Source of the DNA: a virus
Taxonomy: Duplodnaviria > Heunggongvirae > Uroviricota > Caudoviricetes
Length of the DNA stretch: 64,000 nucleotides
Reading direction: 5' to 3' (one strand)
IMG/VR virus record: IMGVR_UViG_3300001605_000025
Location: 1-64,000 of that record
The notes below the pieces were generated by a model. It worked only from the letters and a program-made list of their open reading frames with translations. It had not been told where the DNA came from and ran no database searches. Both the position numbers and the translations under genes were made by a program. Numbering within the stretch: position 1 is the first letter of the stretch; each line of letters begins with the position of its first letter. Positions 1 to 64,000 of the stretch are shown here, piece after piece.

Positions 1-88
1 ATACCATCCCAAATCATAAATTCACAATCTGCTTTCCCTTCCCCTCTGCAACATCGGTAAAAAGGTTCCCGCTGCTGTGCGTCGGGGG

Positions 89-253
89 TCATGGGATACC
101 TCTCGGACACTTCTTTAATTGTCTTGCGGTATTACAATGCCCGTATATTGCATCATTGTGTTTACACCTATTCCCTTGATATCCCGCCATAGCATTTTCA
201 TCATGATATTCAATATCTGGACATTCACGTTCCGGCTGCTGTGTGTCAGTCAT
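89..253 (-). CDS. small Cys-rich hypothetical protein (54 aa, hand-called, below ORF-track cutoff)
   Basis: ATG at 253 and TGA at 89-91. ATGA-type overlaps with both neighbours. Begins MTDTQQPERECPD. Confidence 0.3.
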   Translation of the reverse strand: MTDTQQPERECPDIEYHDENAMAGYQGNRCKHNDAIYGHCNTARQLKKCPRGIP

Positions 254-414
254 CGTTTCCACCTCGGGATAGCACCACGAGATTTATTCAAACATACTCC
301 ATGAAGATTGCAATATTTTTGCAATAGTTCGTCAGGAACCTTTTGCGGTATATCTTTTGGAAGACTTACTGAACATGTCATACTCGGACATAGATTACAT
401 ATAGCATCACTCAT
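250..414 (-). CDS. small Cys-rich hypothetical protein (track ORF 250..447 trimmed to internal ATG)
   Basis: ATG at 414 overlaps the stop of the upstream mini-gene (AATGAGTGA). Begins MSDAICNLCPSMTC. Confidence 0.35.
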   Translation of the reverse strand: MSDAICNLCPSMTCSVSLPKDIPQKVPDELLQKYCNLHGVCLNKSRGAIPRWKR

Positions 415-553
415 TGTTATCTCTCCGTTTCCGTTCTCGATCAACAATTCGTTTCTCAGATTCTGGTAATCCGTTATACCAGTCGTCCCAAAGTTTCTGA
501 CGTTCCTCCTCAGTCATCGGAGGCTTATTGATTAGCTTCTTAAAGTCAACCAT
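407..553 (-). CDS. hypothetical protein (48 aa, hand-called)
   Basis: Strong SD GGAGGTGA 4 nt upstream of ATG at 553. Natural-looking sequence MVDFKKLINKPPMTEEERQKLWDDWY. Confidence 0.4.
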   Translation of the reverse strand: MVDFKKLINKPPMTEEERQKLWDDWYNGLPESEKRIVDRERKRRDNNE

Positions 554-692
554 GAGTCACCTCCCGATTAAAGAAGTCCGGATCCTTCTTAAATATTGGA
601 CACCAGAAGATAACGATTAACCATTCAAAGAACGATAACCGTCCAAACTGCTGGCAACCGTTCACATAGAAGATACATCGTTTACATCTCAT
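549..692 (-). CDS. small CxxC protein (47 aa, hand-called)
   Basis: ATGA overlap with the stop of 689..877. Begins MRCKRCIFYVNGC, followed by a hydrophobic stretch. Confidence 0.35.
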
Positions 693-877
693 CGTTTATC
701 ACCATAATCGAAATAACAAAGTGTGCAACCTTCTCCATCCCATGCTCGACAACGATTACCGGGTTCAATATCGAATCGTCTAAACGGTACACCAACTCTA
801 CATACGGTACCGTTTCCAAAGATCCTAAACGGACAGTAAAGTCCACCCTCCCACTTCTCATCAACCATCTTAATCAC
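689..877 (-). CDS. Cys-rich hypothetical protein
   Basis: 62-aa ORF preceded by AGGTGAT SD. The competing frame 682..864 has no SD. Confidence 0.45.
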   Translation of the reverse strand: MIKMVDEKWEGGLYCPFRIFGNGTVCRVGVPFRRFDIEPGNRCRAWDGEGCTLCYFDYGDKR

Positions 878-900
878 CTAGCTCTTCGTCTTTAAAAAAT

Positions 901-1800
901 TTAGTTGGGTGAGTCTACATTCTTGAACAACGGTAACCCGTTATCGTTCACTGGAATATAGATTGCCTTCGGATTAGTCTTCATCGTTTCCAACCAATAC
1001 CACTGTAAGTACTGTTCAGATAACGATCCGGCGATAATCTTGTTCGCATCAGCGATACCTTGAGCTTCAGCTCTCATACGGTTTGATTCCATCTCCTGGA
1101 CACTAACTTCATTCTGCTTGGTCTTAATCTTAGTCTCCATATTCATCTGATCAGTTCGTGCATTCGTGAATTCAGGTGGAAACTCAATATTCCGTATATA
1201 GAACTGCTCAATCGTTATGGAGTCCTTAACCCCAACGTTGTTAATACGCTCACGTACAGCGTCACCCATTCTCTGTTCAACTAACAGTCTGTCTGCTCCA
1301 CCAGTACTTGCAGAATACAACGTCTTAGCATCATACTGAGACATTACATCCCTCGGCACAGTATGCATAGGGTCCCTAAGTACTGTCGTAATATAATCAG
1401 TTCCTACAGTCTTATAAACCTCTACGGCTTTATTTGGATTCAGATGATAGTTCATTGTGACACCAATCGTAGTCTTTAGGGCTTCATTAGATAGTCCAAC
1501 GATGGTAGCTACATCATTAGTCCCATAGTCTATGTACTTCTGTGTCTGAACGGACATAGGGATTATCCTCGTGAACGGGAACTTCAAGTGAAATCCAGGT
1601 TCAAGAACGTTATCGTTAACAGTTCCGAACGTATCCTGAATTCCAACATGTCCAGCTGGAACAGTTGTTATACAGTTCAATAGTAACGGTAATACTATGA
1701 ACGTCCCTATAACTCCAACAAAGAGTACTCCCAGTACTCTTAACGGTCTCGGTTCTCCATACTTATCTCGAAAGAATGATTGTCTCCGATTGTCTTCCAT
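901..1800 (-). CDS. SPFH / band-7 (prohibitin/HflKC-like) membrane protein
   Basis: N-terminal TM helix, then VPAGHVGIQDTFG...EPGFHLKFPFTRI, typical of the SPFH domain. C-terminal coiled coil. Confidence 0.75.
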   Translation of the reverse strand: MEDNRRQSFFRDKYGEPRPLRVLGVLFVGVIGTFIVLPLLLNCITTVPAGHVGIQDTFGTVNDNVLEPGFHLKFPFTRIIPMSVQTQKYIDYGTNDVATIVGLSNEALKTTIGVTMNYHLNPNKAVEVYKTVGTDYITTVLRDPMHTVPRDVMSQYDAKTLYSASTGGADRLLVEQRMGDAVRERINNVGVKDSITIEQFYIRNIEFPPEFTNARTDQMNMETKIKTKQNEVSVQEMESNRMRAEAQGIADANKIIAGSLSEQYLQWYWLETMKTNPKAIYIPVNDNGLPLFKNVDSPN

Positions 1801-1870
1801 GTCTACACCTGGGCTTTCGCCCAGATGTAAAGTGGACTGATAGGTTCGACCCTAATCAGCCCGTAAATAT

Positions 1871-2056
1871 CTAAGATCTCATTATATGACCAAGAAACAT
1901 TGCTGACAGCATGCCAACTCGTGGTCTTGAAGCAGTTTCTAGAATATCTAAACATTGTGACTTTGTTCGAACGTTCGGATCTCTGCATAAGTCAACTAGC
2001 GTTTGACATTCCATCACCTCTTCAGGTGTCATATTATATGCCTCATGAATTTCCAT
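1871..2056 (-). CDS. hypothetical protein
   Basis: 61-aa ORF starting 3 nt after the stop of 2059..2244. Same strand as the block. Confidence 0.4.
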   Translation of the reverse strand: MEIHEAYNMTPEEVMECQTLVDLCRDPNVRTKSQCLDILETASRPRVGMLSAMFLGHIMRS

Positions 2057-2058
2057 GT

Positions 2059-2244
2059 TTAATCCTCCCGAGTGTCCACCATAGTATATGGTTCACCAAG
2101 TTCGTTCAACTTTCGTTTCCAGAGGTCAATCTCCCGATCATCAATCTTAAACTCAAGTTTCGTCTTAGTCATTGTGACTATAATCGTCTCATGTTTTAAT
2201 CGTTCATTGATTGCTTTATCCAGATCAATATACTGCTCCGTCAT
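2059..2244 (-). CDS. hypothetical protein
   Basis: 61-aa ORF abutting its neighbours on the minus strand. Confidence 0.45.
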   Translation of the reverse strand: MTEQYIDLDKAINERLKHETIIVTMTKTKLEFKIDDREIDLWKRKLNELGEPYTMVDTRED

Positions 2245-2486
2245 TAGAACTCCTCTTGTCTAACTAATTCATATACCTCAATTACCACAGGTACTAGATC
2301 TCGTCCACATTTATTCGATTGTCTATTCAACTCCGTAACAATAGCATATTTTGATCGTCCAGACTGGACCATCTTTAGCACCGTAGTTAGTAACCGTACA
2401 TGAAAAAGTTTTTTTGTATCATCAGTTAGTCCTATCGCAACGATATTATCCTGCAGTACGATCGCAAGATTGTCCCTTTTCGTCAT
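2244..2486 (-). CDS. hypothetical protein
   Basis: 80-aa ORF in the operon-like chain. Confidence 0.45.
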   Translation of the reverse strand: MTKRDNLAIVLQDNIVAIGLTDDTKKLFHVRLLTTVLKMVQSGRSKYAIVTELNRQSNKCGRDLVPVVIEVYELVRQEEF

Positions 2487-2946
2487 CTAGTAGACTCCCG
2501 AACGTTGTGAATGATTTCACTGCGAACACACTCTGTCCCTTTCGTGAAACAGATTCCGGACTACTGTTCGGAGCAACAAAATTCCACCGTTTAATCAGTG
2601 AAGCTGCAATACCCGATACAATATATATTATATCTTCTCGTATTGGATCCGGTAATCCTTTGAACTCAGGTTTACCAACATACCGTTTAATAACAGTTCC
2701 GTTCGCAACGTATATCACCTGTTCCTTTTGTTTCACACGTAACGGAAAATTTGCAGGTGGATACTCTGCAAGTACCCGCCCGTCAGTTGCGATCCTCCGT
2801 ATAATGTGGGGTGTTTTATTCTCCCAACCGTTTATCTTCATCAGTCCATCTCCGAGCTCTCTCTTTAGCAGCTGGTATACCACCTTCAATGTATCCTTTC
2901 GTCTTGTGTTTACATTCCGAACATAAGTATCCAGTAAATGGATCAA
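2446..2946 (-). CDS. hypothetical protein (start uncertain: 2946 or 2841)
   Basis: 166-aa ORF that overlaps both neighbours. The internal Met at 2841 would reduce the overlap with 2816..3073. Confidence 0.45.
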   Translation of the reverse strand: MIHLLDTYVRNVNTRRKDTLKVVYQLLKRELGDGLMKINGWENKTPHIIRRIATDGRVLAEYPPANFPLRVKQKEQVIYVANGTVIKRYVGKPEFKGLPDPIREDIIYIVSGIAASLIKRWNFVAPNSSPESVSRKGQSVFAVKSFTTFGSLLDDEKGQSCDRTAG

Positions 2947-3073
2947 TTAATATCGTTCCATCTTCTTTAGTATGTGTGATCAATCCTTCAACGCATCCGT
3001 TTATCTGACTCTCCCGAATCAACGATCCACAACAGAAGCATACTGCTGTAGCTGGTAGGTAGTCACTTCTCAT
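2816..3073 (-). CDS. zinc-ribbon protein
   Basis: CFCC...C and CSEC cysteine pairs in an 85-aa ORF. Confidence 0.4.
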   Translation of the reverse strand: MRSDYLPATAVCFCCGSLIRESQINGCVEGLITHTKEDGTILIDPFTGYLCSECKHKTKGYIEGGIPAAKERARRWTDEDKRLGE

Positions 3074-3075
3074 AG

Positions 3076-3453
3076 TTATTCCTCACTAGTCTTCCGTCTT
3101 GTAATGTACCCAGCTACCACATCGTAGCCCCACGTATTCAACGTTCTTACTGGAATATCAGGGATTCCATATCCTGTCATTCGTAAGGAAGCTAAATTTA
3201 AGCACTGAATAAATACTTGTGCATCCAATCGATCGCTCTCTTTAGATAGTTGTCCATATGCTTCGTTAACCAACCGCCTTAGCTCCACGTTCGTTATGAC
3301 TTTCTTGTGTACACCCCAACACTGGTCTAAGGTGTTACCGTATTCCAGTCCGCATCCAGTACAGTAGCCAACCTTCTGGAGTTTATCTCTGTAGGCTTGT
3401 CGTACCACTGAATGGCAGAATGGACAGTAACCCATGATACGTTCGTTAGACAT
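3076..3453 (-). CDS. zinc-ribbon protein
   Basis: CPFC...CTGC motif at the N-terminus. 125 aa. Confidence 0.5.
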   Translation of the reverse strand: MSNERIMGYCPFCHSVVRQAYRDKLQKVGYCTGCGLEYGNTLDQCWGVHKKVITNVELRRLVNEAYGQLSKESDRLDAQVFIQCLNLASLRMTGYGIPDIPVRTLNTWGYDVVAGYITRRKTSEE

Positions 3454-3478
3454 AAACGATACCTCTCAGAGGTACCGT

Positions 3479-3832
3479 TTAAGCCTTCCGAACGATGTAT
3501 GCAACGTTTCCTTCCTTGATGATCTCGTAGTCACCCTTTTCTACTGCAGACCGGATAGATGAGTTCTGTACCCTGGTGTCTCCATCTTCAGTCTTCTCGA
3601 GACCAAATTTCAGGTCTACCAGGCGCTTCAATGTCGCAACACTGATCTTGTCTTTTCCAGCTGCAAACAGTTCATCACGGTACTCGCGAATCTGATCGGC
3701 AGATACACTTGCCTGTCCAGACTTCCGGACCTTCCTCTCTGCATCGATCTTGTCGTACAGATCTCCGAGTTCCATTACATCCGCATTTTCGATACTGGGT
3801 GCCGGAGCGCCCTTCTTGCTTGCTTTAGGCAT
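3479..3832 (-). CDS. Lys-rich hypothetical protein, possible DNA-binding (track ORF trimmed to Met39)
   Basis: AGGAGAG SD upstream of ATG at 3832. Begins MPKASKKGAPAP. The upstream part of the track ORF is low-complexity. Confidence 0.5.
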   Translation of the reverse strand: MPKASKKGAPAPSIENADVMELGDLYDKIDAERKVRKSGQASVSADQIREYRDELFAAGKDKISVATLKRLVDLKFGLEKTEDGDTRVQNSSIRSAVEKGDYEIIKEGNVAYIVRKA

Positions 3833-3870
3833 GTTTTCGTCTCTCCTGTTCAGGCCTTTCACCTGTGCTG

Positions 3871-3894
3871 CCCGGAAATGTTTCCGTTTCCGGG
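3871..3894. promoter_or_regulatory. intergenic hairpin (8-bp stem CCCGGAAA/TTTCCGGG, 8-nt loop)
   Basis: Perfect inverted repeat between the stop of 3912..4196 and the start at 3832. Confidence 0.3.
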
Positions 3895-3911
3895 TTTCAG
3901 CCAAATAAAGG

Positions 3912-4196
3912 TTATAAAGTAATAGGTACAGCTCTACCCTGTACAAATTTCATTGGTGGGGTTGCTCCCATTGCCTGGTCTATAGTATTCTTGATTATAA
4001 ATGCATCCTCTCTAGTGTTAGCTTTAAACACTATGTATCCTTCACCTACCACTTGGACTCTCCAATGATCGTAATGACTAACTCCATCATCAGGTGGAAA
4101 GATGATAATGGATTTTATTGCATCCACTCTCATCTGGTTGAAATTATGTCCGTTGTCAAACGCTATCATTCCAGTTGGTAATACTTCGATTTTCAT
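3912..4196 (-). CDS. hypothetical protein
   Basis: 94-aa ORF on the block strand. Confidence 0.45.
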   Translation of the reverse strand: MKIEVLPTGMIAFDNGHNFNQMRVDAIKSIIIFPPDDGVSHYDHWRVQVVGEGYIVFKANTREDAFIIKNTIDQAMGATPPMKFVQGRAVPITL

Positions 4197-4208
4197 AGAA
4201 CGATCCTC

Positions 4209-4487
4209 TCAGTCATGCTCAAACAGTTTCCTGAGCGTATCCCGTCTCGTTATACGGTCCTGGTCCTTCAATGCTTGCATCACAATGATAACTTCTATCT
4301 TTGTGAAGTTATCGTACAGGAGCTGTGCAAATCCAGACCTGCAGTCAGGGTACAATTTATCTTCGTGCCTAACAAGCCTGTTGTACTTCCTCATGATTTG
4401 TTCGAGACGTTCCTTGGTCATTCCCATAGCAATCGGATAATCATTGCTTTCATGATTCCACACAATCTGTTCGTTTTCTGGTTCCAT
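4209..4487 (-). CDS. hypothetical protein
   Basis: 92-aa ORF on the block strand. The antisense + ORFs are shadows. Confidence 0.5.
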   Translation of the reverse strand: MEPENEQIVWNHESNDYPIAMGMTKERLEQIMRKYNRLVRHEDKLYPDCRSGFAQLLYDNFTKIEVIIVMQALKDQDRITRRDTLRKLFEHD

Positions 4488-4495
4488 AGTTTCAC

Positions 4496-4660
4496 CTACA
4501 AATTATCTTCATTACAAATATCACATTCTTCAGGATCATTCCCATGAATGCACATATCTGGTAGTTGTTCATCATTCATTACATCTTCAAGTTCATCTTC
4601 AGGAAGACTTCCATCTTCCGTCATCAACGGAACAATTACTGATGCTATCAGTTCGATCAT
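4496..4660 (-). CDS. highly acidic small protein (54 aa, hand-called)
   Basis: ATG at 4660 directly follows the stop of the upstream gene. Contains MTEDGSLPEDELEDVMNDEQLPD...CDIC. Confidence 0.35.
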   Translation of the reverse strand: MIELIASVIVPLMTEDGSLPEDELEDVMNDEQLPDMCIHGNDPEECDICNEDNL

Positions 4661-4807
4661 CTAGCTCACCGTATCAGACCATAAATGAACATTGTTTAGT
4701 TCTTCAATCACATGATCAAGTGGTTCAGTCTCATCACTATAACTACAGTCTGCTCTGAGGTCCTCAAGATCAAGAATGATCCTTTTCAGTCTTGTGCTTA
4801 GACTCAT
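4661..4807 (-). CDS. small hypothetical protein (track ORF trimmed to Met20)
   Basis: AAGGAGA SD upstream of ATG at 4807. Confidence 0.3.
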   Translation of the reverse strand: MSLSTRLKRIILDLEDLRADCSYSDETEPLDHVIEELNNVHLWSDTVS

Positions 4808-5006
4808 GTTGTCTCCTTTCCTGGTAGATCTCAACCATAGCTTTTGCTCCGTGCATGAATGCACGTTGGAACAACTGCATCTGTTCCGGATCGTTGATTG
4901 ATTCGTTATTAGCTACGGTTAAGCATTTCATCTGTAATCTGATAAATGCAGTTCTCGCTTCATCACTTAATCGTTTTGATTTATCCAAATCATCCATTAC
5001 GATCAC
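4770..5006 (-). CDS. hypothetical protein
   Basis: 78-aa ORF whose start overlaps the stop of the AAA+ gene by 4 nt. Confidence 0.4.
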   Translation of the reverse strand: MIVMDDLDKSKRLSDEARTAFIRLQMKCLTVANNESINDPEQMQLFQRAFMHGAKAMVEIYQERRQHESKHKTEKDHS

Positions 5007-6196
5007 TCCATCGGTTCTTTAATCTCTTTGAATGCTTTCAGAATATTCTTCGTTGTTAACGAGTCACCGTAAATAATACAGTTCTCGAACGCAGCGCGGA
5101 TATCTGATCCGCTCGCATCTCTCAGTTCTTTACAGAGCCAATCAACATCAACATCAGCTTCGTAGCGTCCTGCATAAAACGCTACAATCATACGTCTCTT
5201 CTCATCTGTCGGCTTCTGTACTTTAATTGCAGGACCTAAACGTCCCACCCTCAGTAATGCTTCATCCAGATCAGCTGCTCGATTTGTTGTCGCGATGAAC
5301 TTAACATGTCCGATATCTCCAACACCATCGAGAACACGTAACAGCTTGAAGACTTTCTCTCTATCTACAGCTCGTGTAAGTCCGTTCTCATCAATCTCAT
5401 CCGCAACAATCAACGCACTTTTTCCGAGGAATCTCATCAGTTTATCGAGTGCTTTCACGAAGTCCTCCCAGGTATCCGAATCAGACCCTAACGGATAGTG
5501 TATCCAGTCCGGAGTTCTCCGTATGATCTCCTTCACGATCTCACTCTTTCCACAACCTGGGGATCCATGTAGTAAAATGTGTCGGTTGATCAATCTTGGA
5601 TCAGTTGTTGTAATCGTAGCGAGAATCCGTTCAATTGTTTTTTCCTCACCAACCAATTCGATACTACCCTCCTCAAGCGTCATGACTTTGCTGAGTGCTG
5701 CGAATATGATCGTCTTCAACGGTTCGAGAGCTTCCTTGTATCCGCTGATGTATAGCACCGACAGTATGTTTATCATACTCTCGTACTTTGAATCGTTCTC
5801 GAACTCGATATACGTTCCTGGTGGAAACTTCTCACATTGCCTATTCGGATCTCCATATACCCGTGAAGTTGTACTGAACCATCCACCACGTCCACCGATC
5901 TTGGTAGATATGAAAGGTCCACTAATACTAACATTAATGAACGGGTGGCACTTCAGATATTTCAGTGGACTATCGGTACCATCTTCATCATCATCATCAC
6001 TGATGGTCCTCATATTCTTTACTGGAGTTGTTATCCGGAAATATGTACCAATCATAGGTCCGAACATTCCTGGAGACATACCTACATATAGATTCTCCGT
6101 ATCAACGAGCTTCCCGATCACTTTGATCGCATCGTTGATTACTTTCATATTACTCTCCAGCTTTGTGGTTTTACCGGTATACGTTAACTCAGTCAT
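5003..6196 (-). CDS. AAA+ ATPase (classic Cdc48/FtsH-type AAA module) with an unassigned ~190-aa N-domain
   Basis: Walker A LLHGSPGCGKSE, Walker B LIVADEIDE, and second region of homology ATTNRAADLDEALLRVGRL. Confidence 0.8.
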   Translation of the reverse strand: MTELTYTGKTTKLESNMKVINDAIKVIGKLVDTENLYVGMSPGMFGPMIGTYFRITTPVKNMRTISDDDDEDGTDSPLKYLKCHPFINVSISGPFISTKIGGRGGWFSTTSRVYGDPNRQCEKFPPGTYIEFENDSKYESMINILSVLYISGYKEALEPLKTIIFAALSKVMTLEEGSIELVGEEKTIERILATITTTDPRLINRHILLHGSPGCGKSEIVKEIIRRTPDWIHYPLGSDSDTWEDFVKALDKLMRFLGKSALIVADEIDENGLTRAVDREKVFKLLRVLDGVGDIGHVKFIATTNRAADLDEALLRVGRLGPAIKVQKPTDEKRRMIVAFYAGRYEADVDVDWLCKELRDASGSDIRAAFENCIIYGDSLTTKNILKAFKEIKEPME

Positions 6197-6200
6197 CTTA

Positions 6201-6470
6201 TCACCTTATATGTCCTTTGATCAACACACCTTTCCGTCTTGGAGCCTTCCCGCTAACAAGTTTCCGTCCACATCCAGGTAACGGACACTTGTGATCTAGT
6301 TCCGGATGAGCCGTTAGATGTTGATAGGCCATGAATCCATGATCGTGATGCAAGTAGTAAAACGTAACGTCTATTGGTTTGTCCTCCCAATCAGTCGTTT
6401 CGTATATACGTGTTGTATCACTATCGGACTTCAGTTTCATCTCTTTAATACTGATAGTCATACGATACAC
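6201..6470 (-). CDS. His/Cys-rich hypothetical protein
   Basis: 89-aa ORF. The HHDHG...H...CPLPGC cluster suggests metal binding. It is not a clear HNH motif. Confidence 0.45.
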   Translation of the reverse strand: MYRMTISIKEMKLKSDSDTTRIYETTDWEDKPIDVTFYYLHHDHGFMAYQHLTAHPELDHKCPLPGCGRKLVSGKAPRRKGVLIKGHIR

Positions 6471-6625
6471 CCGTGTTTCATCAGTATATTCATCAGTTCA
6501 ACGGCACCTGTATTAAACGCTGCTTCGTACATCAAACGTTCACCGGTAGTTAGTGTGAATCCCAGATCGTTGATTCTAGTTACTCTCGCGGCAATTAGTT
6601 CTTCAGTTATCTGTTTTGCATCCAT
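6458..6625 (-). CDS. hypothetical protein (55 aa, hand-called)
   Basis: GGGAGG SD 7 nt upstream of ATG at 6625. Overlaps the next start. Confidence 0.35.
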   Translation of the reverse strand: MDAKQITEELIAARVTRINDLGFTLTTGERLMYEAAFNTGAVELMNILMKHGCIV

Positions 6626-6746
6626 TCATTGCCTCCCGTTCGTGTATCATCTTGTGGGCATCGATCCGACGTAAGCCCACACGTCTCCGTTCATCGGTAG
6701 CGATTAGGATCTTCGCTGTGCATATCGGACAGGTATATATTATCAT
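6603..6746 (-). CDS. small CPxC protein (47 aa, hand-called)
   Basis: ATGA overlap with the stop of 6743..7144. Begins MIIYTCPICTAK. Confidence 0.3.
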   Translation of the reverse strand: MIIYTCPICTAKILIATDERRRVGLRRIDAHKMIHEREAMNGCKTDN

Positions 6747-7144
6747 GGTATGATCCTGAAGTCTGGTAATCTCGTCGTTACCGCGGTAACGATTTTATCA
6801 ATATCCAGGCCTTCGCCATTATTGTTGATCGCGTGGTGAATTGCATGTTCAGTACATCCTTCTAGTTGACCAAGCTGGTAGGCTCTCAGTATTGCTACCA
6901 GTTTACTGAGGTTCTGGTGGCAAACATCAGAGTATAACAACCAGATCTTGTCCTCGTAAATATCGAGTGAGTCCATCATCAAGATGGCTCCGAGTCCACC
7001 CATTGAACGTGGATCGATAACATCACCCTGTTTAATCAGTTCGGCACATACTCGTACCGCTCCTGGGTTCCCGTTGCTCATCTTCATTATGCCATCGAAT
7101 GTTGTCATGTTCAAATCGTTAATTCTTGGGTTGTCGTATGACAT
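6743..7144 (-). CDS. hypothetical protein
   Basis: 133-aa ORF on the block strand. Confidence 0.5.
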   Translation of the reverse strand: MSYDNPRINDLNMTTFDGIMKMSNGNPGAVRVCAELIKQGDVIDPRSMGGLGAILMMDSLDIYEDKIWLLYSDVCHQNLSKLVAILRAYQLGQLEGCTEHAIHHAINNNGEGLDIDKIVTAVTTRLPDFRIIP

Positions 7145-7155
7145 GTTGTTACCTC

Positions 7156-7353
7156 TTAGTCTAATCGTTTAACTTTTACGATCTCCCTTAGATCTACATC
7201 ATCATGGTAACCACGCGGATCAGTCGCCATGTAGAAACACTCCACTACCATATCTTCAAATGATAGATCTTCTGGATTGATCTCCTGATAGTCAGCGATA
7301 ACAGGTCTCAGTCTCTCCAGTTGGTCGTCTGGTATCTCAACCTGGAAGATCAT
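7156..7353 (-). CDS. acidic hypothetical protein
   Basis: 65-aa ORF rich in D/E. Confidence 0.5.
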   Translation of the reverse strand: MIFQVEIPDDQLERLRPVIADYQEINPEDLSFEDMVVECFYMATDPRGYHDDVDLREIVKVKRLD

Positions 7354-7577
7354 ATAACTTTCGCTCCTAGAATCTCATACGCACGCTTGACATCGTCAAG
7401 TGTTGGAATTCCTTGGAAGTCGTTCAGTATTCCAGTCTCTGGATCTATAATCCAGTGGAACGTCTCATCGATATCAAGACTATCGATCTCAGTATCGGAC
7501 ATCGTTCCTACATCAGCATACAGTACGTTAGCTATCACTAACGGATTGTATATCCTTGGGTCTTTCATTTCAGTCAC
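7350..7577 (-). CDS. acidic hypothetical protein
   Basis: 75-aa ORF with a 4-nt overlap to its downstream neighbour. Confidence 0.5.
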   Translation of the reverse strand: MTEMKDPRIYNPLVIANVLYADVGTMSDTEIDSLDIDETFHWIIDPETGILNDFQGIPTLDDVKRAYEILGAKVI

Positions 7578-7580
7578 CGT

Positions 7581-7820
7581 TTACTGGTATTTAGTGCCGT
7601 ACAGTCGTACTGCTGCTACTCTGGTAATCTTATCTTGAACACTACCAACTTCACGTTGTAGTGTCACATATCTTAGTACAGCCATTTCAAATAGTTGATC
7701 CTGTTGTGGAGTTGTTTCACCAAGTATTGATTGTATGGTGTATTGAGCAAGTACGTTCGCTAACGTGATTGAAAGTAGTTCGTCAACTGTAAATTCCATG
7801 CTCACTTCATGATCCCTCAT
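7581..7820 (-). CDS. hypothetical protein (track ORF 7581..7865 trimmed to Met16)
   Basis: ATG at 7820 lies just after the stop of the hand-called zinc-ribbon gene. Confidence 0.45.
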   Translation of the reverse strand: MRDHEVSMEFTVDELLSITLANVLAQYTIQSILGETTPQQDQLFEMAVLRYVTLQREVGSVQDKITRVAAVRLYGTKYQ

Positions 7821-7825
7821 ATTGA

Positions 7826-7951
7826 TCAGTCCCTCCGATTCGGGTAATACCGTTCCGTTTTGCAATCCTTACACTGTACATGTTCCCCACCCGTTCTGGT
7901 ATTACGTACCGTCACGTTGGTGGATCCACACTTGTAACACTTGTTATGCAT
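7826..7951 (-). CDS. zinc-ribbon mini-protein (41 aa, hand-called)
   Basis: GAGGT SD. Contains CYKC...CKDC. Confidence 0.35.
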   Translation of the reverse strand: MHNKCYKCGSTNVTVRNTRTGGEHVQCKDCKTERYYPNRRD

Positions 7952-7969
7952 TGAAACCTCGTTATATCA

Positions 7970-8119
7970 TTACACTTCGGCTACCATTTTCATTAGTGCT
8001 TTGTCCAACTGTTGGTCATCAAGCTCTCCATTTTTTGCTAACTGCTTCAAGAAGGTTGTAGCACCTTCTTTAGTAGATAGATTGAGTTTCATGAACTCAT
8101 CAAACTGTTTCGCTTCCAT
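7970..8119 (-). CDS. hypothetical protein (49 aa, hand-called)
   Basis: AAGGAGA SD. ATG at 8119 lies 2 nt after the upstream stop. Confidence 0.4.
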   Translation of the reverse strand: MEAKQFDEFMKLNLSTKEGATTFLKQLAKNGELDDQQLDKALMKMVAEV

Positions 8120-8120
8120 G

Positions 8121-8519
8121 TTACGTCTCCTTTGGTTCCCAATCCCTCGGGTGTATATGCCTCGTTATATCGTGCACAACACCGTCATCGGTGGTATACT
8201 GTGTCAGTAATGTATCGCCAGTCATCCACGTTGTCTTCGAGTCGAGATACTGTGCGTTGAACAGTTCTCCAATTAGATCGTCCATTAGTACACAGATTAA
8301 CGTTGCCTGGTCTTGCTCGACTAGCTTGTTCAGAATCTTGCCGATCTTAGCTTGTGCCTTATAGTACGCTTTTCGATTAGCAAGTGGATACGTTGCATCG
8401 TTCACATCGAACATGTTGTGTTCCCACATGTTGGCTAGCTTCTTTATCTGATCAACGTGTAGTGACCGGTTAACGATTGCCTGGTTGAGCATCGTTTCAG
8501 ACTTCGTATATCCAGTCAT
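8121..8519 (-). CDS. hypothetical protein
   Basis: 132-aa ORF. Confidence 0.5.
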   Translation of the reverse strand: MTGYTKSETMLNQAIVNRSLHVDQIKKLANMWEHNMFDVNDATYPLANRKAYYKAQAKIGKILNKLVEQDQATLICVLMDDLIGELFNAQYLDSKTTWMTGDTLLTQYTTDDGVVHDITRHIHPRDWEPKET

Positions 8520-8809
8520 ACGTTCTCCAGTAGCTTTTTCTTATCGTTGTCAGACACCCAGATCTCGTTATGTCCACACGATCCCTTACACAGATACGGG
8601 TAACAGTGTTTCACTGCATGACAGGACATCTCAGGTACATCTGGACATGTTTCGTTCATTAACGGACATCGAGCGTCATCCCAGAACCTCATTACTTCTT
8701 CGAGGAAATTAATCCTACGTATTGCCCAGTCTGGAACATCATTCCAGTCACCAGACAGATGATCTGCATATCCGTCCGGATACTTTGGCTGTACTTTTTC
8801 ACGGTTCAT
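8516..8809 (-). CDS. Cys-rich hypothetical protein
   Basis: 97-aa ORF with 4-nt overlap coupling. Confidence 0.5.
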   Translation of the reverse strand: MNREKVQPKYPDGYADHLSGDWNDVPDWAIRRINFLEEVMRFWDDARCPLMNETCPDVPEMSCHAVKHCYPYLCKGSCGHNEIWVSDNDKKKLLENV

Positions 8810-9068
8810 TTGGTCTCACCGACACTACGTTTGTTTCATACTCCCAGTCATACTGAACATACGTGCAAGGAATTAGTGCATTCTTACACGCTTCAGCAAC
8901 CTTCTCTTGAAGGTTTGCTTGTGTACATCCTTCTATCCGAAGAAGCATTCCCTGGACGAACACTCTAGATGCATCAGTGATTATTGCACCGTAAACTTCT
9001 TCCAGATCACCATCGTGATATTTTGTACCGTCAGATACAAAATATATCGTCATGGTATCGCACCCCAC
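8799..9068 (-). CDS. hypothetical protein
   Basis: 89-aa ORF. Confidence 0.45.
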   Translation of the reverse strand: MGCDTMTIYFVSDGTKYHDGDLEEVYGAIITDASRVFVQGMLLRIEGCTQANLQEKVAEACKNALIPCTYVQYDWEYETNVVSVRPNEP

Positions 9069-9130
9069 ATAGTTCTACGAAACGCATAGTATACGCCTCG
9101 TACCGTCATACTCATAGCTCGAAACATAGT

Positions 9131-9466
9131 TTAGTCCTCTTTACTGTACTTCTCGATCAGTTGATCGAGTTCTACATAGAATTCTTTCGGAAACTGTTTC
9201 TTCGGTGCAGTCGAACGAGCTTCTGGTATTACCTTCGATTCGTCCAAGTATGCACACTCTCTCCAGAGTTCGAATACTCCAACTACTGGTCCGGAATCTT
9301 CCAGTATCTCGATCAGCTCTCCAACGTCAGATGTTACGATCTGGTTGAACCCAGTATCATCACATTCTTCAGGATCGGGCCACTTATATACAAACGTATA
9401 TAATCGACCGTACTTATCAACTAACCGTACACCTAACGGGTCGTTCGTACTATATGTTTCATCCAT
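9131..9466 (-). CDS. hypothetical protein
   Basis: 111-aa ORF. Confidence 0.5.
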   Translation of the reverse strand: MDETYSTNDPLGVRLVDKYGRLYTFVYKWPDPEECDDTGFNQIVTSDVGELIEILEDSGPVVGVFELWRECAYLDESKVIPEARSTAPKKQFPKEFYVELDQLIEKYSKED

Positions 9467-9468
9467 GA

Positions 9469-9978
9469 TTAGTCCTCCAGATTGATAATCTCGTACGTTA
9501 GCCCGTACATTCGCTTCTTTGTTCGTACTTCGCTACTTCTTTCATATGAACCAGTTAGTCCATCGAACCGTTCGAATAGTTCCCACTCATCGGAAATCTG
9601 TTCTTTCAGTCTTCGAACTTTCAGACACATCGTTCTCCATACAACATTATAGATGTAACATTTCGGTTTGAACGGAATACGTTTCCACTCAAACTTCTGT
9701 TCATGACAACGTAGAACTATGTTCGCGATATGTTCTTCGGAACAGTCAAAATTCAGTCTCGTTGTACCCTCATAGTAGAATGTTAGTTCCTCCATCACGT
9801 TCAGTTGAAATGATATGTTCGTCGGTGCGTTCTTATTGAACTCTCTCGTGGCTTCGGGCGACAGTTTATCTTTGGTCTCAGATGATCTAGATGCTCTTGA
9901 CCGTCGTGAACGATCAACATCATCATACAGTTTCTTTATTCTGTTCCATTTTTCTTGATCTGTTTCATCTAGTACCAT
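9469..9978 (-). CDS. hypothetical protein (first long gene of the leftward block)
   Basis: 169-aa ORF with an AT-rich promoter-like region upstream (9,980-10,060). Confidence 0.5.
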   Translation of the reverse strand: MVLDETDQEKWNRIKKLYDDVDRSRRSRASRSSETKDKLSPEATREFNKNAPTNISFQLNVMEELTFYYEGTTRLNFDCSEEHIANIVLRCHEQKFEWKRIPFKPKCYIYNVVWRTMCLKVRRLKEQISDEWELFERFDGLTGSYERSSEVRTKKRMYGLTYEIINLED

Positions 9979-10505
9979 GTTGACCTCTCGATCATATTCT
10001 CATTCTTATCTATCGTATATATATTAAACTTGTTCTCATATATAAGTATAGGTTCTCGCAATTAACCGTTAAGATGGTTATTACCATTCAGGCTCTCTAT
10101 ACCAACAAAATGTTTATTATATATAGTCCGGTAGTTTGCATGATAACGGTAGTGGCGCAGATGATGGAACTTAACGGTCTGTGAACTGTTGTAGGGAATC
10201 TTTCCTTTTAGAGGGTAGATCGGCTTTTGTCGGTGTGTCTTGCGGTCCTTCGGTCCGGAGCTCCGTAATTTCCCATGGGTATAGCTCTGCGTCGGGGATT
10301 GCATAGCACCCCTCGTAATCCATCTTACGAATCTTAATCTTCGTAATGACCCGTTTAATAGTGTGTTCGCTCCTTCGTCTGCACGCTTGCTCGATAATAA
10401 GGTTGGTCGTCCTTCATCCCCCGCATGCCTCTTCAGTTCGGCGGTAACCAGATTGAACGGTCGGTCGGTCGGGCCTCCTCCTAACGTCAGGAGTACCCCT
10501 TTAAC

Positions 10506-10514
10506 AAAAAAAAA
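10506..10514 (-). terminator. T9 run on the minus strand just downstream of a stop codon
   Basis: A9 on the + strand at 10506-10514, 8 nt after the stop of 10523..10627. Oligo-T terminators are typical of archaea and also form the tail of bacterial intrinsic terminators. Confidence 0.4.
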
Positions 10515-10522
10515 TTATGGTG

Positions 10523-10627
10523 TTACTTGCCTGTCATCTTAGCGGCAGATACGCTTTGTTTCCACTCATCCAGGACTTCACACCATTCACTCCACATAGC
10601 GGCTTTGACCGCAGGGTAGTCATGCAT
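10523..10627 (-). CDS. small hypothetical protein (34 aa, hand-called)
   Basis: GAGGT upstream of the start. Sequence MHDYPAVKAAMWSEWCEVLDEWKQSVSAAKMTGK. Confidence 0.3.
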   Translation of the reverse strand: MHDYPAVKAAMWSEWCEVLDEWKQSVSAAKMTGK

Positions 10628-10636
10628 ACTACCTCG

Positions 10637-10945
10637 TTACTTCTTTGCGGCCTGGTCCTTCTTCTTTGGAGCCTCGTACCTGAACACGTTGTGCGCTACT
10701 TCTTTGAACCCTGCCTTTCCGTCCATTGCGTACTTAACAGTCATCCAGTTGACCTTCACCTTGGGCTCATCACCAGTCTTGCCTTCATTCAGGCCAGCAT
10801 CAAGCCATGCCCTCAGTTTTGCAACTGTGTAGTCCTGGCCATCCGCCATGATCTCCTTCAAGATCTTGTTGTACCTGGCTACTGATTCAGTCTTCGACCT
10901 TCCGCGCACTTCAACGTTTGCCTTGATTGCATTCCAGTCTGTCAT
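10637..10945 (-). CDS. hypothetical protein, Lys-rich C-terminus (possible DNA-binding)
   Basis: 102-aa ORF. The antisense 10517..10885 is a shadow ORF. Confidence 0.5.
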   Translation of the reverse strand: MTDWNAIKANVEVRGRSKTESVARYNKILKEIMADGQDYTVAKLRAWLDAGLNEGKTGDEPKVKVNWMTVKYAMDGKAGFKEVAHNVFRYEAPKKKDQAAKK

Positions 10946-11103
10946 GCTTTACTCCTTGGCACCCTTTTTTGTGCCACATGCTTCACAAATTTCTTCATCG
11001 ATACACACACTTTGATATCATCGGTCGGCTTGCCCAGTGCTAGTTGGCAACGCGTCATCCCCAATCTATCATTCAACAGGTCAGGACATCCATCACACTT
11101 CAT
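10942..11103 (-). CDS. small Cys-containing protein (53 aa, hand-called)
   Basis: ATGA overlap with the 10945 start. Begins MKCDGCPDLL. Confidence 0.4.
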   Translation of the reverse strand: MKCDGCPDLLNDRLGMTRCQLALGKPTDDIKVCVSMKKFVKHVAQKRVPRSKA

Positions 11104-11128
11104 CCTTCATCCCCCCTTTTATTTTCAA

Positions 11129-11314
11129 TTAAACAATAATAACAATTTCATGTTCAAGATCCGGTACTAATTCCTTAACAGTAACATACCCTCTTACATC
11201 AGGTAATCGGTCCGCTACAATAACGTTGCCTCGATAATTAACAGTTGCGTAAACTGTGATAGTTCCAAGATCAACTTTGGTCCATAACATATCGTCAACA
11301 CGTATTGGTTCCAC
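11129..11314 (-). CDS. hypothetical protein
   Basis: 61-aa ORF with GGAGG-like SD (AAAAGGAGGTTAAAAG) upstream. Confidence 0.45.
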   Translation of the reverse strand: MEPIRVDDMLWTKVDLGTITVYATVNYRGNVIVADRLPDVRGYVTVKELVPDLEHEIVIIV

Positions 11315-11374
11315 TTTTAACCTCCTTTTTGTTTTTCAACAATATAAAAACAACTTCAACAGTTAACCACTATA

Positions 11375-11401
11375 ATCAACCCCAGCTAGGCGGGGGTTGA
11401 T
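11375..11401. promoter_or_regulatory. hairpin with 9-bp stem ATCAACCCC/GGGGTTGAT and 9-nt loop
   Basis: Perfect inverted repeat between the C-free operon and 11129..11314. No adjacent T-run. Confidence 0.3.
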
Positions 11402-11463
11402 AGGTGTCGGTAACCTTATAACTATAACGCTTAGTTGTGTAACCATATAAGTCACCTTTCATT

Positions 11464-11470
11464 AAAAAAA
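11464..11470 (-). terminator. T7 run on the minus strand closing the C-free operon
   Basis: A7 on the + strand, about 45 nt after the stop of 11515..11706. The first C on the minus strand appears 13 nt later. Confidence 0.4.
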
Positions 11471-11514
11471 CTTTAAAATAACTCTCTATTCCACATACAC
11501 CTTATTACTTCTTA

Positions 11515-11706
11515 TCACCACTCCTCAAATTCAAATCCATCTTCATCCACCAACTTCCCTTTCTTTCTATTCAATAAATTATTATAACTATAATCCTCCT
11601 CACTTTCTTTCTCATCAACATTACACATACCTTTAACATTCCATCCACAACTTATTATCTCACACTTTCTCCCTTTCCAACAAATCTTATCTTTACCTTC
11701 AATCAT
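11515..11706 (-). CDS. C-free-mRNA protein d (63 aa, Cys/Trp-rich)
   Basis: Track ORF. Contains CWKGRKCEIISCGWNVKGMCN. No A, P, T, H or Q residues. Confidence 0.5.
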   Translation of the reverse strand: MIEGKDKICWKGRKCEIISCGWNVKGMCNVDEKESEEDYSYNNLLNRKKGKLVDEDGFEFEEW

Positions 11707-11845
11707 TATTCTTCATCTCCTTCATATATTCATTAATACCTTTATCATATACTTCTTTACTCACTTCTTTCCACCACTTACATTCAATACAATCATCATA
11801 ACATTCATCAACCTCTTTATTTAAACAAAACCCATATCTACTCAT
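11699..11845 (-). CDS. C-free-mRNA protein c (48 aa, hand-called, Cys-rich)
   Basis: ATG at 11845 overlaps the upstream stop by 8 nt, and its own stop overlaps the 11706 start. Contains CLNKEVDECYDDCIECKWW. Confidence 0.4.
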   Translation of the reverse strand: MSRYGFCLNKEVDECYDDCIECKWWKEVSKEVYDKGINEYMKEMKNND

Positions 11846-12107
11846 TCTTAATCACCACCCAATCTTCAACCTTTAATATATCATCATTCAACATTAACTT
11901 CTCAATAACATACCCCTCTTTATTCAACATATCCTTTATTCTATATATATCCAAACACTTATTCATATATCTACTTAAATCACCAACAATATCCTTTAAT
12001 CTCTTACTCCCACCAATCCTCACACTCATAATAACCATATCACATACATTACTATAATTAACCTTCTCAACCTTACCACATAACATTCTCATACAATATA
12101 CCTCCAT
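11838..12107 (-). CDS. C-free-mRNA protein b (89 aa)
   Basis: Track ORF built only from F, L, I, M, V, Y, N, K, D, E, C, W, R, S and G. Confidence 0.5.
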   Translation of the reverse strand: MEVYCMRMLCGKVEKVNYSNVCDMVIMSVRIGGSKRLKDIVGDLSRYMNKCLDIYRIKDMLNKEGYVIEKLMLNDDILKVEDWVVIKNE

Positions 12108-12127
12108 TATAATTTCACATAAAATAA

Positions 12128-12253
12128 TTAAATTCTCCTCTCACTATACATCATCTTACCCTTCTCATCAAACTCCAACTTCTTCTTAATATCAACAATC
12201 TCCCATTCATTCTTATCCTTATTCCAAACCTTATCCTTCACAATCTCAATCAT
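12128..12253 (-). CDS. C-free-mRNA protein a (41 aa, hand-called)
   Basis: Strong SD AGGAGG (12262-12267, minus strand) 8 nt upstream of ATG at 12253. Confidence 0.4.
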   Translation of the reverse strand: MIEIVKDKVWNKDKNEWEIVDIKKKLEFDEKGKMMYSERRI

Positions 12254-12478
12254 ACTCTTAACCTCCTATATATTTTCATAAACCTTAATAACATTAATAA
12301 AAATTTAACATATAACTATCTATATTCTATATATATGGTCACCGTACATCATTACCACTAGTTGCAATGTTTTGCACAAGCTAGCACCGGAAATACTTAA
12401 GGAGTAGCCCGTTAGTCCGTCTACTCGAACGTTCCGTTTAAATATAGGCACGTCCCAAAAACTTTACCGGAGATACCA

Positions 12479-13006
12479 ATGGATAGTGAACAACCTTGTC
12501 CTGTGTGTCGTGCTGGTAGTCTTGGAGCTACCATGATGCGGGACTGCCACCTTGGACGAAAGACTACATTTCAAGTTGCCGCCGAACTAGACACAACTAA
12601 CGAACTTGTGATGAAGCATATCAATGAGTCCCACGAACTAACGTTTGATGAGGACGGAGCGTTACGGTCACAAGATAGACTGATGGATGACTTACTGAAA
12701 ACGTTAAAGACACTGAAAACGTGGACGGATTATGTTGTAAATACAGTTAAGGATCCAAACCAGATCGACCGTGCTAAAGTTGATATGTTAGTCCGGTTAT
12801 CACAGGAAGCTAGAAAGACAATCGAATCGGTAGCTACTTTGCAGGGAAGAAAGGGCCCGGGAGACACACATATCCAAATGCAGATCCTGAACGGTAAGGT
12901 CGTTCTGTTGACTAATACGATTATCGATGTAGCATGTCCAGACTGTAAGATGAAGATTCTAGATGCAATTGAAGGCCAACCATTGCTTATGGAGGCTCCT
13001 AAATGA
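12479..13006 (+). CDS. terS: terminase small subunit (putative)
   Basis: 175 aa, immediately upstream of and overlapping the large terminase by 4 nt. N-terminal CPVC zinc/HTH-like region. Confidence 0.55.
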   Translation: MDSEQPCPVCRAGSLGATMMRDCHLGRKTTFQVAAELDTTNELVMKHINESHELTFDEDGALRSQDRLMDDLLKTLKTLKTWTDYVVNTVKDPNQIDRAKVDMLVRLSQEARKTIESVATLQGRKGPGDTHIQMQILNGKVVLLTNTIIDVACPDCKMKILDAIEGQPLLMEAPK

Positions 13007-14478
13007 TTGAGACAGAGTGTCAGCTGTCAAGTCACGAGACGCTAGATGGAAAGGATTACGTTCAGTACATGAGAACTGTTCTAAAAGGTAAATCAGATCC
13101 AGTTTGGTGGATAAAAGAGTATCTAGGTGTTAAATTTGAACCACACCATATAGAACAAGAGCTCGTTCTACGTCAGTGGTATCGACATCGTTACAATCCA
13201 ACACTGATACCTTATAAGAATATGTACGTATTGGCGGGAATGAGGTCTGGAAAGACAGCACTTGATAGCATGATTACATGTTATGAACTGTTTGATGTTG
13301 TGACATTACCGAAGATTCCGTGGGAGTACTATAGCTTAATACGGAATCAGTTAGTAACGTTATCGATTCTATCGATTAGTCGTGACCAGTCAGATGACGG
13401 TCTATGGGGTAACGTCCAGCAGTTCCTCGACAAGAATGCGTGGTTCGACCAGTGGACTGACCTAACTCTGAAGTCAGAAAGTGCTGATATAGCGTCTAAA
13501 CGTGTTGGAATACGTGTTCTATCATCATCTAGCAGTACAATTGTAGGACGATCTAACAGATTCGTGGGACTAGATGAGTTAGATAGTTTTGAAAATACAG
13601 AAGGGAAGCGCGGAGCATGGAAAGTATTCACGAAAATGCAAAACTCAACACAGACATTCGGCCAAGATGGCCGACTTGCTGCAATATCATCATCGAACGA
13701 CGACCCGAATTCTATTATGAATACGTTAATCAGGCAGTCAGAAGGGAAGCAGAACGTTTTAGCAATTATGAAGCCTACTTGGATTATGAATACAGCGATT
13801 TCGGAAGCGGAGCTGAGGGAGGAGTACAAGGACAATCTAGCAGGGTTCTACAGAGACTTCGCATGTATGCCAGGTATGTACACTGGAATGGAGTTCCCAG
13901 ATGGTATAAAACTAGCTGATATACCGAATGTTTTCCTGACGAAACGTTCAGACGTTCCGTATGGTCGTGTCATTGCGATAGATCCTGCAGCTAAGAATGA
14001 TGCATTTGGTGTTGCTACTGGATATCGTGCGTTCGGTCGTGTGATTGTTGATGGGGTATGTCGGTTTCAGAAAACTGGAGATGAAGTCTTTATTAATCCA
14101 GAGGATATTGACAAGTTTCTAGAAGAATGTTATAAGTATATGAACATAAGAGCTCTTGTATTTGATACATGGATGTATCCGAACATTATTCATAAGGCAG
14201 AACATGATCACGGTCTTATGTGTGTCAAACATATTGTACGGAAAGCAGAATACGATGCAGTTAAAGGTATGATTAAACAGGGAACTTTGGATGTAGTAGC
14301 AGATCCAGTGCTAAAGCGTGAGTGTGAAGGATTAAAGATTATTAACGATTTACGGGTAGATCACCCGTTACAAGGGAGTAAAGACATGGCAGATTGTGTA
14401 GCAAACGTTGTATGGTACTTAACAGAATGTGAGGTTGAACCTCAGAAGCCGAGAATCTTATTAGCGAAGGTGTTCTAA
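13003..14478 (+). CDS. terL: terminase large subunit
   Basis: Walker A LAGMRSGKT, Walker B-like VGLDELD, and C-terminal RNase H-like nuclease motif IAIDPAAKNDAFGV. Confidence 0.9.
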   Translation: MIETECQLSSHETLDGKDYVQYMRTVLKGKSDPVWWIKEYLGVKFEPHHIEQELVLRQWYRHRYNPTLIPYKNMYVLAGMRSGKTALDSMITCYELFDVVTLPKIPWEYYSLIRNQLVTLSILSISRDQSDDGLWGNVQQFLDKNAWFDQWTDLTLKSESADIASKRVGIRVLSSSSSTIVGRSNRFVGLDELDSFENTEGKRGAWKVFTKMQNSTQTFGQDGRLAAISSSNDDPNSIMNTLIRQSEGKQNVLAIMKPTWIMNTAISEAELREEYKDNLAGFYRDFACMPGMYTGMEFPDGIKLADIPNVFLTKRSDVPYGRVIAIDPAAKNDAFGVATGYRAFGRVIVDGVCRFQKTGDEVFINPEDIDKFLEECYKYMNIRALVFDTWMYPNIIHKAEHDHGLMCVKHIVRKAEYDAVKGMIKQGTLDVVADPVLKRECEGLKIINDLRVDHPLQGSKDMADCVANVVWYLTECEVEPQKPRILLAKVF

Positions 14479-15978
14479 ATGGGACTAATTAAGGATACAG
14501 TAGGTAAGTTATTTGGATATCCAGTTACAAACACACGGTCCGTTCAGCAGATCAGTAACCCTGTAACTCGGACAATGGCTGGAAAGAAGATCACTGTAAA
14601 ACTGGTAGAATTTCTACAGAACATCTCTGACTTTAGCAACATGCAGGATGAAGAGATGCAAGAACAGATGTTTATCTGGGAACCTGAAGTTGGAGGTGCG
14701 TTAGATAGGTTGTCTACTTTAGTCGCGGAGTGTTATCAGGGACCAATTCTGATGGATACCGATAAGGCAACATCTGAGATTGAAGAGACTATGCTTAAAG
14801 AAGCGAAACGTATATCGGATCGTATACAAATGGCGAATCAGTTTGAGATGTATGGAGAACTGTTACCGTTGTTTGGTGATGTTTACGTTGATGTACGTGA
14901 CCCACTAACGTATCGTATTATACCTAATAAGTACGTTACGATAGTTGAGAGTAAGGATCAGATTAACCAAATGATACCAAACGTTCTAATGACTAACGGG
15001 AACTATCTAGTATTTAACGAGACATTCCAGACTAATATGTTTATACTAGAGCCAAGTCAGTGGATTCATCTTAAGTATAAAGATACTCCAATCTTTGCAG
15101 TAGATAAGAAAGGAAGACAGACATATGGTATCTATTCTGTTAGTCCTGTTCAGCGAGCCATCATCGCGACATGGCAGAAGCGTCAAACGTCTATCATTGA
15201 CATATTATATCGCTGGAGAATCATTCCACGTGAGATCCACTCTGTTGACAGTACGATCTTTGCATTGGACCAGTTTTCCGGTAGTCAGATGGATCGTCTC
15301 GACGCTTCAAAAACGAAAGCTGATCAGTATATAAGCGAGTATAACAAAAGTATTGAAAACCAGACACCTGATCAAGGATATACAGTACTTGATACAATTG
15401 ACATCAAGATGTTGGAAACGAAAGCTAATTCGTACATGCGAACTAACGAGTTGATAGATCAGCTAGATGCAAAAGTTTGGACTGCATTAAATATGCCAAA
15501 GTCAGTTGTAACAGGCGAGGGTGCCGGATCGTATGCATCAGAACTTATTATTAGTAATTACGTTAGTCAGAAAGCGTTACAGATCGCTAAGAAGATACGA
15601 CCGTTACTGCTGACTAATCTTCGTGCTAGACTTCTGATGATTAATCCGGAATTTCCAGTCGAGAAGATAGATCTAAAATTAGAGCTAGAAATGGCAGCTA
15701 CACGGTTAGAAACGTTCCGTGAAATGGCTATTATGGCATCACTCGGATGTTTCACGCAGACCGAAATCCGTTCAATGATACCTGGATACGCTCCACTGAC
15801 TGAGGAACAGAAATCTGAAGTCGTAACGGGTGGACGGACAGTTCAGGCTGCTCTTGACCAGTTTGATTCCTTACAGGCGAAGTACCCAGATACTCCACAA
15901 AGTGATAGTCAGCATAAACAAGATTCCGGTCAGCAAGCAGTAACTAAGACTCAAAAGTCTGCTGTTACTCCACAATAA
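14479..15978 (+). CDS. portal protein
   Basis: 499 aa, directly after terL (stop and start adjacent). Size and position are typical. No motif check was possible. Confidence 0.7.
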   Translation: MGLIKDTVGKLFGYPVTNTRSVQQISNPVTRTMAGKKITVKLVEFLQNISDFSNMQDEEMQEQMFIWEPEVGGALDRLSTLVAECYQGPILMDTDKATSEIEETMLKEAKRISDRIQMANQFEMYGELLPLFGDVYVDVRDPLTYRIIPNKYVTIVESKDQINQMIPNVLMTNGNYLVFNETFQTNMFILEPSQWIHLKYKDTPIFAVDKKGRQTYGIYSVSPVQRAIIATWQKRQTSIIDILYRWRIIPREIHSVDSTIFALDQFSGSQMDRLDASKTKADQYISEYNKSIENQTPDQGYTVLDTIDIKMLETKANSYMRTNELIDQLDAKVWTALNMPKSVVTGEGAGSYASELIISNYVSQKALQIAKKIRPLLLTNLRARLLMINPEFPVEKIDLKLELEMAATRLETFREMAIMASLGCFTQTEIRSMIPGYAPLTEEQKSEVVTGGRTVQAALDQFDSLQAKYPDTPQSDSQHKQDSGQQAVTKTQKSAVTPQ

Positions 15979-16085
15979 CTTCTTTTTAACTGTTGGTTGA
16001 ACAACCTCTCTCCGTGAACAACCCTCTTCATCTCTTGTCCCTCTTTTATATATAGGTTCGGATATACCAGTTCGTGGAGGTTCTA

Positions 16086-17138
16086 ATGAGTGATAACATT
16101 GAGTGGCGGTCGCTCGACGTAACGGCTGCCGAAGGTATGTCCCTACGCGTTGGAACTTTCCTAGCATCGGACGGTGAACCAGTTGAGTTTACACAAGATG
16201 TTCTTAAGAAGGTGTTTTCTAAAGTAACTAAGCCTGTTCCAATGTACCTCACGCACAAAGATGCGGGAACTGGTAAGGATCGTGTCATACTTGGACATGC
16301 TGTAAAACTTGGCATAACTCCACAGTATGATAGTATTCATTTTAAAGCACTAATGATGGATCCAACGTTTAAGCTTATGTATGCATCGGGTTACGATGAC
16401 ACTAGCGCAGAGATTACTCCTATCCGGGATGAAGCCACTGGACGAATAGTCGATGGTGTGCTGACTGGCTTTGCGGTAGTGCCAAATCCGGCAATAAGTG
16501 GGACAGAGATGAAAGTATCTGCGATAGCCTTTTCGACTGGAGGAACGACAGGATCTTATGTACCAACAGTTCCTGTAGTTCCAAAGATTGAATTGGATTC
16601 GGCAAAGGATATCGTTAAACCGAATAACGGAGGGATTAAGTTGACAGGAAAAACGGTCATTGAACGCACACTGCTCGAGAGTGGGGTACCAGCTGATAAA
16701 CTGGACGCTACCGTCGACGCTCTCGGTCAGGCGTTCAGTAAGAAGTTCGAGCAGGCGGGTCTTCAGAAGAAATTCGAAGATGCCCAGGAAGCTATTAAGC
16801 TTGCTTGTTCCGAACGTGATGAGATGAAGAAGAAATTTGAGGACTTAAATAACGAGTACAACACTATGCTTTCGGATAAGGTTGCAGCACTGTCGTCTGA
16901 GATTAAGACGATTGGATTTGCAAATGCTGAAGCTATTGTTGAAGGACTCGATGTTCGTCAGAAAATTGCAACATTAAGTAAGATGAAGGAAGGTCTTGCT
17001 ACTAGCAAGCCTATGACTGCTGGCGCACAGTTCCAGACACAGGTACCACCTGCAGCTAGTTCTGCTAAAGCATTCCAGGATAATCTGACTGAACTTGGTG
17101 TTGCTGACCTTTGGAACAAATATCATAAGGGGGCCTAA
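16086..17138 (+). CDS. prohead protease / scaffold fusion (putative)
   Basis: GGAGG SD before ATG at 16086. The N-terminal half resembles HK97-family prohead protease (LTGFAVVPNPAISGTEM). The C-terminal half is a K/E-rich coiled coil typical of scaffolds. Confidence 0.55.
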   Translation: MSDNIEWRSLDVTAAEGMSLRVGTFLASDGEPVEFTQDVLKKVFSKVTKPVPMYLTHKDAGTGKDRVILGHAVKLGITPQYDSIHFKALMMDPTFKLMYASGYDDTSAEITPIRDEATGRIVDGVLTGFAVVPNPAISGTEMKVSAIAFSTGGTTGSYVPTVPVVPKIELDSAKDIVKPNNGGIKLTGKTVIERTLLESGVPADKLDATVDALGQAFSKKFEQAGLQKKFEDAQEAIKLACSERDEMKKKFEDLNNEYNTMLSDKVAALSSEIKTIGFANAEAIVEGLDVRQKIATLSKMKEGLATSKPMTAGAQFQTQVPPAASSAKAFQDNLTELGVADLWNKYHKGA

Positions 17139-17140
17139 CC

Positions 17141-17644
17141 ATGGCAGGCGCAACCGAAGCAACTATTATAAGTTATGGACTGGAGAATCCAGCACAAGCA
17201 ATCGCGTATACAATTCTCGAAGCCTACGCTACACCTGGTTACGTTGTGAAAGTTCACACAGTATCAGGTCAGATGACTGGAACAAACGCAATTACGGATA
17301 TCCCGGACGGTTACATCATTAAGAGTACTGTTCCTGCTACAATGCAAGCAATAGTTAACTCTGTAGAAGGTGATGCACAGACATTACAGTTTATCGGTGT
17401 TCAGGCACTTATTCCTGGACAAATCGCGTATCTGCAGCTTGCAGCCGCAACTGTAGCTGTAGCGATTGGCGACTTGCTTGGACCTACTGTAACACAAGGT
17501 TGTGTATCACCACGTTCAGCTACTGGTGTTAGAGGTGCTGGAATTGCAATTGCGAAGGCTCTTGAGGCTAAGGATGCAGCAGCTGGCGGAACGATTCGTT
17601 GTCGTATTATCCCGACTATGTACTTTGGAGCTGGATTACCATGA
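17141..17644 (+). CDS. capsid-associated protein (decoration/DUF2190-like, tentative)
   Basis: 167-aa Ala/Gly-rich protein between the scaffold and the major capsid gene. Confidence 0.35.
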   Translation: MAGATEATIISYGLENPAQAIAYTILEAYATPGYVVKVHTVSGQMTGTNAITDIPDGYIIKSTVPATMQAIVNSVEGDAQTLQFIGVQALIPGQIAYLQLAAATVAVAIGDLLGPTVTQGCVSPRSATGVRGAGIAIAKALEAKDAAAGGTIRCRIIPTMYFGAGLP

Positions 17645-18513
17645 TCAGCAAGTACTTTAGTTCTGGTTATTCAGATCGTCCGATGGAGAAGAAGGATATC
17701 ATACGGGAGCTTGTGTATCTCCAGGCTGATGAGATGCTGCCAATGAAACAGGCAGTTGTTCAGAAGCCTATTGGAGTTCTTGACTTTAAGTACGATATTC
17801 CTAAGATCACTAGGATCGCATCTCAGAAGATTGAGGAAGGGACTCGTTCTGATAGGAAACGCATGGAGTTCTGGCAGAAAGCTGTTAGCCTGGATAAGTA
17901 TCAGACAACCGTAACGATTACGGATGAAGCGAAGGTTCGACAGCTCGGTAACACCCAGACCTCGATGACTATCGATGCGGTAGCTCGTGGTATGGCTTAC
18001 GATATTGATACTGAGATTATGAATGCTCTTATTGCAGCGACTCCAACTGCAACTGCAGCAACTGCATCAGCGAAATGGAATCTATCGTCAGCATCTCCAG
18101 GGTACGATATTGCAAGCGTTCTATCGAAAATCTTCGATAACACGAACATTATGGAACAGGACCTTTCGAATGTTCAGGTGTATGTTCCGGCAAGTGTCTG
18201 GCCGTTCCTGAAATTCCCGAAGGATGTCGGATTGCTGTACACTTCCGTTAAGGACTTTATCGAGAAACAACAGGCTGTGACAATGTATCTGAGTAGAAAG
18301 TTGACTAATGGAGCTCTCGTAGTTCTTCCAGGTCAGCAGACTGCACATCACTTGACGTATAACGGAACCGAAGTCCCGACTGCTGAGAATCAGCGTGAGA
18401 TTGGTGTTGGTGAAGAGTACGTCATTACTAGGTACTACAAGACTGTTGTCATTCCGGATACTGTTTACGGAACAACTACTTCTCGGCTTGGTTGGATTTC
18501 CGTTGTTGCATAA
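17641..18513 (+). CDS. major capsid protein (HK97-fold)
   Basis: ATGA overlap start at 17641. 290 aa. Pattern EEGTRSD...VTITDEAKV resembles the E-loop/P-domain region of HK97-like MCPs. Position after protease/scaffold fits. Confidence 0.75.
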   Translation: MISKYFSSGYSDRPMEKKDIIRELVYLQADEMLPMKQAVVQKPIGVLDFKYDIPKITRIASQKIEEGTRSDRKRMEFWQKAVSLDKYQTTVTITDEAKVRQLGNTQTSMTIDAVARGMAYDIDTEIMNALIAATPTATAATASAKWNLSSASPGYDIASVLSKIFDNTNIMEQDLSNVQVYVPASVWPFLKFPKDVGLLYTSVKDFIEKQQAVTMYLSRKLTNGALVVLPGQQTAHHLTYNGTEVPTAENQREIGVGEEYVITRYYKTVVIPDTVYGTTTSRLGWISVVA

Positions 18514-18522
18514 GGTGTTCAG

Positions 18523-18939
18523 ATGACTGTCAACTTATCTGCACTTCTTTTTAGAGTGCGATCGATGGTAGCGGAGATCGACATCCGTAATATGGATGAT
18601 CTCGAGATGTTCCGTGAAGTCCAGAAAGCGTACTACTTTATAGAGAAGATTAAAAGTTCGACAGTTACTGATACTGATCTGGAGGTACCAATTATTTGTT
18701 TAGCAGCGTACTACAGTCATGTGAACTATACGTTACTAAACGCCAGACAGATTGGAACGATCGACGAGACTGTTATTATCAGACAGCAAGAGCTAAAAAA
18801 GATAGCTCGTGCAATGCTTCAAACGATCACTGAGAATGTAATCGCTGAAGACTTAAGTATTGATAACAGTAGATATGCTGAAGTTGGTGGTATAGGCTTC
18901 TCGTTAACACGAGGTGTACTTGATGATACACGTTTCTGA
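18523..18939 (+). CDS. head-tail connector/adaptor (positional)
   Basis: 138 aa, immediately after the MCP. Confidence 0.4.
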   Translation: MTVNLSALLFRVRSMVAEIDIRNMDDLEMFREVQKAYYFIEKIKSSTVTDTDLEVPIICLAAYYSHVNYTLLNARQIGTIDETVIIRQQELKKIARAMLQTITENVIAEDLSIDNSRYAEVGGIGFSLTRGVLDDTRF

Positions 18940-19366
18940 GTTCTGGACTAGTAAGTACGGTCAGGCAGCACTTGATGGTATCCAGTCTAGAGGATCTCAG
19001 TACTGGGCTAACAATATTTACCGGTATTATAAACAGGATACTGGTAAGTTAGGCCAGGCTTGTGATATCACTGTCGAGGATGGTATAGTTATCATCGGTA
19101 TGAAGCCTATATACGGTATTCAGCGCGATGGAACGATTCATGAATACGGTCAGGATATAATGAACGGTATTAGACCTGGACCCGGAAAGTATAATCCGGT
19201 AAGGGGTGTTCGTATCAAGACTGGGTACTATCCAGGTGTTTCCGTTACTAAGTTTTGGGAACCGTGGTTAGCTGAATTCGAACCAGCTATGCTGGAGATT
19301 GTTCGAGAGGAAGTGTCATCAAATTTGAGAGACTTCATAACTGAACAATTCAAACAGGGTGCTTAA
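18923..19366 (+). CDS. head closure / neck protein (positional)
   Basis: GAGGTG SD before ATG at 18923. 147 aa. Confidence 0.4.
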   Translation: MIHVSEFWTSKYGQAALDGIQSRGSQYWANNIYRYYKQDTGKLGQACDITVEDGIVIIGMKPIYGIQRDGTIHEYGQDIMNGIRPGPGKYNPVRGVRIKTGYYPGVSVTKFWEPWLAEFEPAMLEIVREEVSSNLRDFITEQFKQGA

Positions 19367-19367
19367 T

Positions 19368-19727
19368 ATGGTTACATCGTTCAACGAACTGTACGATAAA
19401 GTTGTTTCGTATGGATACGATGTTTCGAGAGAGATCGAGGAACATCTAGATATTGGTACGATTTGGATGGAGTTCACAAATTGTGATCTGAAAGTTGAAT
19501 CTATCGATAATTCTTCATACATATCGACTAACGTTGTAACGTTCTACTGGATTGAACGTGATCCAGGAGTGATTGTAACTAATATTGCTGCATTTCTGAC
19601 TAAACTAGGTACAGACAAATGGTCAGAGAACCGATTCGTGTTTAAACGATCAGGTTGTAAGCGAGTCGGTCAAACCTATCGTGTGTTTGTACCAGTTGAA
19701 TGGGTAGAAGTAATTACTCTACCATAG
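19368..19727 (+). CDS. tail completion / neck protein (positional)
   Basis: ATG at 19368 lies 2 nt after the upstream stop. 119 aa. Confidence 0.4.
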   Translation: MVTSFNELYDKVVSYGYDVSREIEEHLDIGTIWMEFTNCDLKVESIDNSSYISTNVVTFYWIERDPGVIVTNIAAFLTKLGTDKWSENRFVFKRSGCKRVGQTYRVFVPVEWVEVITLP

Positions 19728-19738
19728 GAGGAATTTAA

Positions 19739-20713
19739 ATGGGACGATATGTAAAAATCTCAACTGAGACTGAATCAACATTTGGTAACGGCACTGCAAT
19801 GCTTGCTGTTGCTAAGTTCACACCAATTCGTGTGAAGAGTATATCGAACCCTGTTGATCGTGGTCTTCTGATTGAAGAGAACATTGAAGGGTATATCCCT
19901 ACTGCTGCATATGGTGGTGCTCTGAAACTTTCCGGAACACTGGAAGGTAATCTTAGACCTAAGCAGATGGAGAACTTGATTTACTCGTTAATGGGTGCAT
20001 CGGCGGCAACGGCTGCTGGGATCCTGACGGGTATAGTCTATACGATGGCGAATCCGTTAAGTATTCAGATGAAAATTGGTGAGTCAACCACAGCAGCGAC
20101 TACCGATCTGGAACTTGGCTACATGGGTGCTGCCGTTAAGACGTTCAACATGAATGTTGCTGCGAAGGAATTCGTAACTGCACGTTTCGACTGGTTCGCT
20201 AAGAACTATACAGCTGCAAGTCCGTATAGTCCTCCAGCTTCGGGAGACTATTCAGATGAAGAACCAATTGTGTTCTATAATGCTAGTGTATCATTCGATG
20301 GTGTCGACACGAGTGCTAAGATTAAGAACATGACGATAAACATCGACCGGAAAGTTGATGAGGAACGGTATGTTATCGGAGACTACACGTTGACTGAAAT
20401 TGGTATCAACGGTATGAATGAGGTTACAGGAGACATCACGTTTACAGAACATGAGTACGGTATCTTTAGACAGGCGTTATTCGGTGCAACCACTGCATCG
20501 ACACTTGGTTGCGATGATGCTGTCGGAACAGCAGCATTCTTAGCACAATTTACGGATATTGCAGTGTGTGGTGCTGAAGCAGTTAAGATGTATGTTGAGT
20601 TCGGATCGATTAAATTCGCATCTACCGACACTACAATTAATGGTCAGAACGAGATTGAGAAGAAAGTTTCATACCGTGCCGTTGGGTACTTCGGTATCGG
20701 TGTTGCTACCTAA
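19739..20713 (+). CDS. major tail (tube) protein (putative)
   Basis: AGGAGG SD. 324 aa. Located just before the chaperone and tape measure. No sheath gene was found. Confidence 0.55.
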   Translation: MGRYVKISTETESTFGNGTAMLAVAKFTPIRVKSISNPVDRGLLIEENIEGYIPTAAYGGALKLSGTLEGNLRPKQMENLIYSLMGASAATAAGILTGIVYTMANPLSIQMKIGESTTAATTDLELGYMGAAVKTFNMNVAAKEFVTARFDWFAKNYTAASPYSPPASGDYSDEEPIVFYNASVSFDGVDTSAKIKNMTINIDRKVDEERYVIGDYTLTEIGINGMNEVTGDITFTEHEYGIFRQALFGATTASTLGCDDAVGTAAFLAQFTDIAVCGAEAVKMYVEFGSIKFASTDTTINGQNEIEKKVSYRAVGYFGIGVAT

Positions 20714-20734
20714 GATGGTTAGTGGTGATGGACG

Positions 20735-21109
20735 ATGACAACGTTAAATATTAAAACTGCAAATGGAATCTATGAGGTTCGGAAACCAGCTGGAAAGCTT
20801 GGTGCTAGAAATATGATCATCCTGTCGAAGCTGGCGAATGTTCAGCCGATAAAAGTGAATGTGGAGAATGAAGATCCAGCTTTTGTTGAAAAAGTTCGAC
20901 AGATGAATAACGCTAAACAGATGGAAGCCTTCGGGAATGTCTTCGAAGAGTGGTCTGATAAGATCTTACCAACGATTGTTGTTAAGGGACCCTTTACGTA
21001 CGAAGAGATGCCTGGAGAGGACCAGCTGGCTATATTCCTTGCGTTGACACAAGAGACTCAGGTGACGGAAGAATTCTTTCAGATCTTGCCCGCCGAGCCT
21101 AGTGTATAA
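20735..21109 (+). CDS. tail assembly chaperone (gpG-like, positional)
   Basis: 124-aa acidic protein directly upstream of the tape measure. An alternative frame stays open past its stop (see findings). Confidence 0.5.
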   Translation: MTTLNIKTANGIYEVRKPAGKLGARNMIILSKLANVQPIKVNVENEDPAFVEKVRQMNNAKQMEAFGNVFEEWSDKILPTIVVKGPFTYEEMPGEDQLAIFLALTQETQVTEEFFQILPAEPSV

Positions 21110-21264
21110 CCTTGGAACATTAGCGTTCTTTACTGGGTCCCGACCCTCCGCTTTTTTCGAGTGGAACGATCCAGACGACTGGGCCGAACGACTAACGTTT
21201 GATAGTTTAGTAATGAACACTGCAATGCCAGAGCTAATAAATAAAATTATTGGAGGGGATTCCA

Positions 21265-24200
21265 ATGGCAGATCGTGAAATTATTGAGTACGAAATAGTA
21301 ATGGATGATACCCAACTAGTAGAGACGGAACGGAGAGTGAAGGAACTTCGTGGAATGCTTGAAGATGTCCGGAAAGGTGTTACTGTTAATATGACTGTAC
21401 CGGATATCGAGAAGGAACTGAAAGCTCGTGTTGCTGCTATAAATAGCTATATTAAGGGTAGTATTAAAATCGACGATATGTTCGATAGACGATTTGACAG
21501 AAATGCTGCTCGTTCTGTAGGTGATGATGTTGGTAAGCAAGTTGCAAAAGGAATGACTGAAGCAATACGAAGTGCCTTAAATAAATTCACACCTGATACT
21601 GATGTTAATCTCGAGAAGCATATTGCTGATCCCCTCCAGCAAAAGACTATTCGTGAAACGTTAACACCTAGTAAAACAAAGACATCACAACTTGTAGCAT
21701 CGAAACGTGAATCGTTAGCTAACATTAAACAGTCTATTACTGCCCTACAAAATCTAACCGCTGAACAGAAATCAGAGCTATCAAAGCGAAATAAAGAGAT
21801 CGACAGACTGTATAGTGATGAGGAACGGGCTGATAACGAGTTTATTGATCAGTTAACTGATGCTGAAGAGCGTCATGATCAAGTTATTAAAGACTTATCA
21901 GTTCAGATGAAAAAGCCACGGTCTGAACTGAAAGATGAAGGCTTCTATATTAAAGGGAAGTTCGTAAAGACTGGATTCGGATCACATAGGGACGTATTGG
22001 AACCCACACCATTAGTTACTCCAGCTAGTAAAGAGTATGGAAAAGGCATCGGAGCTCAACAGAAGATACCAGAACCAGGTCCTGTTCCGTCTAGATTACC
22101 GTCTCGTGACAGGTTTAAGACGAATGAAGAGTTTCTACTGGCGTTAAGAAAGGCCCGTGAGTTTTATATTACTCAGACGTTTAAGGAGATCTTTGGACGT
22201 GGAGCGATAGATACTAAGGCTTTAAGTAGGATGACAAAGGAGCAGCTAGCAATTACGACTAATGAGAATGCACCACGGAAGCCGAGATTAGATAAACAGA
22301 TCGAAACTGAGTTAAAGTTACTGTTTAACGATCCGAAGTATACTGTTAAGTTAAATGAGATATTAAAACAAGCTGAGACGAATGAACTTGGTGCTATACA
22401 AGAAATTAGATCTATTATAGAGTATGAACGTGGTAAAGTTGACGATATAATGCCCTATAATAGGATTAAACAGTGGAAGGATAGACTAAAGTCTACTGAA
22501 CCGGAGGATACTGGAAAACGTGAATATCATCAGGTAGTTCCGAGACATCAGGCGTATGATCCATTGTGGCACAAAAGGGCAGGACGGACAGTAGAACGTA
22601 CTGTATCAGCTGAACCGGTTGATCAGTTGACTGATAAGTTTGTGCGACAGAAAGACGTTAAGTATGATACGATATCTAAGATACAACGGAGGATGCGTGG
22701 TATTAATAAACTAGCTGATCAGTTGTATACTGTAATTCAGGACGCACAGACGTTATCACCTAAGTTTTATGCTGCACTAAATACTAGACAGCCTAAACCG
22801 ATTAGTAAGCATGCTTTATCACCAAAATTGGAAGCTATGCTAGAGGTAGAAGCTGAAAGACAGTTAGCTCCACAACGAGAAGTTCAGAGAGCTCCCGCTA
22901 CATTAGTTGCGTTTACTGGACATCGTCCAAATAAACTTGGTGGATATGATGAGACAACACAACCAGTTAGAGATATTAAAGCCGGACTAGTAGACTCTAT
23001 ACGGACTGCTATTGCCAGTGGAACGAAACATTTCATATCAGGAATGGCACTTGGTGCTGATATGTGGGCTGCAGAGGCAGTACTCGAACTTAAAAAGGAG
23101 TTCCCTGATATTAAGTTAACAGCAGCTGTTCCATTTAAAGGTCAAGAACGTCAGTGGCCTAAACCAGTACAAGAACGTTATAGTAAAATATTAAGTCAGG
23201 CTGATACTGTTAAGTATATCTCAGATGAAAAGTCAAAACTAAGTATATCTCAGATGATGCAGAAGCGTAACCAGTGGATGGTTGATCAAGCCGACAAGAT
23301 GATTGCCGTATTTAGCGGATCTGCTGGAGGAACTGCAAACACTATCAGAGCTGCTAAGAAACGTGGAATACCGGTAGAAAATGTGCTTGAAAATTTGAAA
23401 CAACCTGAACAAGCGAGAACAGAGACAGTTCGGGAGGCTAAGAAGACGTTAGGTCCTCAGTATGTTCCACCTGTTGTACCAACGACTATTGAGCAGACTG
23501 AGAAAGTTGTTAAGCCTGTCGAGAAAGCGATTCAGAAGCCGGTAACTGAAAAGCAGGTGGGTCCAGATGCGTTCGCTAAAATAGCTGATGCGATTAATAA
23601 TCAGTTGACGATCCAATCTGGACCCGGACTTACTCCTGAACAGTTAACTAAGCATATAGACTGGATGGGACTTGGAAAGGAAATTGGTACTGGGTTTGAA
23701 CCAAATCCTATTAATCTGAAACCGATTCAGGAAGCTATGGAACGGGTACTAAACGCTGAACCGCCAAAATTATTAACAGCAGGTAAACCAACTGAAGTGC
23801 CTGATAAGGTAACATTGTATCGTGGGGGAGCACGTAAGAAAGAAGATAGTGATATAGAATCTACAAGTAATTGGTTCACAGATGAGCTGGAACGTGCACG
23901 CGGATACGCAGCTATGCGGACTATGGCGTCTGAAGGAGAAAATAAAGTTCCAGCGATTAAAACAATTAGTGTTCCATCTAGTTTACTAAAAACGTTAAAA
24001 GATGTTGGGTCACATAGTCCGGGACATGAATTCCAGTTACCACCGGAAATTGCTAAACGTGCAGAAACTGCCCCAGACTTACTGAAAGGTCCGATCACTA
24101 TATATGGTAAGACACCAACAGTTAAAATGCAACAGGCTTACGATTCGTTAGTTGATAAGGTAATTCAACCAATAAAGACTGGGATTGATACATTTAATAA

Positions 24201-27200
24201 TCGATCAACTGAGATACCAGCTGAATCGGGAACGAAGTATTTCAAGAATGCCCCAAAGAGTCAACGATTTGAAGACTCATTAAGTGGACTAGATCGTAAA
24301 GAGTATATGCAAGAATCTCAAGAAGGACTTGATGCGTTACATAATGAAATGAATAATATGACCTGGGAGCAGAGTGGTGAAGTAAATAAAGTAAAAGATG
24401 TACAGAAGAAACGTCAGGACTTAATTGATTTTGTTAAGAATGCTGGTGTAAAAATTGGTCTCGATATCGATGAAACGATTCAAAGTATGAACGTGTTCTC
24501 GATTATGTTTGGTGAAGAGAGCAAGGGATTCTTAGATCCTGAATATATGAATAAGAATTACGAACAGTGGTTTGAGAAGCTAAATAAACTAAGCCCGATA
24601 TATAGTGATATACAAAAGTTCCTCGGGAATAAATCCGTACTGATAACAGCTAGACCAAATCTAGTGGGACTTCACGATAAAGCACAACAAATCGGTAAGC
24701 AGTTCGGAGCTATAGCAACGTTCGCAGTTGAGAATACGAAAGAGAAGGCTAAACTGATTAAGGAACTAGGACTAGAAACGTATTACGATGAGGATACGTT
24801 ACAAGTTACCAAATTACAGAAGGAGCTTGATGCAATAGGTGCAACGACTAAAGTTATGCAGTCTGATTTTGGTGTTGCAAGAGAGAAAGGTGAACTACCA
24901 AATGTTAAGCGTATGGCTGAACAAGCTACAGCTAAACCGGTAACTAGTCCTGTTAAGACTGAATTACCAACAGCTCCGGCACAGAAACCAACTAGGAATA
25001 CGATAGCTGATACGTTAAAGGGAATGGTAATAAACGGTGGTGCGTTAGGTGGTGCTGGACTTGGATTCCTTGGTGGGATGACACTTGGACCGTTACCTGC
25101 AGTCTTTACAGGTTGGTTAGGTGCTAACATTGGGATGTGGGTTGACCGGGTAATCAAGAGTGGTCAACTGAAACAGTCGATTGCGAATCTGTTCAATAAG
25201 ACACCAGTTGTTGAGATTCCACCTACTGTTGTTGAGAAGACAACTCAGGTTGCTACTGGAATTAGTGACGCAATGGCTGGGATGTTAGAACGTTCGACGT
25301 TCCAGGCACAGAAAGTTATACGTGATAAGTTTGCATCTGTTGATAAGAACGGCGGAACGTTAACGATTGAAGAGGCTCCTGGTGCAGAACCTGCTTATCC
25401 TGGTGCAGCTGTTCCAAATGTTCCGTATGTGAATCCTGCTCTCGTTACTAGAGTTGAAGGAAGCGTAACGGGTATAGTTACAGCAATGACTACAGCATCG
25501 AGAGATATAGCGACCGCTGGTGGAAAGGTAGCTGGACAGATACAAGTTCTTGGGATGGAGGACTTCGGAAGTCTTGGTGGTAGTATAAAGGAAGCTGCAC
25601 AGAAAGGTGTTCAAGCTGTTCAGGAGAAAATGCCACGATTAGGATCGTCTGAACGTCCATATACCGGTGGTATTCGTTGGCAGAAGTTCTTAGACGGAAC
25701 GTTGTTTACGGATCAGAAAGCTTATGAGGAAGCAGTTGCAGCGAAGATTGATGAGTCAATTAAGTTCCAGGTTGACACGCTACGTGAGATGACTGGACTA
25801 TCGTTAGAAGCAGCAACAACGTTACGAAAGGATCTAGCTGCTATAATTAAGCCATCTCGTATGAAGATGTCTACGTTAATTGGTAGAGCTAAGGCGTATA
25901 TCGAGACTAAAGGGGCAACTGGAACTACTCCTGAGGCACTGAAGGAGTTTGCAACTGGTGAGGAGAAGATATTTGAACGATCTCATCCTGCAATGAAGAA
26001 TCTAGTTCCTGAGGACGTTACACCGTATCAGAGAATGTTTGGACAGGACTACACAATTAAACTGTCATTCCTAGATTATGATGAGTTCATGGCTGCAGCT
26101 GAGACTGTAAGACAGTTACCTGGATGGACTAGTACCGCGACTAAGGAATTCGAACGGTATGGTCAGCTCGGAACTAATGTTCTACATACGATGAAAGTTA
26201 CCGGACATATACCTGGTGGAAAGGAGATTGGGGGACGGATTGAACAGGTACGGACAGCTACCGAAACGTTAGCAACTGGACCATCGGCTATAACTGAAAG
26301 AAGTCAGTTAGAGATTGGAGATAAACGACTGAACTTACAGGAACGGATGAACTTAGCTGCGATGTATCTGGATAAACTGAACTGGAAGCTTGTACGCGGA
26401 CAGATGGCTCTATTAGGTATCGCATTCTCGATGATGGGTGCAATCAAGATGATCCAGAAGGCCTGGTCGACTGTAACAACTAGTATGTCGAATCTACCTG
26501 ATATATTTAAGAATATCGGTATGGCGATGGCATTCGGACCAGCTAACGCACAGGGATTCCTACGGACTATGCTTGGATCGAGTAACCAGATTGTTGGATC
26601 CTGGAAGAAGTTCACCGGTTATACAGCAACGTTAAACTCGATGCTTGCGTACTTTGCATTCCGTTTACTACAGGATACACGTGTAATCTTTGCGATCGAT
26701 CGATTGGTAGAGAAGATTATAGGACTACTGTCCGATCAGGCATTCTTAGATAAGATCTTCGGATTAATAGCTAACATTATCGATGCGTTACCTGGTGCAG
26801 TTGATTGGATCGTTAGTATGGTAACATGGTTAATGGGAATTTTAGAGACTCCAGGGATGAAGGATGTTCTAAAATGGGCTCTCGCTATGGGATTAGCAGC
26901 TCAGTTCCTGATGACCCCGTTAGCATTGTTAGGTGGTGCCGTACAGTTCTTGGGTTGGGCAGTTAGTGCACTAGCAGCTATACTAGCAACTGTACAAGCA
27001 GGATGGACTCTACTATTGGGACAGTTAATGGGAGCGCCAGCTGCATTAACTCAGGTTGTTGCCGGAATAGCTGGTGGAATCGTTCTTGGACTAGCTGCAG
27101 TCTGGTTACTCGTTAAGATGGGAATCATCGATGCAGTAGTTAAGATCGGTGAAGAGTTCCAGAAGAACTTCCCTGATATAATGGCTATACTGAGGATAGT

Positions 27201-34953: not shown

Positions 34954-36437
34954 TGGCATATTACTACGTAGACTATACGAATGGTTCGGACTCTCGTACC
35001 GGATTACGTATACCTGCGGGTGACCATGATTCGGTATCTTATTATACAATCGATTCTACTGCAGATACGACACATTTTGTTGATTCAGCGTTAACTGGAG
35101 CAAACGACTACATTAACGGTGGGTACGTCTATAATGTTACACGGTCGATTGGAGCTGTAGTATCTGATTTTGATGCTGCAACTGATACGGTTACGCTAGC
35201 AACGGCAATTGCTGGAATGACTGCTGGTGACTCCTATTATATACTGAACTCGTTTAAGAATATCTCACAGTTTACAACTGCTGGATCAGCTAGAAGTCCA
35301 GGTGATAAATGTTACGTTAGAGCGAATCAGACACACAATCTAGCTTCTACATCACTAGGATTTGATGAGGATGGATCAGTAAGTGCGTTTATTTATCTGA
35401 TAGGTTGTAACGCGACTCAAGGTGTTGATCCGTATCATGATGGATCTGATGTTAGGCCGACGTTAGACTTTGGTGCTACAACAGCATACGTGCAGATATC
35501 AGGAGATTACTGGTGGTATATCCAGAATCTAGATGTTAGGGGATCAACTAGTTCTAATGGTAATATATCTCTTACTGCTGCAATTGGGACTGTTATTGAT
35601 AACTGTATGTCTAGAGATGGTGGAGCGAGCACAACTGGAATTAGAACTAGTATGACTAGAGGTATTTGGTTGATGAATTGTGTTGTCGCGAAGTGCCCGT
35701 ACTATGGAATGTATCTAATGGAGTCATATGTAGTTGTAACTAGATGTGTAATAGATGCAAATGCATCTGGGTCTTCGTATGGTATAGCTACACGTGGATC
35801 AGAAGTAATAGTTAATAATTGTATAATTGGAGCATCAACACCGTTTCTTACTGATATACACTTTAGTTATTCACATGTACTAGTTGGTAATTCTACATTA
35901 AGTAGTTCAGTTAAACTAGTTACGTTACCTGATTACGTGTTTGGTACAGGATCAACTGAGGATTATCTCGGAGTATATGGAAGTTTCTATCGCAAAGTTA
36001 GTTGTCTTGGGGTAACTAATTCAACAGCAGTTACTAGACCAGGTGGAGCATCATCAACTGTTGTTATGCAACCGTATATAACAATGTGGTATAAGAGTCC
36101 GATTAGTATAAACAATTCGATAATAAATCCAGATTTCCGTGTGTGGTCATCTGCTAACGAAAGAACGATTACCGTTTACATACGTGGGTTTAATTGGGCG
36201 TCGTTTCCGACTGCTGAACAACTATATATAAAAGCGGAATATATTTCAGCTGCTAGCCCACTAACATATAGTTCTGCTGTATCGACACAAGTACTAACAG
36301 ATAATACAACATGGGTAGCCTTTCGGGTTACTGTTACACCAGTTGTTGCGTCATTCATTAATATATGGGTTCAACTTGGACAGTTCGAAGATACATCAAC
36401 TGGTATATACGTTGATCCGAAGTTGGTGGTATCATGA
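34953..36437 (+). CDS. beta-helix (pectate-lyase-fold-like) tail spike/fibre protein, paralog 1
   Basis: N-terminus MAYYYVDYTNGSDSRTG is typical of right-handed beta-helix proteins. Repeated NC/xG-rich turns. Clear similarity to the next gene. Confidence 0.55.
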   Translation: MAYYYVDYTNGSDSRTGLRIPAGDHDSVSYYTIDSTADTTHFVDSALTGANDYINGGYVYNVTRSIGAVVSDFDAATDTVTLATAIAGMTAGDSYYILNSFKNISQFTTAGSARSPGDKCYVRANQTHNLASTSLGFDEDGSVSAFIYLIGCNATQGVDPYHDGSDVRPTLDFGATTAYVQISGDYWWYIQNLDVRGSTSSNGNISLTAAIGTVIDNCMSRDGGASTTGIRTSMTRGIWLMNCVVAKCPYYGMYLMESYVVVTRCVIDANASGSSYGIATRGSEVIVNNCIIGASTPFLTDIHFSYSHVLVGNSTLSSSVKLVTLPDYVFGTGSTEDYLGVYGSFYRKVSCLGVTNSTAVTRPGGASSTVVMQPYITMWYKSPISINNSIINPDFRVWSSANERTITVYIRGFNWASFPTAEQLYIKAEYISAASPLTYSSAVSTQVLTDNTTWVAFRVTVTPVVASFINIWVQLGQFEDTSTGIYVDPKLVVS

Positions 36438-37900
36438 CCGATTACTATATTGATTACGTTAACGGACTAAATACGAATACCGGATTACAATATAATCCGT
36501 TAACAGTTGATTCGACAGCTGATACGACACACTTAACAGATGCAGCACTCACCGGTATGACTATTGGAAACGGATCATTTGTTTGGAATGTAACACGAGG
36601 AGCTGGTGCTACAACACTAGCGTGGGATGATGGAACTGATACGTTAACACTTGGAACTGCGATTGCTGGTATGGCTGCGGGAGATTCATATTATCTGATT
36701 ACACCGTATAAAACGATATCTCAGTTCACGACAGCTGGTGGTGTACGATCTGCGGGTGATAAGTGTTATATTAGAGCAAACCAGACTCATGACTGTTCAG
36801 CTGCTAATATAGAGTTTGATGAAGATGGATCGTCTGTTGATTATATTTATCTAATTGGTTGTAACGTAAGTCAGGGTATTGATCCATGGCATGATAATTC
36901 TGATGTTAGACCCATAATAGATTTTAAGAATAGCTCAACATACTATATGTATTTGTATACTGATTATTGGTGGTATATTAAGAATTTAGACTTTACATCA
37001 ATCTATAGATCGTCTGCTGAAGCTGGAATATTATCAACTTGGGTAGTTCTTGGATTATATATTGACAATTGTCAGTTCCATAATGCTACAGGAACAGCAG
37101 CATATGCATTAAATCTAGCACGAGCAGGATGTGTTACTGTACATAATTGTGGGTTTTATTCTAATACAGGACCTGGATTATTTACAAATGAAAGTTGGGG
37201 AATTATAGAAGGATGCACATTCTCTAGTAGTGGTACTGGAACAGGTACTGGAGCAGCTTTCCGAGGAAGTGAATATATTGTAAAAGATTCAGTTTTTGGA
37301 TCACCAACTACATTTGCATATGATATACAGTCTGGGTACGGAGCGAATGTAATTCTGAGAAACTGTACAGTTAACTATAGTAAGTTTACCATTCCTGCAT
37401 TTTCATGGGGATCAATAGCAGTTGAAGATTATAATGGTGTATACGGAGATAAGTATCTAAAGACAGCTCGGGCAGTAATTACTAGTTCGACTGCTGTTAT
37501 ACGGGAAGGTGGATCACCAGAGTCTGCTTATTTAGTAGCAACATCATCTGATGTTGGTCAATATGATGCAGTAGGACTACATGATTCTATCGAACCAGAT
37601 TTTAAGATTTGGTGTACTGATACTACAACAGTTACTATTTATATGAGAGGAGCGGGATGGAGTTCCTTCCCAGTGACAACATACGACCTGTATATTACAG
37701 CTGAATATATATCTGCGACTAATCCATTAGATTATGAGTATGAGTATTCATCACAGGAATTATCTGATAATACTACATGGGTAGGTTATCAAGTTACGTT
37801 TACACCTGCTACTCCCTCGTACGTAGGAATATATGTATGTTTAGCACGGTACGTAGCTAGCACAGGTGTCTATATAGATATAGAACCAGTTATAACTTGA
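36434..37900 (+). CDS. beta-helix tail spike/fibre protein, paralog 2
   Basis: Shares long collinear blocks with 34953..36437 (DSTADTTH, TLxTAIAGMxAGDSYY, ISQFTTAG, GDKCYxRANQTH, FDEDGS, IYLIGCN, DYWWYI). Confidence 0.55.
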   Translation: MTDYYIDYVNGLNTNTGLQYNPLTVDSTADTTHLTDAALTGMTIGNGSFVWNVTRGAGATTLAWDDGTDTLTLGTAIAGMAAGDSYYLITPYKTISQFTTAGGVRSAGDKCYIRANQTHDCSAANIEFDEDGSSVDYIYLIGCNVSQGIDPWHDNSDVRPIIDFKNSSTYYMYLYTDYWWYIKNLDFTSIYRSSAEAGILSTWVVLGLYIDNCQFHNATGTAAYALNLARAGCVTVHNCGFYSNTGPGLFTNESWGIIEGCTFSSSGTGTGTGAAFRGSEYIVKDSVFGSPTTFAYDIQSGYGANVILRNCTVNYSKFTIPAFSWGSIAVEDYNGVYGDKYLKTARAVITSSTAVIREGGSPESAYLVATSSDVGQYDAVGLHDSIEPDFKIWCTDTTTVTIYMRGAGWSSFPVTTYDLYITAEYISATNPLDYEYEYSSQELSDNTTWVGYQVTFTPATPSYVGIYVCLARYVASTGVYIDIEPVIT

Positions 37901-37907
37901 GGGTATC

Positions 37908-39599
37908 ATGATAACAAGGTGGTCTAACGGTAAATTAGTTAGTACGACTGGATCAATATATGAGTGGGTTAGCGGTAGACCTGTAGTAGTTGTAATGTTG
38001 GAGCGGACAACTGTACAGAAGACATTAGTTTATGCGGTTCGTAGCACACCATCGATTACTAAAACGTTAACGTATACTATTAAGAAGTCGGTAAGCGTTC
38101 AGAAATCATTAGCATATGAGATTAGAAATACACAACCATTCATTGTAGAGAAGACATTAACGTATACTATCAGGACTATATTAACTGTACAGAAGACATT
38201 ATCTTATGCTATTAAAAAGTTGGTAAGTATACAAGACACGTTAGCTTATGTTATTAAGAATGTATATACTATCCAGAAGCCATTATCTTATGTAATCGGG
38301 ACTGTAGTTAGTATAACTAAAACGTTAAACTATTCAATTAAAAGTAACTCCAGTAAAACAGCTAGTTTAACATATGTTATTAGTAAAGTATCAACACTAA
38401 CAGAACCGTTAACATACTGTATTACTAGCAGACAAACTATTCAGATATCGTTAACGTACAATGTTCAGGTACCTTCCAGTCTAACAAAACTATTAACGTA
38501 TAGTATACTACGATCAGAAAGTATAACGAGAACATTAAGCTATACTGTTAAGTTTGTATCTAGTAAAACAATCAGTTTGACATATAGTATTACTGGAGGG
38601 TCGGCATTATCAGTTCCGTTAACGTACTACATTGCTACCGAGCAGGTTATTCAACTACCGTTAACGTATAGTATACAGTTTATTTCTAGTATAGTAGACA
38701 CGTTATCGTATAGTATAAAACGGGTAGAAGATATAACTAAGTCGTTAACCTATTCAATTACAGGTATTCCTACTAGGATACTAAGCTTAACGTATAGTAT
38801 CCACAGAGTATCAACGTTAACACACATACTAACGTATAACGTTCAGTTTACTGGCAGTAAGAATCTTGGATTAACATATATCATCGGTAACGTTCCAGTT
38901 ATACAGAAGACGTTAACATATGCTATCGGACTAACAAGTAGTCTGACAAAACAGTTAGATTATAGGATTAGAACGGTAGTGTTGAAAACACTTGAACAAG
39001 CCTATAGTATTAAATTTGTTCAATCTGTATCTAAGACCCTAACGTATGCTATTGAACGTTCAGAATCGTTGAGCATTTCATTAACCTATCGCATCAACGT
39101 TCCAACTAGTATCGCGAAATCATTAGACTACGTTATATTATCGATTACAAGTCCAACCATACAGAAGACGTTAACATACTATATTAAGAGTAGTAAGGTT
39201 GTACAGAAAACATTAACATACTGTATACCATTCAGTGTTCAGAAAACGTTAACGTTAGCGTATAGTATTGGAGTAGGTACAACAATAACTAAGTCACTGG
39301 ATTACATTATACAATCCAGTGTGGATATTCAGAGGACGTTAAGTTACGTGATTAGGGCAGCATTATCTAAAACGCTATCGTTGACATATTCTGTTCTCGG
39401 ATATGTTCCGTGGTATGAAGATATAACGTTAACGTCTTATATTATATTAGAACAAACATTTACATCTAGTATAGATATAACATATAGTATTGAATCGGAT
39501 GTCGATACCGAGTATCTGTTAGACTCTCAGATTACTAGTCTAGAGATATCACTGGAATCGATAGTAGCTATTGAATTAGAGACAGGAGGAACTATATGA
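37908..39599 (+). CDS. fibre-like protein built from about 33 tandem 14-residue repeats
   Basis: 563 aa. Consensus K-[TS]-L-[TS]-Y-x-I-x6-[QT] repeated from aa 38 to 502. Confidence 0.6.
   Translation: MITRWSNGKLVSTTGSIYEWVSGRPVVVVMLERTTVQKTLVYAVRSTPSITKTLTYTIKKSVSVQKSLAYEIRNTQPFIVEKTLTYTIRTILTVQKTLSYAIKKLVSIQDTLAYVIKNVYTIQKPLSYVIGTVVSITKTLNYSIKSNSSKTASLTYVISKVSTLTEPLTYCITSRQTIQISLTYNVQVPSSLTKLLTYSILRSESITRTLSYTVKFVSSKTISLTYSITGGSALSVPLTYYIATEQVIQLPLTYSIQFISSIVDTLSYSIKRVEDITKSLTYSITGIPTRILSLTYSIHRVSTLTHILTYNVQFTGSKNLGLTYIIGNVPVIQKTLTYAIGLTSSLTKQLDYRIRTVVLKTLEQAYSIKFVQSVSKTLTYAIERSESLSISLTYRINVPTSIAKSLDYVILSITSPTIQKTLTYYIKSSKVVQKTLTYCIPFSVQKTLTLAYSIGVGTTITKSLDYIIQSSVDIQRTLSYVIRAALSKTLSLTYSVLGYVPWYEDITLTSYIILEQTFTSSIDITYSIESDVDTEYLLDSQITSLEISLESIVAIELETGGTI
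38019..39413 (+). repeat. in-frame degenerate 42-nt (14-codon) tandem repeat array, about 33 units
   Basis: The periodic LTY/LSY motif recurs every 14 residues (a few units are 12-16). The repeats are diverged at DNA level. Confidence 0.8.
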
Positions 39600-39892
39600 C
39601 CGATGAAAGAATTTACGAAGGAGATGTTGGAGTTCGATTCTTGGTATCAACTGGAATTGATCTCACGACTACAACTGTTACTCAGTTGAAAGTAACGAAA
39701 GGTGACTTATCAACAGCAACTTGGAATGCATCCGTTAACATTGACGATAATACAGTTATGGAGTATATATCTGTTGATGGTGATTTAGATGTTTCAGGAA
39801 AGTACAAGTTATACGCTTACGTAGAATTTACTACCGACTCGAAACATTCGGGACGTGTTGCAACATTCACCGTGTACGATGTATTTAAATAG
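39596..39892 (+). CDS. small Ig-like/beta-sandwich structural protein (tentative)
   Basis: 98 aa. Pattern of alternating beta strands (GDVGVRFLV...LKVTKGD...GKYKLYAYVEF). Confidence 0.4.
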   Translation: MTDERIYEGDVGVRFLVSTGIDLTTTTVTQLKVTKGDLSTATWNASVNIDDNTVMEYISVDGDLDVSGKYKLYAYVEFTTDSKHSGRVATFTVYDVFK

Positions 39893-39907
39893 TTTCAGGG
39901 TGATGAT

Positions 39908-39940
39908 CTGAACGGTGTTCAGTGAACCTATGCGCATAGG
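39908..39940 (+). terminator. two adjacent hairpins after 39596..39892 (CTGAAC-GGT-GTTCAG and the palindrome CCTATGCGCATAGG)
   Basis: Perfect inverted repeats at 39908-39922 and 39927-39940 in the intergenic gap. No T-run follows, so the function is uncertain. Confidence 0.3.
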
Positions 39941-39957
39941 ACTAAAGGAGAATATGT

Positions 39958-40908
39958 ATGGATGTATCTTTGATTCAACCAATGGTGATGCCGATTGTAG
40001 TCGCTGCGTTCGGTATCTTTGCCGGTTTCATGTTCATATACCGGAATATGACTACGGGAGATCAGTTTTCGTTTGAGAAGTTCCTCCCTACTATGGGAGT
40101 TGGTGCTATCGCAGCACTTTTCCTGTATGCGACAGGTGGAGTATTTCCGGGTATCGATGAAGTGTTCGCTGAACTGATTATTCTTGCACCTGGTGGTGTA
40201 CCAGCAGTTGCTGCTATCTTTGCAGCTGTACTCGCGATACTGAATGGATTCGCATCGACTAAGCCTATTGTTACTGGGAAGGCTACTGTAAAACAGTCTC
40301 TGGTGGGTGTTAGGCCACTTATGTCAACCCCGACAACTGTTCCAGCTAGTAACGTTGATAGTGGTGGTATTGTAGGTACCCGCATTAAGATGGGTGACGG
40401 ACGGTATGCAATCGTTAACGGTGATGGAACGTTCACATTTGATGATGGATCGATTATCAAGTGTGACGGTACTATTGTTAAGCCTGCTGATCCTGTTCCC
40501 GTTCCGGTTCCAGATCCGACAACTGCCCCTGGGTATACGGAAGTTGGTAGTGATAATATGCCTGACAATTACGTTCCGTGGTCAGCACCCGGATTTACGG
40601 TAATGCCACCCTTTAATAAGATTAAGTCTGGTGAGACTGTTAATCTTCAGGTGTACGTCGGAATGAATAAGGATAAGAAGACTTATCCAGCACTCCAGGT
40701 ACTTTGGGGAGACGGAACTGCATTGCAGGTTGTTCCAGTTGTGAACGGACTTGCTACTGCTTCACACAGTTATACGTATGTTAAGGGAGCAGCAAAGTAT
40801 TCAGGTCGGTCGTTCTATCCTACATTTATCGTGATAGAGAACGATGGAACGGTAACGAACTTTAACACAGTACGAAAGTGTTGTGAAGTTGAAGTTCAAT
40901 CTATCTAA
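39958..40908 (+). CDS. membrane protein (about 3 N-terminal TM helices), Pro-rich linker and PKD-like C-terminal domain
   Basis: Hydrophobic segments in aa 1-100, a PADPVPVPVPDP linker, and VLWGDGTALQV...HSYTY, which is PKD-like. Confidence 0.5.
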   Translation: MDVSLIQPMVMPIVVAAFGIFAGFMFIYRNMTTGDQFSFEKFLPTMGVGAIAALFLYATGGVFPGIDEVFAELIILAPGGVPAVAAIFAAVLAILNGFASTKPIVTGKATVKQSLVGVRPLMSTPTTVPASNVDSGGIVGTRIKMGDGRYAIVNGDGTFTFDDGSIIKCDGTIVKPADPVPVPVPDPTTAPGYTEVGSDNMPDNYVPWSAPGFTVMPPFNKIKSGETVNLQVYVGMNKDKKTYPALQVLWGDGTALQVVPVVNGLATASHSYTYVKGAAKYSGRSFYPTFIVIENDGTVTNFNTVRKCCEVEVQSI

Positions 40909-40975
40909 ACCTTTTTTAGATCCAGTTCTTTATAACAGGGAAAGGCAAACCCTTTTATAAAGGAGAGAATTCTGA

Positions 40976-41293
40976 ATGCAGACCATTAGAGTGGCACAAA
41001 ATGATGTCTATAACATTAGTTATACGTTAACTAATCCAACGATTAACTTGTGGACCGCTGCTACACCTGCGACACCAAGTGTTGATCTAGACATTATTGA
41101 TATAGATACGAAAGAAGTATTGACAACGATTCCGTGTACGGTTACTGCACCGACAACTGGAGTTATTCGGTTTAGTACTGAGGACTTTGCATCACTGGAT
41201 AAAAAGATGTATCTTGCACAGTTCCGGATAATGATAGGAACGACATTACAGTCGATACCTAAGGATTCCGAACAAGCAGTGTGGGTTTACTAA
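40976..41293 (+). CDS. small beta-sandwich protein (tentative)
   Basis: 105-aa ORF preceded by AAAGGAGAG SD. Confidence 0.4.
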   Translation: MQTIRVAQNDVYNISYTLTNPTINLWTAATPATPSVDLDIIDIDTKEVLTTIPCTVTAPTTGVIRFSTEDFASLDKKMYLAQFRIMIGTTLQSIPKDSEQAVWVY

Positions 41294-41649
41294 GGGTGGT
41301 CGAAATTGATAACGAAGATCAACATGGAGTGGTAGATTATAGGAATCGATGTATTGACGATCATGAAATGCGTCTACGTCATCTTGAGGCGAATAATAAA
41401 GAACAGGCGAAACTATTCGTCATGTCTGAAAAACTTGAAAACCAAATTCAAGCACTTGATGATAAAACCGATGTTCGATTTAAGAACTTAGAGAAGTGGA
41501 TGGATTCACAAATTGCTATTATTGCAGTTGAACGTGCTACTCAGAAAGAACGTGTAGAGGAAGTTAAAGATACTAAAAAAGATCTGTTTGGGATTATAGC
41601 ACTTGTTATATCATGTATCGTGCTTATACTAAACATACTGAAGGGTTGA
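41281..41649 (+). CDS. tail-anchored coiled-coil membrane protein (start uncertain)
   Basis: Coiled coil followed by C-terminal TM LFGIIALVISCIVLILNIL. Only non-ATG starts are available. Confidence 0.4.
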   Translation: MGLLRVVEIDNEDQHGVVDYRNRCIDDHEMRLRHLEANNKEQAKLFVMSEKLENQIQALDDKTDVRFKNLEKWMDSQIAIIAVERATQKERVEEVKDTKKDLFGIIALVISCIVLILNILKG

Positions 41650-42023
41650 TGCCTACTATGGTTGCACACAACGAGAACAATGGTATTGTTACCCATTGTA
41701 AACAGGAAACTACTATTGATAGACTAGTAGCGAAACAAGATAAGTATGAAGAACTAATAGCACAACTGATCACTAATGGAAGTAAAATAGATATGTTATC
41801 AGAGAGTATAGGTGAACTGAAAGATTCATTTAGTGTGATAACAAAGTGTTTACACACAATACAAATAACACAAGCTACATTACCATCGCAAACTGAAATT
41901 TCAACAATGAAGGAGGATTTGGTCCGGCATCGGACATGGTTTCAAATCCTTGGGGCTGCTACTGGGATCTTGGCTACACTTACTATTGCGTTGATAATGT
42001 TTATAGTAAATAAGATACTCTAG
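41649..42023 (+). CDS. tail-anchored coiled-coil membrane protein
   Basis: ATG at 41649 overlaps the upstream TGA. C-terminal TM WFQILGAATGILATLTIALIMFIV. Confidence 0.45.
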   Translation: MPTMVAHNENNGIVTHCKQETTIDRLVAKQDKYEELIAQLITNGSKIDMLSESIGELKDSFSVITKCLHTIQITQATLPSQTEISTMKEDLVRHRTWFQILGAATGILATLTIALIMFIVNKIL

Positions 42024-42490
42024 CGGTTCATTTCTTTACGGAAATTAGTGATGTGGACATCGAGCTGGAACATTGGGTTGATTGTAACAATTTTCTCTAC
42101 AACCTCCTTCGCTGACTCTCTAACCGTTATCAAATCGTATTGTGCAGCTATAATTGCTAAATTCAGTTGATACATATATCTCGATAACATTACTGTCTTT
42201 TTAGTAACCTCATATTCATTTAGTATATCGGTACGTTTTGCAATTGAATTTTCTAATCGTTGTCTCAAATACGTCAGTCGAGTCTCCAGTCGTAAGATCT
42301 CTTCACGTGTTGTATTAATCACATCATCATTTATCTTTAGCCGCATCTCAACAGCGATATCTGCAAACTCATCTGAATCAATAATATCTAACGCTTTAGT
42401 AGTAATATTAGATAGATCTAGTCCCATATTCTTAATTCGTTCAACTTTCTCTCTATCAACATATACCGATGTTGTTCCCTTTCGCACCAT
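42020..42490 (-). CDS. ribbon-helix-helix (CopG-like) DNA-binding protein with coiled-coil C-terminus
   Basis: GAGGAGG SD before ATG at 42490. The N-terminus KGTTSVYVDREKVERIKNMGLDLSNITTKALD matches the RHH pattern. Confidence 0.5.
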   Translation of the reverse strand: MVRKGTTSVYVDREKVERIKNMGLDLSNITTKALDIIDSDEFADIAVEMRLKINDDVINTTREEILRLETRLTYLRQRLENSIAKRTDILNEYEVTKKTVMLSRYMYQLNLAIIAAQYDLITVRESAKEVVEKIVTINPMFQLDVHITNFRKEMNR

Positions 42491-42592
42491 TAGAATCCTC
42501 CTCAACAATGACTACCATAGCACAATAGCTGCTCCGAATCATCCAGATATGTGTTCACAGCGTGTATTCGATAGCACCTACCGTAATACGTC

Positions 42593-43699
42593 CTACTTCA
42601 ACTTAACCAGATCACCGGCTAGTGTTTCTATCAGTCTATACTTAATCATATCAGCTAACTTCTCGTATACCTGTTTAGCATTCCAACCTACCATTGAACA
42701 TTCCTTAACGATATCACGTCTTGCACATGTTCCGCCGTGTAACGTAACGATGCGTCTAATCTGAACAAAGTCTAGGTTATTCGCTATGTCATCTCTCCAC
42801 ATCTTTTCATTTTGTAACAACGTTACTAGATCTGGATCCGTAACATCAAGATGCATAACAGGTTCGATCTCACGTTTCATCAGATGGTATCCAAGAATTA
42901 ACCGATTGAAGTAACTCGATTCAAAACTATATATATCCATCTCATGGTACAACTTCAGTATTGAGTCGTCAAATTCGATCTTGTTAATCGTATCCATCTG
43001 GTGTACTTGATCGTCGATGTTACTCCACAACACAGACATAGCTTGTGGATTCGGTCTTACATTTTGTGTCCGATGCATGATATCCATCAACGCTATATTA
43101 TCAGCATACGTAGGTAGGAATACCATAAAGATCAGTCTACGCCCTAACCCAGAACTAAGATCATAACTTCCAGGCTGAATTCCAGCCCACATCGATAGAT
43201 TCGTCTGATAGGCTATAGCTCCAGACGATAATCGTTTGAACACTCGTCCGTGATCTAACGCTGCTAACAGTTGTGTTTCCATCTGACTATTCATCTGATT
43301 CTTTAAGGCATCAGATATCGCTTTAAACTCATCAATTAACAACAGTCCATCTTTATTCAGTTCTGCAGCTCCAGGATTATTAATGCCTAAACCGTTAACC
43401 GACACGACAGTTCCAACAAAACCGGCTTCAGTCATTGACTGTTCACTAGCAATCTGGATCTCCGTCCCGTGAAAGATACCATGTGGATCAGCAGCCATAG
43501 TCTGGAGATAGTAAGTCTTCATAAACCCAGGTGGAGCTACAAATAGTAAGTGGCATCGCATATTCGGTAACTGCTTACCAGCATAGTATATCTCCCGTTT
43601 CTGGTTCATCAGATTGAACGCATGAACAGCATAGCTACAGGTAAAGTATGGAGCGTAGATCTCCCGTTTGTAAGCTTGCCGATCAGCAAGTTCACTCAT
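42593..43699 (-). CDS. MCM-like AAA+ ATPase (putative replicative helicase core)
   Basis: LLFVAPPGFMKT (Walker A-like), LLLIDEFKAISD (Walker B), QLLAALDHGRV...NLSMWAGIQP and GLGRRLIF are collinear with the MCM motifs (IDEFDKM, MEQQ, NAR..AAANP, SRFDL). Confidence 0.55.
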   Translation of the reverse strand: MSELADRQAYKREIYAPYFTCSYAVHAFNLMNQKREIYYAGKQLPNMRCHLLFVAPPGFMKTYYLQTMAADPHGIFHGTEIQIASEQSMTEAGFVGTVVSVNGLGINNPGAAELNKDGLLLIDEFKAISDALKNQMNSQMETQLLAALDHGRVFKRLSSGAIAYQTNLSMWAGIQPGSYDLSSGLGRRLIFMVFLPTYADNIALMDIMHRTQNVRPNPQAMSVLWSNIDDQVHQMDTINKIEFDDSILKLYHEMDIYSFESSYFNRLILGYHLMKREIEPVMHLDVTDPDLVTLLQNEKMWRDDIANNLDFVQIRRIVTLHGGTCARRDIVKECSMVGWNAKQVYEKLADMIKYRLIETLAGDLVKLK

Positions 43700-43722
43700 G
43701 ATCTGATCGTAAATTGATTTCG

Positions 43723-44355
43723 TTAGAATCTCTCCTTTAACGTTCTTCTTATCTGAATTGATTTCGCTGGACCAATTCCACGAACTCTCTGTAAATCTTT
43801 ATCTGGAACGTTTGCGATATTTGTTAAACAATTATGAGTCATCATTAATTGTGTCAGTTGTGCTGTTGAGATTCCAAGTAAACGTGCTGCCAGTATCGTG
43901 CGATCTCTTCTAACGGGAACATTATACTTTCCCTCATCAACTTTCTTCATGAACTTAACTAACGTGATCATACCTTCCCATTCGTTCTCTACCCATAACG
44001 GTTGAATACCGTACCGGCAGGCTATCGATGCGATCTCTCCGAAGAGAATATCTGGATCGATTGTTATCCCGATATCTCGCATATTCTTAACGTAAGGTGC
44101 TATAGCGCCTGTGATAAGCAGAATCTGGACTTTATCTTGGTGGACAGATATTCGTTCAATCTGATCGTGTATTCTACGATTAGGGCCTGTGATACTTCCA
44201 TACAAGTCTGCAATTGTCTTACGTTCAGCCAAACACCGTTCCGATTGGTAATCTCCTTCGTCTAGTTTAATCCTCCTGAACTTCATTTCCGGGAACTTCT
44301 TAGTTAAAAAGTCATAGTACTTTGGTGGCTCTCTTGTATCTACGTCGACTGGCAT
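43723..44355 (-). CDS. ERCC4/XPF-Mus81-Hef-type nuclease with C-terminal helix-hairpin-helix
   Basis: GDY...ERKTIADLYGSI is the ERCC4 signature GDxnERKx3D. C-terminal LQRVRGIGPAKSIQI is an HhH motif. Confidence 0.6.
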   Translation of the reverse strand: MPVDVDTREPPKYYDFLTKKFPEMKFRRIKLDEGDYQSERCLAERKTIADLYGSITGPNRRIHDQIERISVHQDKVQILLITGAIAPYVKNMRDIGITIDPDILFGEIASIACRYGIQPLWVENEWEGMITLVKFMKKVDEGKYNVPVRRDRTILAARLLGISTAQLTQLMMTHNCLTNIANVPDKDLQRVRGIGPAKSIQIRRTLKERF

Positions 44356-44594
44356 GGTATCGTTCCGCCTATCATTAGTTCCTCGTCACACCGTTTACAT
44401 CTACAGAGTACCTCGTAACGTACGGCTCCAACAATAACCTTCTTTAAAACAAAATCTGTAGGGTCCTCAGACCATATGCTAATTGGTTTCTCCATTATAT
44501 CACGATGAACTGTAACATCTAGAACGACCAGTTGATCAGCTGGATGTTTACAGTTTACTGCAGGATCTATTCCAACTATACTAGTTTCAGGCAC
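44340..44594 (-). CDS. hypothetical Cys-containing protein
   Basis: 84-aa ORF containing CRCKRC. Confidence 0.4.
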   Translation of the reverse strand: MPETSIVGIDPAVNCKHPADQLVVLDVTVHRDIMEKPISIWSEDPTDFVLKKVIVGAVRYEVLCRCKRCDEELMIGGTIPCQST

Positions 44595-44595
44595 G

Positions 44596-44811
44596 TTATC
44601 CCTCTCGGAAAACTTTTCGTTCTATCATCATTCGAATAGCTTCTAGTGCTGGAGATATCTCTACCCAGTCTCCAGAAAAATAGCTGGTTGGTAAGTTTGC
44701 TTTATCGCAATATGAATCAAACAGTTCAGACTTCTGCATCCATTCATGTTCTGTGTCCAGAAGCTCTAAAAATTGGACTAACGTTAGATTAGTTTCTTTC
44801 CCTTCCGACAT
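44596..44811 (-). CDS. hypothetical protein
   Basis: 71-aa ORF. Confidence 0.4.
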   Translation of the reverse strand: MSEGKETNLTLVQFLELLDTEHEWMQKSELFDSYCDKANLPTSYFSGDWVEISPALEAIRMMIERKVFREG

Positions 44812-45563
44812 ACCGACACCACGTCATGCTGATGAATTGATTCCTGATGTGTACAGACGACTACCCAATCTTCCATCCATCCATCGATCGTTGCACCGAT
44901 CACTCTTGAAGCATCCTCGACAAACAGATTCGTTCGGGCGGCTCGCTGACACCAATCTAGTTCGTCCGGTCTCTTCATCAACGGTATAGGAACAATGTCT
45001 ACCACTTCGATGATCCGTGCTACAATTGATGTCATTAGATCGTCCAGGTCCTCCTTCGGCGATAACAATCCAGTTACCTGTGCTAAAGCTCGCTGCATAT
45101 GAGGAACCCCTCCTTCTTGTTTCACCATTCTCATGGCACATGGGCACACACTCGCATACGGAACTTTCATAGTCAGATACCAATCTTCTTTATCGGGTAC
45201 ACGGACACCTTCTAACATACTATCTATAAAGATCAATTGTTCGTTCTCCATCTCATATGCTGCTGTCCAATTACATTCCCAGTAACTGTTAGTCGTTTCA
45301 TGTCCTTCAGCTAACGTTTCTAATAATTCTGAGTTCATATAAATCGGATCGTCCTCGTAATCTGTTAACGCATCAACTAATCGTGACATATGAACACCAG
45401 TCCGATCGATCAGATCAACATAAGCAGACTGACTTGTTAACGTTCGTCGTCCGCTAAAGTCTTGCATAAACTGTTTGAATCCTTTAATACCAACTTTCTC
45501 TAGTGGCATACCACCAGACGGACCTTCAGCATAGTCAGGTAACAATCGTACACATGAATCCAT
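44784..45563 (-). CDS. folE2: GTP cyclohydrolase I type 2 (FolE2/MptA family)
   Basis: AAGGAG SD before ATG at 45563 (track ORF trimmed). GVHMSRLV and SVCPCAM...PHMQRA match the FolE2 motifs (HMSR, CPC, HxQR). Confidence 0.7.
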   Translation of the reverse strand: MDSCVRLLPDYAEGPSGGMPLEKVGIKGFKQFMQDFSGRRTLTSQSAYVDLIDRTGVHMSRLVDALTDYEDDPIYMNSELLETLAEGHETTNSYWECNWTAAYEMENEQLIFIDSMLEGVRVPDKEDWYLTMKVPYASVCPCAMRMVKQEGGVPHMQRALAQVTGLLSPKEDLDDLMTSIVARIIEVVDIVPIPLMKRPDELDWCQRAARTNLFVEDASRVIGATIDGWMEDWVVVCTHQESIHQHDVVSVCRKGKKLI

Positions 45564-45564
45564 A

Positions 45565-45738
45565 CTACTGCTCCTTTGGGTTCTTCCAGTTACCAAATAC
45601 AGTCTCAAGAACAGCTGCTGAATATGGATGTGTATTACATGAATTATGAAGTAGCTGTTGGTCACAGCTTATAGCTCGTAACGCCTCTCCAATTGCATCT
45701 ACTTTCTGTTCAAGTCTTTTAAAGTCTTTAGTAGTCAT
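45565..45738 (-). CDS. small protein inside the deazaguanine cluster (57 aa, hand-called)
   Basis: TAATG overlap with the queE stop. Ends 2 nt before the folE2 start. Confidence 0.35.
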   Translation of the reverse strand: MTTKDFKRLEQKVDAIGEALRAISCDQQLLHNSCNTHPYSAAVLETVFGNWKNPKEQ

Positions 45739-46385
45739 TATCTCACCTTATACAGTACATGAAGTCTCGGGCTTACGGCTCCGTTAACTCCATATTCATC
45801 CATCATACGAATAATCTCACGAACCATTCTATTATGTTCCGTTATCATCGTATCGTCCTGGGGAGTCATCGGCATAAAGTACATTCTCACTTCAGAGTGT
45901 TCAGTTGCCCATTTCATCCACCATCTAATATTCTCATACCTAATAACTGGTTTAATAACTACATCTACTTCACAAATGTTAGTCCACAACGTTAATAGAT
46001 CGGTCAGTCCAGAAGTAGGTAGTTCACTATCTTTCGGACTAACAACTACCAGATCGAACGCAGCAACACCAAACGGTATCGTTCCATTCGTTTCGATAGC
46101 ATGTGTCATACCTAACGATTCAACTGAAGCGATCGTATCCTTTATCTCATCAACCTGGAGTCCAGGTTCTCCACCAGTCCAGACAACGTTCCTCACTCCT
46201 TTCTTATATGCTTTAGTAATCAGGCTTTTTAGTTCAGTCCGACTAACATTAATATACAGTGTTGCGTATTTCGTATCACAAAAAGGACAATGAAGATTAC
46301 AGCCCGATAGTCTTATAAACAACGACCGTACTCCAGCTTGTGGACCTTCACCCTGAATCGATATAAACGTTTCGTTTAGTCTCAT
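45738..46385 (-). CDS. queE: 7-carboxy-7-deazaguanine synthase (radical SAM QueE)
   Basis: FISIQGEGPQAGVRSLFIRLSGCNLHCPFCDTKY carries the CX3CX2C cluster motif and the QueE N-terminal signature. Confidence 0.85.
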   Translation of the reverse strand: MRLNETFISIQGEGPQAGVRSLFIRLSGCNLHCPFCDTKYATLYINVSRTELKSLITKAYKKGVRNVVWTGGEPGLQVDEIKDTIASVESLGMTHAIETNGTIPFGVAAFDLVVVSPKDSELPTSGLTDLLTLWTNICEVDVVIKPVIRYENIRWWMKWATEHSEVRMYFMPMTPQDDTMITEHNRMVREIIRMMDEYGVNGAVSPRLHVLYKVR

Positions 46386-46816
46386 TGTAACCCTCTCTCA
46401 GGAGTCCACGTGACGGTAGCCTTACTAACATCATTCTCCCATACCGTCACACTAACCATTGTTAGTGGTCCAAGTTTCCAGTTGTACACATCCATCACAC
46501 TATTACAAAGTAACGTTGCAATATTTTCGCATGTTGGATTCTCTCTCGTTGGATATACTAGTTGATTACACGATCTAAGTATCTGAACTAACGGATCAGA
46601 TTCTTTCAGTATCACTTTATGATCCATACCATCCGTTAGTCTTTTAAGTACCGTAAAGTTCTCGAGGTACCCAACAGAGTTAACTTTGTCACCCTGTAAG
46701 ACAAAATCTACTTTCCAATTATGCCCATGTAAGAATCCACATTTCGAATCATCACCATACTGTCTATGTGCAGCTTCAAAATCGACAGACGTCTGTATCG
46801 TAACCATGATGTTCAC
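46382..46816 (-). CDS. queD: 6-carboxytetrahydropterin synthase (QueD/PTPS family)
   Basis: FEAAHRQYGDDSKCGFLHGHNWKV is the PTPS His/Cys motif. 144 aa. 4-nt overlap with queE. Confidence 0.85.
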   Translation of the reverse strand: MNIMVTIQTSVDFEAAHRQYGDDSKCGFLHGHNWKVDFVLQGDKVNSVGYLENFTVLKRLTDGMDHKVILKESDPLVQILRSCNQLVYPTRENPTCENIATLLCNSVMDVYNWKLGPLTMVSVTVWENDVSKATVTWTPERGLQ

Positions 46817-46821
46817 CTAAA

Positions 46822-46992
46822 AATTTAGTGCCTGGTAACTACAGGTACTTGTTCACACTGTCTAACGATAGTCCCATTAGTTCCAGTTTTCTTATAATCA
46901 GTGCAATACATTTGAGGTCCATGTAACACTTTGAGTGCTGCTGGACATTTTCTAGCTCTCGATACGTTGACACATTTAACAATTTCTTTCAT
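46822..46992 (-). CDS. small Cys-rich protein (56 aa, hand-called)
   Basis: ATGA overlap with the upstream stop. Begins MKEIVKCVNVSRARKCP. Confidence 0.35.
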
Positions 46993-47219
46993 TTGACCGC
47001 CCTTAATAACGCTGATTCAGTCGATAACTGTTCATCATCAGGATATAGTTCCTCAAACATTGCTAACGATTCTTCAAATTGTTCCGTTGACATCTCTTTA
47101 TGATGTTTCACGTTCTGTTCTATCGTACCACAAATCTTTCGTGCAGCAATATCAGACTTTCCACGTTTCCGTTGTGCCGTCACACATGCTGCAAAATCTG
47201 GATATGGACCGATTGGCAT
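46989..47219 (-). CDS. hypothetical protein
   Basis: 76-aa ORF. Confidence 0.45.
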   Translation of the reverse strand: MPIGPYPDFAACVTAQRKRGKSDIAARKICGTIEQNVKHHKEMSTEQFEESLAMFEELYPDDEQLSTESALLRAVK

Positions 47220-47336
47220 AACTAATCATCTTCCTGTAGTTCTCTTTTGATCACAGTACATGCTGCGGTAATTGCACTACAGTAGACCTTACTCTCGGTT
47301 CTGTTCGATCCACCGTACCTACATTCATCTTTAATC

Positions 47337-47606
47337 TTAGCAATAAGTTCCTTTGCTGATAACATACTCATCTCCTTGGCCTAACGTTGATAGTGCTTTA
47401 GCTGATAACTGATAGATATTATTATACTGTTCTTGCGCTATCGTAATCAGCCAACCATCTTTAGATGCTCGTGTGATTGATGTCGCAACGTCATCACCAA
47501 GATACTTTCGAACCTTAGTTCTCGTAAATGATGTTTGCTTAAATCTATCGTACAGGAGAACAATTAGTTCTCGTGGTGGTATCTTGCCTACTTTCCGTCT
47601 AGTCAT
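47337..47606 (-). CDS. putative winged-helix DNA-binding protein
   Basis: 89 aa. Helix-turn-helix-like TRTKVRKYLGDDVATSITRASKDGWL. The assignment is tentative. Confidence 0.4.
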   Translation of the reverse strand: MTRRKVGKIPPRELIVLLYDRFKQTSFTRTKVRKYLGDDVATSITRASKDGWLITIAQEQYNNIYQLSAKALSTLGQGDEYVISKGTYC

Positions 47607-47608
47607 CT

Positions 47609-47827
47609 CTAACTCTCATCCTCCAGTTCCTTAGTTAAATCATCTCTCATATCATTAAGTTCAGCTCTTATATCAACCAACTGACTGTCTAGATCAGAAA
47701 TATTTAGTACTACTGTCTCAATATCAAGCTCGTCGGTACTACATAGCTTATGTACAGCATCAAGTTGGTTAATTGCTTCATTCATCATATACCTAATACT
47801 AGCTAAGTACTCAGGTATGTCGTTCAC
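47609..47827 (-). CDS. acidic coiled-coil protein
   Basis: 72-aa ORF. Confidence 0.4.
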   Translation of the reverse strand: MNDIPEYLASIRYMMNEAINQLDAVHKLCSTDELDIETVVLNISDLDSQLVDIRAELNDMRDDLTKELEDES

Positions 47828-48231
47828 TTTATCTCCCTCGCGATTACAACTCGATTCAAGTGGTCAGCTGTCTGAATATAAATGTTCGTTCTTGGAGTCC
47901 ATTTAATAGTAACACGAACATTCCGTTCACGAATAACAGTTAGAACAGTTGTACAGAGTTCAGCTAACCGTTTATTCGTAGTCTGGTACTGTTTGTTCAA
48001 CTGTTTAACAACAAGTTCACTATCCGAATACAGTGTTATGTCATCGTATCCCTCTCCTATACAATAGTTTAATGCGTTCAACAGTCCAGTATACTCAGCA
48101 ACGTTATTCGTTACACCTGTAAGTATATCAGTTCGTTGATACACTACTATATTGTTCTTCACTATTAAAAAGGAGGCTGCACCTATCCCGTTGCTATTCT
48201 TACCGGATCCATCACTGTAAGCTACAATCAT
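47824..48231 (-). CDS. rnhA: ribonuclease HI
   Basis: DEDD pattern: AYSDGSG, NNVAEYTGL, LYSDSELV and QTADHLN. 135 aa. Confidence 0.8.
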   Translation of the reverse strand: MIVAYSDGSGKNSNGIGAASFLIVKNNIVVYQRTDILTGVTNNVAEYTGLLNALNYCIGEGYDDITLYSDSELVVKQLNKQYQTTNKRLAELCTTVLTVIRERNVRVTIKWTPRTNIYIQTADHLNRVVIAREIK

Positions 48232-48323
48232 AACGTATCACCCTAAATACTGAACTAAGAAATGATGGACAACAATCGCTACTGTAACTCCTATTAGTAC
48301 TACTATAACCATCATTAAGTCTA

Positions 48324-48527
48324 TCATTTAGTGGTCACCTTTGGACGTTCCTCAATAACAAACGATATAATCAACGATAAGTGAGTAATGATAGCTTCAC
48401 ATTCTTCTAGTGATAGTTCTAATCGTTGTCCGACATCCCCACGATAAGACTGGTCACTCATCTGGCCACACATATATTTCCATTCTTGTTCTCTTATCGG
48501 TATAACTAATCGATTACCTCTAATCAT
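48324..48527 (-). CDS. hypothetical protein
   Basis: 67-aa ORF. Confidence 0.4.
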   Translation of the reverse strand: MIRGNRLVIPIREQEWKYMCGQMSDQSYRGDVGQRLELSLEECEAIITHLSLIISFVIEERPKVTTK

Positions 48528-48529
48528 CG

Positions 48530-48820
48530 TTATCCTCCCATAGCAATTGCATACAGTAGTTGACGTTCATCAGAACAAACTATCTCATCTTCACCTTGTT
48601 CAGCAATCTTATCCTCGAACATTTTAATCATTTTCGGACCACCGATAACCTTGGCAATTCCGTACCAAGTTTTCAGATTACTCGGTTCTCCAGTTGAGAT
48701 TATCAGATCTCCAGGTTTCCACGGATGAGGTGATGTTACACCCTCCACCCACGCTCCGTTAACAAACTTACCACTCATCATCACCACTCTCATCTTCTCC
48801 AGGGCAGTAATCGTTACCAC
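48530..48820 (-). CDS. hypothetical protein (start may be Met14/15)
   Basis: 96-aa ORF. Confidence 0.45.
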   Translation of the reverse strand: MVTITALEKMRVVMMSGKFVNGAWVEGVTSPHPWKPGDLIISTGEPSNLKTWYGIAKVIGGPKMIKMFEDKIAEQGEDEIVCSDERQLLYAIAMGG

Positions 48821-49030
48821 TTAAATATCGCTGACAGATTCCCATACTTCCCATGTTATCACATTCCAGTTCTGGATACTCACAGTCTGTCATAGTTTAC
48901 CACCTAACCACATGTAACATTATACTGTCTGCTCGATTATCATTCTTCCAGTCTCTAGCAGCAAACGGATCGTTAAACTCCTTAAGATGGAGTCCTTTAG
49001 TATCCTTCCAAAGAACAATCCAGTCTTCAG

Positions 49031-50950
49031 TTATGAACATCCAGACCACCCGCATGTCATACACGTTCCGCTTCTACAACCCGAACCGAAACTAAGTACC
49101 GTCCCACATTGTGGACACTTATTCGTTACAATTTCAGATTCTGTAAACCAGAATGCATTCATTCGTTTCGCAAGAATATCCGGACAACTCTTTCCAGCAG
49201 AGTTTGGATTCTTCATTGCGGTAGTACACTCAACTTTCGATAGCGTCGATATGATCCGTTTAATCGTTGTCTTCTCATCACCATAGAGTCTCGGGTCATG
49301 TATATACTTGGAAATAACCTTCCCCATTCCTTCCATGTTAGCCTTACATCCGCCTTGCGTGAGAACATAAGCTTCGTATGGGTGATCGTCGGCGATGTTG
49401 TTATTGGTAGTAACGTGTATCTCGCCACACCCTGTGGGGAAGTCCAACGTTCTACCGTATCGTTCAACTCTGTCTCCTTTAGAGCTCGGTTGGCCTCTTC
49501 CTGGAATCGGTCCAGTAGGTCGAACAGATGTAAGTACCTGTTTATCTTTTGAACCATCTCGATACACCGTTATCCCTTTGCATTTCAGTTTCCAAGCTAA
49601 ATGTATCGCATCCTCAATATCCTGTACTGTAGCACTTGATGATAGATTAATCGTTTTTGATACAGCGTTATCAACATGGTTCTGCCAGGCAGCCATATGT
49701 TTCAACTGCCACTCTACAGATATATGCTTAGCTGTATCTTCTAGTAATCCATGTTGTCTTGCGAGATCGGTCAGTGGATGTTCGAGTGTTACAATTCCAG
49801 CTTCTGACTCTCGTGTGTACGTCCAGTCAAATACTGGTTCGATACCTGACGAACAATCTGCAAGGAAGGATAATGTTCCAGTTGGAGCAATCGTCATAAC
49901 TGTTTCGTTGTTATAGGTCCGTCCTGGAACTTCTCTCGTTGCAACATCATAGTACCTAGATCCAATCTTATCGATCAACTGAATCGCTTCTGTTGATTGA
50001 TAGCTGATACCCATTTTAATCAGTAAGTCAGCCCAACCCATAACACCGGATCCAATCTTTCTAGACAGTAATGTAGCCTCTCGTATCTCTGGTATCGGGA
50101 ACGTATTCAAATCAATAACATCGTTTAACGCTCGTACCGACAATCTTACCGTATCGTCAAGCATCCCGTAATCAAACGTCTCTCCTTCCGGTATCAGTTT
50201 ACTTAGATTGATAGACGCTAAATTGCACGACTCATACGGTCGTAACGGCTGTTCGCCACAAGGGTTCGTACAATCGATAACACCTCTCTCAGGAAACCGA
50301 TTCGTCTCGTTGAGTCTATCCAAAAATACGACACCGGGGTCTCCCGTTCTCCAGGCATGCTCTGCAATAGTGTGAACCAGTCCGTTATCGCTTTGCATAT
50401 CTGAGTCCTTGATCCCGACGCTAATATTGAAATGTGATAGTCCGGATCCACTATCTTTACAGTGTATAAACTCTTGGATGTCTGGATGATCAGCGTTAAG
50501 TATCCCCATATTGGCACCCTCGCGTTTACCTCCTTGGGATACCACACCGGCTGACTCGTTAAGCAATTCCATGACTTTAACAGGACCACATGCTTTCCCT
50601 TTAGTTGATTGTATAAGTGAGCCACGTGGTCTAAGTCTAGAGAAGTTGAAACCGGTTCCACCAAAGTACTTATGCACACGGGCGGCGTGCCAAACCGTTC
50701 TATATATTCCATCCAGTGAATCTTCCACTGGTAAGACGTAACACGCTGATAATCCTCCAGCTCCCGGTACGCCTGCATTAACAAGCGTCGGAGTGTTTGG
50801 CAACCAGATTCCGTGAGACATAGCATTGAGCAATGTTTCCGTGTACTTGCGATCCTCTCGTCCGATAAACTTTGCAACTCTCTCATATACATCACGTTCT
50901 GTTCTCTCTCCAGGTTGTAAATAACGATCCTTTAGTAGTTTCTCTTTCAT
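49031..50950 (-). CDS. nrdJ: ribonucleotide reductase, class II (adenosylcobalamin-dependent)
   Basis: Catalytic loop CTNPCGEQPL...CNLASINL and C-terminal Cys-rich tail CPQCG...CRSGTCMTCGWSGCS, typical of class II enzymes. 639 aa. Confidence 0.9.
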   Translation of the reverse strand: MKEKLLKDRYLQPGERTERDVYERVAKFIGREDRKYTETLLNAMSHGIWLPNTPTLVNAGVPGAGGLSACYVLPVEDSLDGIYRTVWHAARVHKYFGGTGFNFSRLRPRGSLIQSTKGKACGPVKVMELLNESAGVVSQGGKREGANMGILNADHPDIQEFIHCKDSGSGLSHFNISVGIKDSDMQSDNGLVHTIAEHAWRTGDPGVVFLDRLNETNRFPERGVIDCTNPCGEQPLRPYESCNLASINLSKLIPEGETFDYGMLDDTVRLSVRALNDVIDLNTFPIPEIREATLLSRKIGSGVMGWADLLIKMGISYQSTEAIQLIDKIGSRYYDVATREVPGRTYNNETVMTIAPTGTLSFLADCSSGIEPVFDWTYTRESEAGIVTLEHPLTDLARQHGLLEDTAKHISVEWQLKHMAAWQNHVDNAVSKTINLSSSATVQDIEDAIHLAWKLKCKGITVYRDGSKDKQVLTSVRPTGPIPGRGQPSSKGDRVERYGRTLDFPTGCGEIHVTTNNNIADDHPYEAYVLTQGGCKANMEGMGKVISKYIHDPRLYGDEKTTIKRIISTLSKVECTTAMKNPNSAGKSCPDILAKRMNAFWFTESEIVTNKCPQCGTVLSFGSGCRSGTCMTCGWSGCS

Positions 50951-51603
50951 AGTCTCATCACGTTACCGATGTAATCTTCGTCACGCTTTAAGTACAGATG
51001 TGGACAGAAACAAATATGTGTATACGTTCCAACCGGTAGTCCTACAGCTAACGATATATGTTTCTGTAACTCCGTTAGTCCATACATATTTGGACCTAGT
51101 CCCAGTGTCATATCCTCCGACCGGAATACAACTTTCATATTTAAACGTCCTTCTCTTACATCACAATGTATCAACTGTAAGCACGGAACGTCTTCACGAG
51201 TCGTATCCAATTTCGGATTCCATGTTATCGCTTGAGCTCGTCTAGTAGATGGTGACCCAATAAGTTTCTGTTCAATATACGTTATCTGGTTGATCCCAAA
51301 GTGATGCGTTAATCGATCGTGGTAATCGTAGACAAAGTCAGCAGACGTTCCCGCAATCAGATCGTTAGCATACTGATCCATATACTTCTGACTGAACGGT
51401 AGTGTGGGAGGTTTAATAAATCGTGGTTCCACAAACGGAGTTCTAATAAACAATGCTAGTTCTTTAGCCTCAATAGTATCCTGTTTGTTCTCTCCAGGAT
51501 ATACAATCGGGCATTCAGTCTCATCTTTATAACAATGGTTCATGATATACCGTATAACGATCTCATGACCTTTCGCTAAGTTAGGTGCTTGTAACAACTT
51601 CAT
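50947..51603 (-). CDS. thymidylate synthase family enzyme (ThyA-like; short form; substrate/product not resolvable)
   Basis: VPCLQLIHCDVREGRLNMKVVFRSEDMTLGLGPNMYGL is collinear with the ThyA core PCH..FQFYV..GKL..QLYQRS.D..LG.PFN. Confidence 0.8.
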   Translation of the reverse strand: MKLLQAPNLAKGHEIVIRYIMNHCYKDETECPIVYPGENKQDTIEAKELALFIRTPFVEPRFIKPPTLPFSQKYMDQYANDLIAGTSADFVYDYHDRLTHHFGINQITYIEQKLIGSPSTRRAQAITWNPKLDTTREDVPCLQLIHCDVREGRLNMKVVFRSEDMTLGLGPNMYGLTELQKHISLAVGLPVGTYTHICFCPHLYLKRDEDYIGNVMRL

Positions 51604-51760
51604 CCTTCACTTCCTTACGTTTCTTTTTAGCCGATAGTCTAGCAGATTCACGTGAACATGTTTTACATACATAAGTTCGTCCTCTTTTCTCATGCCAGTA
51701 ATTAGTTGTAACGTAGAACTGATCTTCTGGTAGATCTTGTTTACAGTGAGAACATATCAT
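51581..51760 (-). CDS. zinc-ribbon mini-protein (59 aa, hand-called, just below the track cutoff)
   Basis: ATG at 51760. CSHC...CKTC. Basic tail. Overlaps the ThyA-like start by 23 nt. Confidence 0.35.
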   Translation of the reverse strand: MICSHCKQDLPEDQFYVTTNYWHEKRGRTYVCKTCSRESARLSAKKKRKEVKDEVVTST

Positions 51761-52136
51761 TTTAAATCCTCGTTTAAATTATGTATTGTTCACCAAAAAT
51801 AACGTATTGTGCAAAGATATTTATTATTTCCTATATATGAATCGTGTGGAGTTGAACAATAAGTTATCTATGATATCTACTCACAATGCTATCCAATATC
51901 TTATTTACTTTCAGTGCGTATTCCTTACATCCACCTTGCATCTCTACAGCTACTGCAATCTCCCATAACTCAGTATCAGTAATGCAGTACTTTCGTGCAG
52001 GTGGACGTTCAATCACGATATCACCTACTTCTTATCGAACGTAATAACAACACGCTCAACTGGTAATATAGTAGCCTTAAGTTCAAGTTTCACATACGAC
52101 ACCCCGTAGAACATTAAGTCACGATTCACTCGTTCC

Positions 52137-52442
52137 TCACTTCTCCGGCCATGGTCGTCTATTAGCATGAAACATATACCCAACTCGTTGTAACGATCCA
52201 TCTAGTAGTCTAATACAAACTATCTCCGCATGATATCCAGCAGCTTCTAATGGAGCTACTTCATTACATATGATATCATTACATTCAGTAGTTAACCTAT
52301 TTGCTTGATCACCAAACTCAGTAACTGTTATCAATCCTGCTTTTAGGTCAAACCATAGATCATCTTTCCGTTTAGCTAATATCTGTAATCGATCGTGAGC
52401 ATCTTTTAATTCTTGAAGCTTCTGATCAGTCATAAATATCAC
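52137..52442 (-). CDS. hypothetical protein
   Basis: 101-aa ORF. Confidence 0.4.
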   Translation of the reverse strand: MIFMTDQKLQELKDAHDRLQILAKRKDDLWFDLKAGLITVTEFGDQANRLTTECNDIICNEVAPLEAAGYHAEIVCIRLLDGSLQRVGYMFHANRRPWPEK

Positions 52443-53184
52443 TAAACTTCTTTAGTCCATCATCTGGAAACAACCTCGGTAACTCCTCTAACGTACACAT
52501 ACGACAGGCTGCAAACTTTCCGTCCGAACAACGATACGGGAAGTCATTCTTATCTATTGCAGCACGTAGTTTAGCAATCCGTGTCAAAGCTAACCGTCTC
52601 ATATCATCTGTTAACTGTTCAGTATATATGGCTTGCAATCTTGGATTAATCAATCGAAGTTCGGTTATAGTTCCTGGGTTACCTGATAACTCCCAAAGTA
52701 CCGCATAGAAAGCTAATTGTCGTATAGCAGATTCCGTATTCATCTTACTACCGGTCTTATACTCTATCAGTCGTACAGTATTATATAGTTTGTCAACCCA
52801 CTCTGCACCATCTAACGTTGACTTTATCTGTATACGATCACATTGCATAAACAGTTCACGATACAGTGGACAGAACTCGTTCTCACGTTCCTCATTCCTT
52901 AGTTTGTCAAGTCGTTTCCGTTGATACGATAGGAACCATTCATACATTGATAGTTCTTCTTCATTCAACCAGTCTGCGGGTATTAGTTCCGACCAATCAT
53001 CAGGATCAATAGTTAGTGCATAGTCGAAGAATCGTTCAGCAAACTCATGAAACCTAGTCCCGATCAGCATCTTCTGGTTAACGGGTTTATTAACCAGTTC
53101 GACGTATTGGTGGTAAAATTGTCTCGGACAGAAGTCATAACTTTCTAGCATCGACTTTCGTATATGTTTATCGTTCATATACAT
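52426..53184 (-). CDS. Cas4-like PD-(D/E)xK nuclease with Fe-S cysteines
   Basis: N-terminal CPRQFY, RLIEYKTGSK (ExK), QLAFYAVLW (QxxxY) and a C-terminal CSDGKFAACRMC cysteine triad. Confidence 0.7.
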   Translation of the reverse strand: MYMNDKHIRKSMLESYDFCPRQFYHQYVELVNKPVNQKMLIGTRFHEFAERFFDYALTIDPDDWSELIPADWLNEEELSMYEWFLSYQRKRLDKLRNEERENEFCPLYRELFMQCDRIQIKSTLDGAEWVDKLYNTVRLIEYKTGSKMNTESAIRQLAFYAVLWELSGNPGTITELRLINPRLQAIYTEQLTDDMRRLALTRIAKLRAAIDKNDFPYRCSDGKFAACRMCTLEELPRLFPDDGLKKFSDIYD

Positions 53185-53260
53185 CCTCCGTGAAGAATCA
53201 CCAACGCAATCGCTATTATGAATCCCAATAGGACACCCAGTACAACATCTTGATTTACGT

Positions 53261-53962
53261 TCATATGTCTAACCTGTTTGATATAATCCATCCACAACCT
53301 ATTCCAGCAGCATTACCACTAATCGTTAGCGGCATATCTTGACCGATACCAATTATACACTCCTGTAGTCTACCGATTATCGGCTGTATCTGTTTCAAAT
53401 AATCAGTAGCTACAAGTACTGTAACTTTAGGTGCTTCCTCCTTTCGTATCGTAATCTCATCACGTTTATACGTAACGTCAACAAGTTCAGCTAACTTATC
53501 TTCAAAAACGATACCATCTGGTCCATACGTTATTTTCATAGCAGCACTACTGTCTTTCTTATCATAAGCGTCAGTAATTGTTTGTATCCCAAACTTCAGA
53601 TCGTTAGGTGTCATTGTAAAAACATTAGTCCATGGAATCTTCGGACTCGGTCCAGGTTTTACACCAGTCAATCTTTTCAGTTTATAGTTTGCACGTCCTG
53701 AATGAACAACTACCGGATTATCCAGTTCAATTGTAACGTCCCCAACCATCGTAGATGGAAAGTCATCAAACCTAAGTGCTAGATTAGTTGCATCAGTAGA
53801 CGTACAAGCAACTTTACATTCTACGAATCCTACCAACGCAATATCAGTCGCAGACATGAATAGATGATCCAGTTGAACGTTGATGTTACTTTCAGGAACA
53901 AACGATCTCATAATCGCTAACGCTAATGTTAATCGTTCTCCAGTTATCGTAATACTAGTCAT
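53261..53962 (-). CDS. PCNA-like sliding clamp
   Basis: 233 aa. The C-terminal region VLVATDYLKQIQPII...IGIGQDMPLTISGN matches the PCNA pattern (YL...k...v.l..g.d.Pl.l). Sits next to the replication genes. Confidence 0.6.
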   Translation of the reverse strand: MTSITITGERLTLALAIMRSFVPESNINVQLDHLFMSATDIALVGFVECKVACTSTDATNLALRFDDFPSTMVGDVTIELDNPVVVHSGRANYKLKRLTGVKPGPSPKIPWTNVFTMTPNDLKFGIQTITDAYDKKDSSAAMKITYGPDGIVFEDKLAELVDVTYKRDEITIRKEEAPKVTVLVATDYLKQIQPIIGRLQECIIGIGQDMPLTISGNAAGIGCGWIISNRLDI

Positions 53963-53975
53963 GGGTACTCTCCAG

Positions 53976-54113
53976 TCAGTTTACCTTTATAATTTCGTCT
54001 CCGTTTGATAATTTCTGTCCTACCTTTGGTTTAATTTTCATTACCGTTGTACTCAGTTTACCTTCTGGACTTCTAACAGATACAATCCATTTCGTCTGAG
54101 GTTTCCGTGTCAT
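53976..54113 (-). CDS. small basic protein (45 aa, hand-called)
   Basis: ATGA overlap with the dcd stop. Confidence 0.3.
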   Translation of the reverse strand: MTRKPQTKWIVSVRSPEGKLSTTVMKIKPKVGQKLSNGDEIIKVN

Positions 54114-54670
54114 GGTGTATTCTCGAAATAACGAGATCCCGTGGCTCCAGTCTGATCATGATATTTTGCGTCATGTTTCGAATAATACGGAACATTAGCG
54201 TGGTGTGTCTTATAAAAAACTAATTGAGCGATAGGCATCCCAGCTGTCAGAATGATAGAGCGCATATTCTCGTTCGTCATCTCTAAGGTAATTGTACCCC
54301 GGAATCCGCAATCCACCCATCCGCCAGTTTGATGTACAGTAATCCCTAATCTCGCTAACGAGCTTTTGCCTTCGATCGTCGCACATACTTCATCACTTAA
54401 CTCAATCCGTTCCATCGTTTCAGCTAGTAAGAATGAATTCTTCTCTAATGTTATCCGTTCAGCTGTAAAATGATGTAGACCAAGTTCTACTGATTCTTTA
54501 TCATATGGATCAATCGGATAGTTAAATGACTGGATATCATACACAGCAAAGTTATTACCTAGTCTAACATCAATACTATTCGACTGAATACCATTCTTAT
54601 ATAGTGGCAGTATCTTTATATCTCCACTTTCCAATAATCCGTTCAGTTGCCAATCAACCATTACGCTCAT
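54110..54670 (-). CDS. dcd: dCTP deaminase (dUTPase-fold)
   Basis: SSLARLGITVHQTGGWVDCGFRGTITLEMTN is the Dcd/Dut trimeric-fold signature. 186 aa. Confidence 0.85.
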   Translation of the reverse strand: MSVMVDWQLNGLLESGDIKILPLYKNGIQSNSIDVRLGNNFAVYDIQSFNYPIDPYDKESVELGLHHFTAERITLEKNSFLLAETMERIELSDEVCATIEGKSSLARLGITVHQTGGWVDCGFRGTITLEMTNENMRSIILTAGMPIAQLVFYKTHHANVPYYSKHDAKYHDQTGATGSRYFENTP

Positions 54671-55161
54671 TTATTATCATCCACCTTCGTTAACGTTGTA
54701 GTTATCGGGTTCTTTATTTCATTCGCTAACGCCCATTGTCTTGGATCATTCCACGGTTCGGGTTGGAATCCAACACCTGTTTCTTTCTTAAACTGATTAT
54801 CAGTAACGTATACAATTAAGAACCAGAGCATCCATCCTATACGTGCACGAAGTTCAGGAATTGCAACATACATCCATACGAAGTGATCAATTATAGGTCC
54901 AAAGATACTCTTTAACGTCTCATCAGTTTCATGTGACATGTAGTATTGTCTAAACATAAGCATTACGTGGTTGTTGGAGTTCCGCCAAATTGGATTACTA
55001 GGATTCCAGAGTTCAGGATCCAATTCCAGACTACCGATCACAATTGACATTCCTCTTAGTCTATCCAAAATAATAGGATCTATCGTCAACTTTCCATCTC
55101 CGTGTATCTGATATTCATTCTTATCTGTTACAGTTGCAGTCGCACTACCTTGTTGTTTCAT
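54667..55161 (-). CDS. hypothetical protein (Trp-rich)
   Basis: 164-aa ORF coupled between dcd and the next gene. Confidence 0.45.
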   Translation of the reverse strand: MKQQGSATATVTDKNEYQIHGDGKLTIDPIILDRLRGMSIVIGSLELDPELWNPSNPIWRNSNNHVMLMFRQYYMSHETDETLKSIFGPIIDHFVWMYVAIPELRARIGWMLWFLIVYVTDNQFKKETGVGFQPEPWNDPRQWALANEIKNPITTTLTKVDDNK

Positions 55162-55835
55162 CCTTTACCACCATGCATCATATCCCATAATTGACCACGA
55201 CCTGCAGGATACCAATGTTCTGGATAGAATGCCTTCAGTCCTAGACGTGATAACTCATCTCTTTTATACATATCTTTATGAACGTTCAGTCTCTCAATAA
55301 CAAAATTAACAGATCGTTCAATACCTTCATCAGTTTCGTACATATGAATTCCATAGTCCCAGAACTTGGTAATATATTCGATACGATCCATTCGTTTCTC
55401 ATGTGTCAGATATAGTGCACGTTCCTCCTTAAGTATCGTTAAACGTTTAGACTTATCGGTAGTACTCCATTCAGTATACCGTTCTATCAGTCTCCACATT
55501 AGATATCCGAATCGTTCATAGTACATATCATCATTTCGATGAAGAACCACTAGAAATGCTCCTAACCGGTGTATTGCAAGTCTATTCAACCACGAACATC
55601 CTTTTAACAATTTGGGTATCTCACGAACATACTCATCAAATAGTACCATGGTTAACTTCATACTGTCAGTTATAAACTCACCACTATCAACTCGTAACCA
55701 CTCAGGTCTTAATATCAATCCTTTCAGTAGATTAATATTATTACCGTTCATGATCACATCAAGAATCAGTGGTTTGTCTTTCGCATGGAACTCGGCTCCA
55801 TGTCCATCATCATACCATAAACTAGGAACTCTCAT
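55158..55835 (-). CDS. hypothetical protein
   Basis: 225-aa ORF with 4-nt overlap coupling. Confidence 0.45.
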   Translation of the reverse strand: MRVPSLWYDDGHGAEFHAKDKPLILDVIMNGNNINLLKGLILRPEWLRVDSGEFITDSMKLTMVLFDEYVREIPKLLKGCSWLNRLAIHRLGAFLVVLHRNDDMYYERFGYLMWRLIERYTEWSTTDKSKRLTILKEERALYLTHEKRMDRIEYITKFWDYGIHMYETDEGIERSVNFVIERLNVHKDMYKRDELSRLGLKAFYPEHWYPAGRGQLWDMMHGGKG

Positions 55836-56208
55836 TGAACACCTGTGTCTGTACTCTTTCTAGTGGAATTGTACCAATATCTTTAACACCATATTCAACC
55901 GACGTAGCTGTAAGTGCCTGTCGGTTACCATACGAAAAATATACATAGTATAGTCCGATAGAGGATCCTTTAGGAAGTGTCACACTGAATGATCCATCAC
56001 CGGTTGTACTAGTATTGGCGACATCTTTAGAACTTTCATTTTTCACGGTAACTACTATAGCTGCTTGTGGAAGACCATCTACTGTGGCCTTACCTTGAAT
56101 TTTAATATAGTCAGGAGTCGGAGTTGGTGTAGGTGTTGGTACAATAACCAATACTAGGAGTATAGCCACGAGTATCATGACTGTCCATACTATCTGTTTC
56201 AGATCCAT
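55822..56208 (-). CDS. membrane-anchored protein with (TP)4 linker and carboxypeptidase-regulatory-like beta-sandwich
   Basis: Trimmed to Met45, 15 nt after the polB stop. TM VWTVMILVAILLVLVIV, then PTPTPTPTP, then GKATVDGLPQAAIVVTVKN...GDGSFSVTLPKGS. Confidence 0.5.
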   Translation of the reverse strand: MDLKQIVWTVMILVAILLVLVIVPTPTPTPTPDYIKIQGKATVDGLPQAAIVVTVKNESSKDVANTSTTGDGSFSVTLPKGSSIGLYYVYFSYGNRQALTATSVEYGVKDIGTIPLERVQTQVFNESS

Positions 56209-56222
56209 TTGATCACATCCAA

Positions 56223-58508
56223 TTAGAACCATTTTGTTAGTCCGGTTTGTCCATTGATTTCTGTATCCCAATTCAATCCGATAGATTCCATTAAAGACTC
56301 CATCTTCATCTGAACTGTCTTCAGTCCCATTTTTTGCCAATCAACCGTAACACGAGATAATAGATCAGCGTCAGGATAATCAGTATCGATACATATAACG
56401 TCAACGGGACTAATGCAATATAATAACTTAGGCTTCTTGTCTGCCCTGAACTTAATTCCAAGAAGTTTCCGTCCATTCTCTTTACCTCGAATCCAAGGGC
56501 TTGAACCTCTCTCTTCGTGTGAACGATTCTTTGTAATACCCTTAGGTATCGCTACAAGTTGACAACCAACTCTACCGTTCAATATATTATAGTAAGTTTC
56601 TCTTATTAAACGTACTGCTGTTTCGGGATCATTGTTAACGAGAACGTTCTCGAAGAATTGTTTCATCAACGTTCTCGATATCTCGGCAGTATCCGATCGT
56701 TTGACTTCAAGCCCAGTATAGTTAACCTTTGGTGGTAGTTTTGTAAGGTCTTGTCCATCCTTCCAAATAAGAACACCGGCATAACGTTTCTTCGCAGCGA
56801 CGTCCTTGTCCGACCGTTTCTTAAACATAAGTGTGCGGTATATCTTCTCCAGTTTAAGCGTAGGAGCAAGATGGTCGGCGATATTGACGGATCGTGCCCA
56901 ATCCAAGAGATAAGTATTGAGTTCCGTCTGGATGCGCAAACCTTCTTCTGGTGTCTTAACTGGCTTGATAAACGTACTGTCCGTATCCCCATAGACGATA
57001 GTATAACCCAACTCTCTGATGCGTTTATGTAGTTCTCTGGAGATCTCGCGACCCTTTCCAGTAATAAACGCTGCGATTTCGGGTTTATGGAGTCTGGCTC
57101 CAGAAAAAGCCAAATATCCGTAGAACGCGTTGATGACATATTTCAAACTCTGTTCACTAGTTAACATAGCCTTTGAGGCTTTACCTTCCATTTTCAATCG
57201 TCTCATCACATCTCTAGCTTCCATCAATTCAACGATGATCTTAGGTATCATCTTAAGTCTGTCCGGACTCAGATTAAACGCTAAGATAATTGATGGGTAT
57301 AGAGCTTTCAAATCAGTAGTACCAACGTTCTCGTGAACACCAAACTCCGGTTGTAAGACTAACGCTCCTTCATAATCAACCGATACCACATCATGTCGCT
57401 TAGTCGGTAGAGGCATAACCTCACCAGCTAATACGACCTTATGCATGATATAGTATTCGATAATCTTTGCACGTTGATAGCAATCGGTAATCTTGATACC
57501 GACCATCCTACGGAGAGACTCGTAGAACTCTATAAGTCCAGTTTCAGCATCGATCTTCTGTAACGCAATAACATCATTCTTTCCGTACTGTATAAGTTCC
57601 TTCCAACGCTTCTCTTGGATCAAGGTACGGATATGATCTCCGTGGTCTTCGTACGTGAACTGTGCCTCGTGCCGTGCCACAAACTTTAAGTCGTAAGTTG
57701 GTAAACCACCCTTTGGCTTGCTCCAGTCCTTGTAGAATTTCAGCATATCGAAGAGTTCCCGTCCTTGCCATCTCTCCTCGTCTGGGTACGTCGTAGGCCA
57801 CCTCGATAACTTCGAAACATTGACCTTGAGCATCCTTGCTCTTCTTATGATATACGGAATATCGAACTTTTCGCTGTACCAACCGCACATCAGATCCGGA
57901 TCTGTTCTCCAAACGAACTCTACAAATGCTGTGAGTAATTCCTGTTCCGTATCGAACGACTCTTGGTCTGGGTCGATCAACTCTCCGTTCAGTGTAAACA
58001 CTTTGCACTCTGATGTGTAAGAATCTAGGACCTGTATCTGACAGATTGGCCATTTGCATTCCTCCGGTAGTGGCATTTCATCAACTGGACTATCAACTTC
58101 AATATCGAAAAAGCAGCATCTCGGTTTCAACATCGGAACGTCTATTGGGTGTCCCAGTTCATCGAACCCATACATGATTCCGTGATCGATTAGGTAACGC
58201 ATATCGTAAACGATATCCGCTTCGCACGTAAACGGAAAGAGATCACGTACCTTCGGAACGTCACTCGGTAATCTTGTGAAACATCGTGTAACGTTTCGCC
58301 CAAAAGCATCAATGTAACCAGGTTCCGTTCTAGTGATAAAAGGAGTTGACGGAATGTACGACCCTCCTCCGTAAAAGTAAGGTTCTTGATTTCCAAACCC
58401 CATAACTTTGACTTCTTCCGGTTTATCATAATTCCGACCTATCAATACCGTTATTGGTTTCCCGTTATGCATTGTCCAGAACGATTGTTCCCAAACGTAC
58501 CGACTCAT
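56223..58508 (-). CDS. polB: family B DNA polymerase
   Basis: Exo I FFDIEV, pol motif A DLKALYPSII, motif B KYVINAFYGYLAF, motif C YGDTDS. 761 aa. Confidence 0.92.
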   Translation of the reverse strand: MSRYVWEQSFWTMHNGKPITVLIGRNYDKPEEVKVMGFGNQEPYFYGGGSYIPSTPFITRTEPGYIDAFGRNVTRCFTRLPSDVPKVRDLFPFTCEADIVYDMRYLIDHGIMYGFDELGHPIDVPMLKPRCCFFDIEVDSPVDEMPLPEECKWPICQIQVLDSYTSECKVFTLNGELIDPDQESFDTEQELLTAFVEFVWRTDPDLMCGWYSEKFDIPYIIRRARMLKVNVSKLSRWPTTYPDEERWQGRELFDMLKFYKDWSKPKGGLPTYDLKFVARHEAQFTYEDHGDHIRTLIQEKRWKELIQYGKNDVIALQKIDAETGLIEFYESLRRMVGIKITDCYQRAKIIEYYIMHKVVLAGEVMPLPTKRHDVVSVDYEGALVLQPEFGVHENVGTTDLKALYPSIILAFNLSPDRLKMIPKIIVELMEARDVMRRLKMEGKASKAMLTSEQSLKYVINAFYGYLAFSGARLHKPEIAAFITGKGREISRELHKRIRELGYTIVYGDTDSTFIKPVKTPEEGLRIQTELNTYLLDWARSVNIADHLAPTLKLEKIYRTLMFKKRSDKDVAAKKRYAGVLIWKDGQDLTKLPPKVNYTGLEVKRSDTAEISRTLMKQFFENVLVNNDPETAVRLIRETYYNILNGRVGCQLVAIPKGITKNRSHEERGSSPWIRGKENGRKLLGIKFRADKKPKLLYCISPVDVICIDTDYPDADLLSRVTVDWQKMGLKTVQMKMESLMESIGLNWDTEINGQTGLTKWF

Positions 58509-58511
58509 AGT

Positions 58512-59105
58512 TTATCCTCTGTGTAACCATCCTGGAAGTCCACCATGCACATTGAACCGATTAGATGCAATCACATCAGACCAGTCACCTGGATGCATAA
58601 TGATACAACCTCTCGGTGCAGACGCATGTACAAGTACACGTATACTTTGTCTACCATCATCTAAACCTAGATCCCAACTCATTGAATGTGTTTCAGGTAC
58701 AGAATCAACTTGCTGACCATATAGATGTAACCGATCGATAAGTAGATATACTGCTCGTCCAACGGCACACCTTATCATATCGAATCTCGAATTTTTAATT
58801 GTATCGTTATCTATAGCAAGCTGAACCCCAACAGGTAAGTATAACGTTACGACGACACGTAAATGATTATCTGAGTACGCACGAATCTTTAGATGTTCCA
58901 TAATACGTTCTACACGTGGACTAGTCCTAGCTAGTTTAACTAACTCTTCATAAACTGCACATTCTACATCTGGTTTTCTTGAACCGTTCTTTAGTTGCTT
59001 AAACGTAAGCGTAAGATGTGCTAAAGCTTCAAGTACGTCAGTAGGATTCTCATCTCTAAACAATGCAAATATCCTATCAGCTATATACTGCTGTCTAGTG
59101 TTCAT
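58512..59105 (-). CDS. hypothetical protein
   Basis: 197-aa ORF directly downstream-coupled to polB. Confidence 0.45.
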   Translation of the reverse strand: MNTRQQYIADRIFALFRDENPTDVLEALAHLTLTFKQLKNGSRKPDVECAVYEELVKLARTSPRVERIMEHLKIRAYSDNHLRVVVTLYLPVGVQLAIDNDTIKNSRFDMIRCAVGRAVYLLIDRLHLYGQQVDSVPETHSMSWDLGLDDGRQSIRVLVHASAPRGCIIMHPGDWSDVIASNRFNVHGGLPGWLHRG

Positions 59106-59108
59106 AAA

Positions 59109-59303
59109 TCACCACAAACCTTGAGTATACAGTTGTTCGTAAATCTCGTTAATCCGATCTCCAATTTCATCCCAACGTGCACACTCATTATCAGACAGTA
59201 CACATCCACTAGCTTCCATTGCTTGAAACCTATTCCACTGGACAACAAGTTTAGCTTGTTCAGCTTTCATAGCTTTAGCTTGTTCCCTAGTAATGTTTAC
59301 CAT
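59109..59303 (-). CDS. hypothetical protein
   Basis: 64-aa ORF. Confidence 0.4.
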   Translation of the reverse strand: MVNITREQAKAMKAEQAKLVVQWNRFQAMEASGCVLSDNECARWDEIGDRINEIYEQLYTQGLW

Positions 59304-59305
59304 AT

Positions 59306-59569
59306 CTAGCTCCGTACGTAGAATCCAGGATCATTCTCTACAATGTACAATCTTCGTTCATGCTTCAATGGAACATGTGTCGGTCTCATAATTATAGTCC
59401 CATCTTCTTTCAGATAGTAATAATCATTCTCCGAAACAGGTCTCATATGTACAGCCCTACATTTTTTACATCCATAGTGTGATACAAGAATCCATCCATA
59501 GCTAGAACGTTCCGTATACCAGACACCTAAAAATGTTATGTCATCAGATCCACACGTTGGACATTTCAT
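59306..59569 (-). CDS. zinc-ribbon protein
   Basis: CPTCGS...CKKC. 87 aa. Confidence 0.45.
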   Translation of the reverse strand: MKCPTCGSDDITFLGVWYTERSSYGWILVSHYGCKKCRAVHMRPVSENDYYYLKEDGTIIMRPTHVPLKHERRLYIVENDPGFYVRS

Positions 59570-59657
59570 ACTTTCACCTTTTGTTTACGTTCCTTATTTG
59601 CCCTTCGTTTCGCATCCTTCTTATCATGCGACCGTCCTCGTGGTAACATTCTAACCA

Positions 59658-60494
59658 TTAGTCCACCATTGATCGCTTTGGTAGTTCAGACTCAGCAAAG
59701 ATCATCTGACCGTCAGCTTGTGTAAACGCATCCAGGAACTGAATATTCTTCACGATATCGTACATCATCACCTTATCATCAAGTCCAGAGTTATCAGATC
59801 CATCCCAACTAATCGGTAACCGTGATGTAACTTTCCGTCCGTCCATCTTAACGTTCCGTGTTATCTGCCACTGCTGTTTCAAATCGACTTCGTTAATAGC
59901 AGCACTAACACACAAGCTACTATCAATACTATTAAACCGACCAGCCATATTATATATTTCAAGCAGGTTATCCCATCCAAACGCGTGGACGTAACGATCT
60001 TGAGGAAGGTCCAAAAACTTATGCAAGCTACCACGATCGAAACCAAGACGGTAACTAAAGATACTGATTCCGAGAGCGACATCTCTATACTTCCGTATCA
60101 TATTCCACTGTTCTAGCATCTCGTTAGGTCTTTCGTGAAGAATACACATCAGATTAATATTATCATCCAGAAGACCTTCAGACTGGTACTCCTCCAGAAT
60201 ATCAATAGTCATCCGACCAGTTTCAATTCCATCCGTCAGTTTCTCAGGTCCAACAACGAACACCTGATCGGCATCAAGTTGTCTAGCCATGACCATCATA
60301 TGTTCAAAATCAGTAGCCTTTACATCTTCATATAATGCATTATCTAGAACTACGGTATCCCATTTCCGTCCGAGATAGAAGTCTCGATAGGCTTTAATCT
60401 TCCAGTACTGTGATAGAATAAAAACATTAGTTGTTCCTGCAACATCTAACGTCTCCAGGTATCCAATCGGAACGATCGGCATATAGTTAACCAT
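59658..60494 (-). CDS. TGT-fold / DpdA-like DNA guanine transglycosylase candidate
   Basis: 278 aa. VVLDNALYE and YVHAFGWDNLLEIYNMAGRFNSIDSS resemble the TGT-family patterns (hhDSGgf; hLFG.G.P.....G.D.FDS). The genome also carries folE2-queE-queD. Not verified by search. Confidence 0.45.
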   Translation of the reverse strand: MVNYMPIVPIGYLETLDVAGTTNVFILSQYWKIKAYRDFYLGRKWDTVVLDNALYEDVKATDFEHMMVMARQLDADQVFVVGPEKLTDGIETGRMTIDILEEYQSEGLLDDNINLMCILHERPNEMLEQWNMIRKYRDVALGISIFSYRLGFDRGSLHKFLDLPQDRYVHAFGWDNLLEIYNMAGRFNSIDSSLCVSAAINEVDLKQQWQITRNVKMDGRKVTSRLPISWDGSDNSGLDDKVMMYDIVKNIQFLDAFTQADGQMIFAESELPKRSMVD

Positions 60495-60897
60495 TCAGTT
60501 CATCTCCTTTAACAATAATAGTAGATGATGTTCCCGTTAACGCTGTTCGTTTCTTTGGACTAATCGGTTGTAAGCTAGTTACATGATCCGATAACATTGA
60601 TATGTCCGAATCCGTACCGATTACCGGAGCATGTTCCACTGATGGTTGTGTAGCATCATCCAGTAACGATAATGCTAGTGCGCAATAATTCGCAGTATCG
60701 ATCAGTTCATCACGAAGCTTAGAACTCGATACAGAGTACCGCGCTCGTGTAGCCTTAATCGTGATCTGGACTAACCAATCTTCAAGTCCATGTAATGCAA
60801 TAACATCAGTCGTATATCCAGGACCAGCAGACGTAAGTCTGTCAATCATATGTTCTAACTGTTTAATAGCTTTCTTCGTTCTTTCATCAGCAGTCAT
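60487..60897 (-). CDS. hypothetical all-alpha protein, possibly MazG-fold/DUF1599-like
   Basis: KATRARY...LRDELIDTANYCALALSLL resembles the K..R...E..D...D..NYA..AL pattern of DUF1599. Tentative. Confidence 0.3.
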   Translation of the reverse strand: MTADERTKKAIKQLEHMIDRLTSAGPGYTTDVIALHGLEDWLVQITIKATRARYSVSSSKLRDELIDTANYCALALSLLDDATQPSVEHAPVIGTDSDISMLSDHVTSLQPISPKKRTALTGTSSTIIVKGDELNG

Positions 60898-60991
60898 TCA
60901 CTTACCTCGTTTTACACATTCACAGATAACACGTTTCATATCTCCGTACTTCGGACTATGAAGTTCAACTCTCACTCCAGTTCCTCCGCAT

Positions 60992-61189
60992 TTAGGACAA
61001 ATCCATTTTCTCATCATCATACCTTACAGGCATAAACATTGCTTTGGCTCCGTCGAAGATAATACACTTCTGTCGTTGAGCAACACCGATATCCATGTAT
61101 CTCTCATTCGACCTATCAATTATGATAGTACATGCGTACTCCTCACACTCTGTACAAATGTATGCAGTCTTAACGTTCTCGGATTTCAT
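60992..61189 (-). CDS. small Cys-containing protein
   Basis: 65-aa ORF containing CTECEEYAC. Confidence 0.4.
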   Translation of the reverse strand: MKSENVKTAYICTECEEYACTIIIDRSNERYMDIGVAQRQKCIIFDGAKAMFMPVRYDDEKMDLS

Positions 61190-61969
61190 TCAGTTCACCT
61201 TAATCTTAGATGTGTCACGGAGATGCTTAACGATCGAATCCCATGTTGGATTCGTCAGTGGTGTGTGAGTCCCGCCAAACCGATCACCCTTAAAGATCAC
61301 TTGTCTAGTCAGTCCGTCATACTTCATTTCCAGTATAACATCAAACCAGTAGTCAGTTTTCTTCTGCCACTTAGCCTTATCGTATCCAAGATCAGCACCA
61401 CGGTCACCAACAGCAGCCTCTGCACGGAAACACCCGATAACATTCCACTGGGAGTGAAGCATCATCATGATAAACTCGTTATACCGTTTATTGGCGTGTC
61501 CCCAAGCTAACCGTCCAGGATCTGTAAAGTTCGATTCGTCCTTCCATGTTCCTAACCAATCCCATATATCAGATCCACTATCGATCACGATAGTTCCGAT
61601 TGGACCCTTATAGTCAGCGATAAAGTCAGTCAGAACATCCATCGCCTCATATGCAGCGTCTAAGCTCTTTACAACGTCAACTTTATGGAGCTTCTTATCA
61701 GCTTCATAAAGTACCTGGGCAACGTGAATCTGTTCCTGAACATCTTTTGGAAACTGTAAACGATTCAGTGACCAAGATCCTTCAGTATCTATCCCATAGA
61801 TAGGTTTAGGAGCTGTCATCGCTAGATGTGTCTTCCCGACTTTCGCACGTCCCCAACACGCTATCTTGAGACCCGAAACGTGTTCTAGTTCCACAGAAGG
61901 CTTAAAGATCTCCTTAATATTCCGTGGAACACGTTCTGGTTCGTCCTTAATCTTCTTTCCGAGTGCCAT
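61190..61969 (-). CDS. RecA-fold P-loop ATPase (AAA_24 / Sak4-like)
   Basis: KIACWGRAKVGKTHLAMTAPKPIYGIDTEG is a Walker A followed by the iDtE pattern of the phage Sak4-like family. Confidence 0.6.
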   Translation of the reverse strand: MALGKKIKDEPERVPRNIKEIFKPSVELEHVSGLKIACWGRAKVGKTHLAMTAPKPIYGIDTEGSWSLNRLQFPKDVQEQIHVAQVLYEADKKLHKVDVVKSLDAAYEAMDVLTDFIADYKGPIGTIVIDSGSDIWDWLGTWKDESNFTDPGRLAWGHANKRYNEFIMMMLHSQWNVIGCFRAEAAVGDRGADLGYDKAKWQKKTDYWFDVILEMKYDGLTRQVIFKGDRFGGTHTPLTNPTWDSIVKHLRDTSKIKVN

Positions 61970-61972
61970 ATG

Positions 61973-63496
61973 TTACCCCGTTAAAAAAGTATAGTGTTCA
62001 ATATCCTTTAACATTGTTCCACGATCAGCTTCAAACATTGGAACAAACTTGAATACTGCATCGCTGTATCCACTAATCGGACATGTTAACGGATCCGACT
62101 CTGGAATCTTAAGTAGTCCGTAAGACGATACATCGAAACTATACAGTCTACAGTTCGGATTGACTTTCATCCTGTACTGTTTAAGCACATCCTGAACGTC
62201 ACTACCGTACCCGTAGCTATTATAGCACTGCATATCGGAGAACAAGAAGATCCGATCGTAGAACTGGTTCTTCGATAATATATCAGTTATTGCTAACCAA
62301 GCATTAGTAGAATGACCAACGTCAGTAGTAGCAACTTTCTGCATATTAGTAAGAATGCTGTCACGTTTAGATAACGGTACAGTCTTGTAAGTTTGTCCGA
62401 ACGCACCAACTGTTGCCTCCTCACATACATGTAACGAGATTGCACTGAACAGTGATGCGATATCAATGCACTGAACAGTACTCTTATCGGAAACGTCTGA
62501 ATGCATCGATCCACTGTTATCAGACGCAATAAATGTCTTGCCTGATATCCGTGGAACATTCTCAACGGATATAGTCATTGCATCGTTTATCGCATCCAGA
62601 ACTTTTGTAGGTCCACCTACCTCACGGTAAGCACTGAAGAACCTATAGGGGAACTGTTTACTTTTCCGTACAGCAACAGGATCCGTTAACCGCTTCAGAT
62701 AAAGATTCATATCAACATCATGCTTCTGGAAGTTTCTTAAGTTCCTCAGTAGCGCCATGTAGCCCATCTTTGGAATTACTTCCTCCCATGTCCTCTTAGA
62801 AGCACCGTTCTTCGAAATGTGAGTCTCCCAAGTAAACGGAGTCTCCAATGTTCCGTTGATAATCTTATCATACAGTACCTGTTGTTCTGCAGATTTCGGT
62901 TTCGGATGTGTCAGGAAGATAACATCTTTCAGTGTTACCTTTCCTTCACGATTATACTTCGCCAGCTGGTATTCATCAAACTGGTTTAACGCATCACTAA
63001 TACCCTTCTTTAGCATTCCAGGTATCGGAGCGAATGTCTTCGGTACATACTTCTTACCTTGAGCTTCAAGTGAGGCTTTCCGTTTCGCTTCTACTTCTGG
63101 GTTAATAGGTGACGACGCTAAAAAGTATGCTATCGCTTCTGCGGGTTCGTCAGCTCTCCGAAGAATACTTGAAACATATTTATACGCACCTTCCAGTTTA
63201 GTTCCAGCCTTAGCATACTCAACTAATAGAAACACAGGAACAGTTCTCAAGTACATTTCGTTCCGTGCATATGCCGCCAACTTCGGTACGTACTCAGGAT
63301 CGTTTACACTGATCCGTTTAACAAGATTCAGTATAGCATCGCTAGTCTGTTTCTCCTTCGTATAGTATGAGTCTCCAGACATCATAAACGACATCGTGTG
63401 GAGCATCAATGCTAACTTGTCAGAAGGCTTATACGCTTCCGCCCCCTCATAGTTAACGGGTTTCGTTCCGTTTGGTTTTGCATTAAATCTCGCCAT
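61973..63496 (-). CDS. rsr: Ro60-related TROVE domain protein with C-terminal vWA/MIDAS
   Basis: NYEGAEAY, GDSYYTKE, AAYARNEMYLRTVPVFLL, YMALLRNLRN, KQFPYRFFSAY, MIDAS FIASDNSGSM and DRIFLFSDMQ are collinear by eye with human Ro60 (LTALLRNLGKM, RIHPFHIL, LLAVDVSASM, DVFIVFTDNE). Confidence 0.85.
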   Translation of the reverse strand: MARFNAKPNGTKPVNYEGAEAYKPSDKLALMLHTMSFMMSGDSYYTKEKQTSDAILNLVKRISVNDPEYVPKLAAYARNEMYLRTVPVFLLVEYAKAGTKLEGAYKYVSSILRRADEPAEAIAYFLASSPINPEVEAKRKASLEAQGKKYVPKTFAPIPGMLKKGISDALNQFDEYQLAKYNREGKVTLKDVIFLTHPKPKSAEQQVLYDKIINGTLETPFTWETHISKNGASKRTWEEVIPKMGYMALLRNLRNFQKHDVDMNLYLKRLTDPVAVRKSKQFPYRFFSAYREVGGPTKVLDAINDAMTISVENVPRISGKTFIASDNSGSMHSDVSDKSTVQCIDIASLFSAISLHVCEEATVGAFGQTYKTVPLSKRDSILTNMQKVATTDVGHSTNAWLAITDILSKNQFYDRIFLFSDMQCYNSYGYGSDVQDVLKQYRMKVNPNCRLYSFDVSSYGLLKIPESDPLTCPISGYSDAVFKFVPMFEADRGTMLKDIEHYTFLTG

Positions 63497-63538
63497 AACA
63501 CTTCTCCAGTATTAGGTATTCGGACTTCGGTACTTAAC

Positions 63539-63619
63539 GGTAACGGGTGGGAGTTGAACCCACACTGACTATCATCGTACTTGTCAGCTCCACCATGTAC
63601 GACAGGGCAATTCCGTTAC
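63539..63619 (-). ncRNA. tRNA-like element A (no canonical anticodon loop)
   Basis: Perfect 7-bp acceptor stem GTAACGG/CCGTTAC and canonical T arm GTGGG-TTCAACT-CCCAC. The middle folds instead as CTGAC-13 nt-GTCAG or TCGTAC-16 nt-GTACGA. There are 4 nt, not 2, between the acceptor and a D-like stem. Confidence 0.45.
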
Positions 63620-63622
63620 CAA

Positions 63623-64000: not shown

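Follow-up and report, generated by a model that had tools for sequence, protein, structure and literature searches.

Few fibrous β-repeats are known, the triple β-spiral and the triple β-helix among them, and each find has explained how long, stable virus attachment organelles are made while giving engineers new scaffolds. Short repeats also build the β-solenoid antifreeze proteins, whose T-x-T ladders come from 12-mers in Tenebrio, 15-mers in the spruce budworm and 14/15-mers in Lolium. Among phage surface decorations, T4 Hoc binds the capsid through its C-terminus. In the triple β-spiral, known from the adenovirus fibre and reovirus σ1, hydrophobic residues fall at positions c, e, g, k and m, and individual σ1 repeats tolerate the loss of Gly/Pro (PMC3150272). 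Lactococcal siphophages carry CBM-tipped accessory fibres, and their NPS is a non-essential collar with fibres (PMC6669499). Here, we compare these systems with a repeat protein encoded by a member of the Caudoviricetes (IMG/VR record IMGVR_UViG_3300001605_000025). The DNA analysed, referred to as the window, is the stretch of 64,000 nucleotides from position 1 to 64,000 of that record.

The window represents a siphovirus-type genome with its structural genes on the plus strand, whereas a replication and DNA-modification block occupies the minus strand. The virus has only very remote relatives among isolates: its TerL is ~22% identical to the nearest sequences, the terminases of Microcystis and Pseudomonas jumbo phages, and its capsid protein had no match among isolates. 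The late genes run in the order tube, tape-measure-like, CBM_4_9-like, PKD/discoidin, two β-helix proteins and the repeat protein, followed by small and membrane proteins (Table 1). The array gene hence follows those for tube, tape measure and distal tail, as expected for placement in a siphovirus tail module.

Table 1 Features of the window discussed in the text, with the support for each assignment where given.
Feature	Position	Strand	Support or remark
TerL	13003-14478	+	
Probable portal		+	
Major capsid protein	17599-18513	+	Phage_capsid_4
Tail tube protein	19739-20713	+	
Tape-measure-like protein, 2379 aa	21250-28389	+	
PKD/discoidin-like tail protein (ORF)	31778-33175	+	PKD, F5/8-C matches
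Four-unit mini-array, N-terminus (aa ~15-66) of PKD/discoidin-like protein	31820..31975	+	
Two β-helix proteins, 494 and 488 aa	34953..37900	+	Pfam Beta_helix, E = 7.5e-07 and 8.6e-10
Repeat protein ORF, 563 aa (stop included)	37908..39599	+	ORF list
N-terminal 36 aa before the array, without recognisable domain	37908..38015	+	Pfam, PHROG: no match
Array, ~34 tandem 14-residue units, aa 37-505	38016..39422	+	Periodicity, unit profile
C-terminal ~58 aa, degenerate acidic Lys-free continuation of the repeat ('VPWYEDITLTS...')	39423..39596	+	Sequence
98-aa partner gene	39596..39892	+	Overlaps array stop codon (ATGA)

Most of the repeat protein consists of a tandem array. Anchoring the count on the L-x-Y core yielded 34 units between aa ~37 and ~505, spaced 14 residues apart in 28 instances, 15 in one, 16 in two and 17 in one, plus a single spacing of 28 across a degenerate unit. 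Self-identity at lags of 14, 28, 42 and 56 residues reached 0.29-0.32, whereas none of 500 shuffles exceeded 0.16; overlaid on the 14-residue period was a strong signal of period 2. A preliminary description, made by reading the sequence, had placed about 33 tandem 14-residue repeats at positions 38019-39413; this interval translates into aa 38-502 of the ORF and thus into the array, and the repetition is real, with a period far above chance. The same description had units of mostly 14 residues interspersed with occasional ones of 12-16. Fourteen is indeed the dominant length, but the main array has units of 14-17 residues and none of 12. At the DNA level, the repeats are diverged, as had been claimed: Tandem Repeats Finder returned no repeat in the array DNA at scores down to 30, and the 42-nt units share a mean pairwise identity of 48% (maximum 71%). 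An identical repeat protein is encoded on 10 metagenomic contigs, up to 75 kb in length, from several metagenomes.

The units of the window array follow the consensus [T/Q]1-K2-T3-L4-T5-Y6-x7-I8-x9-x10-x11-x12-S13-I14, which agrees with the K-T-L-T-Y-x-I pattern noted earlier. L4 and Y6 are invariant (100% each). The remaining profile comprises T (39%) or Q (35%) at position 1, K (46%) or L/I (24%) at position 2, T (50%) or S (25%) at position 3, T (64%) at position 5, I (85%) or V (14%) at position 8, S (50%) or T (25%) at position 13, and I (46%) or L (21%) at position 14. Such a strand is two-faced, with I14, K/L2, L4, Y6 and I8 making up a hydrophobic side as opposed to the near-uniformly hydroxyl-bearing S13, T1, T3, T5 and S7. 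The family at large conforms to T-K-S-L-x-Y-x-V-x4-[S/A]-I, with the variation and all indels falling in positions 9-12, and the Lys at position 2 is conserved family-wide, in phase with the presumed buried face, a point against such burial.

To this profile we added a coupling analysis, in which mutual information across ~1900 units was compared with within-protein shuffles. Strong i,i+2 couplings (z up to 20) ran along positions 13-1-3-5-7, and further couplings were seen inside the loop at 9-12; each unit hence appears to contribute one continuous strand and one loop. The secondary structure assigned to the array by AlphaFold2, namely 10-residue strands alternating with 4-5-residue loops, has the same layout. 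Together, these data support well a unit in which a single amphipathic β-strand of ~10 residues spans positions 13 to 8 and a variable four-residue loop takes up positions 9-12. That the repeats lack Gly/Pro turns, as first stated, is true for the window protein, where Gly accounts for 14% at position 9, Pro and Gly for 7% each at position 11, and Pro for 10% at position 12. It does not extend to the family: its 15-mers read ...T-T-P-S-A-I, with Pro at a fixed loop position in 56% of cases, and in its 14-mers Pro reaches 12% at the equivalent of position 11.

How widespread is this repeat? The preliminary description had proposed searching metagenomic viral proteins for the 14-mer, and doing so was productive. 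A word-indexed search returned 36 homologues at 24-36% identity, and HMMER, run against 1.84 billion representatives, recovered 330 clusters (50% identity) at E ≤ 1e-3, with 184 of them at E ≤ 1e-10. At the DNA level, we searched for a pattern of three consecutive T-K-x-L-x-Y units. IMG/VR contained 54 such stretches, and 51 loci (46 non-redundant), of 9-71 units each, proved genuine. The same pattern matched 24 times in 185,579 species genomes, yet 23 of these matches were false, such as one in Anoxybacillus, where a 42-nt coiled-coil repeat was hit in another frame, and the single genuine one lay on a 39-kb contig binned into a Moraniibacteriota MAG. The contrast between 51 genuine IMG/VR loci and one genuine species-genome locus supports a viral origin of the family. 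Hundreds of metagenomic viral proteins have retained the unit at 24-36% identity, which likewise bears out the earlier suggestion of an old, selected structure.

Described families offered little by comparison. The window protein matched nothing in the PDB, NCBIfam or Pfam, whether by sequence or by profile, and PHROGs returned matches at noise level only, so that the classification of the array as a β-repeat of an undescribed type stands. A tblastn search of 50,697 deposited phage genomes with three family members drew a blank, as did a prophage-based host assignment with family member P0012, for which non-repeat peptides were used. The array thus defines a sizeable family of phage structural proteins that is known from metagenomes only and whose location in the virion we infer.

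Inspecting the relatives revealed a recurrent architecture. Most members, which reach 2446 aa, begin with a variable N-terminal globular region of 300-700 aa, continue into the array—nearly always C-terminal—and end in a short tail rich in Pro, Tyr and Lys (for example, YKKKxSPYTKKxxPY). Where the N-terminal region is recognisable, it is a β-sandwich or propeller of lectin/CBM type (Laminin_G_3, CBM96/DNRLRE, CBM_4_9, MAM, P_proprotein, fn3). Many viral members are bare arrays that start with a duplicated LLQE(N/D)GDxILLE motif. The window copy is a bare array, too: it has neither the lectin domain nor the family's usual tail rich in Pro, Tyr and Lys, and the duplicated 'LLQE(N/D)GD' motif of other bare arrays is missing from its N-terminal 36 aa. 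Its C-terminal ~58 aa align to the C-terminus of P0033, a relative on contig L009. Could the window copy be a lectin-array fusion that was 'decapitated' and kept the MARLWxSGFEL start of such proteins? An HMM comparison (E = 5.8) did not support this.

With respect to gene context, the family mostly resides in the head module. For P0001, P0005, P0009 and about two-thirds of the IMG/VR loci, the array gene sits between the major capsid protein and head-tail adaptor genes; upstream neighbours encode Phage_capsid, prohead protease and cement proteins, and the downstream ones belong to phrog_442 (head-tail adaptor; 25 cases), phrog_5 (Neck1/tail completion; 20) and HK97-gp10_like (14). In the window, on L009 and in P0029 (where it follows the gene for the tape measure), the array gene instead closes the tail block at its distal end. 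L009 also encodes a separate 207-aa protein 4 nt upstream of the array gene; by eye, the sequence of this protein looks lectin-like, of the ConA/LamG type, and the two genes look like a split version of the fusion found elsewhere. Since about two-thirds of the viral loci fall into the head module, the array is best viewed as a portable virion-surface stalk rather than specifically as the shaft of a tail fibre. The designation 'tail protein' in the preliminary description therefore agrees with the position of the window gene in a tail block, but not with the placement of most related viral loci.

The immediate neighbourhood of the window gene adds further detail. Both ORFs preceding it match Pfam Beta_helix, as the initial reading of two β-helix proteins had it; they are paralogues, 43% identical over their full length (E = 9e-126), and probably represent glycan-degrading or glycan-binding spikes. 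Further upstream, the PKD/discoidin-like protein carries a four-unit version of the repeat near its N-terminus (IEYPL / LTYRV / LRYDI / LEYRF, spaced by 12, 14 and 12 residues), a length that was never attained when all other ORFs of the window were shuffled 300 times. On the other side, the 98-aa product of the gene overlapping the array stop codon had no match among Pfam or PHROG families but is 36% identical (E = 2e-18) to that of a 95-97-aa gene, which overlaps the P0033 array stop on L009 in the same manner. Array gene and stop-overlapping small ORF are thus a conserved pair. The 98-aa partner and a 105-aa ORF were compared as candidate paralogues, which they are not.

As to the higher-order fold, AlphaFold2 monomer models were poor (pLDDT 51). 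A deeper in-register alignment, tried as a remedy, made the prediction worse, with a 12-unit fragment scoring 38.5. The weak model has the shape of a β-solenoid, but because of its low confidence the solenoid picture is a guess. Covariation between units gave little to build on: across the ~1900 units, same-position covariation at lag 1 or 2, expected for stacked coils, was not observed, and anti-diagonal (i + j constant) couplings, which a β-hairpin meander would leave, were likewise missing. Couplings at lag 3 (z = 6 at position 7) raised the prospect of a structural super-period of three units (42 residues). Similarity between units was, however, elevated at lags 3-5 and not at 6 or 9, so that this weak signal is better ascribed to the duplication of blocks of 3-5 units. 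Mean-field DCA on three-unit windows was uninformative, since same-position lineage effects and the invariant Tyr dominated its signal. As a structural reading, only a β-rich rod or solenoid fits these data.

Taken together, we think it probable that the gene product is a structural protein of the virus particle, namely the 'bare' form of a modular, previously undescribed family of phage surface stalks; its virion location, oligomeric state and ligand we infer. The strands would stack laterally and bury their hydrophobic faces, giving rise to a long, stiff β-sheet rod, which might consist of one chain in the manner of a solenoid or, with about equal likelihood, of several chains packed against one another. 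At a strand stacking of 4.8 Å, the rod would measure ~8-16 nm, and more if it were a spiral. In the family, such a rod could serve as a spacer that holds sugar-binding modules off the particle, while a bare array may itself adhere through a multivalent surface rich in hydroxyl groups, or offer a rod on which binding proteins encoded by other genes dock. The window array would be co-expressed with the two β-helix spikes and its conserved partner of 98 aa, all encoded where the tail gene block ends. Given this grouping, it most likely belongs to the adsorption apparatus, aiding reversible binding to host surface polysaccharide. 'Tail fibre shaft' is accordingly a plausible label for the window copy, with its tail location being an assumption in light of the family's usual slot in the head module. 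Lactococcal siphophages, with their CBM-tipped decorations on collar and tail, provide a functional analogy (PMC6669499).

That usual slot is also the starting point of a different reading, in which the window protein decorates the head or neck, as a Hoc-like head fibre or a collar whisker, and its gene merely happens to lie at the end of the late operon. The canonical family position, flanked by the major capsid protein gene on one side and head-tail adaptor/Neck1 genes on the other, would suit this, and so would the polarity of the proteins: a variable N-terminal binding domain followed by a conserved C-terminal part is the reverse of typical tail fibres and resembles T4 Hoc. Nor is the end of the tail module foreign to neck proteins, as the neck-whisker (NPS) gene of the lactococcal phage TP901-1 is found there as well. 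However, only ORFs of 138, 150 and 122 aa separate the capsid and tube genes of the window, and the array gene, found 19 kb after that for the capsid protein, is surrounded by adsorption genes for PKD/CBM and β-helix proteins. A tail protein of the same virus shares the repeat unit in its mini-array, L009 shows the same placement in a tail cluster, and the window copy is devoid of the Pro/Tyr-rich tail, which may be the family's anchor to capsid or neck. On balance, we consider a head or neck decoration unlikely, if worth keeping in view.

A second alternative accepts the tail-associated rod proposed here but differs in its fold. The array would then be the shaft of an obligate homotrimeric, interwoven fibre akin to the triple β-spiral or the triple-stranded β-helix, and not a single-chain solenoid; with each 14-mer forming one rung of ~13 Å, the fibre would span ~40 nm. 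As in the adenovirus fibre and reovirus σ1, we would be dealing with short tandem repeats in a viral attachment protein, and the hydrophobic array positions 4, 6, 8, (12) and 14 are spaced exactly like the spiral's c, e, g, k and m (PMC3150272). Because of this shared spacing, the contrast with the adenovirus fibre is less sharp than initially drawn: the lack of its Gly/Pro turns applies to the window protein, but the family's 15-mers have their Pro (56%) at the equivalent of the β-turn position j, and the tolerance of σ1 repeats to Gly/Pro loss (PMC3150272) would accommodate the rest. The failure of the AlphaFold2 monomer even with a regular in-register alignment is typical of interwoven fibres, and the lack of intra-chain covariation between units points the same way.

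Several features nevertheless set the array apart from the spiral. Its period is 14 instead of 15; conserved Gly/Pro are missing from position j in the window (position 11; Pro 7%, Gly 7%); and the equivalent of k, position 12, is only weakly hydrophobic (29-36% of units). The most conserved polar segment, T-K-S, sits where the spiral has its variable exposed loop (n-o-a-b), while the indel-prone segment at 9-12 corresponds to h-k. The i,i+2 couplings pass straight through T1-S3, as in one continuous strand, and neither a Pfam scan of family members for Adeno_shaft and Reo_sigma1 nor a PDB sequence search produced a match. We therefore regard an interwoven trimer of the known types as rather improbable.

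That the array is simply Pfam YTV (PF07639), a Planctomycetes repeat family, and so not new is very unlikely: P0028 does score above the threshold (25 bits, with the cut-off at 21), matches with E down to 7e-6 occur in two of another 59 relatives, and the model length of 43 approximates three 14-mers, but the window protein has no match at E ≤ 0.1, the matches are weak, local (25 residues) and limited to three of ~70 scanned relatives (<5%), the precomputed PF07639 annotation occurs on one of 53 homologue-search hits, and membership in a family with no known structure or function (PMC8078820) would explain little.

Returning to the surface stalk, the absence of a confident AlphaFold2 monomer makes the array family a good candidate for a new fibre architecture. 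One could go further and conceive of the 14-residue unit as a new fibrous fold, i.e. a β-structure that forms only from several chains, carries a conserved ladder of Lys and Tyr and differs from the triple β-spiral as well as from the triple-stranded β-helix, that uncultured phages use as a universal plug-in lectin stalk on head or tail and whose bare, Thr/Ser-faced forms are adhesins; we offer this bolder version tentatively. Descriptions of the family are absent from Pfam, PHROGs, NCBIfam and the PDB despite its 330 clusters at 50% identity in uncultured phages. A stalk that is fused to many lectin/CBM heads and encoded in head or tail gene blocks may provide an annotation handle for host-adhesion genes in viral dark matter, and its modularity a possible route to asking how environmental phages use accessory glycan binding.

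Compared with single-chain cross-β solenoids—curli CsgA, the SufBD/SufD β-helix and pectate-lyase-type tailspikes—the array differs in that it shows no coil-to-coil covariation, its unit length and sequence are unrelated to the Curlin and Beta_helix repeats, and two 14-mers per coil would place the conserved Lys in the core; the confidence of the corresponding model is low. The antifreeze β-solenoids resemble the array in having repeats of 12-15 residues and a flat, ordered Thr/Ser face: positions 13, 1, 3, 5 and 7 of the array are mostly hydroxyl-bearing, and T3-L4-T5 occurs in most units. In terms of function, the family is reminiscent of lactococcal NPS collar fibres, evolved Dit, TpeX and T4 Hoc, all of which are modular, dispensable-looking surface fibres that present a lectin or CBM, have their genes in head, neck or tail modules and exchange binding modules between phages. 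Yet, here a β-repeat array takes the place of Ig domains or a coiled coil as the stalk, the binding domain lies at the N-terminus, a BppU-like collar domain is lacking, and the window copy has no CBM. The protein is thus of a known kind, that of β-repeat viral fibres and stalks, and what is new is the repeat family from which its array is built.

The 14-residue unit of the array protein recurs in a second tail protein of the window: a PKD/discoidin-like protein begins with four such units, so this virus has at least two tail proteins that share the unit. Its presence in both possibly reflects a common attachment or co-assembly element. On L009, a related contig encoding the array protein P0033, two genes lie 3' of the array gene and its small partner, and their products (the larger faintly annotated as CBM_4_9) seem to include isolated stretches resembling the repeat, among them IPIEYNV...TPLGYI and IPLEYDV...CGYKV. 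These were recognized only by eye; the automated chain scan flagged none of them in either gene. If real, they would imply that short arrays are distributed among several fibre proteins of that viral lineage.

Features of the window and of related contigs.
Feature	Position	Strand	Remarks
Tape-measure-position ORF	window 21250-28389	+	2379 aa; YpsA/SLOG and DprA-like domains
Four-unit mini-array, N-terminus of PKD/discoidin-like tail protein	window ~31820-31975, within ORF 31778-33175	+	units IEYPL, LTYRV, LRYDI, LEYRF
Two β-helix proteins	window 34953-36437 and 36434-37900	+	full-length paralogues
Small β-rich ORF overlapping the array-gene stop codon	window 39596-39892; L009 2625-2918		~98 aa; present in both viruses
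Two genes 3' of the P0033 array gene and small partner	L009 2922-5388		products of 249 and 586 aa
Replication/modification block	window ~42593-46900; also contigs L001-L003	minus

The small partner ORFs of the two viruses share 36% identity and matched no database family; their product might act as a chaperone in assembly or form a distal cap. Elsewhere, bare arrays open with a duplicated ~12-residue motif, LLQE(N/D)GDxxLLQE(N/D)GDxILL(D/E) (IMG/VR loci L037, L040, L042, L047, L050, L064, L066 and L075; proteins P0098, P0165, P0168, P0172 and P0174), with this motif found again behind the first array in L047, L060, L064 and L079, and most arrays close with a PY/K-rich tail (YKKKxSPYTKKxxPY). 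Both elements may serve in virion anchoring; the repeat protein of the window carries neither.

Over the repeat gene (window 38001-40000) the GC content is 0.347, lower than the ~0.40-0.43 found elsewhere in the window. This may stem from a codon content rich in T/K/S/L/Y/I, TTA encoding Leu4 in 24 of 28 units, or from separate acquisition of the gene. Across the whole window, the sign of the GC skew flips near 12 kb and 42 kb, coinciding with the switches between the minus-strand early/replication blocks and the plus-strand structural block.

Among the other structural genes, the β-helix paralogues (43% identity, E = 9e-126) are conserved in their N- and C-terminal regions and divergent in the central β-helix, as would be expected of duplicated spikes with different glycan specificities. 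In the tape-measure-position ORF, the YpsA/SLOG (E = 4.5e-32) and DprA-like domains lie around residues 550-730, a nucleotide-binding-type insert that is unusual in a tape-measure protein.

The minus-strand block encodes a 7-deazaguanine DNA-modification pathway, comprising a type-2 GTP cyclohydrolase I (GCHY-1), a QueE-like radical SAM enzyme and PTPS (QueD), with RNase H and ribonucleotide reductase following. It also encodes an MCM-like P-loop protein and an ERCC4 nuclease, which together may hint at an archaeal host.

Follow-up and report, generated by a model that had tools for sequence, protein, structure and literature searches.

Archaeal-type replication genes and a putative 7-deazaguanine DNA-modification module in an uncultivated siphovirus-like virus

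Genome layout

The window considered here, a stretch of 64,000 nucleotides (64 kb), belongs to an uncultivated virus sampled in an oil-sands tailings pond under methanogenic conditions. Its structural genes were grouped on the plus strand.

13003..28389, plus strand: siphovirus-type structural block (TerL, putative portal, capsid protein, tail tube and a 2374-aa tape measure)

The capsid protein and the tail tube matched Pfam Phage_capsid_4 and Phage_tube_2, respectively; the portal was assigned from its position only, and no sheath protein was found in this block. The best isolate matches of TerL were weak (~22%) and pointed to bacterial jumbo phages and cyanophages, while BLAST searches with MCP and portal retrieved no isolate, archaeal viruses included.

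The minus strand from 42593 to 58508 is a replication, nucleotide-supply and putative DNA-modification block. All nine components that an earlier note had listed there from the sequence alone were recovered, namely a family B polymerase, a PCNA-like clamp, an MCM-like AAA+ core, an XPF/ERCC4-HhH nuclease, RNase HI, a Cas4-like nuclease, a FolE2/MptA-type cyclohydrolase, a short ThyA and a class II ribonucleotide reductase. QueD, QueE, a DpdA-like transglycosylase, a dCTP deaminase, a Sak4-like ATPase and a Ro60 protein had been overlooked. About 25 relatives, contigs with lengths of 50-75 kb, kept the module.

Polymerase and sliding clamp

56223..58508, minus strand: family B DNA polymerase (PolB) with 3'-5' exonuclease domain, 761 aa (Pfam DNA_pol_B 109 bits, and exo1)
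56226..56249, minus strand: PIP box QTGLTKWF at the polymerase C-terminus, read directly from the sequence
54667..55835, minus strand: two conserved proteins (164 and 225 aa) encoded immediately 3' of the polymerase gene (no Pfam or PHROG match)
53261..53962, minus strand: PCNA-type sliding clamp, 233 aa (profile match to archaeal PCNA)

The best isolate matches of PolB were haloarchaeal tailed viruses (25-28% over 97% of its length) and its nearest cellular homologues resided on Methanocorpusculum chromosomes (29-32%), as fits PolB group B5 (PMC7544198). Alignment with 43 polymerases of the family showed a C-terminus of type QxxLxxWF in most of them. The two small proteins had orthologues at the equivalent position in six related contigs (L003, L005, L006, L092, L093 and L095).

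The clamp gave no match in Pfam. Compared with PDB, a profile of four sequences recovered full-length Archaeoglobus (A. fulgidus) PCNA (1rwz_A, E 2.3e-20) and H. volcanii PCNA (3hi8, 5.9e-16); eukaryotic PCNA and the bacterial beta clamp scored about 0.25 and about 1, respectively. As judged from these profiles, the viral clamp is closest to euryarchaeal PCNA; its orthologues were confined to close relatives. Since the viral polymerase ends in a PIP box, polymerase and viral PCNA probably constitute a pair, in which a polymerase of halovirus/Methanomicrobiales type would be tethered to the virus-encoded ring through its C-terminus. The archaeal/eukaryal flavour formerly attributed to this replisome was thus borne out, and strengthened by the PIP box.

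As previously reported, primase, ligase and clamp loader were missing: Pfam recognised none of them among all ORFs of the 64-kb window. The host would supply primase, clamp loader (RFC) and ligase, and a host from which the viral replisome borrows these would have to own archaeal versions.

Helicase and nucleases

42593..43699, minus strand: truncated MCM-like helicase, 368 aa, AAA+ core and C-terminal winged helix (AlphaFold/Foldseek)
43723..44355, minus strand: XPF/Hef-type ERCC4 nuclease with HhH, 210 aa (Pfam ERCC4 39.6 bits)
47824..48231, minus strand: RNase HI, 135 aa (Pfam RVT_3 and RNase_H)
52426..53184, minus strand: Cas4-like PD-(D/E)XK exonuclease (Pfam PDDEXK_1 70 bits, Cas_Cas4 30 bits)
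61190..61969, minus strand: AAA_24/Sak4-like ATPase, recombination (Pfam AAA_24 52 bits; PHROG 124 Sak4-like)

The MCM-like protein, whose family counted 311 representatives, shares the MCM-type AAA+ fold and the C-terminal winged helix with archaeal MCM and with the MCM copies of archaeal mobile elements. It differs from archaeal MCM by its size (368 aa against about 650-700 aa), by the absence of the helical, Zn and OB parts that make up the N-terminal domain, and by a Pfam MCM score of 20.5 bits, under the cut-off of 23.3. This low score and the missing DNA-binding OB/Zn domain, together with ClpX being the best sequence match of the ATPase part when a deep profile was used (E 2.7e-5), could indicate that the protein is no replicative helicase and has only the fold in common with MCM, being instead some other AAA+ machine, for example an ATPase for packaging or defence or a remodeller akin to ClpX or MoxR. 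We consider this unlikely. The AlphaFold model (pLDDT 94.3) retrieved exclusively MCM subunits among its top 50 PDB matches in Foldseek (E 3e-12 to 9e-10), and the winged helix independently matched that of S. solfataricus MCM (residues 634-684). The sequence also contained motifs that we take to be MCM-type: PPGFMKT as Walker A, IDEF as Walker B and RR-LIF as an arginine-finger region. In addition, the gene always lay beside the XPF-type nuclease gene inside the replication block, a pair kept in L009, L035, L096, L099, L102 and L106. A truncated MCM would accordingly be the helicase that unwinds the DNA.

The XPF-type nuclease displayed the motifs ERKx3D and GIGPAKS and aligned to the C-terminal positions 573-778 of the 781 of NCBIfam Hef. 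The top NCBIfam model for RNase HI, which would take out primers, was RNAseHI_Thmprot (Thermoproteota-type, 73.9 bits). The Cas4-like nuclease contained four cysteines (Cys19 and CX8CX2C) and was kept across the virus family; along with the Sak4-like ATPase, it was the most widely kept family gene after PolB. These two and the XPF/Hef-type nuclease may be the enzymes that process flaps and ends, and may help replication that depends on recombination.

Nucleotide supply

49031..50950, minus strand: class II (B12-dependent) ribonucleotide reductase (TIGR02504 NrdJ 484.5 bits, over cut-off; Pfam)
50947..51603, minus strand: short thymidylate synthase ThyA, methanogen type, 218 aa (TIGR03283)
54110..54670, minus strand: dCTP deaminase (Pfam DCD 138 bits; TIGR02274 165 bits, over cut-off)

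The reductase comprised a TSCPD domain and a Cys-rich tail with eight cysteines among the last 30 residues. ThyA matched TIGR03283 'thy_syn_methano' over its full length with 162.9 bits, just below the cut-off of 174.55, and retained the catalytic cysteine. Together with dCTP deaminase, these enzymes would allow oxygen-free dNTP synthesis.

A putative 7-deazaguanine module

44784..45563, minus strand: GTP cyclohydrolase FolE2, first step to 7-deazaguanine (Pfam GCHY-1 112 bits)
45738..46385, minus strand: QueE, radical-SAM 7-carboxy-7-deazaguanine synthase (Pfam Radical_SAM; CxxxCxxC motif)
46382..46816, minus strand: QueD, 6-carboxytetrahydropterin synthase (Pfam PTPS 76.6 bits)
59658..60494, minus strand: TGT-fold protein, predicted DpdA3-like 7-deazaguanine DNA transglycosylase, 278 aa (from its fold; unannotated before)

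The cyclohydrolase had been counted among the replisome components as a FolE2/MptA-type enzyme. The enzyme is present, but it falls into the 7-deazaguanine pathway instead, and its likeness to MptA (45.4 bits) was weaker than to the bacterial FolE2 model (103.7 bits). The five top NCBIfam models for QueE were all QueE models, every score being far under cut-off. From these comparisons, both FolE2 and QueE look bacterial in type. QueD displayed the CxxxHGH motif as CGFLHGH, which identifies this T-fold protein as QueD and not as a DpdL paralogue (PMC10516641).

The TGT-fold protein was without match in Pfam (TGT included), PHROG and BLAST, and did not match DpdA4. Its AlphaFold model (pLDDT 91.5) retrieved only tRNA-guanine transglycosylases among the top 50 fold matches in PDB (E 1.5e-8), and in BFVD a 259-aa protein of phage phiST (M4SLA5) ranked third. 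From organism and length, we equate this protein with DpdA3 (CGPG_00065). Alignment to the single sequence of phiST DpdA3 by hhalign gave a probability of 83.6% (E 8e-6, 24% identity). In the loci of the close family the Que genes always occurred with a DpdA-like gene, and the six loci devoid of a DpdA-like gene held no Que genes. FolE2, QueD, QueE and the TGT-fold protein are accordingly considered a putative 7-carboxy-7-deazaguanine DNA-modification module.

Alternatively, the four proteins might leave the viral DNA unmodified and act on the tRNAs of the infected cell, whose modification they would raise or rewire via precursors of archaeosine or queuosine. The closest solved structures of the TGT-fold protein are indeed tRNA-guanine transglycosylases, preQ0 is used in archaeal hosts to make the archaeosine of tRNA, and QueC was not found in the window, so that host enzymes would be needed to reach preQ0. 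This explanation is nevertheless quite unlikely, as the closest named viral match in both structure and profile was the phiST protein equated with DpdA3, and as the 278-aa protein forms a single barrel, whereas archaeal tRNA transglycosylases carry additional C-terminal domains. Moreover, in every virus with these genes examined so far, a DpdA-family protein puts the base into DNA (PMC10516641, PMC6884629), and phiST guanines are fully replaced (PMC10516641).

With the DpdA3 systems of phiST (Cellulophaga) and Campylobacter phages, the putative DNA-modification module shares a FolE, QueD and QueE set devoid of QueC (PMC10516641), a small single-domain TGT-fold transglycosylase (259-278 aa) and, for phiST, the aligned motifs DNxxxx, HxxGxx and (S/T)xDSx. 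It differs by FolE2 in place of FolE and by the lack of a DpdL decarboxylase paralogue, its sole T-fold protein retaining the QueD motif; the known DpdA3-type systems have bacterial hosts.

Expression signals and host

12437..12444, plus strand: TATA-like box TTTAAATA, 42 nt 5' of the first late gene
16045-16052: twin TATA-like box, 41 nt 5' of the gene at 16086 in the next operon

The first box, already pointed out in the earlier note, precedes the ATG at 12479. TTTAWATA was 11-fold enriched upstream of genes, with five of nine sites at -31 to -42. The oligo-T runs noticed after stop codons also proved enriched (3.8-fold): of 109 stop codons, 8 were followed by T5+, where about 2.1 would be expected. 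Sigma-70 promoters and intrinsic hairpin terminators displayed no excess, remaining at or below shuffled expectation. GGAGG-type Shine-Dalgarno sites, pointed out in the earlier note, were frequent, accompanied by GGTG-type sites, and the proteome was non-acidic (median pI 5.6, D+E 12.6%), in keeping with a non-halophilic host.

By sequence comparison, PolB, PCNA and Ro60 (best match in haloarchaeal virus HGTV-1, E 3e-71) are most closely related to proteins of archaea or their viruses, and ThyA, RNase HI and the Hef-type nuclease are of archaeal type. No peptidoglycan hydrolase was detected by Pfam across the 64 kb, tape measure included. No direct link to a host emerged: there was no integrase in the window and no provirus copy among 185,579 species genomes.

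The 64-kb window contained no real tRNAs. Three tRNA-bearing relatives (L102, L006 and L013) belonged to the same PolB family and had several module genes in common; the archaeal-identity tRNAs are thus those of relatives at 33-52% PolB identity, not of the present virus. According to published identity rules (PMC5370408, PMC2811023), tRNA-Tyr of L102 and L013 displayed C1-G72 and no V-arm, tRNA-Trp of L013 A73, tRNA-Gln of L006 and L013 A1-U72, and tRNA-Asn of L013 and L102 G1-C72. The same archaeal identities were seen in HGTV-1 and HVTV-1, two haloarchaeal viruses that served as controls. The host suggested by the earlier note thereby gains independent support, in line with the lacking peptidoglycan hydrolase and the absence of sigma-70 or terminator excess. 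The tRNA-Tyr argument is not absolute because some CPR bacteria own archaeal-type TyrRS and tRNATyr (PMC5370408).

Best matches in bacteria, named beforehand as the evidence against an archaeal host, were limited to the weak TerL similarity (~22%) and to unreliable MAG bin labels: related whole-virus contigs occurred in MAGs labelled Babeliales, Paceibacterota, Saccharibacteria, Patescibacteria, Syntrophaceae, Clostridia and Cloacimonadota. The first four labels would suit a bacteriophage of small-genome bacteria (CPR/Patescibacteria, Dependentiae) that acquired an archaeal-type replisome and tRNAs matching the archaeal-type aminoacyl-tRNA synthetases of some CPR lineages. C1-G72 tRNATyr and archaeal TyrRS or TrpRS do exist in CPR bacteria (PMC5370408), FolE2 and QueE look bacterial, and virus-borne nucleotide genes would fit CPR bacteria, which are devoid of nucleotide synthesis. 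Such a host is improbable: the bins contradict each other, extending also to Dehalococcoidales, Thorarchaeota and Thermoprotei, and hold whole viral genomes but no integrated copies. PCNA without a viral clamp loader requires RFC, which bacteria lack; tRNA-Gln with A1-U72 and tRNA-Asn with G1-C72 are unfit for bacterial GatCAB recognition (PMC2811023); and in CPR bacteria a V-arm is retained by most C1-G72 tRNATyr, and TrpRS of archaeal type occurs very rarely (PMC5370408). The missing peptidoglycan hydrolase and bacterial-type signals also argue against it.

An archaeal host of methanogen type is compatible with the data. Hints in this direction are the methanogen-type ThyA, Methanocorpusculum as nearest cellular source of PolB (29-32%) and the methanogenic source sample.

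Comparison with archaeal tailed viruses

HGTV-1 (Halomagnusviridae) and HVTV-1 (Druskaviridae) have much the same gene repertoire. Both are likewise built as tailed viruses and have a PolB from the same group as well as a PD-(D/E)XK/RecB-like nuclease; HGTV-1 also has dCTP deaminase, ribonucleotide reductase, thymidylate synthase, RNase HI and a TROVE/Ro60 protein, and HVTV-1 a 7-deazaguanine cluster adjoining the replication genes. In contrast to these viruses, the present one inhabits an anoxic, non-saline environment, its proteome is not acidic, and its MCP, portal and PCNA lack BLAST-level matches to theirs. HVTV-1 encodes RFC subunits, QueC, QueF and DpdA4, whereas no clamp loader or QueC was found here and the DpdA3-like protein is unrelated in sequence to DpdA4. 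The replication set of Magroviruses (Aoguangviridae) includes primase and ligase, both missing from the present window. Compared by description, these metagenomic viruses of marine group II archaea are likewise uncultivated archaeal tailed viruses with a sliding clamp and PolB close to group B5 (PMC7544198, PMC5434244).

Gene identities, folds, the PIP motif, synteny and co-occurrence were observed; from these we infer the physical interactions, the use of factors supplied by the host, the modification of the DNA and which kind of host is infected. With a probability of about 0.7, the minus-strand genes from ~42.6 to 63.5 kb represent an early or middle module of a virus of roughly 75 kb, most likely infecting a non-halophilic anaerobic archaeon, and serve three jobs: replication, precursor supply and genome protection. 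The virus would be a further archaeal tailed virus of a kind already known. In the last of these jobs, FolE2, QueD and QueE would turn GTP into 7-carboxy-7-deazaguanine, and the DpdA3-like transglycosylase would, after replication, replace guanine in viral DNA with this base or a derivative made by host enzymes; the modified base would block host restriction.

Source and organization of the genome

The parent contig (74,870 bp) was assembled from run SRR943323, and a 22-kb copy of it was encountered as MLSBCLC_10062756 in IMG metagenome 3300002220. The prefix MLSB, used in PMC4200150 for Mildred Lake Settling Basin, was taken to designate that methanogenic oil-sands tailings pond. The GC content of the window was ~41 % and GC skew divided it into three transcription blocks:

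1-12.3 kb, minus strand: transcription block 1
12.5-42.0 kb, plus strand: transcription block 2, siphovirus-type structural module
42.0-63.5 kb, minus strand: transcription block 3

The plus block encoded a large terminase subunit (TerL, weak Pfam TerL_ATPase match), a putative portal protein of 499 aa (assigned by position), a capsid protein (Phage_capsid_4), a tail tube protein (Phage_tube_2), a tape measure protein of 2374 aa and fibre proteins of the PKD-domain and beta-helix kinds; the HK97-type capsid, terminase and tail genes that mark archaeal tailed viruses were all found in the window. Residues 548-693 of the tape measure (window 22906-23343) formed a YpsA-type SLOG domain (Pfam, 111.8 bits), an unusual passenger for such a protein, and a weaker DprA-like match was also present. 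The left early block included an SPFH/Band 7 protein (901-1800, 85.5 bits) and a classical AAA ATPase of 397 aa (5003-6196), instead of which relatives displayed a 514-529 aa AAA protein with AAA_lid_3 adjoining dCTP deaminase. Pfam searches of window ORFs of at least 40 aa revealed no endolysin, holin, integrase, sigma factor or transcription factor.

Megablast of the module under study against 50,697 phage records returned zero matches; tblastn with the major capsid protein and with the portal was equally negative (50,697 records from phages and archaeal viruses). The hallmark proteins did not cluster with a described archaeal virus family by this search, which suggests, at the level of sequence, a separate lineage. 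This lineage comprised dozens of metagenomic genomes of 50-75 kb and zero isolates. TerL homologues were restricted to metagenomic proteins with conflicting bin labels.

An archaeal-type replication module

The earlier note had described nine components between 42593 and 58508, and all nine were recovered there on the minus strand. They are listed below together with further genes of the same block.

42593-43699, minus strand: MCM-like protein, 368 aa (fold and winged-helix match)
43723-44355, minus strand: ERCC4 nuclease, 210 aa (Pfam ERCC4 39.6 bits, cut-off 24)
44784-45563, minus strand: FolE2 (clear Pfam match)
47824-48231, minus strand: RNase HI (clear Pfam match; best model, Thermoproteota-type RNase HI)
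49031-50950, minus strand: class II ribonucleotide reductase NrdJ (TIGR02504, 484.5 bits, cut-off 399.95)
50947-51603, minus strand: short ThyA (methanogen-type model TIGR03283, 162.9 bits, cut-off 174.55)
52426-53184, minus strand: Cas4-like nuclease (clear Pfam matches)
53261-53962, minus strand: PCNA candidate, 233 aa (profile match to euryarchaeal PCNA)
54110-54670, in the minus-strand block: dCTP deaminase
56223-58508, minus strand: family B polymerase (clear Pfam matches)
59658-60494, minus strand: DpdA-like TGT-fold protein, 278 aa (conserved beside the polymerase throughout the close family)
61190-61969, in the minus-strand block: Sak4-like AAA_24 ATPase
61973-63496, in the minus-strand block: Ro60/TROVE protein

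The family B polymerase (PolB) ended in QTGLTKWF, read as a canonical PIP box, and in an alignment with 43 family polymerases the majority had the same ending; a PIP-box partner of PCNA is thus conserved in the family. The PCNA candidate itself had no Pfam, PHROG or single-sequence PDB match, and tblastn against the phage collection found nothing. Membership was assessed as full-length homology to PCNA, a clamp whose protomers have two domains and ~245 aa, using a profile (A2) of the window protein and three orthologues from related contigs. Positions 1-234 of this profile aligned to residues 1-242 of Archaeoglobus fulgidus PCNA (E 2.3e-20), bearing out the PCNA-like clamp; Haloferax volcanii PCNA matched at 5.9e-16 and 17 PCNA chains fell below 1e-3, compared with ~0.25 for eukaryotic PCNA and ~1 for bacterial beta clamps. 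Since a PIP-box polymerase accompanies a viral PCNA, polymerase and clamp are predicted to be a matched pair. No clamp loader was recognisable by Pfam among all ORFs of the window, and because the clamp and its polymerase are present in its absence, we infer that host RFC is used. The 397-aa AAA protein of the left block is an unlikely clamp loader, since what it matches is the general AAA domain and AAA_lid_3 occurs in its relatives.

The MCM-like protein scored 20.5 bits against Pfam MCM (PF00493), under the cut-off of 23.3. Its 311 relatives, found among 1.8 billion representatives, were typically about 375 aa long. An AlphaFold model built on 53 of them (pLDDT 94.3) retrieved exclusively MCM2-7 subunits among the top 50 Foldseek matches in the PDB, with E-values down to 3e-12. 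In the deep family profile the first sequence match of the ATPase part was ClpX; the last 50 residues (profile 316-366) matched Sulfolobus solfataricus MCM 634-684 (E 8.2e-5), and the winged helix also matched the isolated domain 2m45. The ATPase started near residue 48, preceded by one long helix, and the N-terminal OB/Zn domain was missing. Judged from the model and the profile matches, the "MCM-like AAA+ core" is thus predicted to be an MCM-derived AAA+ domain with a winged helix and no N-terminal OB/Zn domain.

Inteins (Pfam LAGLIDADG_3, Intein_splicing) were encountered in PolB and TerL of many family members, and two-stretch matches of ~700 aa suggest that the MCM-like gene of some members also contains an insertion; the related proteins concerned include P0017, P0021, P0022, P0064, P0195 and P0232. 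One relative (L007/L008, an LGVE01 scaffold, PolB 42 %) displayed, immediately behind its polymerase (12605-14758), a DUF5371 protein and homologues of two anti-defence proteins, Gad1 and Tad3.

Nucleases, nucleotide enzymes and the Ro60 locus

Assignment to the XPF/Hef nucleases was based on an ERCC4 domain with a GDxnERKx3D active site and an HhH motif. The 210-aa protein aligned to the nuclease-HhH end of Hef (573-778), with a readable active site EGDY...ERKTIAD (ERKx3D) and a GIGPAKS hairpin, which together with the Pfam match establish the proposed XPF/ERCC4-HhH nuclease. It represents a short nuclease-HhH form lacking the N-terminal helicase domain of euryarchaeal Hef. The best model likewise bears out an archaeal-type RNase HI, and the reductase, besides passing the NrdJ cut-off, displayed the Cys-rich tail that had been claimed, with eight cysteines within the final 30 residues. 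Residues 4-211 of ThyA aligned end to end with 3-200 of the 201 positions of TIGR03283, at a score under the cut-off. Inspection of the sequences located the catalytic cysteine of ThyA and four cysteines in the Cas4-like protein.

The Ro60/TROVE and vWA gene was preceded by an ORF-free stretch of ~1.1 kb (locus of gene and stretch: window 61973-64000, continuing past the window end; L001 3900-5012). This stretch contained about eight copies of ACRGWTACTTC, spaced by 80-150 nt, and five T-arm-like GGTTCAAMYCC hairpins, and looked like an array of degenerate tRNA-like units; one unit scored 30.9-34.5 bits against Rfam tRNA while ARAGORN called none. These units may be YrlA-type Y RNAs partnering Ro60. 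Further upstream, outside the window, a 331-aa protein was encoded (L001 2917-3912), whose gene directly precedes the AAA_24 gene in relatives; in the present virus the Ro60 gene and the RNA array sit between the two. A weak OB-fold match (E 0.008) in one of its six orthologues indicates that the 331-aa protein may be an RPA-like SSB.

A 7-deazaguanine pathway and its candidate transglycosylase

The FolE2/MptA-type cyclohydrolase was counted as part of the replisome in the earlier note. Its presence stands; its membership does not, for it belongs to a 7-deazaguanine pathway with QueE and QueD. These two genes followed FolE2 and displayed the CxxxCxxC (QueE) and CxxxHGH (QueD) motifs. Together the three enzymes constitute a three-step route from GTP to 7-carboxy-7-deazaguanine (CDG). 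QueC was absent anywhere in the window, and the CxxxHGH motif ruled out that the single T-fold protein is a DpdL decarboxylase.

Because all viruses known with such genes encode a transglycosylase of the DpdA family (PMC10516641), a DpdA-like protein was sought in the window. The candidate, the 278-aa protein next to the polymerase, had no match in Pfam (TGT and DUF6610 included), PHROG, BLAST or PDB sequences; tblastn against the phage collection found nothing, nor did sequence-only PDB searches with the protein alone or with profiles of 6 and 34 sequences. Its structural model (34 sequences, pLDDT 91.5) displayed the TGT barrel fold: the top 50 PDB matches were all tRNA-guanine transglycosylase (E 1.5e-8, TM 0.61-0.66). 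Among viral models (BFVD), the third-best match was a 259-aa protein of Cellulophaga phage phiST (E 6e-9), equated by organism and length with CGPG_00065, the founding DpdA3 (PMC10516641).

The subfamily comparison covered DpdA3 and DpdA4. Alignment with phiST DpdA3 by hhalign gave a probability of 83.6 % (E 8e-6, 214 columns) and brought the motifs DNxxxx, HxxGxx and (S/T)xDSx into register. DpdA4 was rejected, the probability being 0.2 % for gp69 of the haloarchaeal virus HVTV-1. The 278-aa protein co-occurred with FolE2, QueE and QueD in the window and in family loci: every close-family locus with Que genes also encoded it, and the six loci devoid of it had no Que genes within 10 kb. DpdA3 phages are those whose pathway ends at CDG (PMC10516641), as it does here. 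The model and these associations argue for a DpdA3-like 7-deazaguanine DNA transglycosylase as the predicted function.

Host assignment

The archaeal host proposed in the earlier note was assigned a probability of roughly 0.8. Gene affinities, archaeal-identity tRNAs of relatives, the lack of a lysin and promoter and terminator signals all point to archaea, and the assignment draws on these rather than on a spacer or provirus link. The best isolate matches of PolB were haloarchaeal tailed viruses and its nearest cellular homologues (29-32 %) were encoded on Methanocorpusculum chromosomes, a pattern that fits the PolB group designated B5 by Kazlauskas et al. (PMC7544198). None of the Methanocorpusculum genomes returned (L014-L033, L042, L048), among them isolates and complete chromosomes, was devoid of a chromosomal PolB, a distribution that fits the proposed viral origin of this group (PMC7544198). 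The PCNA was closest to euryarchaeal clamps. Ro60 was rejected as a bacterial marker, its best match in the phage collection being the haloarchaeal virus HGTV-1 (E 3e-71). No peptidoglycan hydrolase was detected in any window ORF, tape measure included.

Expression signals had also been claimed, and both kinds proved enriched. In the window and its relatives, the enrichment of TTTAWATA boxes upstream of genes was ~11-fold, with five sites out of nine at -31 to -42, and oligo-T runs after stop codons reached 3.8 times expectation. Sigma-70-type promoters and hairpin terminators were at or under shuffled expectation, and their scan was dropped as positive evidence for a bacterial host. Within 15979-16085, the end of the putative portal gene read TAACTTCTTTTT, with TTTTATATATAGG ~60 nt further on, at a distance of 41 nt from the ATG that comes next; the arrangement resembles an oligo-T terminator with a TATA-box promoter behind it. 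The heptamer ATATAGG recurred at 12442, 16050, 12271 (minus strand) and 51836 (minus strand).

Comparison of tRNAs had been proposed as a check on the archaeal assignment. The window contained degenerate tRNA-like elements and no true tRNA, and tRNAs were found in family members:

L102 (PolB 41 %; MCM-like protein E 1e-97; ERCC4, Cas4-like and 331-aa genes in common): tRNA-Tyr of 72 nt, no variable arm, C1-G72; tRNA-Asn G1-C72
L013 (PolB 33 %; Ro60 E 1e-112): tRNA-Tyr as in L102; tRNA-Trp G1-C72, A73; tRNA-Gln A1-U72; tRNA-Asn G1-C72
L006 (PolB 52 %; PCNA, DpdA-like and four other genes in common): tRNA-Gln A1-U72

These are archaeal identity sets. The tRNAs of HGTV-1 and HVTV-1, parsed identically, displayed the same features; bacterial sets are Tyr G1-C72 with a V-arm, Trp G73 and Gln/Asn U1-A72 (PMC5370408, PMC2811023).

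A scan with the PolB alignment, one genome per species, returned cellular PolBs, whole-virus contigs in MAG bins and no proviruses. The bins were labelled Babeliales, Paceibacterota, Saccharibacteria, Patescibacteria, Syntrophaceae and Thermoprotei. PolB and TerL homologues had mutually conflicting bin labels, which were treated as binning noise. Whole or partial family genomes (L013/L107, L009/L098, L010, L011, L012) had been deposited in MAGs assigned to Patescibacteria, Babeliales, Paceibacterota, Saccharibacteria and Syntrophaceae. Since L013 carries 16 tRNAs with archaeal identity elements, these bacterial bins probably contain mis-binned archaeal virus contigs, as illustrated by the MAG labelled Patescibacteria that holds L013.

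A host among CPR (Patescibacteria-type) bacteria, to which the virus would contribute a PolB-PCNA-MCM replisome of archaeal style and tRNAs of archaeal identity, was regarded as improbable, at about one chance in ten. Such a host would explain why public bins repeatedly place these contigs with CPR genomes, and the phage would run an archaeal replication system inside a bacterium. On this reading the viral tRNAs would match the archaeal-type synthetases known from some CPR lineages. As a caveat to the tRNA argument, some CPR bacteria possess an archaeal-type TyrRS with C1-G72 tRNATyr, but this tRNA mostly retains its V-arm and archaeal-type TrpRS is very rare in them (PMC5370408).

Under the preferred archaeal assignment, the exclusion of haloarchaea was upheld: the proteome was not acidic (median pI 5.6), therefore the host is not a haloarchaeon. 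Methanogens, named as compatible hosts, are plausible ones. A literature search on methanogen and Bathyarchaeia viruses brought up no lineage matching this virus.

Proposed replication strategy and significance

From this parts list we infer a scheme in which the virus would supply polymerase, clamp and helicase, the elongation core of an archaeal-type replisome, with RNase HI, the XPF-type nuclease, the Cas4-like exonuclease and the Sak4-like ATPase serving to remove primers and to process flaps or ends; the host would be relied on to prime synthesis, load the clamp and ligate. Anaerobic dNTP supply would rely on the B12-dependent reductase, dCTP deaminase and ThyA. CDG would be synthesized and, as such or as a derivative, inserted into viral DNA after replication by the DpdA3-like enzyme, where it would shield the DNA from restriction.

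Tailed viruses of archaea that encode PolB, a clamp, nucleotide enzymes, Ro60 and deazaguanine clusters of their own were already known (HGTV-1, HVTV-1, magroviruses), and the repertoire of the former two is very similar to that of the present virus. The latter, probably archaeal as well, differs from all three in hallmark genes that resemble those of no isolate, placing it in a different lineage, in its habitat, in its truncated MCM and in the pairing of a divergent DpdA3-like enzyme with a pathway that stops at CDG; the DpdA4 of HVTV-1 displayed no similarity to the 278-aa protein.

To our knowledge, little is known of the tailed viruses that infect anaerobic archaea outside the halophiles. 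The lineage adds a clear case of a virus that encodes a polymerase-clamp pair of its own and a reduced MCM. The tRNA-identity and PIP/PCNA arguments offer a practical route for assigning such contigs to archaea, and they flag viral contigs mis-binned in public bacterial MAGs. Finally, the 278-aa protein is a divergent candidate enzyme for 7-deazaguanine DNA modification, and the combination of a DpdA3-like transglycosylase with a CDG-only pathway may carry this modification into a new virus group.

Follow-up and report, generated by a model that had tools for sequence, protein, structure and literature searches.

A QueC-less FolE2-QueE-QueD cluster as the likely front half of a phiST-type 7-deazaguanine DNA modification pathway in an uncultured tailed virus

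Three contiguous genes of this virus, encoding FolE2, QueE, and QueD, appear to carry out the first part of a 7-deazaguanine DNA modification pathway that the virus itself encodes, that needs no QueC, and that is of the type known from Cellulophaga phage phiST, a reading to which we assign a probability of roughly 60%. The published phage carries FolE, QueD, QueE, DpdL, and DpdA3, has no QueC, and contains dDG in place of every G (Cui, Hutinet et al., NAR 2023, PMC10516641). Candidates for the two later enzymes were found at other sites of the genome, one inside and one just beyond the window (the whole stretch of DNA analyzed here, 64,000 nt). Because FolE/QueD/QueE/DpdL/DpdA3 without QueC is the architecture of phiST, dDG is by analogy the most likely DNA base, while 7-carboxy-7-deazaguanine in DNA (dCDG) and completion of the pathway by a host QueC rank as weaker readings. 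That deazaguanine synthesis should break off at QueE seems paradoxical, and this published mechanism would resolve it; where CDG clusters lack QueC, the genes to seek are a dpdL and a dpdA rather than queC.

The genes of the cluster adjoin one another, all on the minus strand. FolE2 (GTP cyclohydrolase IB, GTP to dihydroneopterin triphosphate; positions 44784-45563) matched PF02649 (GCHY-1/FolE2) at E = 4e-32 with 112 bits, against a Pfam gathering cut-off of 25. The FolE2 model was its top NCBIfam match (1.2e-29, 103.7 bits), with MptA behind (5.6e-12, 45.4 bits); both scores lie below the NCBIfam equivalog cut-offs, and the protein is therefore a divergent member. QueD (6-carboxytetrahydropterin synthase; 46382-46816) was matched by PF01242 (PTPS, 2e-21), TIGR03367 (QueD, 6.6e-17), and PHROG 2389 (7e-25), and its CxxxHGH motif is intact (KCGFLHGH), also when aligned with its paralogues. 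QueE, the radical SAM 7-carboxy-7-deazaguanine (CDG) synthase that converts CPH4 to CDG (45738-46385), matched PF04055 (1.8e-13) and the 'QueE-like' PHROG 2076 (3.3e-33); its top five NCBIfam matches are all QueE models (6.6e-23 to 6e-16), and it carries the CxxxCxxC cluster motif as C-NLH-C-PF-C. An earlier note on this DNA had identified the three enzymes correctly and was right to place the end of the encoded pathway at CDG.

Between QueE and FolE2 lies a 57-aa ORF with no assigned function (45565-45738, minus strand), for which no family match was obtained in Pfam, NCBIfam, or PHROG. The FolE2 reading frame extends without a stop to a GTG at 45665 (293 aa), a length at which it would overlap this ORF by about 100 nt. 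Because of this overlap, and because FolE2 homologues measure 256-266 aa (n = 62, with PF02649 in 62/62), translation most likely begins at ATG 45563, which gives 259 aa and lies one base past the stop of the 57-aa ORF. A homologue with 50-54% identity is found in the relative L011 at a different site, where it adjoins an AAA_24 gene, and the ORF is probably outside the pathway. The slot that it occupies is the position of QueC in sister viruses; as a candidate QueC remnant the ORF was rejected, having no similarity to QueC and no homology to the small ORFs flanking QueC in the relatives L111 and L112.

The lack of a recognizable PP-loop SGGxDS protein in the window, reported earlier, was upheld by six-frame translation, in which the motif occurred in no real ORF of the window or of the complete genome. 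The genome derives from metagenome assemblies, the source samples being methanogenic: the window and two further loci close a 74,840-bp circle with an overlap of 7,756 nt and 0 mismatches, and contigs of one identical length (74,870 bp), rotated differently, are present in three samples. Searched by tblastn with QueC from a relative, the 74.8-kb genome yielded no QueC, the best E value being 0.05; as a sensitivity control, this query picks up QueC in 340 phage records. A Pfam scan of all minus-strand genes returned no QueC, QueF, or TGT, and the PP-loop motif and tblastn searches for QueC also took in the plus-strand structural module (18.5-42 kb). No ArcS-like protein was seen among the genes scanned, and no protein in this genome has the character of QueC (PF06508), a PP-loop ATPase that combines SGGxDS with a Zn-binding Cys cluster at its C-terminus. 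Of two sources proposed earlier for the enzyme, a queC gene outside the window is refuted for the viral genome by the complete circle; supply by the host, judged unlikely, is weighed below. A nucleotide search of 42.5-50 kb gave no similarity to known phage DNA. The end of the window (63953-64000, minus strand) falls within a tRNA-like element, which serves as a marker only and has no part in the pathway; ARAGORN called no tRNA genes.

A candidate enzyme acting on CDG is encoded about 2.9-3.3 kb past base 64000 (L001:6214-6597:+, on the minus strand of the window). This 127-aa QueD paralogue replaces the CxxxHGH of QueD with L-REP-HRH-K-F, which fits LxxxHRHxF, the signature of the proposed CDG decarboxylase DpdL, a family that marks QueC-less pathways ending in dDG (PMC10516641). 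The signature is invariant in an alignment that includes phiST DpdL (CGPG_00067), and the metal-binding residues (T-fold His/Glu) are likewise conserved. By hhalign, the protein matched phiST DpdL at 96.9% (E = 1.9e-10) and the window's own QueD at 0.5%; its PDB profile matches were weak and confined to QueD. With tblastn, matches were obtained in Acidovorax phage ACP17 (a 127-aa ORF beside QueE, 1e-9) and Xanthomonas phage BUDD (8e-15), where the homologues adjoin QueE and TGT-like or unnamed genes; the ACP17 match is a putative dpdL, judged from where it lies, from its motif, and from the authors' explicit mention of CGPG_00067. DpdL-like genes are very common among uncultured viruses, being present in at least 557 IMG/VR loci, and in 80 such loci they were accompanied by FolE in 56/80, by QueE in 47/80, and by QueC in 0/80. 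The earlier idea that an unrecognized enzyme of the window replaces QueC captured the spirit of the arrangement but not its detail, as the DpdL-like enzyme lies outside the window and would divert CDG rather than perform QueC chemistry.

Sister viruses (L021, L022/L019, L111, and L112) share the synteny QueD-QueE-...-FolE2-Hef/ERCC4-MCM-like with the present genome, and their FolE2 proteins are 42-50% identical to that of the window; they differ in carrying QueC between QueE and FolE2. The order QueD-QueE-QueC-FolE2 is seen in L021, L022, L111, and L112, and QueC is intein-split in two cases. Because QueC occupies exactly this position in the sister viruses, its absence here is an evolutionary loss in this lineage and not a gap in the sequence. 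The 22-kb contig of L019/L022, the only QueC-bearing contig read whole, contains QueC and a gene for a related DpdA3-like protein (34% identity) but no DpdL. L011, L014, and L016 each encode both a DpdL-like and a DpdA3-like protein, and contigs of matching size (74,747 and 73,974 bp) appear among both the FolE2 and the DpdA3-like homologues. The swap of QueC and DpdL in otherwise syntenic modules offers a natural test of the unproven function of DpdL, and it can also be used to probe substrate choice by the DpdA3-like protein.

These relatives bear directly on whether a host QueC completes the pathway, with the virus boosting CDG, the host making preQ0, and the viral transglycosylase inserting preQ0 or a derivative. 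Most Euryarchaeota make preQ0 for archaeosine, and an archaeal host, to which the archaeal-looking replication genes would point, should have its own QueC for that end. The sister viruses do pair QueC with a related DpdA3-like protein, and viruses that have only DpdA and use host preQ0 exist (PMC8651126). Host completion nevertheless leaves unexplained the loss of QueC from a cluster that retained its three upstream genes, as well as the presence of a DpdL-type gene here and its absence from the QueC-bearing contig; the lack of QueC from all 80 DpdL-like loci also argues against it, and we consider it unlikely.

On its minus strand, at 59658-60494, the window also encodes a 278-aa TIM-barrel protein that the earlier note overlooked and that is predicted to insert a deazaguanine base into DNA. 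The gene lies in the replication module, two genes upstream of PolB. Sequence searches of Pfam, PHROG, NCBIfam, and PDB gave nothing useful for this protein, and tblastn against phages gave chance-level matches only; its identification comes from profile and structure comparison. The hhalign match to phiST DpdA3 (CGPG_00065) reached 83.5% (E = 8e-6 over 218 columns), a distant relationship to a single-sequence target, and includes LDN, HxxG, and xDS motifs. Foldseek aligned it to the 259-aa phiST protein with E = 1e-8 and TM 0.64/0.68. The protein has the TGT-type TIM-barrel fold, in fold it comes closest to DpdA, a DNA enzyme, and its top viral matches are phage DpdA proteins. Neither the 342-aa ORF of ACP17 nor the BUDD protein annotated 'queuine tRNA-ribosyltransferase' was matched by its family in hhalign, and it therefore appears to be specifically phiST-like. 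Against the DpdA4 model (PF20314, DUF6610), neither the window protein nor any of 32 homologues gave a match with E <= 1. By profile and fold, it is a TGT/DpdA-fold transglycosylase with phiST DpdA3 as its nearest relative, and it may represent a separate DpdA subfamily rather than DpdA3.

This protein also weighs against a scheme with no DNA modification at all, in which the genes would be auxiliary to host queuosine or archaeosine tRNA or to pterins, or the TGT-like protein would be a Cap10-style protein modifier. In its favor, FolE2 and QueD also supply pterin pathways. However, the best matches of the 278-aa protein are the DpdA fold and phage DpdA proteins, its gene sits in the replication module near PolB, and a Cap9/QueC-like partner is absent. 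DpdA-family proteins are, moreover, a signature of 7-deazaguanine in viral DNA (PMC10516641), and a scheme without DNA modification is highly improbable.

A different departure from the phiST scheme would be for the DpdL-type proteins of this lineage to catalyze something other than decarboxylation, with a new CDG derivative as a novel DNA base. The decarboxylase activity of DpdL is unproven, in that it has not been reconstituted and heterologous expression gave no detectable dDG (PMC10516641), and both the DpdL-like protein (25% identity) and the DpdA3-like protein, matched at the hhalign level given above, are very divergent from the phage prototypes. Conservation of the complete DpdL signature and of all metal-binding residues speaks against this, and no extra candidate modification enzyme was seen beside either gene; we regard a new derivative as very unlikely.

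The earlier note had also raised dCDG as the final base. This would have a DpdA3-like enzyme insert CDG while the DpdL-like protein is inactive or otherwise employed, and it has the merit that the encoded pathway stops at CDG. A DpdA2 put CDG into DNA in an E. coli queC mutant, CDG insertion by DpdA3 was considered possible by the same authors, and dCDG is a natural base at low level in Sulfolobus virus STSV-2 (PMC10516641). STSV-2 resembles the present virus in its DpdA homologue, and would do so in its CDG-level base and as an archaeal virus. However, it is the only reported natural case of dCDG and differs in having DpdA and ArcS2 only, without FolE, QueD, and QueE, and the base is present in trace amounts (149 per 10^6 nucleotides; PMC10516641). 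In phiST, with the same gene set as here, dCDG was 0 and dDG 302,000 per 10^6 nucleotides (PMC10516641). A conserved DpdL-type gene has also been retained, both here and in the relatives, and dCDG is an improbable end product.

Among named viruses, phiST is the closest parallel. The enzyme set is the same, QueC is absent, and the LxxxHRHxF of DpdL is shared; a small (259-278 aa) DpdA3-type TIM-barrel enzyme is the nearest match in sequence and structure, and its gene lies in the replication module in both viruses, with the CDG genes on one side and the polymerase genes on the other in phiST. The two viruses differ in that FolE2 (type IB) is used here and FolE (type IA) in phiST, and in that the pathway genes are scattered over three places here (13 kb from the que genes to the DpdA3-like gene and 6.4 kb from there to the DpdL-like gene) and form one cluster in phiST. 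A neighboring MazG-like gene is missing here, the DpdL proteins are 25% identical, and the DpdA3 match is at the profile level only. The backbone is archaeal-looking, whereas phiST is a Bacteroidota phage whose base was measured; the base here is predicted from genes. The haloarchaeal tailed viruses (Druskaviridae; HVTV-1 with FolE, QueD, QueE, QueC, QueF, and DpdA4, and preQ0/G+ as bases) are similar in being archaeal-type with a family B polymerase and in combining their own deazaguanine precursor synthesis with a DpdA-family protein. In contrast, they keep QueC and use DpdA4 (DUF6610), whereas the present genome has no QueC, no DUF6610 match, and a DpdL-type gene.

In the phiST-type pathway that we favor, FolE2, QueD, and QueE would convert GTP to CDG, a step for which homology was found here and the chemistry is established for the families. 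The DpdL-type QueD paralogue would then remove the carboxyl group of CDG to give 7-deazaguanine (DG), as proposed in the literature, and the DpdA3-like enzyme would exchange guanine in viral DNA for DG after replication, its substrate and the extent of exchange being assigned by comparison. The resulting dDG-containing DNA would resist host restriction, and replacement could be near complete, as in DpdA3 phages.

The replication genes look archaeal, with a methanogen-type ThyA, Hef, and a PolB nearest to those of haloarchaeal tailed viruses. A scan of the genome collection for hosts gave a single, uninformative match, on a contig of 13 kb assigned to a Planctomycetales MAG. The DpdL/DpdA3-type route would extend to a lineage whose replication module is of archaeal type and whose cyclohydrolase is FolE2, and an archaeal host, if true, would add a new domain to its host range. 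Recheck of the window confirmed that a G-free template block at 11452-12336 (885 nt), noted before, is real. Its attribution to the deazaguanine pathway is unsupported, because close relatives (70-89% identical TerL) lack the block and show at its position only 100-200 nt that are poor in G. We know of no hindrance to templating by 7-deazaguanine. It is very unlikely, as a combined reading, that this is an archaeal, probably methanogen-infecting, tailed virus in which most or all G is replaced by 7-deazaguanine through a new DpdA subfamily and DpdL, with the G-free block as an adaptation. The block, which opens a leftward operon, would in that case allow the first genes of the incoming genome to be read from a strand without the modified base.

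The three genes that the earlier note had described as making 7-carboxy-7-deazaguanine (CDG) from GTP lie at the positions it gave, each on the minus strand, and family searches agreed with each identity. The product of 44784-45665 matched the GTP cyclohydrolase family FolE2 (PF02649, 4e-32) and scored higher against the NCBIfam model for FolE2 than against that for MptA. The listed ORF begins with GTG and overlaps a 57-aa ORF; because homologues are 256 to 266 aa long, the true start is likely the ATG at 45563. For the radical SAM protein QueE (45738-46385), the top NCBIfam models were all QueE and the PHROG match was "QueE-like" (3e-33), while QueD (46382-46816) matched PTPS/QueD families and carries the motif CxxxHGH. 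The 57-aa ORF (45565-45738, minus strand), between queE and folE2, found no match in Pfam, NCBIfam, or PHROG family searches.

Exact-protein look-ups recovered the same virus as 74,870-bp contigs of differing rotation from three sequencing runs. The window and two fetched loci were joined into a closed circle of 74,840 bp (overlap 7,756 nt, 0 mismatches), of which the window lacks 10,840 bp; the surplus 30 bp would fit the k-mer overlap of a circular assembly. Within the window, the PP-loop motif SGGxDS was absent from every real ORF, as had been noted from the sequence, and Pfam scans of all minus-strand genes returned no QueC, QueF, or TGT. The search of the complete genome proposed as a check also failed to find QueC: six-frame translation of the whole circle placed SGGxDS in no real ORF, and a sister-virus QueC used as query against the genome gave nothing (best E = 0.05). 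This negative is meaningful, as the same query picks up QueC or Gat-QueC in 340 phage records. The viral genome is without QueC. Hence the gene identities and the lack of QueC stood, but the suggestion that QueC lies outside the window is refuted for the viral genome.

It had also been suggested that an unrecognised enzyme replaces QueC. A candidate of this kind is encoded, though beyond the window's end, and its family has been described before. DpdL is a QueD paralogue in which CxxxHGH is altered to LxxxHRHxF; its proposed role is that of a CDG decarboxylase, and it was reported from phages encoding DpdA, FolE, QueD, and QueE, not QueC (Cui, Hutinet and co-workers, PMC10516641). A DpdL-type ORF of 127 aa, containing SFTAFHHYPGAPDDVSYLREPHRHKFYW, is located on the same strand about 2.9 kb past base 64000 (6214-6597 of L001, a locus of this virus), within the 10.8 kb missing from the window. 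It has the exact LxxxHRHxF motif, which was invariant in an alignment with DpdL of Cellulophaga phage phiST (CGPG_00067), homologues from Acidovorax phage ACP17 and Xanthomonas phage BUDD, and three relatives. The window-lineage profile matched phiST DpdL with 96.9% probability (E = 1.9e-10), compared to 0.5% for the window's own QueD. In ACP17 and BUDD, the DpdL homologue directly adjoins QueE. Contigs of uncultured viruses very commonly carry such DpdL-like paralogues of QueD, with at least 557 loci in IMG/VR; within 10 kb on either side of the best 80 of these (L023-L102), QueE was present in 47 and FolE in 56, and QueC in none. An unnamed 342-aa ORF immediately upstream of the ACP17 DpdL-like gene has a homologue in 52 of the same 80.

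Inside the window, two genes upstream of that for the family B polymerase, a 278-aa ORF (59658-60494, minus strand) appears DpdA3-like from comparisons of profiles and predicted structures. Pfam, PHROG, and NCBIfam searches with this ORF were all without match, and 37 homologues were found. AlphaFold modelled the protein with high confidence (pLDDT 91.5), and among predicted viral structures the third match was a 259-aa phiST protein (E = 1e-8), the same length as DpdA3 CGPG_00065, followed by several phage "queuine tRNA-ribosyltransferases." Profile comparison of the family with phiST DpdA3 gave 83.5% probability over 218 columns, superposing the invariant LDN, HAFGxD, and xDSS motifs. Weak Pfam TGT matches were seen in 7 of 32 family members, and none of the 32 matched DUF6610 (DpdA4 family).

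In combining FolE(2), QueD, QueE, DpdL, and a DpdA3-like protein while lacking QueC, the virus has the architecture reported for phiST, and we therefore propose a path from CDG to 7-deazaguanine. A known kind of system accounts for the QueC-less gene set, as observed in homologies, motifs, fold, QueC absence, and co-occurrence patterns; FolE2 use, the split gene arrangement, and a probably archaeal virus backbone are the new, divergent aspects of this member. Most likely, the pathway leads from GTP through CDG and 7-deazaguanine into viral DNA. FolE2, QueD, and QueE would convert GTP to CDG, which DpdL would decarboxylate to 7-deazaguanine, a chemistry that we infer and that has never been reconstituted (PMC10516641). 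The DpdA3-like enzyme, with 7-deazaguanine as its presumed substrate, would then swap guanine in viral DNA for it after replication, which would shield the DNA from restriction. That CDG itself is the DNA base (dCDG) is a minority possibility, since in phiST, with the same architecture, 2'-deoxy-7-deazaguanine takes the place of all dG, and dCDG was undetected (PMC10516641).

Sister viruses (L021, L022, L111, and L112; FolE2 42-50% identical) share the syntenic order QueD-QueE-(small ORF)-QueC-FolE2-Hef/ERCC4-MCM-like, with QueC intein-split in two of the four. Their QueC lies between QueE and FolE2, so its position is that of the window's 57-aa ORF. A QueC remnant was rejected for this ORF, which has no similarity to QueC; it is also unrelated to the small ORFs beside sister QueC, and a homologue occurs at a different location in relative L011. 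Another relative, L020, is likewise without QueC between QueE and FolE2. The sole QueC-bearing contig readable end to end (22 kb, L019/L022) carries QueC and a DpdA3-like gene, and no DpdL was found along it. DpdL-like and DpdA3-like genes occur together in relatives L011, L014, and L016. This pattern, from relatives' genomes read only in part, suggests that the lineage lost QueC and acquired or retained DpdL. It argues against simple dependence on QueC supplied by the host, which we regard as another minority possibility. Inteins with Hint, Intein_splicing, and LAGLIDADG domains were seen in sister QueC and MCM-like ATPase (L021 8265-10004 and 11442-13760; L112 1196-3004); the window's MCM-like gene and its neighbours are free of them.

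TerL and the capsid protein indicate a tailed virus, and the polymerase is nearest to those of haloarchaeal tailed viruses (25-28% identity, full length). A nucleotide-metabolism set on the minus strand comprises a short, methanogen-type thymidylate synthase (50947-51603; TIGR03283, 6.6e-48), a B12-dependent ribonucleotide reductase of class II whose C-terminal part holds a TSCPD domain and a Cys-rich tail (49031-50950), and a dCTP deaminase (54110-54670). Together with a Hef-like ERCC4 protein matching archaeal Hef (43723-44355), an MCM-like ATPase (42593-43699), an RNase HI matching archaeal models (47824-48231), and a weak PCNA-like match (53261-53962), this set points to a host that is likely archaeal, possibly a methanogen. 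A genome-collection search for the host gave one uninformative match. Until now, DpdA3 and DpdL were known from bacteriophages, and DpdA4 has been called archaeal-virus-specific (PMC10516641); if the host is archaeal, a virus with genes of these two types would therefore modestly extend their range.

The plus strand at 11452-12336 contains 885 nt without G (A 298, C 255, T 331; P about 1e-75), the next longest such run being 66 nt. The block covers the first genes at the start of a leftward operon, whose mRNAs there consequently lack C and whose small proteins are devoid of His, Pro, Gln, Thr, and Ala. It had been proposed that the deazaguanine pathway explains this strand. The block is real, but relatives L104-L107 (TerL 70-89% identical) have only a 100-200-nt G-poor stretch at that place, so it is peculiar to this genome. 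Its other strand still contains G, and 7-deazaguanine is not known to disturb pairing or templating; a tie to the pathway would be speculation.

Elsewhere, a 2,379-aa single ORF in the structural module (21250-28389, plus strand) is presumably a giant tape-measure or tail-fibre protein. A membrane/surface-type ORF (55822-56340, minus strand), an odd protein type for the replication module, has a weak carboxypeptidase-regulatory-like domain (PF13620, 2e-4), a hydrophobic segment, and a (TP)5 linker, and shares about 118 nt with the polymerase gene. The gene for a TROVE/Ro60-like protein that has a vWA domain (61973-63496, minus strand; PF05731, 2e-30) follows a stretch of about 1.1 kb in which no genes were called and which continues in L001 (8900-10000). 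This stretch holds minus-strand tRNA-like elements: a tRNA-Sec-like match (63539-63620), a mascRNA-like match (63624-63683), and an element cut by the window end (63953-64000; Rfam tRNA, 30.9-34.5 bits). The arrangement resembles that in bacteria, where Ro60 is paired with the tRNA-like Y RNA YrlA.

What the first reader, a model, noticed from the sequence alone, without database searches (positions are those of the whole stretch)
63539..63619. tRNA-like element with perfect acceptor stem and T arm but no anticodon loop
The acceptor stem GTAACGG/CCGTTAC (7/7) and the T arm GTGGG-TTCAACT-CCCAC are canonical. A D-like segment (CATGGTGGAGC) resembles the usual TGGTAGAGC.

The position of the anticodon arm is instead occupied by a stem with a 13-nt loop, or alternatively by a 6-8 bp stem with a 16-nt loop. 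No U33-NNN-purine loop can be drawn.

The element ends 42 nt before the Ro60 start codon and is flanked by a tandem TAACGG TAACGG motif.

tRNA mimicry without decoding capacity is what Ro-associated Y RNAs of the YrlA type show. That makes this element the best local candidate for a Ro partner.
Basis: partly seen in the sequence, partly recalled or inferred. Interest (0 to 1): 0.55.

Follow-up and report, generated by a model that had tools for sequence, protein, structure and literature searches.

The report
Conserved tRNA-like RNA beside viral Ro60
A small tRNA-shaped RNA gene with no anticodon loop lies just upstream of a viral Ro60 gene; it is real and conserved, but the clearer Ro60 partners are its neighbours, Y-RNA-like elements that include complete tRNA genes carrying a built-in Ro60-docking stem.

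Summary
The element is real. It lies on the minus strand at 63620..63538. It has an 8-bp acceptor stem, a canonical T arm, a 6-bp stem with a 13-nt loop, and no anticodon loop. No tRNA finder accepts it.

One homologue was found, in a virus whose Ro60 gene is 67.5% identical at the nucleotide level. It has the same length and nine compensatory base-pair changes across the three helices. The unpaired core and the loop are 36/38 identical. This is a selected, structured RNA, not a decaying tRNA.

It is not a YrlA-type RNA. It lacks the Ro60-binding stem–internal loop–stem module and has normal tRNA topology, not the permuted one.

That module was defined here from 40 copies (5' strand UGGCGWA-G, which fits GNCGAAN0-1G; an 8-bp covarying helix; WUACUUC; 3' strand GAUUGUUCC). 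In the window it occurs in two places:
- a stand-alone hairpin at 63932..63862;
- a circularly permuted copy inside a complete tRNA-Gly(UCC) gene at 63753..63623.

About 22 such tRNA–Y chimeras occur beside Ro60 genes in 16 loci. One is the haloarchaeal virus HGTV-1 gene annotated as "tRNA + intron".

The flagged element is most likely a processed, non-decoding tRNA mimic that closes this RNA array and marks the 5' end of the Ro60 mRNA. Direct Ro60 binding is not excluded.

The parts
63538..63620 (-). The flagged tRNA-like RNA ('F'): 8-bp acceptor stem, conserved unpaired core, hairpin with a 13-nt loop, T arm and discriminator G.
   Evidence: Sequence. MFE fold -29.7 kcal/mol, z = -2.1. Homologue L094 2948-3030 with 9 compensatory pairs. 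Model R2 gives 114 bits. Not called by ARAGORN or by the Rfam tRNA model.
63589..63612 (-). Conserved single-stranded core of F, AAUUGCCCUGUCGUACAUGGUGGA. It contains GUCGUAC, a possible pseudoknot strand, and UGGUGGA, which resembles the 5' strand of the Ro60-binding loop.
   Evidence: One change with respect to L094 in the unpaired stretch of 25 nt, while the helices change with compensation. Duplex with the loop is -10.3 kcal/mol; 2.7% of shuffled loops do as well.
63564..63588 (-). Middle hairpin of F: stem GCUGAC/GUCAGU and 13-nt loop AAGUACGAUGAUA. It occupies the place of an anticodon arm.
   Evidence: 3 compensatory pairs in the stem. The loop is 12/13 identical to L094.
63547..63563 (-). 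T arm of F, GUGGG-UUCAACU-CCCAC.
   Evidence: Matches the T arm of the tmRNA and tRNA models. 2 compensatory pairs with respect to L094.
63511..63528 (-). Conserved Ro60 leader box GAAGUCCGAAUACCUAAU, 9-10 nt after the discriminator of F.
   Evidence: Single copy in the window. Present at the same distance after the last tRNA(-like) element in 10 of 12 related loci.
61973..63496 (-). Ro60 gene (507 aa).
   Evidence: Pfam TROVE and vWA_Ro60. More than 4000 homologues; 19 of them at 50-67% identity.
63623..63753 (-). tRNA-Gly(UCC) gene with a 59-nt insertion between G26 and the anticodon stem. The insertion is a circularly permuted Ro60-binding module.
   Evidence: 7/7 acceptor stem GUGACUG/CAGUCAC, T arm, and anticodon arm UUCGC-CUUCCAC-GCGAG. 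After excision in silico, standard ARAGORN calls tRNA-Gly(UCC) in 23 of 24 variants. ARAGORN -i calls it an intron-containing tRNA.
63666..63714 (-). The embedded module, in order: helix-2 3' strand CUGUAAAC, loop strand GGUUGUACC, closing hairpin CUUAAGAGAG, loop strand UGGCGUA, helix-2 5' strand GUUGACAG, box UUACUUC.
   Evidence: Parsed by script. Same architecture as about 21 other chimeras.
63862..63932 (-). Stand-alone Y-RNA-like hairpin: GAUUGGA | UGGUAAA | GUUAACGG | UUACUUC ... CCGUUAAC | GAUUGUUCC | UCCAAUC.
   Evidence: Fold z = -3.96; 0/200 shuffles fold as well. R1 gives 52.4 bits, E 3e-11, and this is the only hit in the 64-kb window. This copy was in the training set.
63766..63854 (-). 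Structured spacer element 'B', closed by GUGACAGGU/ACCUGUCAU. It contains a hairpin with GUACGAU in its loop, like F. Its nature is unknown.
   Evidence: Inverted repeat I13 and direct repeats D6 and D7 with F. Fold z = -0.84, so not significant on its own.
63953..64000 (-). 3' part of a tRNA-His(GUG) gene with the same kind of insertion, cut by the end of the window.
   Evidence: Rfam tRNA 34.5 bits, truncated. The full gene is at L001 5422-5545. ARAGORN calls His(GUG) after excision.

Best explanation
The element is the gene of a small, non-decoding tRNA mimic. It is the last unit of a co-transcribed array of Ro60-associated RNAs (Y-RNA hairpins, YrlA-like RNAs, tRNAs and tRNA–Y chimeras) that runs into the Ro60 gene.

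Shown:
- It has a tRNA acceptor/T-arm minihelix.
- In place of the D and anticodon arms it has a conserved 24-nt core and a hairpin with a conserved 13-nt loop.
- Its helices are maintained by compensatory changes.
- It lacks the Ro60-docking module that its neighbours carry.

Inferred:
- The minihelix makes it a substrate of RNase P at its 5' end and of RNase Z or the CCA-adding enzyme at its 3' end.
- Cutting it out releases the neighbouring tRNA-Gly/Y chimera.
- The same cut creates the 5' end of the Ro60 mRNA, 9-10 nt upstream of the conserved leader box.
- The released RNA persists as a stable tRNA-shaped molecule. Its invariant core and loop bind a specific partner, which is not identified here.
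For: Structure and selection:
- 9 compensatory pairs in 3 helices against L094; 0/500 shuffles reach the observed value; slid controls give 0-1.
- The unpaired core and the loop are 36/38 identical. The two Ro60 genes are 67.5% identical at the nucleotide level, and the helices differ freely.

Not a decoding tRNA.

Not a module carrier: R1 gives 1.2 bits.

Array context:
- The 1.1 kb upstream of Ro60 in the extended contig L001 holds six stand-alone modules (two of them YrlA-like), two tRNA chimeras, the unclassified element B and F.
- There are no called genes in this stretch.
- There is no intrinsic terminator on the Ro60 strand, and promoter-like sites are no more frequent than in shuffles.

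Positional rule:
- In 11 of 12 related loci the last T arm ends 45-58 nt before the Ro60 start codon.
- In 10 of 12 the discriminator is 9-12 nt before the GAAGUCCG box.
- This holds whichever kind of element is last: a true tRNA (Cys, Lys), a chimera (Arg, Thr, Gln) or a tRNA-like RNA.

Precedent (PMC4201824):
- D. radiodurans Yrn2, tRNA-Asp and Yrn1 are made as one precursor upstream of rsr.
- M. smegmatis YrlA, which has a 7-bp acceptor-like stem, is cut by RNase P and receives CCA.
- D. radiodurans RNAs a and b carry T arms but bind Rsr less strongly.
Against: - Only one independent homologue was found, so the covariation rests on two sequences.
- Processing, expression and stability are all inferred; no RNA data were available.
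- Near-invariance of the core and loop is more than a mere processing signal needs. The function proposed for the released RNA is therefore open.
- The core contains UGGUGGA, then 8 nt, then GUAC. This is the spacing of the Ro60-binding 5' strand, which fits the rival of direct Ro60 binding.
- The proposed pseudoknot has no covariation support, because both of its strands are invariant.
Confidence: 0.5

Rival explanations
1. F is itself a Ro60 ligand of a hybrid kind. It would be a stand-alone Ro60-binding module in which the acceptor stem plays the terminal helix. UGGUGGA(G) would be the 5' strand of the binding loop, and GCUGACAA/UAGUCAGU the 8-bp second helix. A real T arm would replace the 3' loop strand GAUUGUUCC.
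For: - The layout UGGUGGA, then 8 nt, then GUAC has the module's exact spacing. UGGUGGA occurs as the loop strand in a bona fide module, L005_886.
- The 8-nt stretch can pair 7/8 with UAGUCAGU in the window copy (read from the sequence).
- The 'G-type' last elements of L085, L092 and L096 place UGGUGGA directly after the acceptor 5' strand and a T arm before the 3' strand.
- Ro60 contacts mainly the 5' strand (Stein 2005, as cited in PMC4201824).
- D. radiodurans RNAs a and b, which have T arms, bind Rsr less strongly than Yrn1.
Against: - R1 gives no score for F (1.2 bits, E 5.6).
- Three positions that are invariant in the 5' half of the 40 modules (G21, U26, C28 of alignment A2) are not kept in F.
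- 17 extra nucleotides separate the acceptor stem from UGGUGGA.
- In L094 the extended helix pairs only 5/8.
- The pattern taken alone is expected tens of times by chance in 128 kb. This is my own estimate from the degeneracy of the pattern.
Confidence: 0.25
2. F is not released. It stays attached as a structured 5' cap of the Ro60 mRNA. It would be a cis-acting leader element that protects the mRNA from 5' exonucleases, or couples Ro60 translation to some ligand, together with the GAAGUCCGAAUACC box.
For: - Fixed spacing of 9-12 nt between the tRNA-like 3' end and the leader box in 10 of 12 loci.
- No terminator and no convincing promoter between F and the start codon.
- The box is unique to this position in the window.
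Against: - In relatives the same position is filled by ordinary tRNAs (L091 Cys, L005 Lys), which are normally excised.
- An acceptor/T minihelix is the classical substrate of RNase P and RNase Z (general knowledge). M. smegmatis YrlA is cleaved at such a site (PMC4201824).
Confidence: 0.12
3. F is a decaying tRNA pseudogene left over in a tRNA cluster, with no function of its own.
For: - It lies in a cluster of tRNA genes.
- tRNA finders reject it.
Against: - Nine compensatory changes keep all three helices.
- The non-helical parts are 36/38 identical between viruses whose Ro60 genes are 67.5% identical.
- That pattern is the opposite of neutral decay.
Confidence: 0.04
4. F is an unusual but functional decoding tRNA, for example Sec-like with an 8/5 acceptor/T stack, or one with an expanded anticodon loop.
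For: - tRNA-Sec is the best Rfam match, at 29.4 bits.
- The acceptor stem of the window copy has 8 bp.
Against: - The score is below the gathering threshold of 47.
- There is no 7-nt loop with U33, and no UCA.
- The eighth pair is G·A in L094.
- The 13-nt loop is conserved as sequence, not as an anticodon context.
- There is no D arm.
Confidence: 0.03

Closest known systems
YrlA (Y RNA-like A) of Salmonella, Mycobacterium and mycobacteriophages (Chen et al. 2014, PMC4201824; Wang et al. 2018, bioRxiv 10.1101/312249)
   Same: - A tRNA mimic without decoding function.
- Encoded within 4 kb of Ro60 on the same strand.
- Canonical T arm.
- Part of a multi-RNA precursor.
   Different: - YrlA has a terminal stem with GNCGAAN0-1G, and a closed acceptor-like hairpin between the T and D arms; it is a circularly permuted tRNA. 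F has an open acceptor stem, no such terminal stem and no D arm.
- YrlA-like units do exist in this phage, but outside the window (L001 5186-5312 and 5319-5420).
Simple Y RNAs: YrlB, D. radiodurans Yrn2, and Thermus phage phiLo Yrl1/Yrl2 (PMC4201824; PMC12135203)
   Same: The hairpin at 63932..63862 has their stem – internal loop with a CGAA-type motif – stem design. It lies upstream of a phage Ro60 gene.
   Different: - F itself does not have this design.
- The window hairpin has a degenerate motif (UGGUAAAG against GNCGAAG).
- Here there are six stand-alone modules plus two embedded ones per genome, against two reported Y RNAs in those species.
D. radiodurans RNAs a and b, and the Yrn2–tRNA-Asp–Yrn1 polycistron (PMC4201824)
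   Same: - Small RNAs with T arms encoded upstream of rsr.
- They lack the canonical Ro60-binding stem and bind Rsr less strongly.
- tRNAs and Y RNAs are made from one precursor.
   Different: - No sequence relationship was tested.
- F has a full acceptor stem and a conserved core.
tRNA-like processing signals (mascRNA from MALAT1; tRNA punctuation of mitochondrial transcripts)
   Same: - An acceptor/T-arm mimic without a working anticodon arm.
- Placed so that its excision defines the end of a neighbouring transcript.
   Different: - Eukaryotic or organellar systems with no homology. The mascRNA model scores only 19 bits, and on the neighbouring chimera, not on F.
- Processing of F is inferred, not shown.
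Circularly permuted and intron-containing tRNA genes of archaea and algae
   Same: The neighbouring chimeras are complete tRNAs interrupted by 50-80 nt. The HGTV-1 copy is annotated as 'tRNA + intron'.
   Different: - The insertion lies at 26/27, not at 37/38.
- There is no consistent bulge-helix-bulge motif.
- The insertion is a conserved Ro60-binding module, not a variable intron.

Membership tests
Canonical tRNA (Rfam RF00005) | 7-bp acceptor stem and a 5-bp T stem with a 7-nt UUCRANY loop | tested here: met
   GGUAACG(G)/(C)CGUUACC and GUGGG-UUCAACU-CCCAC. Both covary with L094.
Canonical tRNA (Rfam RF00005) | 5-bp anticodon stem with a 7-nt loop (U33, purine 37), and a D arm | tested here: not met
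   The only stem in that place has a 13-nt loop, and no D stem can be drawn. ARAGORN standard, intron and low-threshold modes do not call it.
Canonical tRNA (Rfam RF00005) | Score at or above the family gathering threshold | tested here: not met
   No RF00005 hit on 63538-63620 even at E<=10. tRNA-Sec scores 29.4 bits against 47.
YrlA-type Y RNA | 5'/3' terminal stem with an internal loop carrying GNCGAAN0-1G (the Ro60/Rsr binding site) | tested here: not met
   Model R1, built from 40 local modules, gives 1.2 bits, E 5.6. Only a look-alike of the 5' strand (UGGUGGAG) is present.
YrlA-type Y RNA | Permuted order: T arm, then a closed acceptor-like hairpin, then the D arm, with the anticodon stem replaced by the Ro60-binding stem | tested here: not met
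   F has normal tRNA order: acceptor 5' strand, core, hairpin, T arm, acceptor 3' strand.
YrlA-type Y RNA | Encoded within about 4 kb of Ro60, on the same strand | tested here: met
   42 nt upstream of the Ro60 start, on the same strand.
YrlA-type Y RNA | Bound by Ro60/Rsr in vivo or in vitro | not testable with these tools
   Needs a gel shift or immunoprecipitation.
Ro60-binding Y-RNA module (for the neighbours at 63932..63862 and 63714..63666) | Helix 1, then internal loop (UGGCGWA / GAUUGUUCC), then an 8-bp helix 2, then WUACUUC, next to Ro60 on the same strand | tested here: met
   - 40 units: 94.8% of cells paired, with 0/500 shuffles reaching that value.
- Helix 1, which was not used for selection, is 93% paired. 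Helix 2 pairing was a selection criterion.
- 49 of 49 R1 hits lie on the Ro60 strand. 21 of them are in 19 loci that were not used for training.
- Two hits lie upstream of the Caulobacter phage CcrColossus TROVE gene. Y-RNA-like RNAs were reported in that phage (PMC12135203, citing Chen 2014).
Archaeal intron-containing tRNA (for the neighbouring chimeras) | Bulge-helix-bulge motif at the exon-intron borders | tested here: not met
   3-4-3 motifs compatible with the insertion are absent in 5 of 18 chimeras. Where present they are not at homologous positions. They are no more frequent than in shuffled sequences.
tmRNA / tRNA-like domain | Score at or above the gathering threshold; a tag reading frame | tested here: not met
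   Only the 17-nt T arm matches RF00023 (14.8 bits against 47). ARAGORN tmRNA mode finds nothing.

The most novel reading that the evidence does not exclude
The locus shows a continuum between tRNA and Y RNA that has not been described in the papers I could search.

(a) Complete, canonical tRNA genes (Thr, His, Gln, Gly, Arg, Cys) carry a circularly permuted Ro60-docking module between position 26 and the anticodon stem. These would be 'un-permuted YrlAs' that bring Ro60 onto a real tRNA body. They are conserved from these viruses to the haloarchaeal virus HGTV-1.

(b) F and the related 'last elements' are intermediates. In them a real T arm stands where the 3' strand of the Ro60-binding loop normally lies, so F would be a new kind of Ro60 ligand.

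If this is true, the Ro60-binding site of prokaryotic Y RNAs is itself a collapsed tRNA elbow.
Probability: 0.2. Interest if true: 0.8.

Novelty: new variant of a known kind. Interest (0 to 1): 0.6.

Why it matters
Ro60 and its Y RNAs are conserved from bacteria to humans. What the tRNA-like domain of bacterial Y RNAs does, and where it came from, is still unknown.

This locus offers three things:
- a compact natural series in one 1.1-kb array: plain Y hairpins, YrlA-like RNAs, true tRNAs with an embedded Ro60-docking stem, and a tRNA mimic without one;
- a sequence and structure definition of the docking module that finds it next to Ro60 genes in many unrelated metagenomic contigs;
- a reinterpretation of a published "tRNA intron" in an archaeal virus.

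The chimeras make one idea directly testable: that Ro60 is targeted to tRNAs or to tRNA-handling enzymes during infection.

For the flagged element itself the gain is smaller. It is a new, narrowly distributed tRNA mimic whose conserved loop and core point to an unidentified partner.

Tried and rejected
- **DNA similarity.** The locus has no match in the phage collection. F has no match in IMG/VR.
- **Protein-based locus search.** IMG/VR gave nothing. Close relatives therefore had to be fetched one at a time.
- **Sigma-54 promoter.** I considered this reading of the repeated TGGC..N..ACGG motif. I rejected it because the GG-to-GC spacing does not fit, and the motif is one strand of a covarying helix.
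- **Archaeal-type intron.** I rejected this reading of the insertions because there is no consistent bulge-helix-bulge motif.
- **tRNA-Sec, tmRNA and mascRNA.** All score below threshold.
- **RNA target for F's conserved core or loop.** The best duplex is with the apical loop of Y unit u3 (L001 5102-5125, -23.6 kcal/mol). It has no counterpart in L094 and is within the background of the scan.
- **Wider F family.** Model R2 found only two copies. Its other hits are ordinary tRNAs.
- **Rfam.** No prokaryotic Y-RNA family reached threshold on these loci.
- **Papers.** The supplementary alignments of Chen et al. 2014 and two reviews were not available.

Full report
**1. What is at the coordinates**

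Everything relevant is on the minus strand. The ORF 61973..63496 (-) is a Ro60 orthologue, with TROVE at 2e-30 and vWA_Ro60 at 3e-10.

The flagged element ('F') spans 63620..63538:
- an 8-bp acceptor stem, GGUAACGG/CCGUUACC;
- a 24-nt unpaired core, AAUUGCCCUGUCGUACAUGGUGGA;
- a 6-bp stem, GCUGAC/GUCAGU, with the 13-nt loop AAGUACGAUGAUA;
- a canonical T arm, GUGGG-UUCAACU-CCCAC;
- the discriminator G.

It exists and is about isoenergetic with the other one (-26.2 against -25.5 kcal/mol). The two could coexist as an H-type pseudoknot.

No tRNA finder accepts F.
- ARAGORN finds no tRNA in the whole window.
- With introns allowed and thresholds lowered it still does not call F.
- The Rfam tRNA model gives nothing. 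tRNA-Sec reaches 29.4 bits against a threshold of 47.

**2. F is under selection**

The same phage occurs on a 74.9-kb contig (L001), which extends the window. Among Ro60 proteins at 50-67% identity, I fetched 13 loci.

One of them, L094 (Ro60 63% identical by BLASTP; genes 67.5% identical in DNA), has an element of identical length at the same place.
- In the alignment all three helices differ, through nine compensatory double substitutions: acceptor stem 4, middle stem 3, T stem 2.
- 92% of cells are paired. 0 of 500 shuffles reach the observed value. Slid controls give 0-1.
- The unpaired core has one change in 25 nt, and the loop one in 13 (36/38 identical).

That is the signature of a functional structured RNA whose single-stranded parts are read as sequence. 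It excludes a decaying pseudogene.

A covariance model of the pair (R2) finds only these two copies in 594 kb of Ro60 loci. A pattern scan of IMG/VR found none. The family is narrow. The covariation supports the stem with the 13-nt loop. The alternative 7-bp pairing involves two invariant segments and cannot be tested this way.

**3. The surroundings: an array of Ro60-associated RNAs**

The 1.1 kb upstream of Ro60 in L001, and the 0.6-1.5 kb gene-free stretches upstream of Ro60 in the relatives, are filled with a repeated RNA module.

A script parsed it in 11 loci. The module has these parts, in order:
- helix 1, of 3-8 bp;
- a 7-nt loop strand, U(G/A)G(C/U)G(A/U)A, usually followed by G;
- helix 2, always 8 bp;
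- the box (A/U)UACUUC;
- a variable apical part;
- the 3' strand of helix 2;
- a 9-nt loop strand, GAUUGUUCC;
- the 3' strand of helix 1.

On 40 trimmed copies, 94.8% of cells pair and 0/500 shuffles reach that value. Helix 2 pairing was a selection criterion, so that part of the figure is partly circular. Helix 1 was not selected for, and it is 93% paired, with changes on both sides in all 4 of its pairs.

A covariance model (R1) gave three results.
- It finds exactly one stand-alone copy in the 64-kb window, at 63931..63863 (52.4 bits). That copy was in the training set.
- It gives 49 hits in 90 Ro60 loci, all on the Ro60 strand. 21 of them are in 19 distant loci that were not used for training.
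- It gives two hits upstream of the TROVE gene of Caulobacter phage CcrColossus.

The 5' loop strand plus the following G (GGCGAAG or GGCGUAG) fits the GNCGAAN0-1G motif, and UUAC fits the YUAY motif. Chen et al. 2014 describe both for YrlA and YrlB (PMC4201824). The stem – bulge with CGAA – stem design is the one shown to bind a phage Ro60 (PMC12135203).

Some units have an apical T arm followed by a hairpin, which is the YrlA topology (for example L001 5186-5312 and 5319-5420, and L089 2305-2430). Others are plain hairpins, like YrlB.

I therefore read the module as the Ro60-docking site. This rests on motif identity and genomic association, not on a binding test.

**4. tRNA genes that carry the module**

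In about 22 cases in 16 loci the module is circularly permuted and sits inside a tRNA gene. The order is:
- acceptor 5' strand, D arm, N26, and a short A-rich linker;
- helix-2 3' strand, GAYUGUUCC, and helix 1 closed by a loop;
- UGGCGWA, helix-2 5' strand, and WUAC;
- UUCGN as the anticodon stem, a 7-nt anticodon loop, a variable loop of 4-5 nt, the T arm, and the acceptor 3' strand.

All 19 caught by the strict script have a T arm about 40 nt after the box and a 7/7 acceptor stem. A looser pass added more.

The Rfam tRNA model spans two of them across the insertion, at 45 and 39 bits. After the insertion is removed in silico, standard ARAGORN calls a canonical tRNA in 19 of 20. The types called are Thr UGU, His GUG, Gln UUG, Gly UCC, Arg GCG, Cys GCA and Ser GCU.

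The window holds one complete chimera, at 63753..63623. It is called tRNA-Gly(UCC) in 23 of 24 excision variants. The window also holds the 3' part of a tRNA-His chimera, at 64000..63953.

The same construction occurs in distant Ro60 loci (L015, L017, L079). It also occurs in Halogranum tailed virus 1. There, GenBank annotates 'tRNA-Asp (gtc) + Intron' 3 kb upstream of the TROVE gene. A 2026 paper on that virus simply notes one intron-containing tRNA (PMC13532342).

The insertions have no consistent bulge-helix-bulge motif, so the archaeal-intron reading is not supported.

I found no description of such chimeras in the searchable literature. Wang et al. 2018 discuss YrlA as a permuted tRNA, and a possible origin from dimeric tRNAs.

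**5. What F is, and how it probably works**

F does not carry the module. R1 gives 1.2 bits. F has normal tRNA topology, not the YrlA one. It is therefore not a YrlA-type RNA, and it is not the best Ro60 partner in the window.

Three lines point to a role in processing.
- F is the last unit before Ro60. No terminator lies on that strand anywhere in the array, and promoter-like sites are no more frequent than in shuffles.
- In 11 of 12 related loci the last T arm ends 45-58 nt before the Ro60 start codon. In 10 of 12 the discriminator lies 9-12 nt before a conserved leader box, GAAGUCCG(R)AUACCUAAU. This holds whether the last unit is a true tRNA, a chimera or a tRNA-like RNA. The box is single-copy in the window.

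From this I infer that the acceptor/T minihelix of F is cut by RNase P and RNase Z. That cut would release the neighbouring chimera and define the 5' end of the Ro60 mRNA.

The invariant core and loop imply an additional, sequence-specific partner for the released RNA. I cannot name it.

A partial resemblance to the 5' strand of the module (UGGUGGA, 8 nt, GUAC) keeps direct Ro60 binding alive as a rival. So do the related 'G-type' last elements of L085, L092 and L096, where UGGUGGA follows the acceptor strand directly. I put that rival at 0.25.

**6. Host and virus**

The window is a tailed virus, with a tail tube protein, a 2379-aa ORF that is presumably the tape measure, and a distant terminase. 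It has no close relative in the phage collection.

Several features are typical of archaeal tailed viruses.
- Its family-B DNA polymerase matches haloarchaeal tailed viruses best; all of the top 15 hits are such viruses, at 25-28% identity.
- Its Ro60 is closest to that of HGTV-1 (32.6%).
- Relatives encode MCM helicases.
- The window encodes an ERCC4/XPF nuclease.
- TTTAWATA boxes lie 29-42 nt before two ORFs, and at the head of the RNA arrays of L089 and L091.

The host is unproven. The conclusions about F do not depend on it.

**7. Verdict**

F is a new, narrowly distributed member of the loosely defined group of T-arm-bearing small RNAs encoded next to Ro60. The more notable result lies beside it: a sharply defined Ro60-docking module, and a conserved class of tRNA genes that contain it.

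Noticed in passing
window 63623-63753 (-); also L001 5422-5545, L085 3430-3556 and 3662-3796, L086 3397-3523 and 3704-3827, L087 3807-3950, L089 2104-2231 and 2436-2573, L015 4500-4622, L079 622-747: Complete tRNA genes interrupted between position 26 and the anticodon stem by a circularly permuted Ro60-binding Y-RNA module. There are about 22 in 16 loci, all next to Ro60 genes. After excision in silico, standard ARAGORN calls canonical tRNAs.
   Followed up: yes
L100 (Halogranum tailed virus 1, KC292026) 983-1114: The gene annotated 'tRNA-Asp (gtc) + Intron', 3 kb upstream of the viral TROVE gene, has the same insertion. It ends in UGGAAGCG-UUAC|UUCG, with an 8/8 partner strand and a closing hairpin. 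Its anticodon-like arm is not canonical. A divergent stand-alone module lies just before the TROVE start (about 3855-3945).
   Followed up: partly
window 63511-63528 (-): Conserved Ro60 leader box GAAGUCCGAAUACCUAAU. It is single-copy in the window and lies at a fixed distance after the last tRNA-like element in relatives. It contains AGUCCGA, a 6/7 match to the GGUCCGA contacted by Xenopus Ro60 (as quoted in PMC4201824). It could be an autoregulatory Ro60 site.
   Followed up: partly
window 63766-63854 (-): Element B, a stretch of about 89 nt closed by GUGACAGGU/ACCUGUCAU. It shares GUACGAUG-GUCAG and CCUGUC(A/G)UAC with F, and CAGAGGUAAAG..ACCUC with L089 (about 2775). Its loop can pair 8/9 with the core of F. 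Its nature is unknown, and its fold is not significant on its own.
   Followed up: partly
L085 3868-3957, L092 about 474-590, L096 about 676-749: A second type of 'last element' before Ro60: GUGAGAU-GGUGGACGCACC..., then a T arm, then AUCUCAC. The UGGUGGA motif follows directly after the acceptor 5' strand. It is preceded by a conserved GACGGGUAGGRGUAUCCCUYGUUAACUGAC segment.
   Followed up: no
alignment A2 columns 7-14; chimeras such as L086 3404-3411: Variants of the module's 5' loop strand (UGGUGUAG, UAGUGUAG) are identical to positions 8-15 of the chimeras' own tRNA bodies (U8-G15, UGGUGUAGUGG...). This hints that the Ro60-binding loop derives from the tRNA D region.
   Followed up: no
L094 2455-2545, L095 909-1005: Stand-alone Y units whose apical part contains an anticodon-arm look-alike, with the loop CUUUGGA (Gln UUG), but no T arm or acceptor stem.
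   Followed up: no
window 43723-46385 (-), 50947-51603 (-), 54110-54670 (-): Genes for ERCC4/XPF nuclease, GTP cyclohydrolase FolE2 and a radical-SAM protein (possibly 7-deazaguanine synthesis), a thymidylate-synthase-like protein and dCTP deaminase. Together with the PolB and Ro60 affinities, they suggest an archaeal-type tailed virus.
   Followed up: partly
window 12437-12444 and 16045-16053 (+); L089 about 1755, L091 about 1915: TTTAWATA boxes 29-42 nt upstream of ORF starts and at the head of the RNA arrays (cgtaaYgTTTATATA). They resemble archaeal TATA/BRE promoters.
   Followed up: no
L001 5102-5125 against window 63589-63606 (-): The apical loop of Y unit u3 (CUUCACCACUGUACGAAG) is nearly complementary to the conserved core of F (-23.6 kcal/mol). 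No counterpart exists in L094, and the value is within the scan background.
   Followed up: yes
L002 and L004 position 1 (= window about 63655): Two independent assemblies of the same phage break about 159 nt upstream of Ro60, just upstream of the T arm of the tRNA-Gly chimera. This is probably an assembly break at repeated tRNA-like sequence.
   Followed up: no
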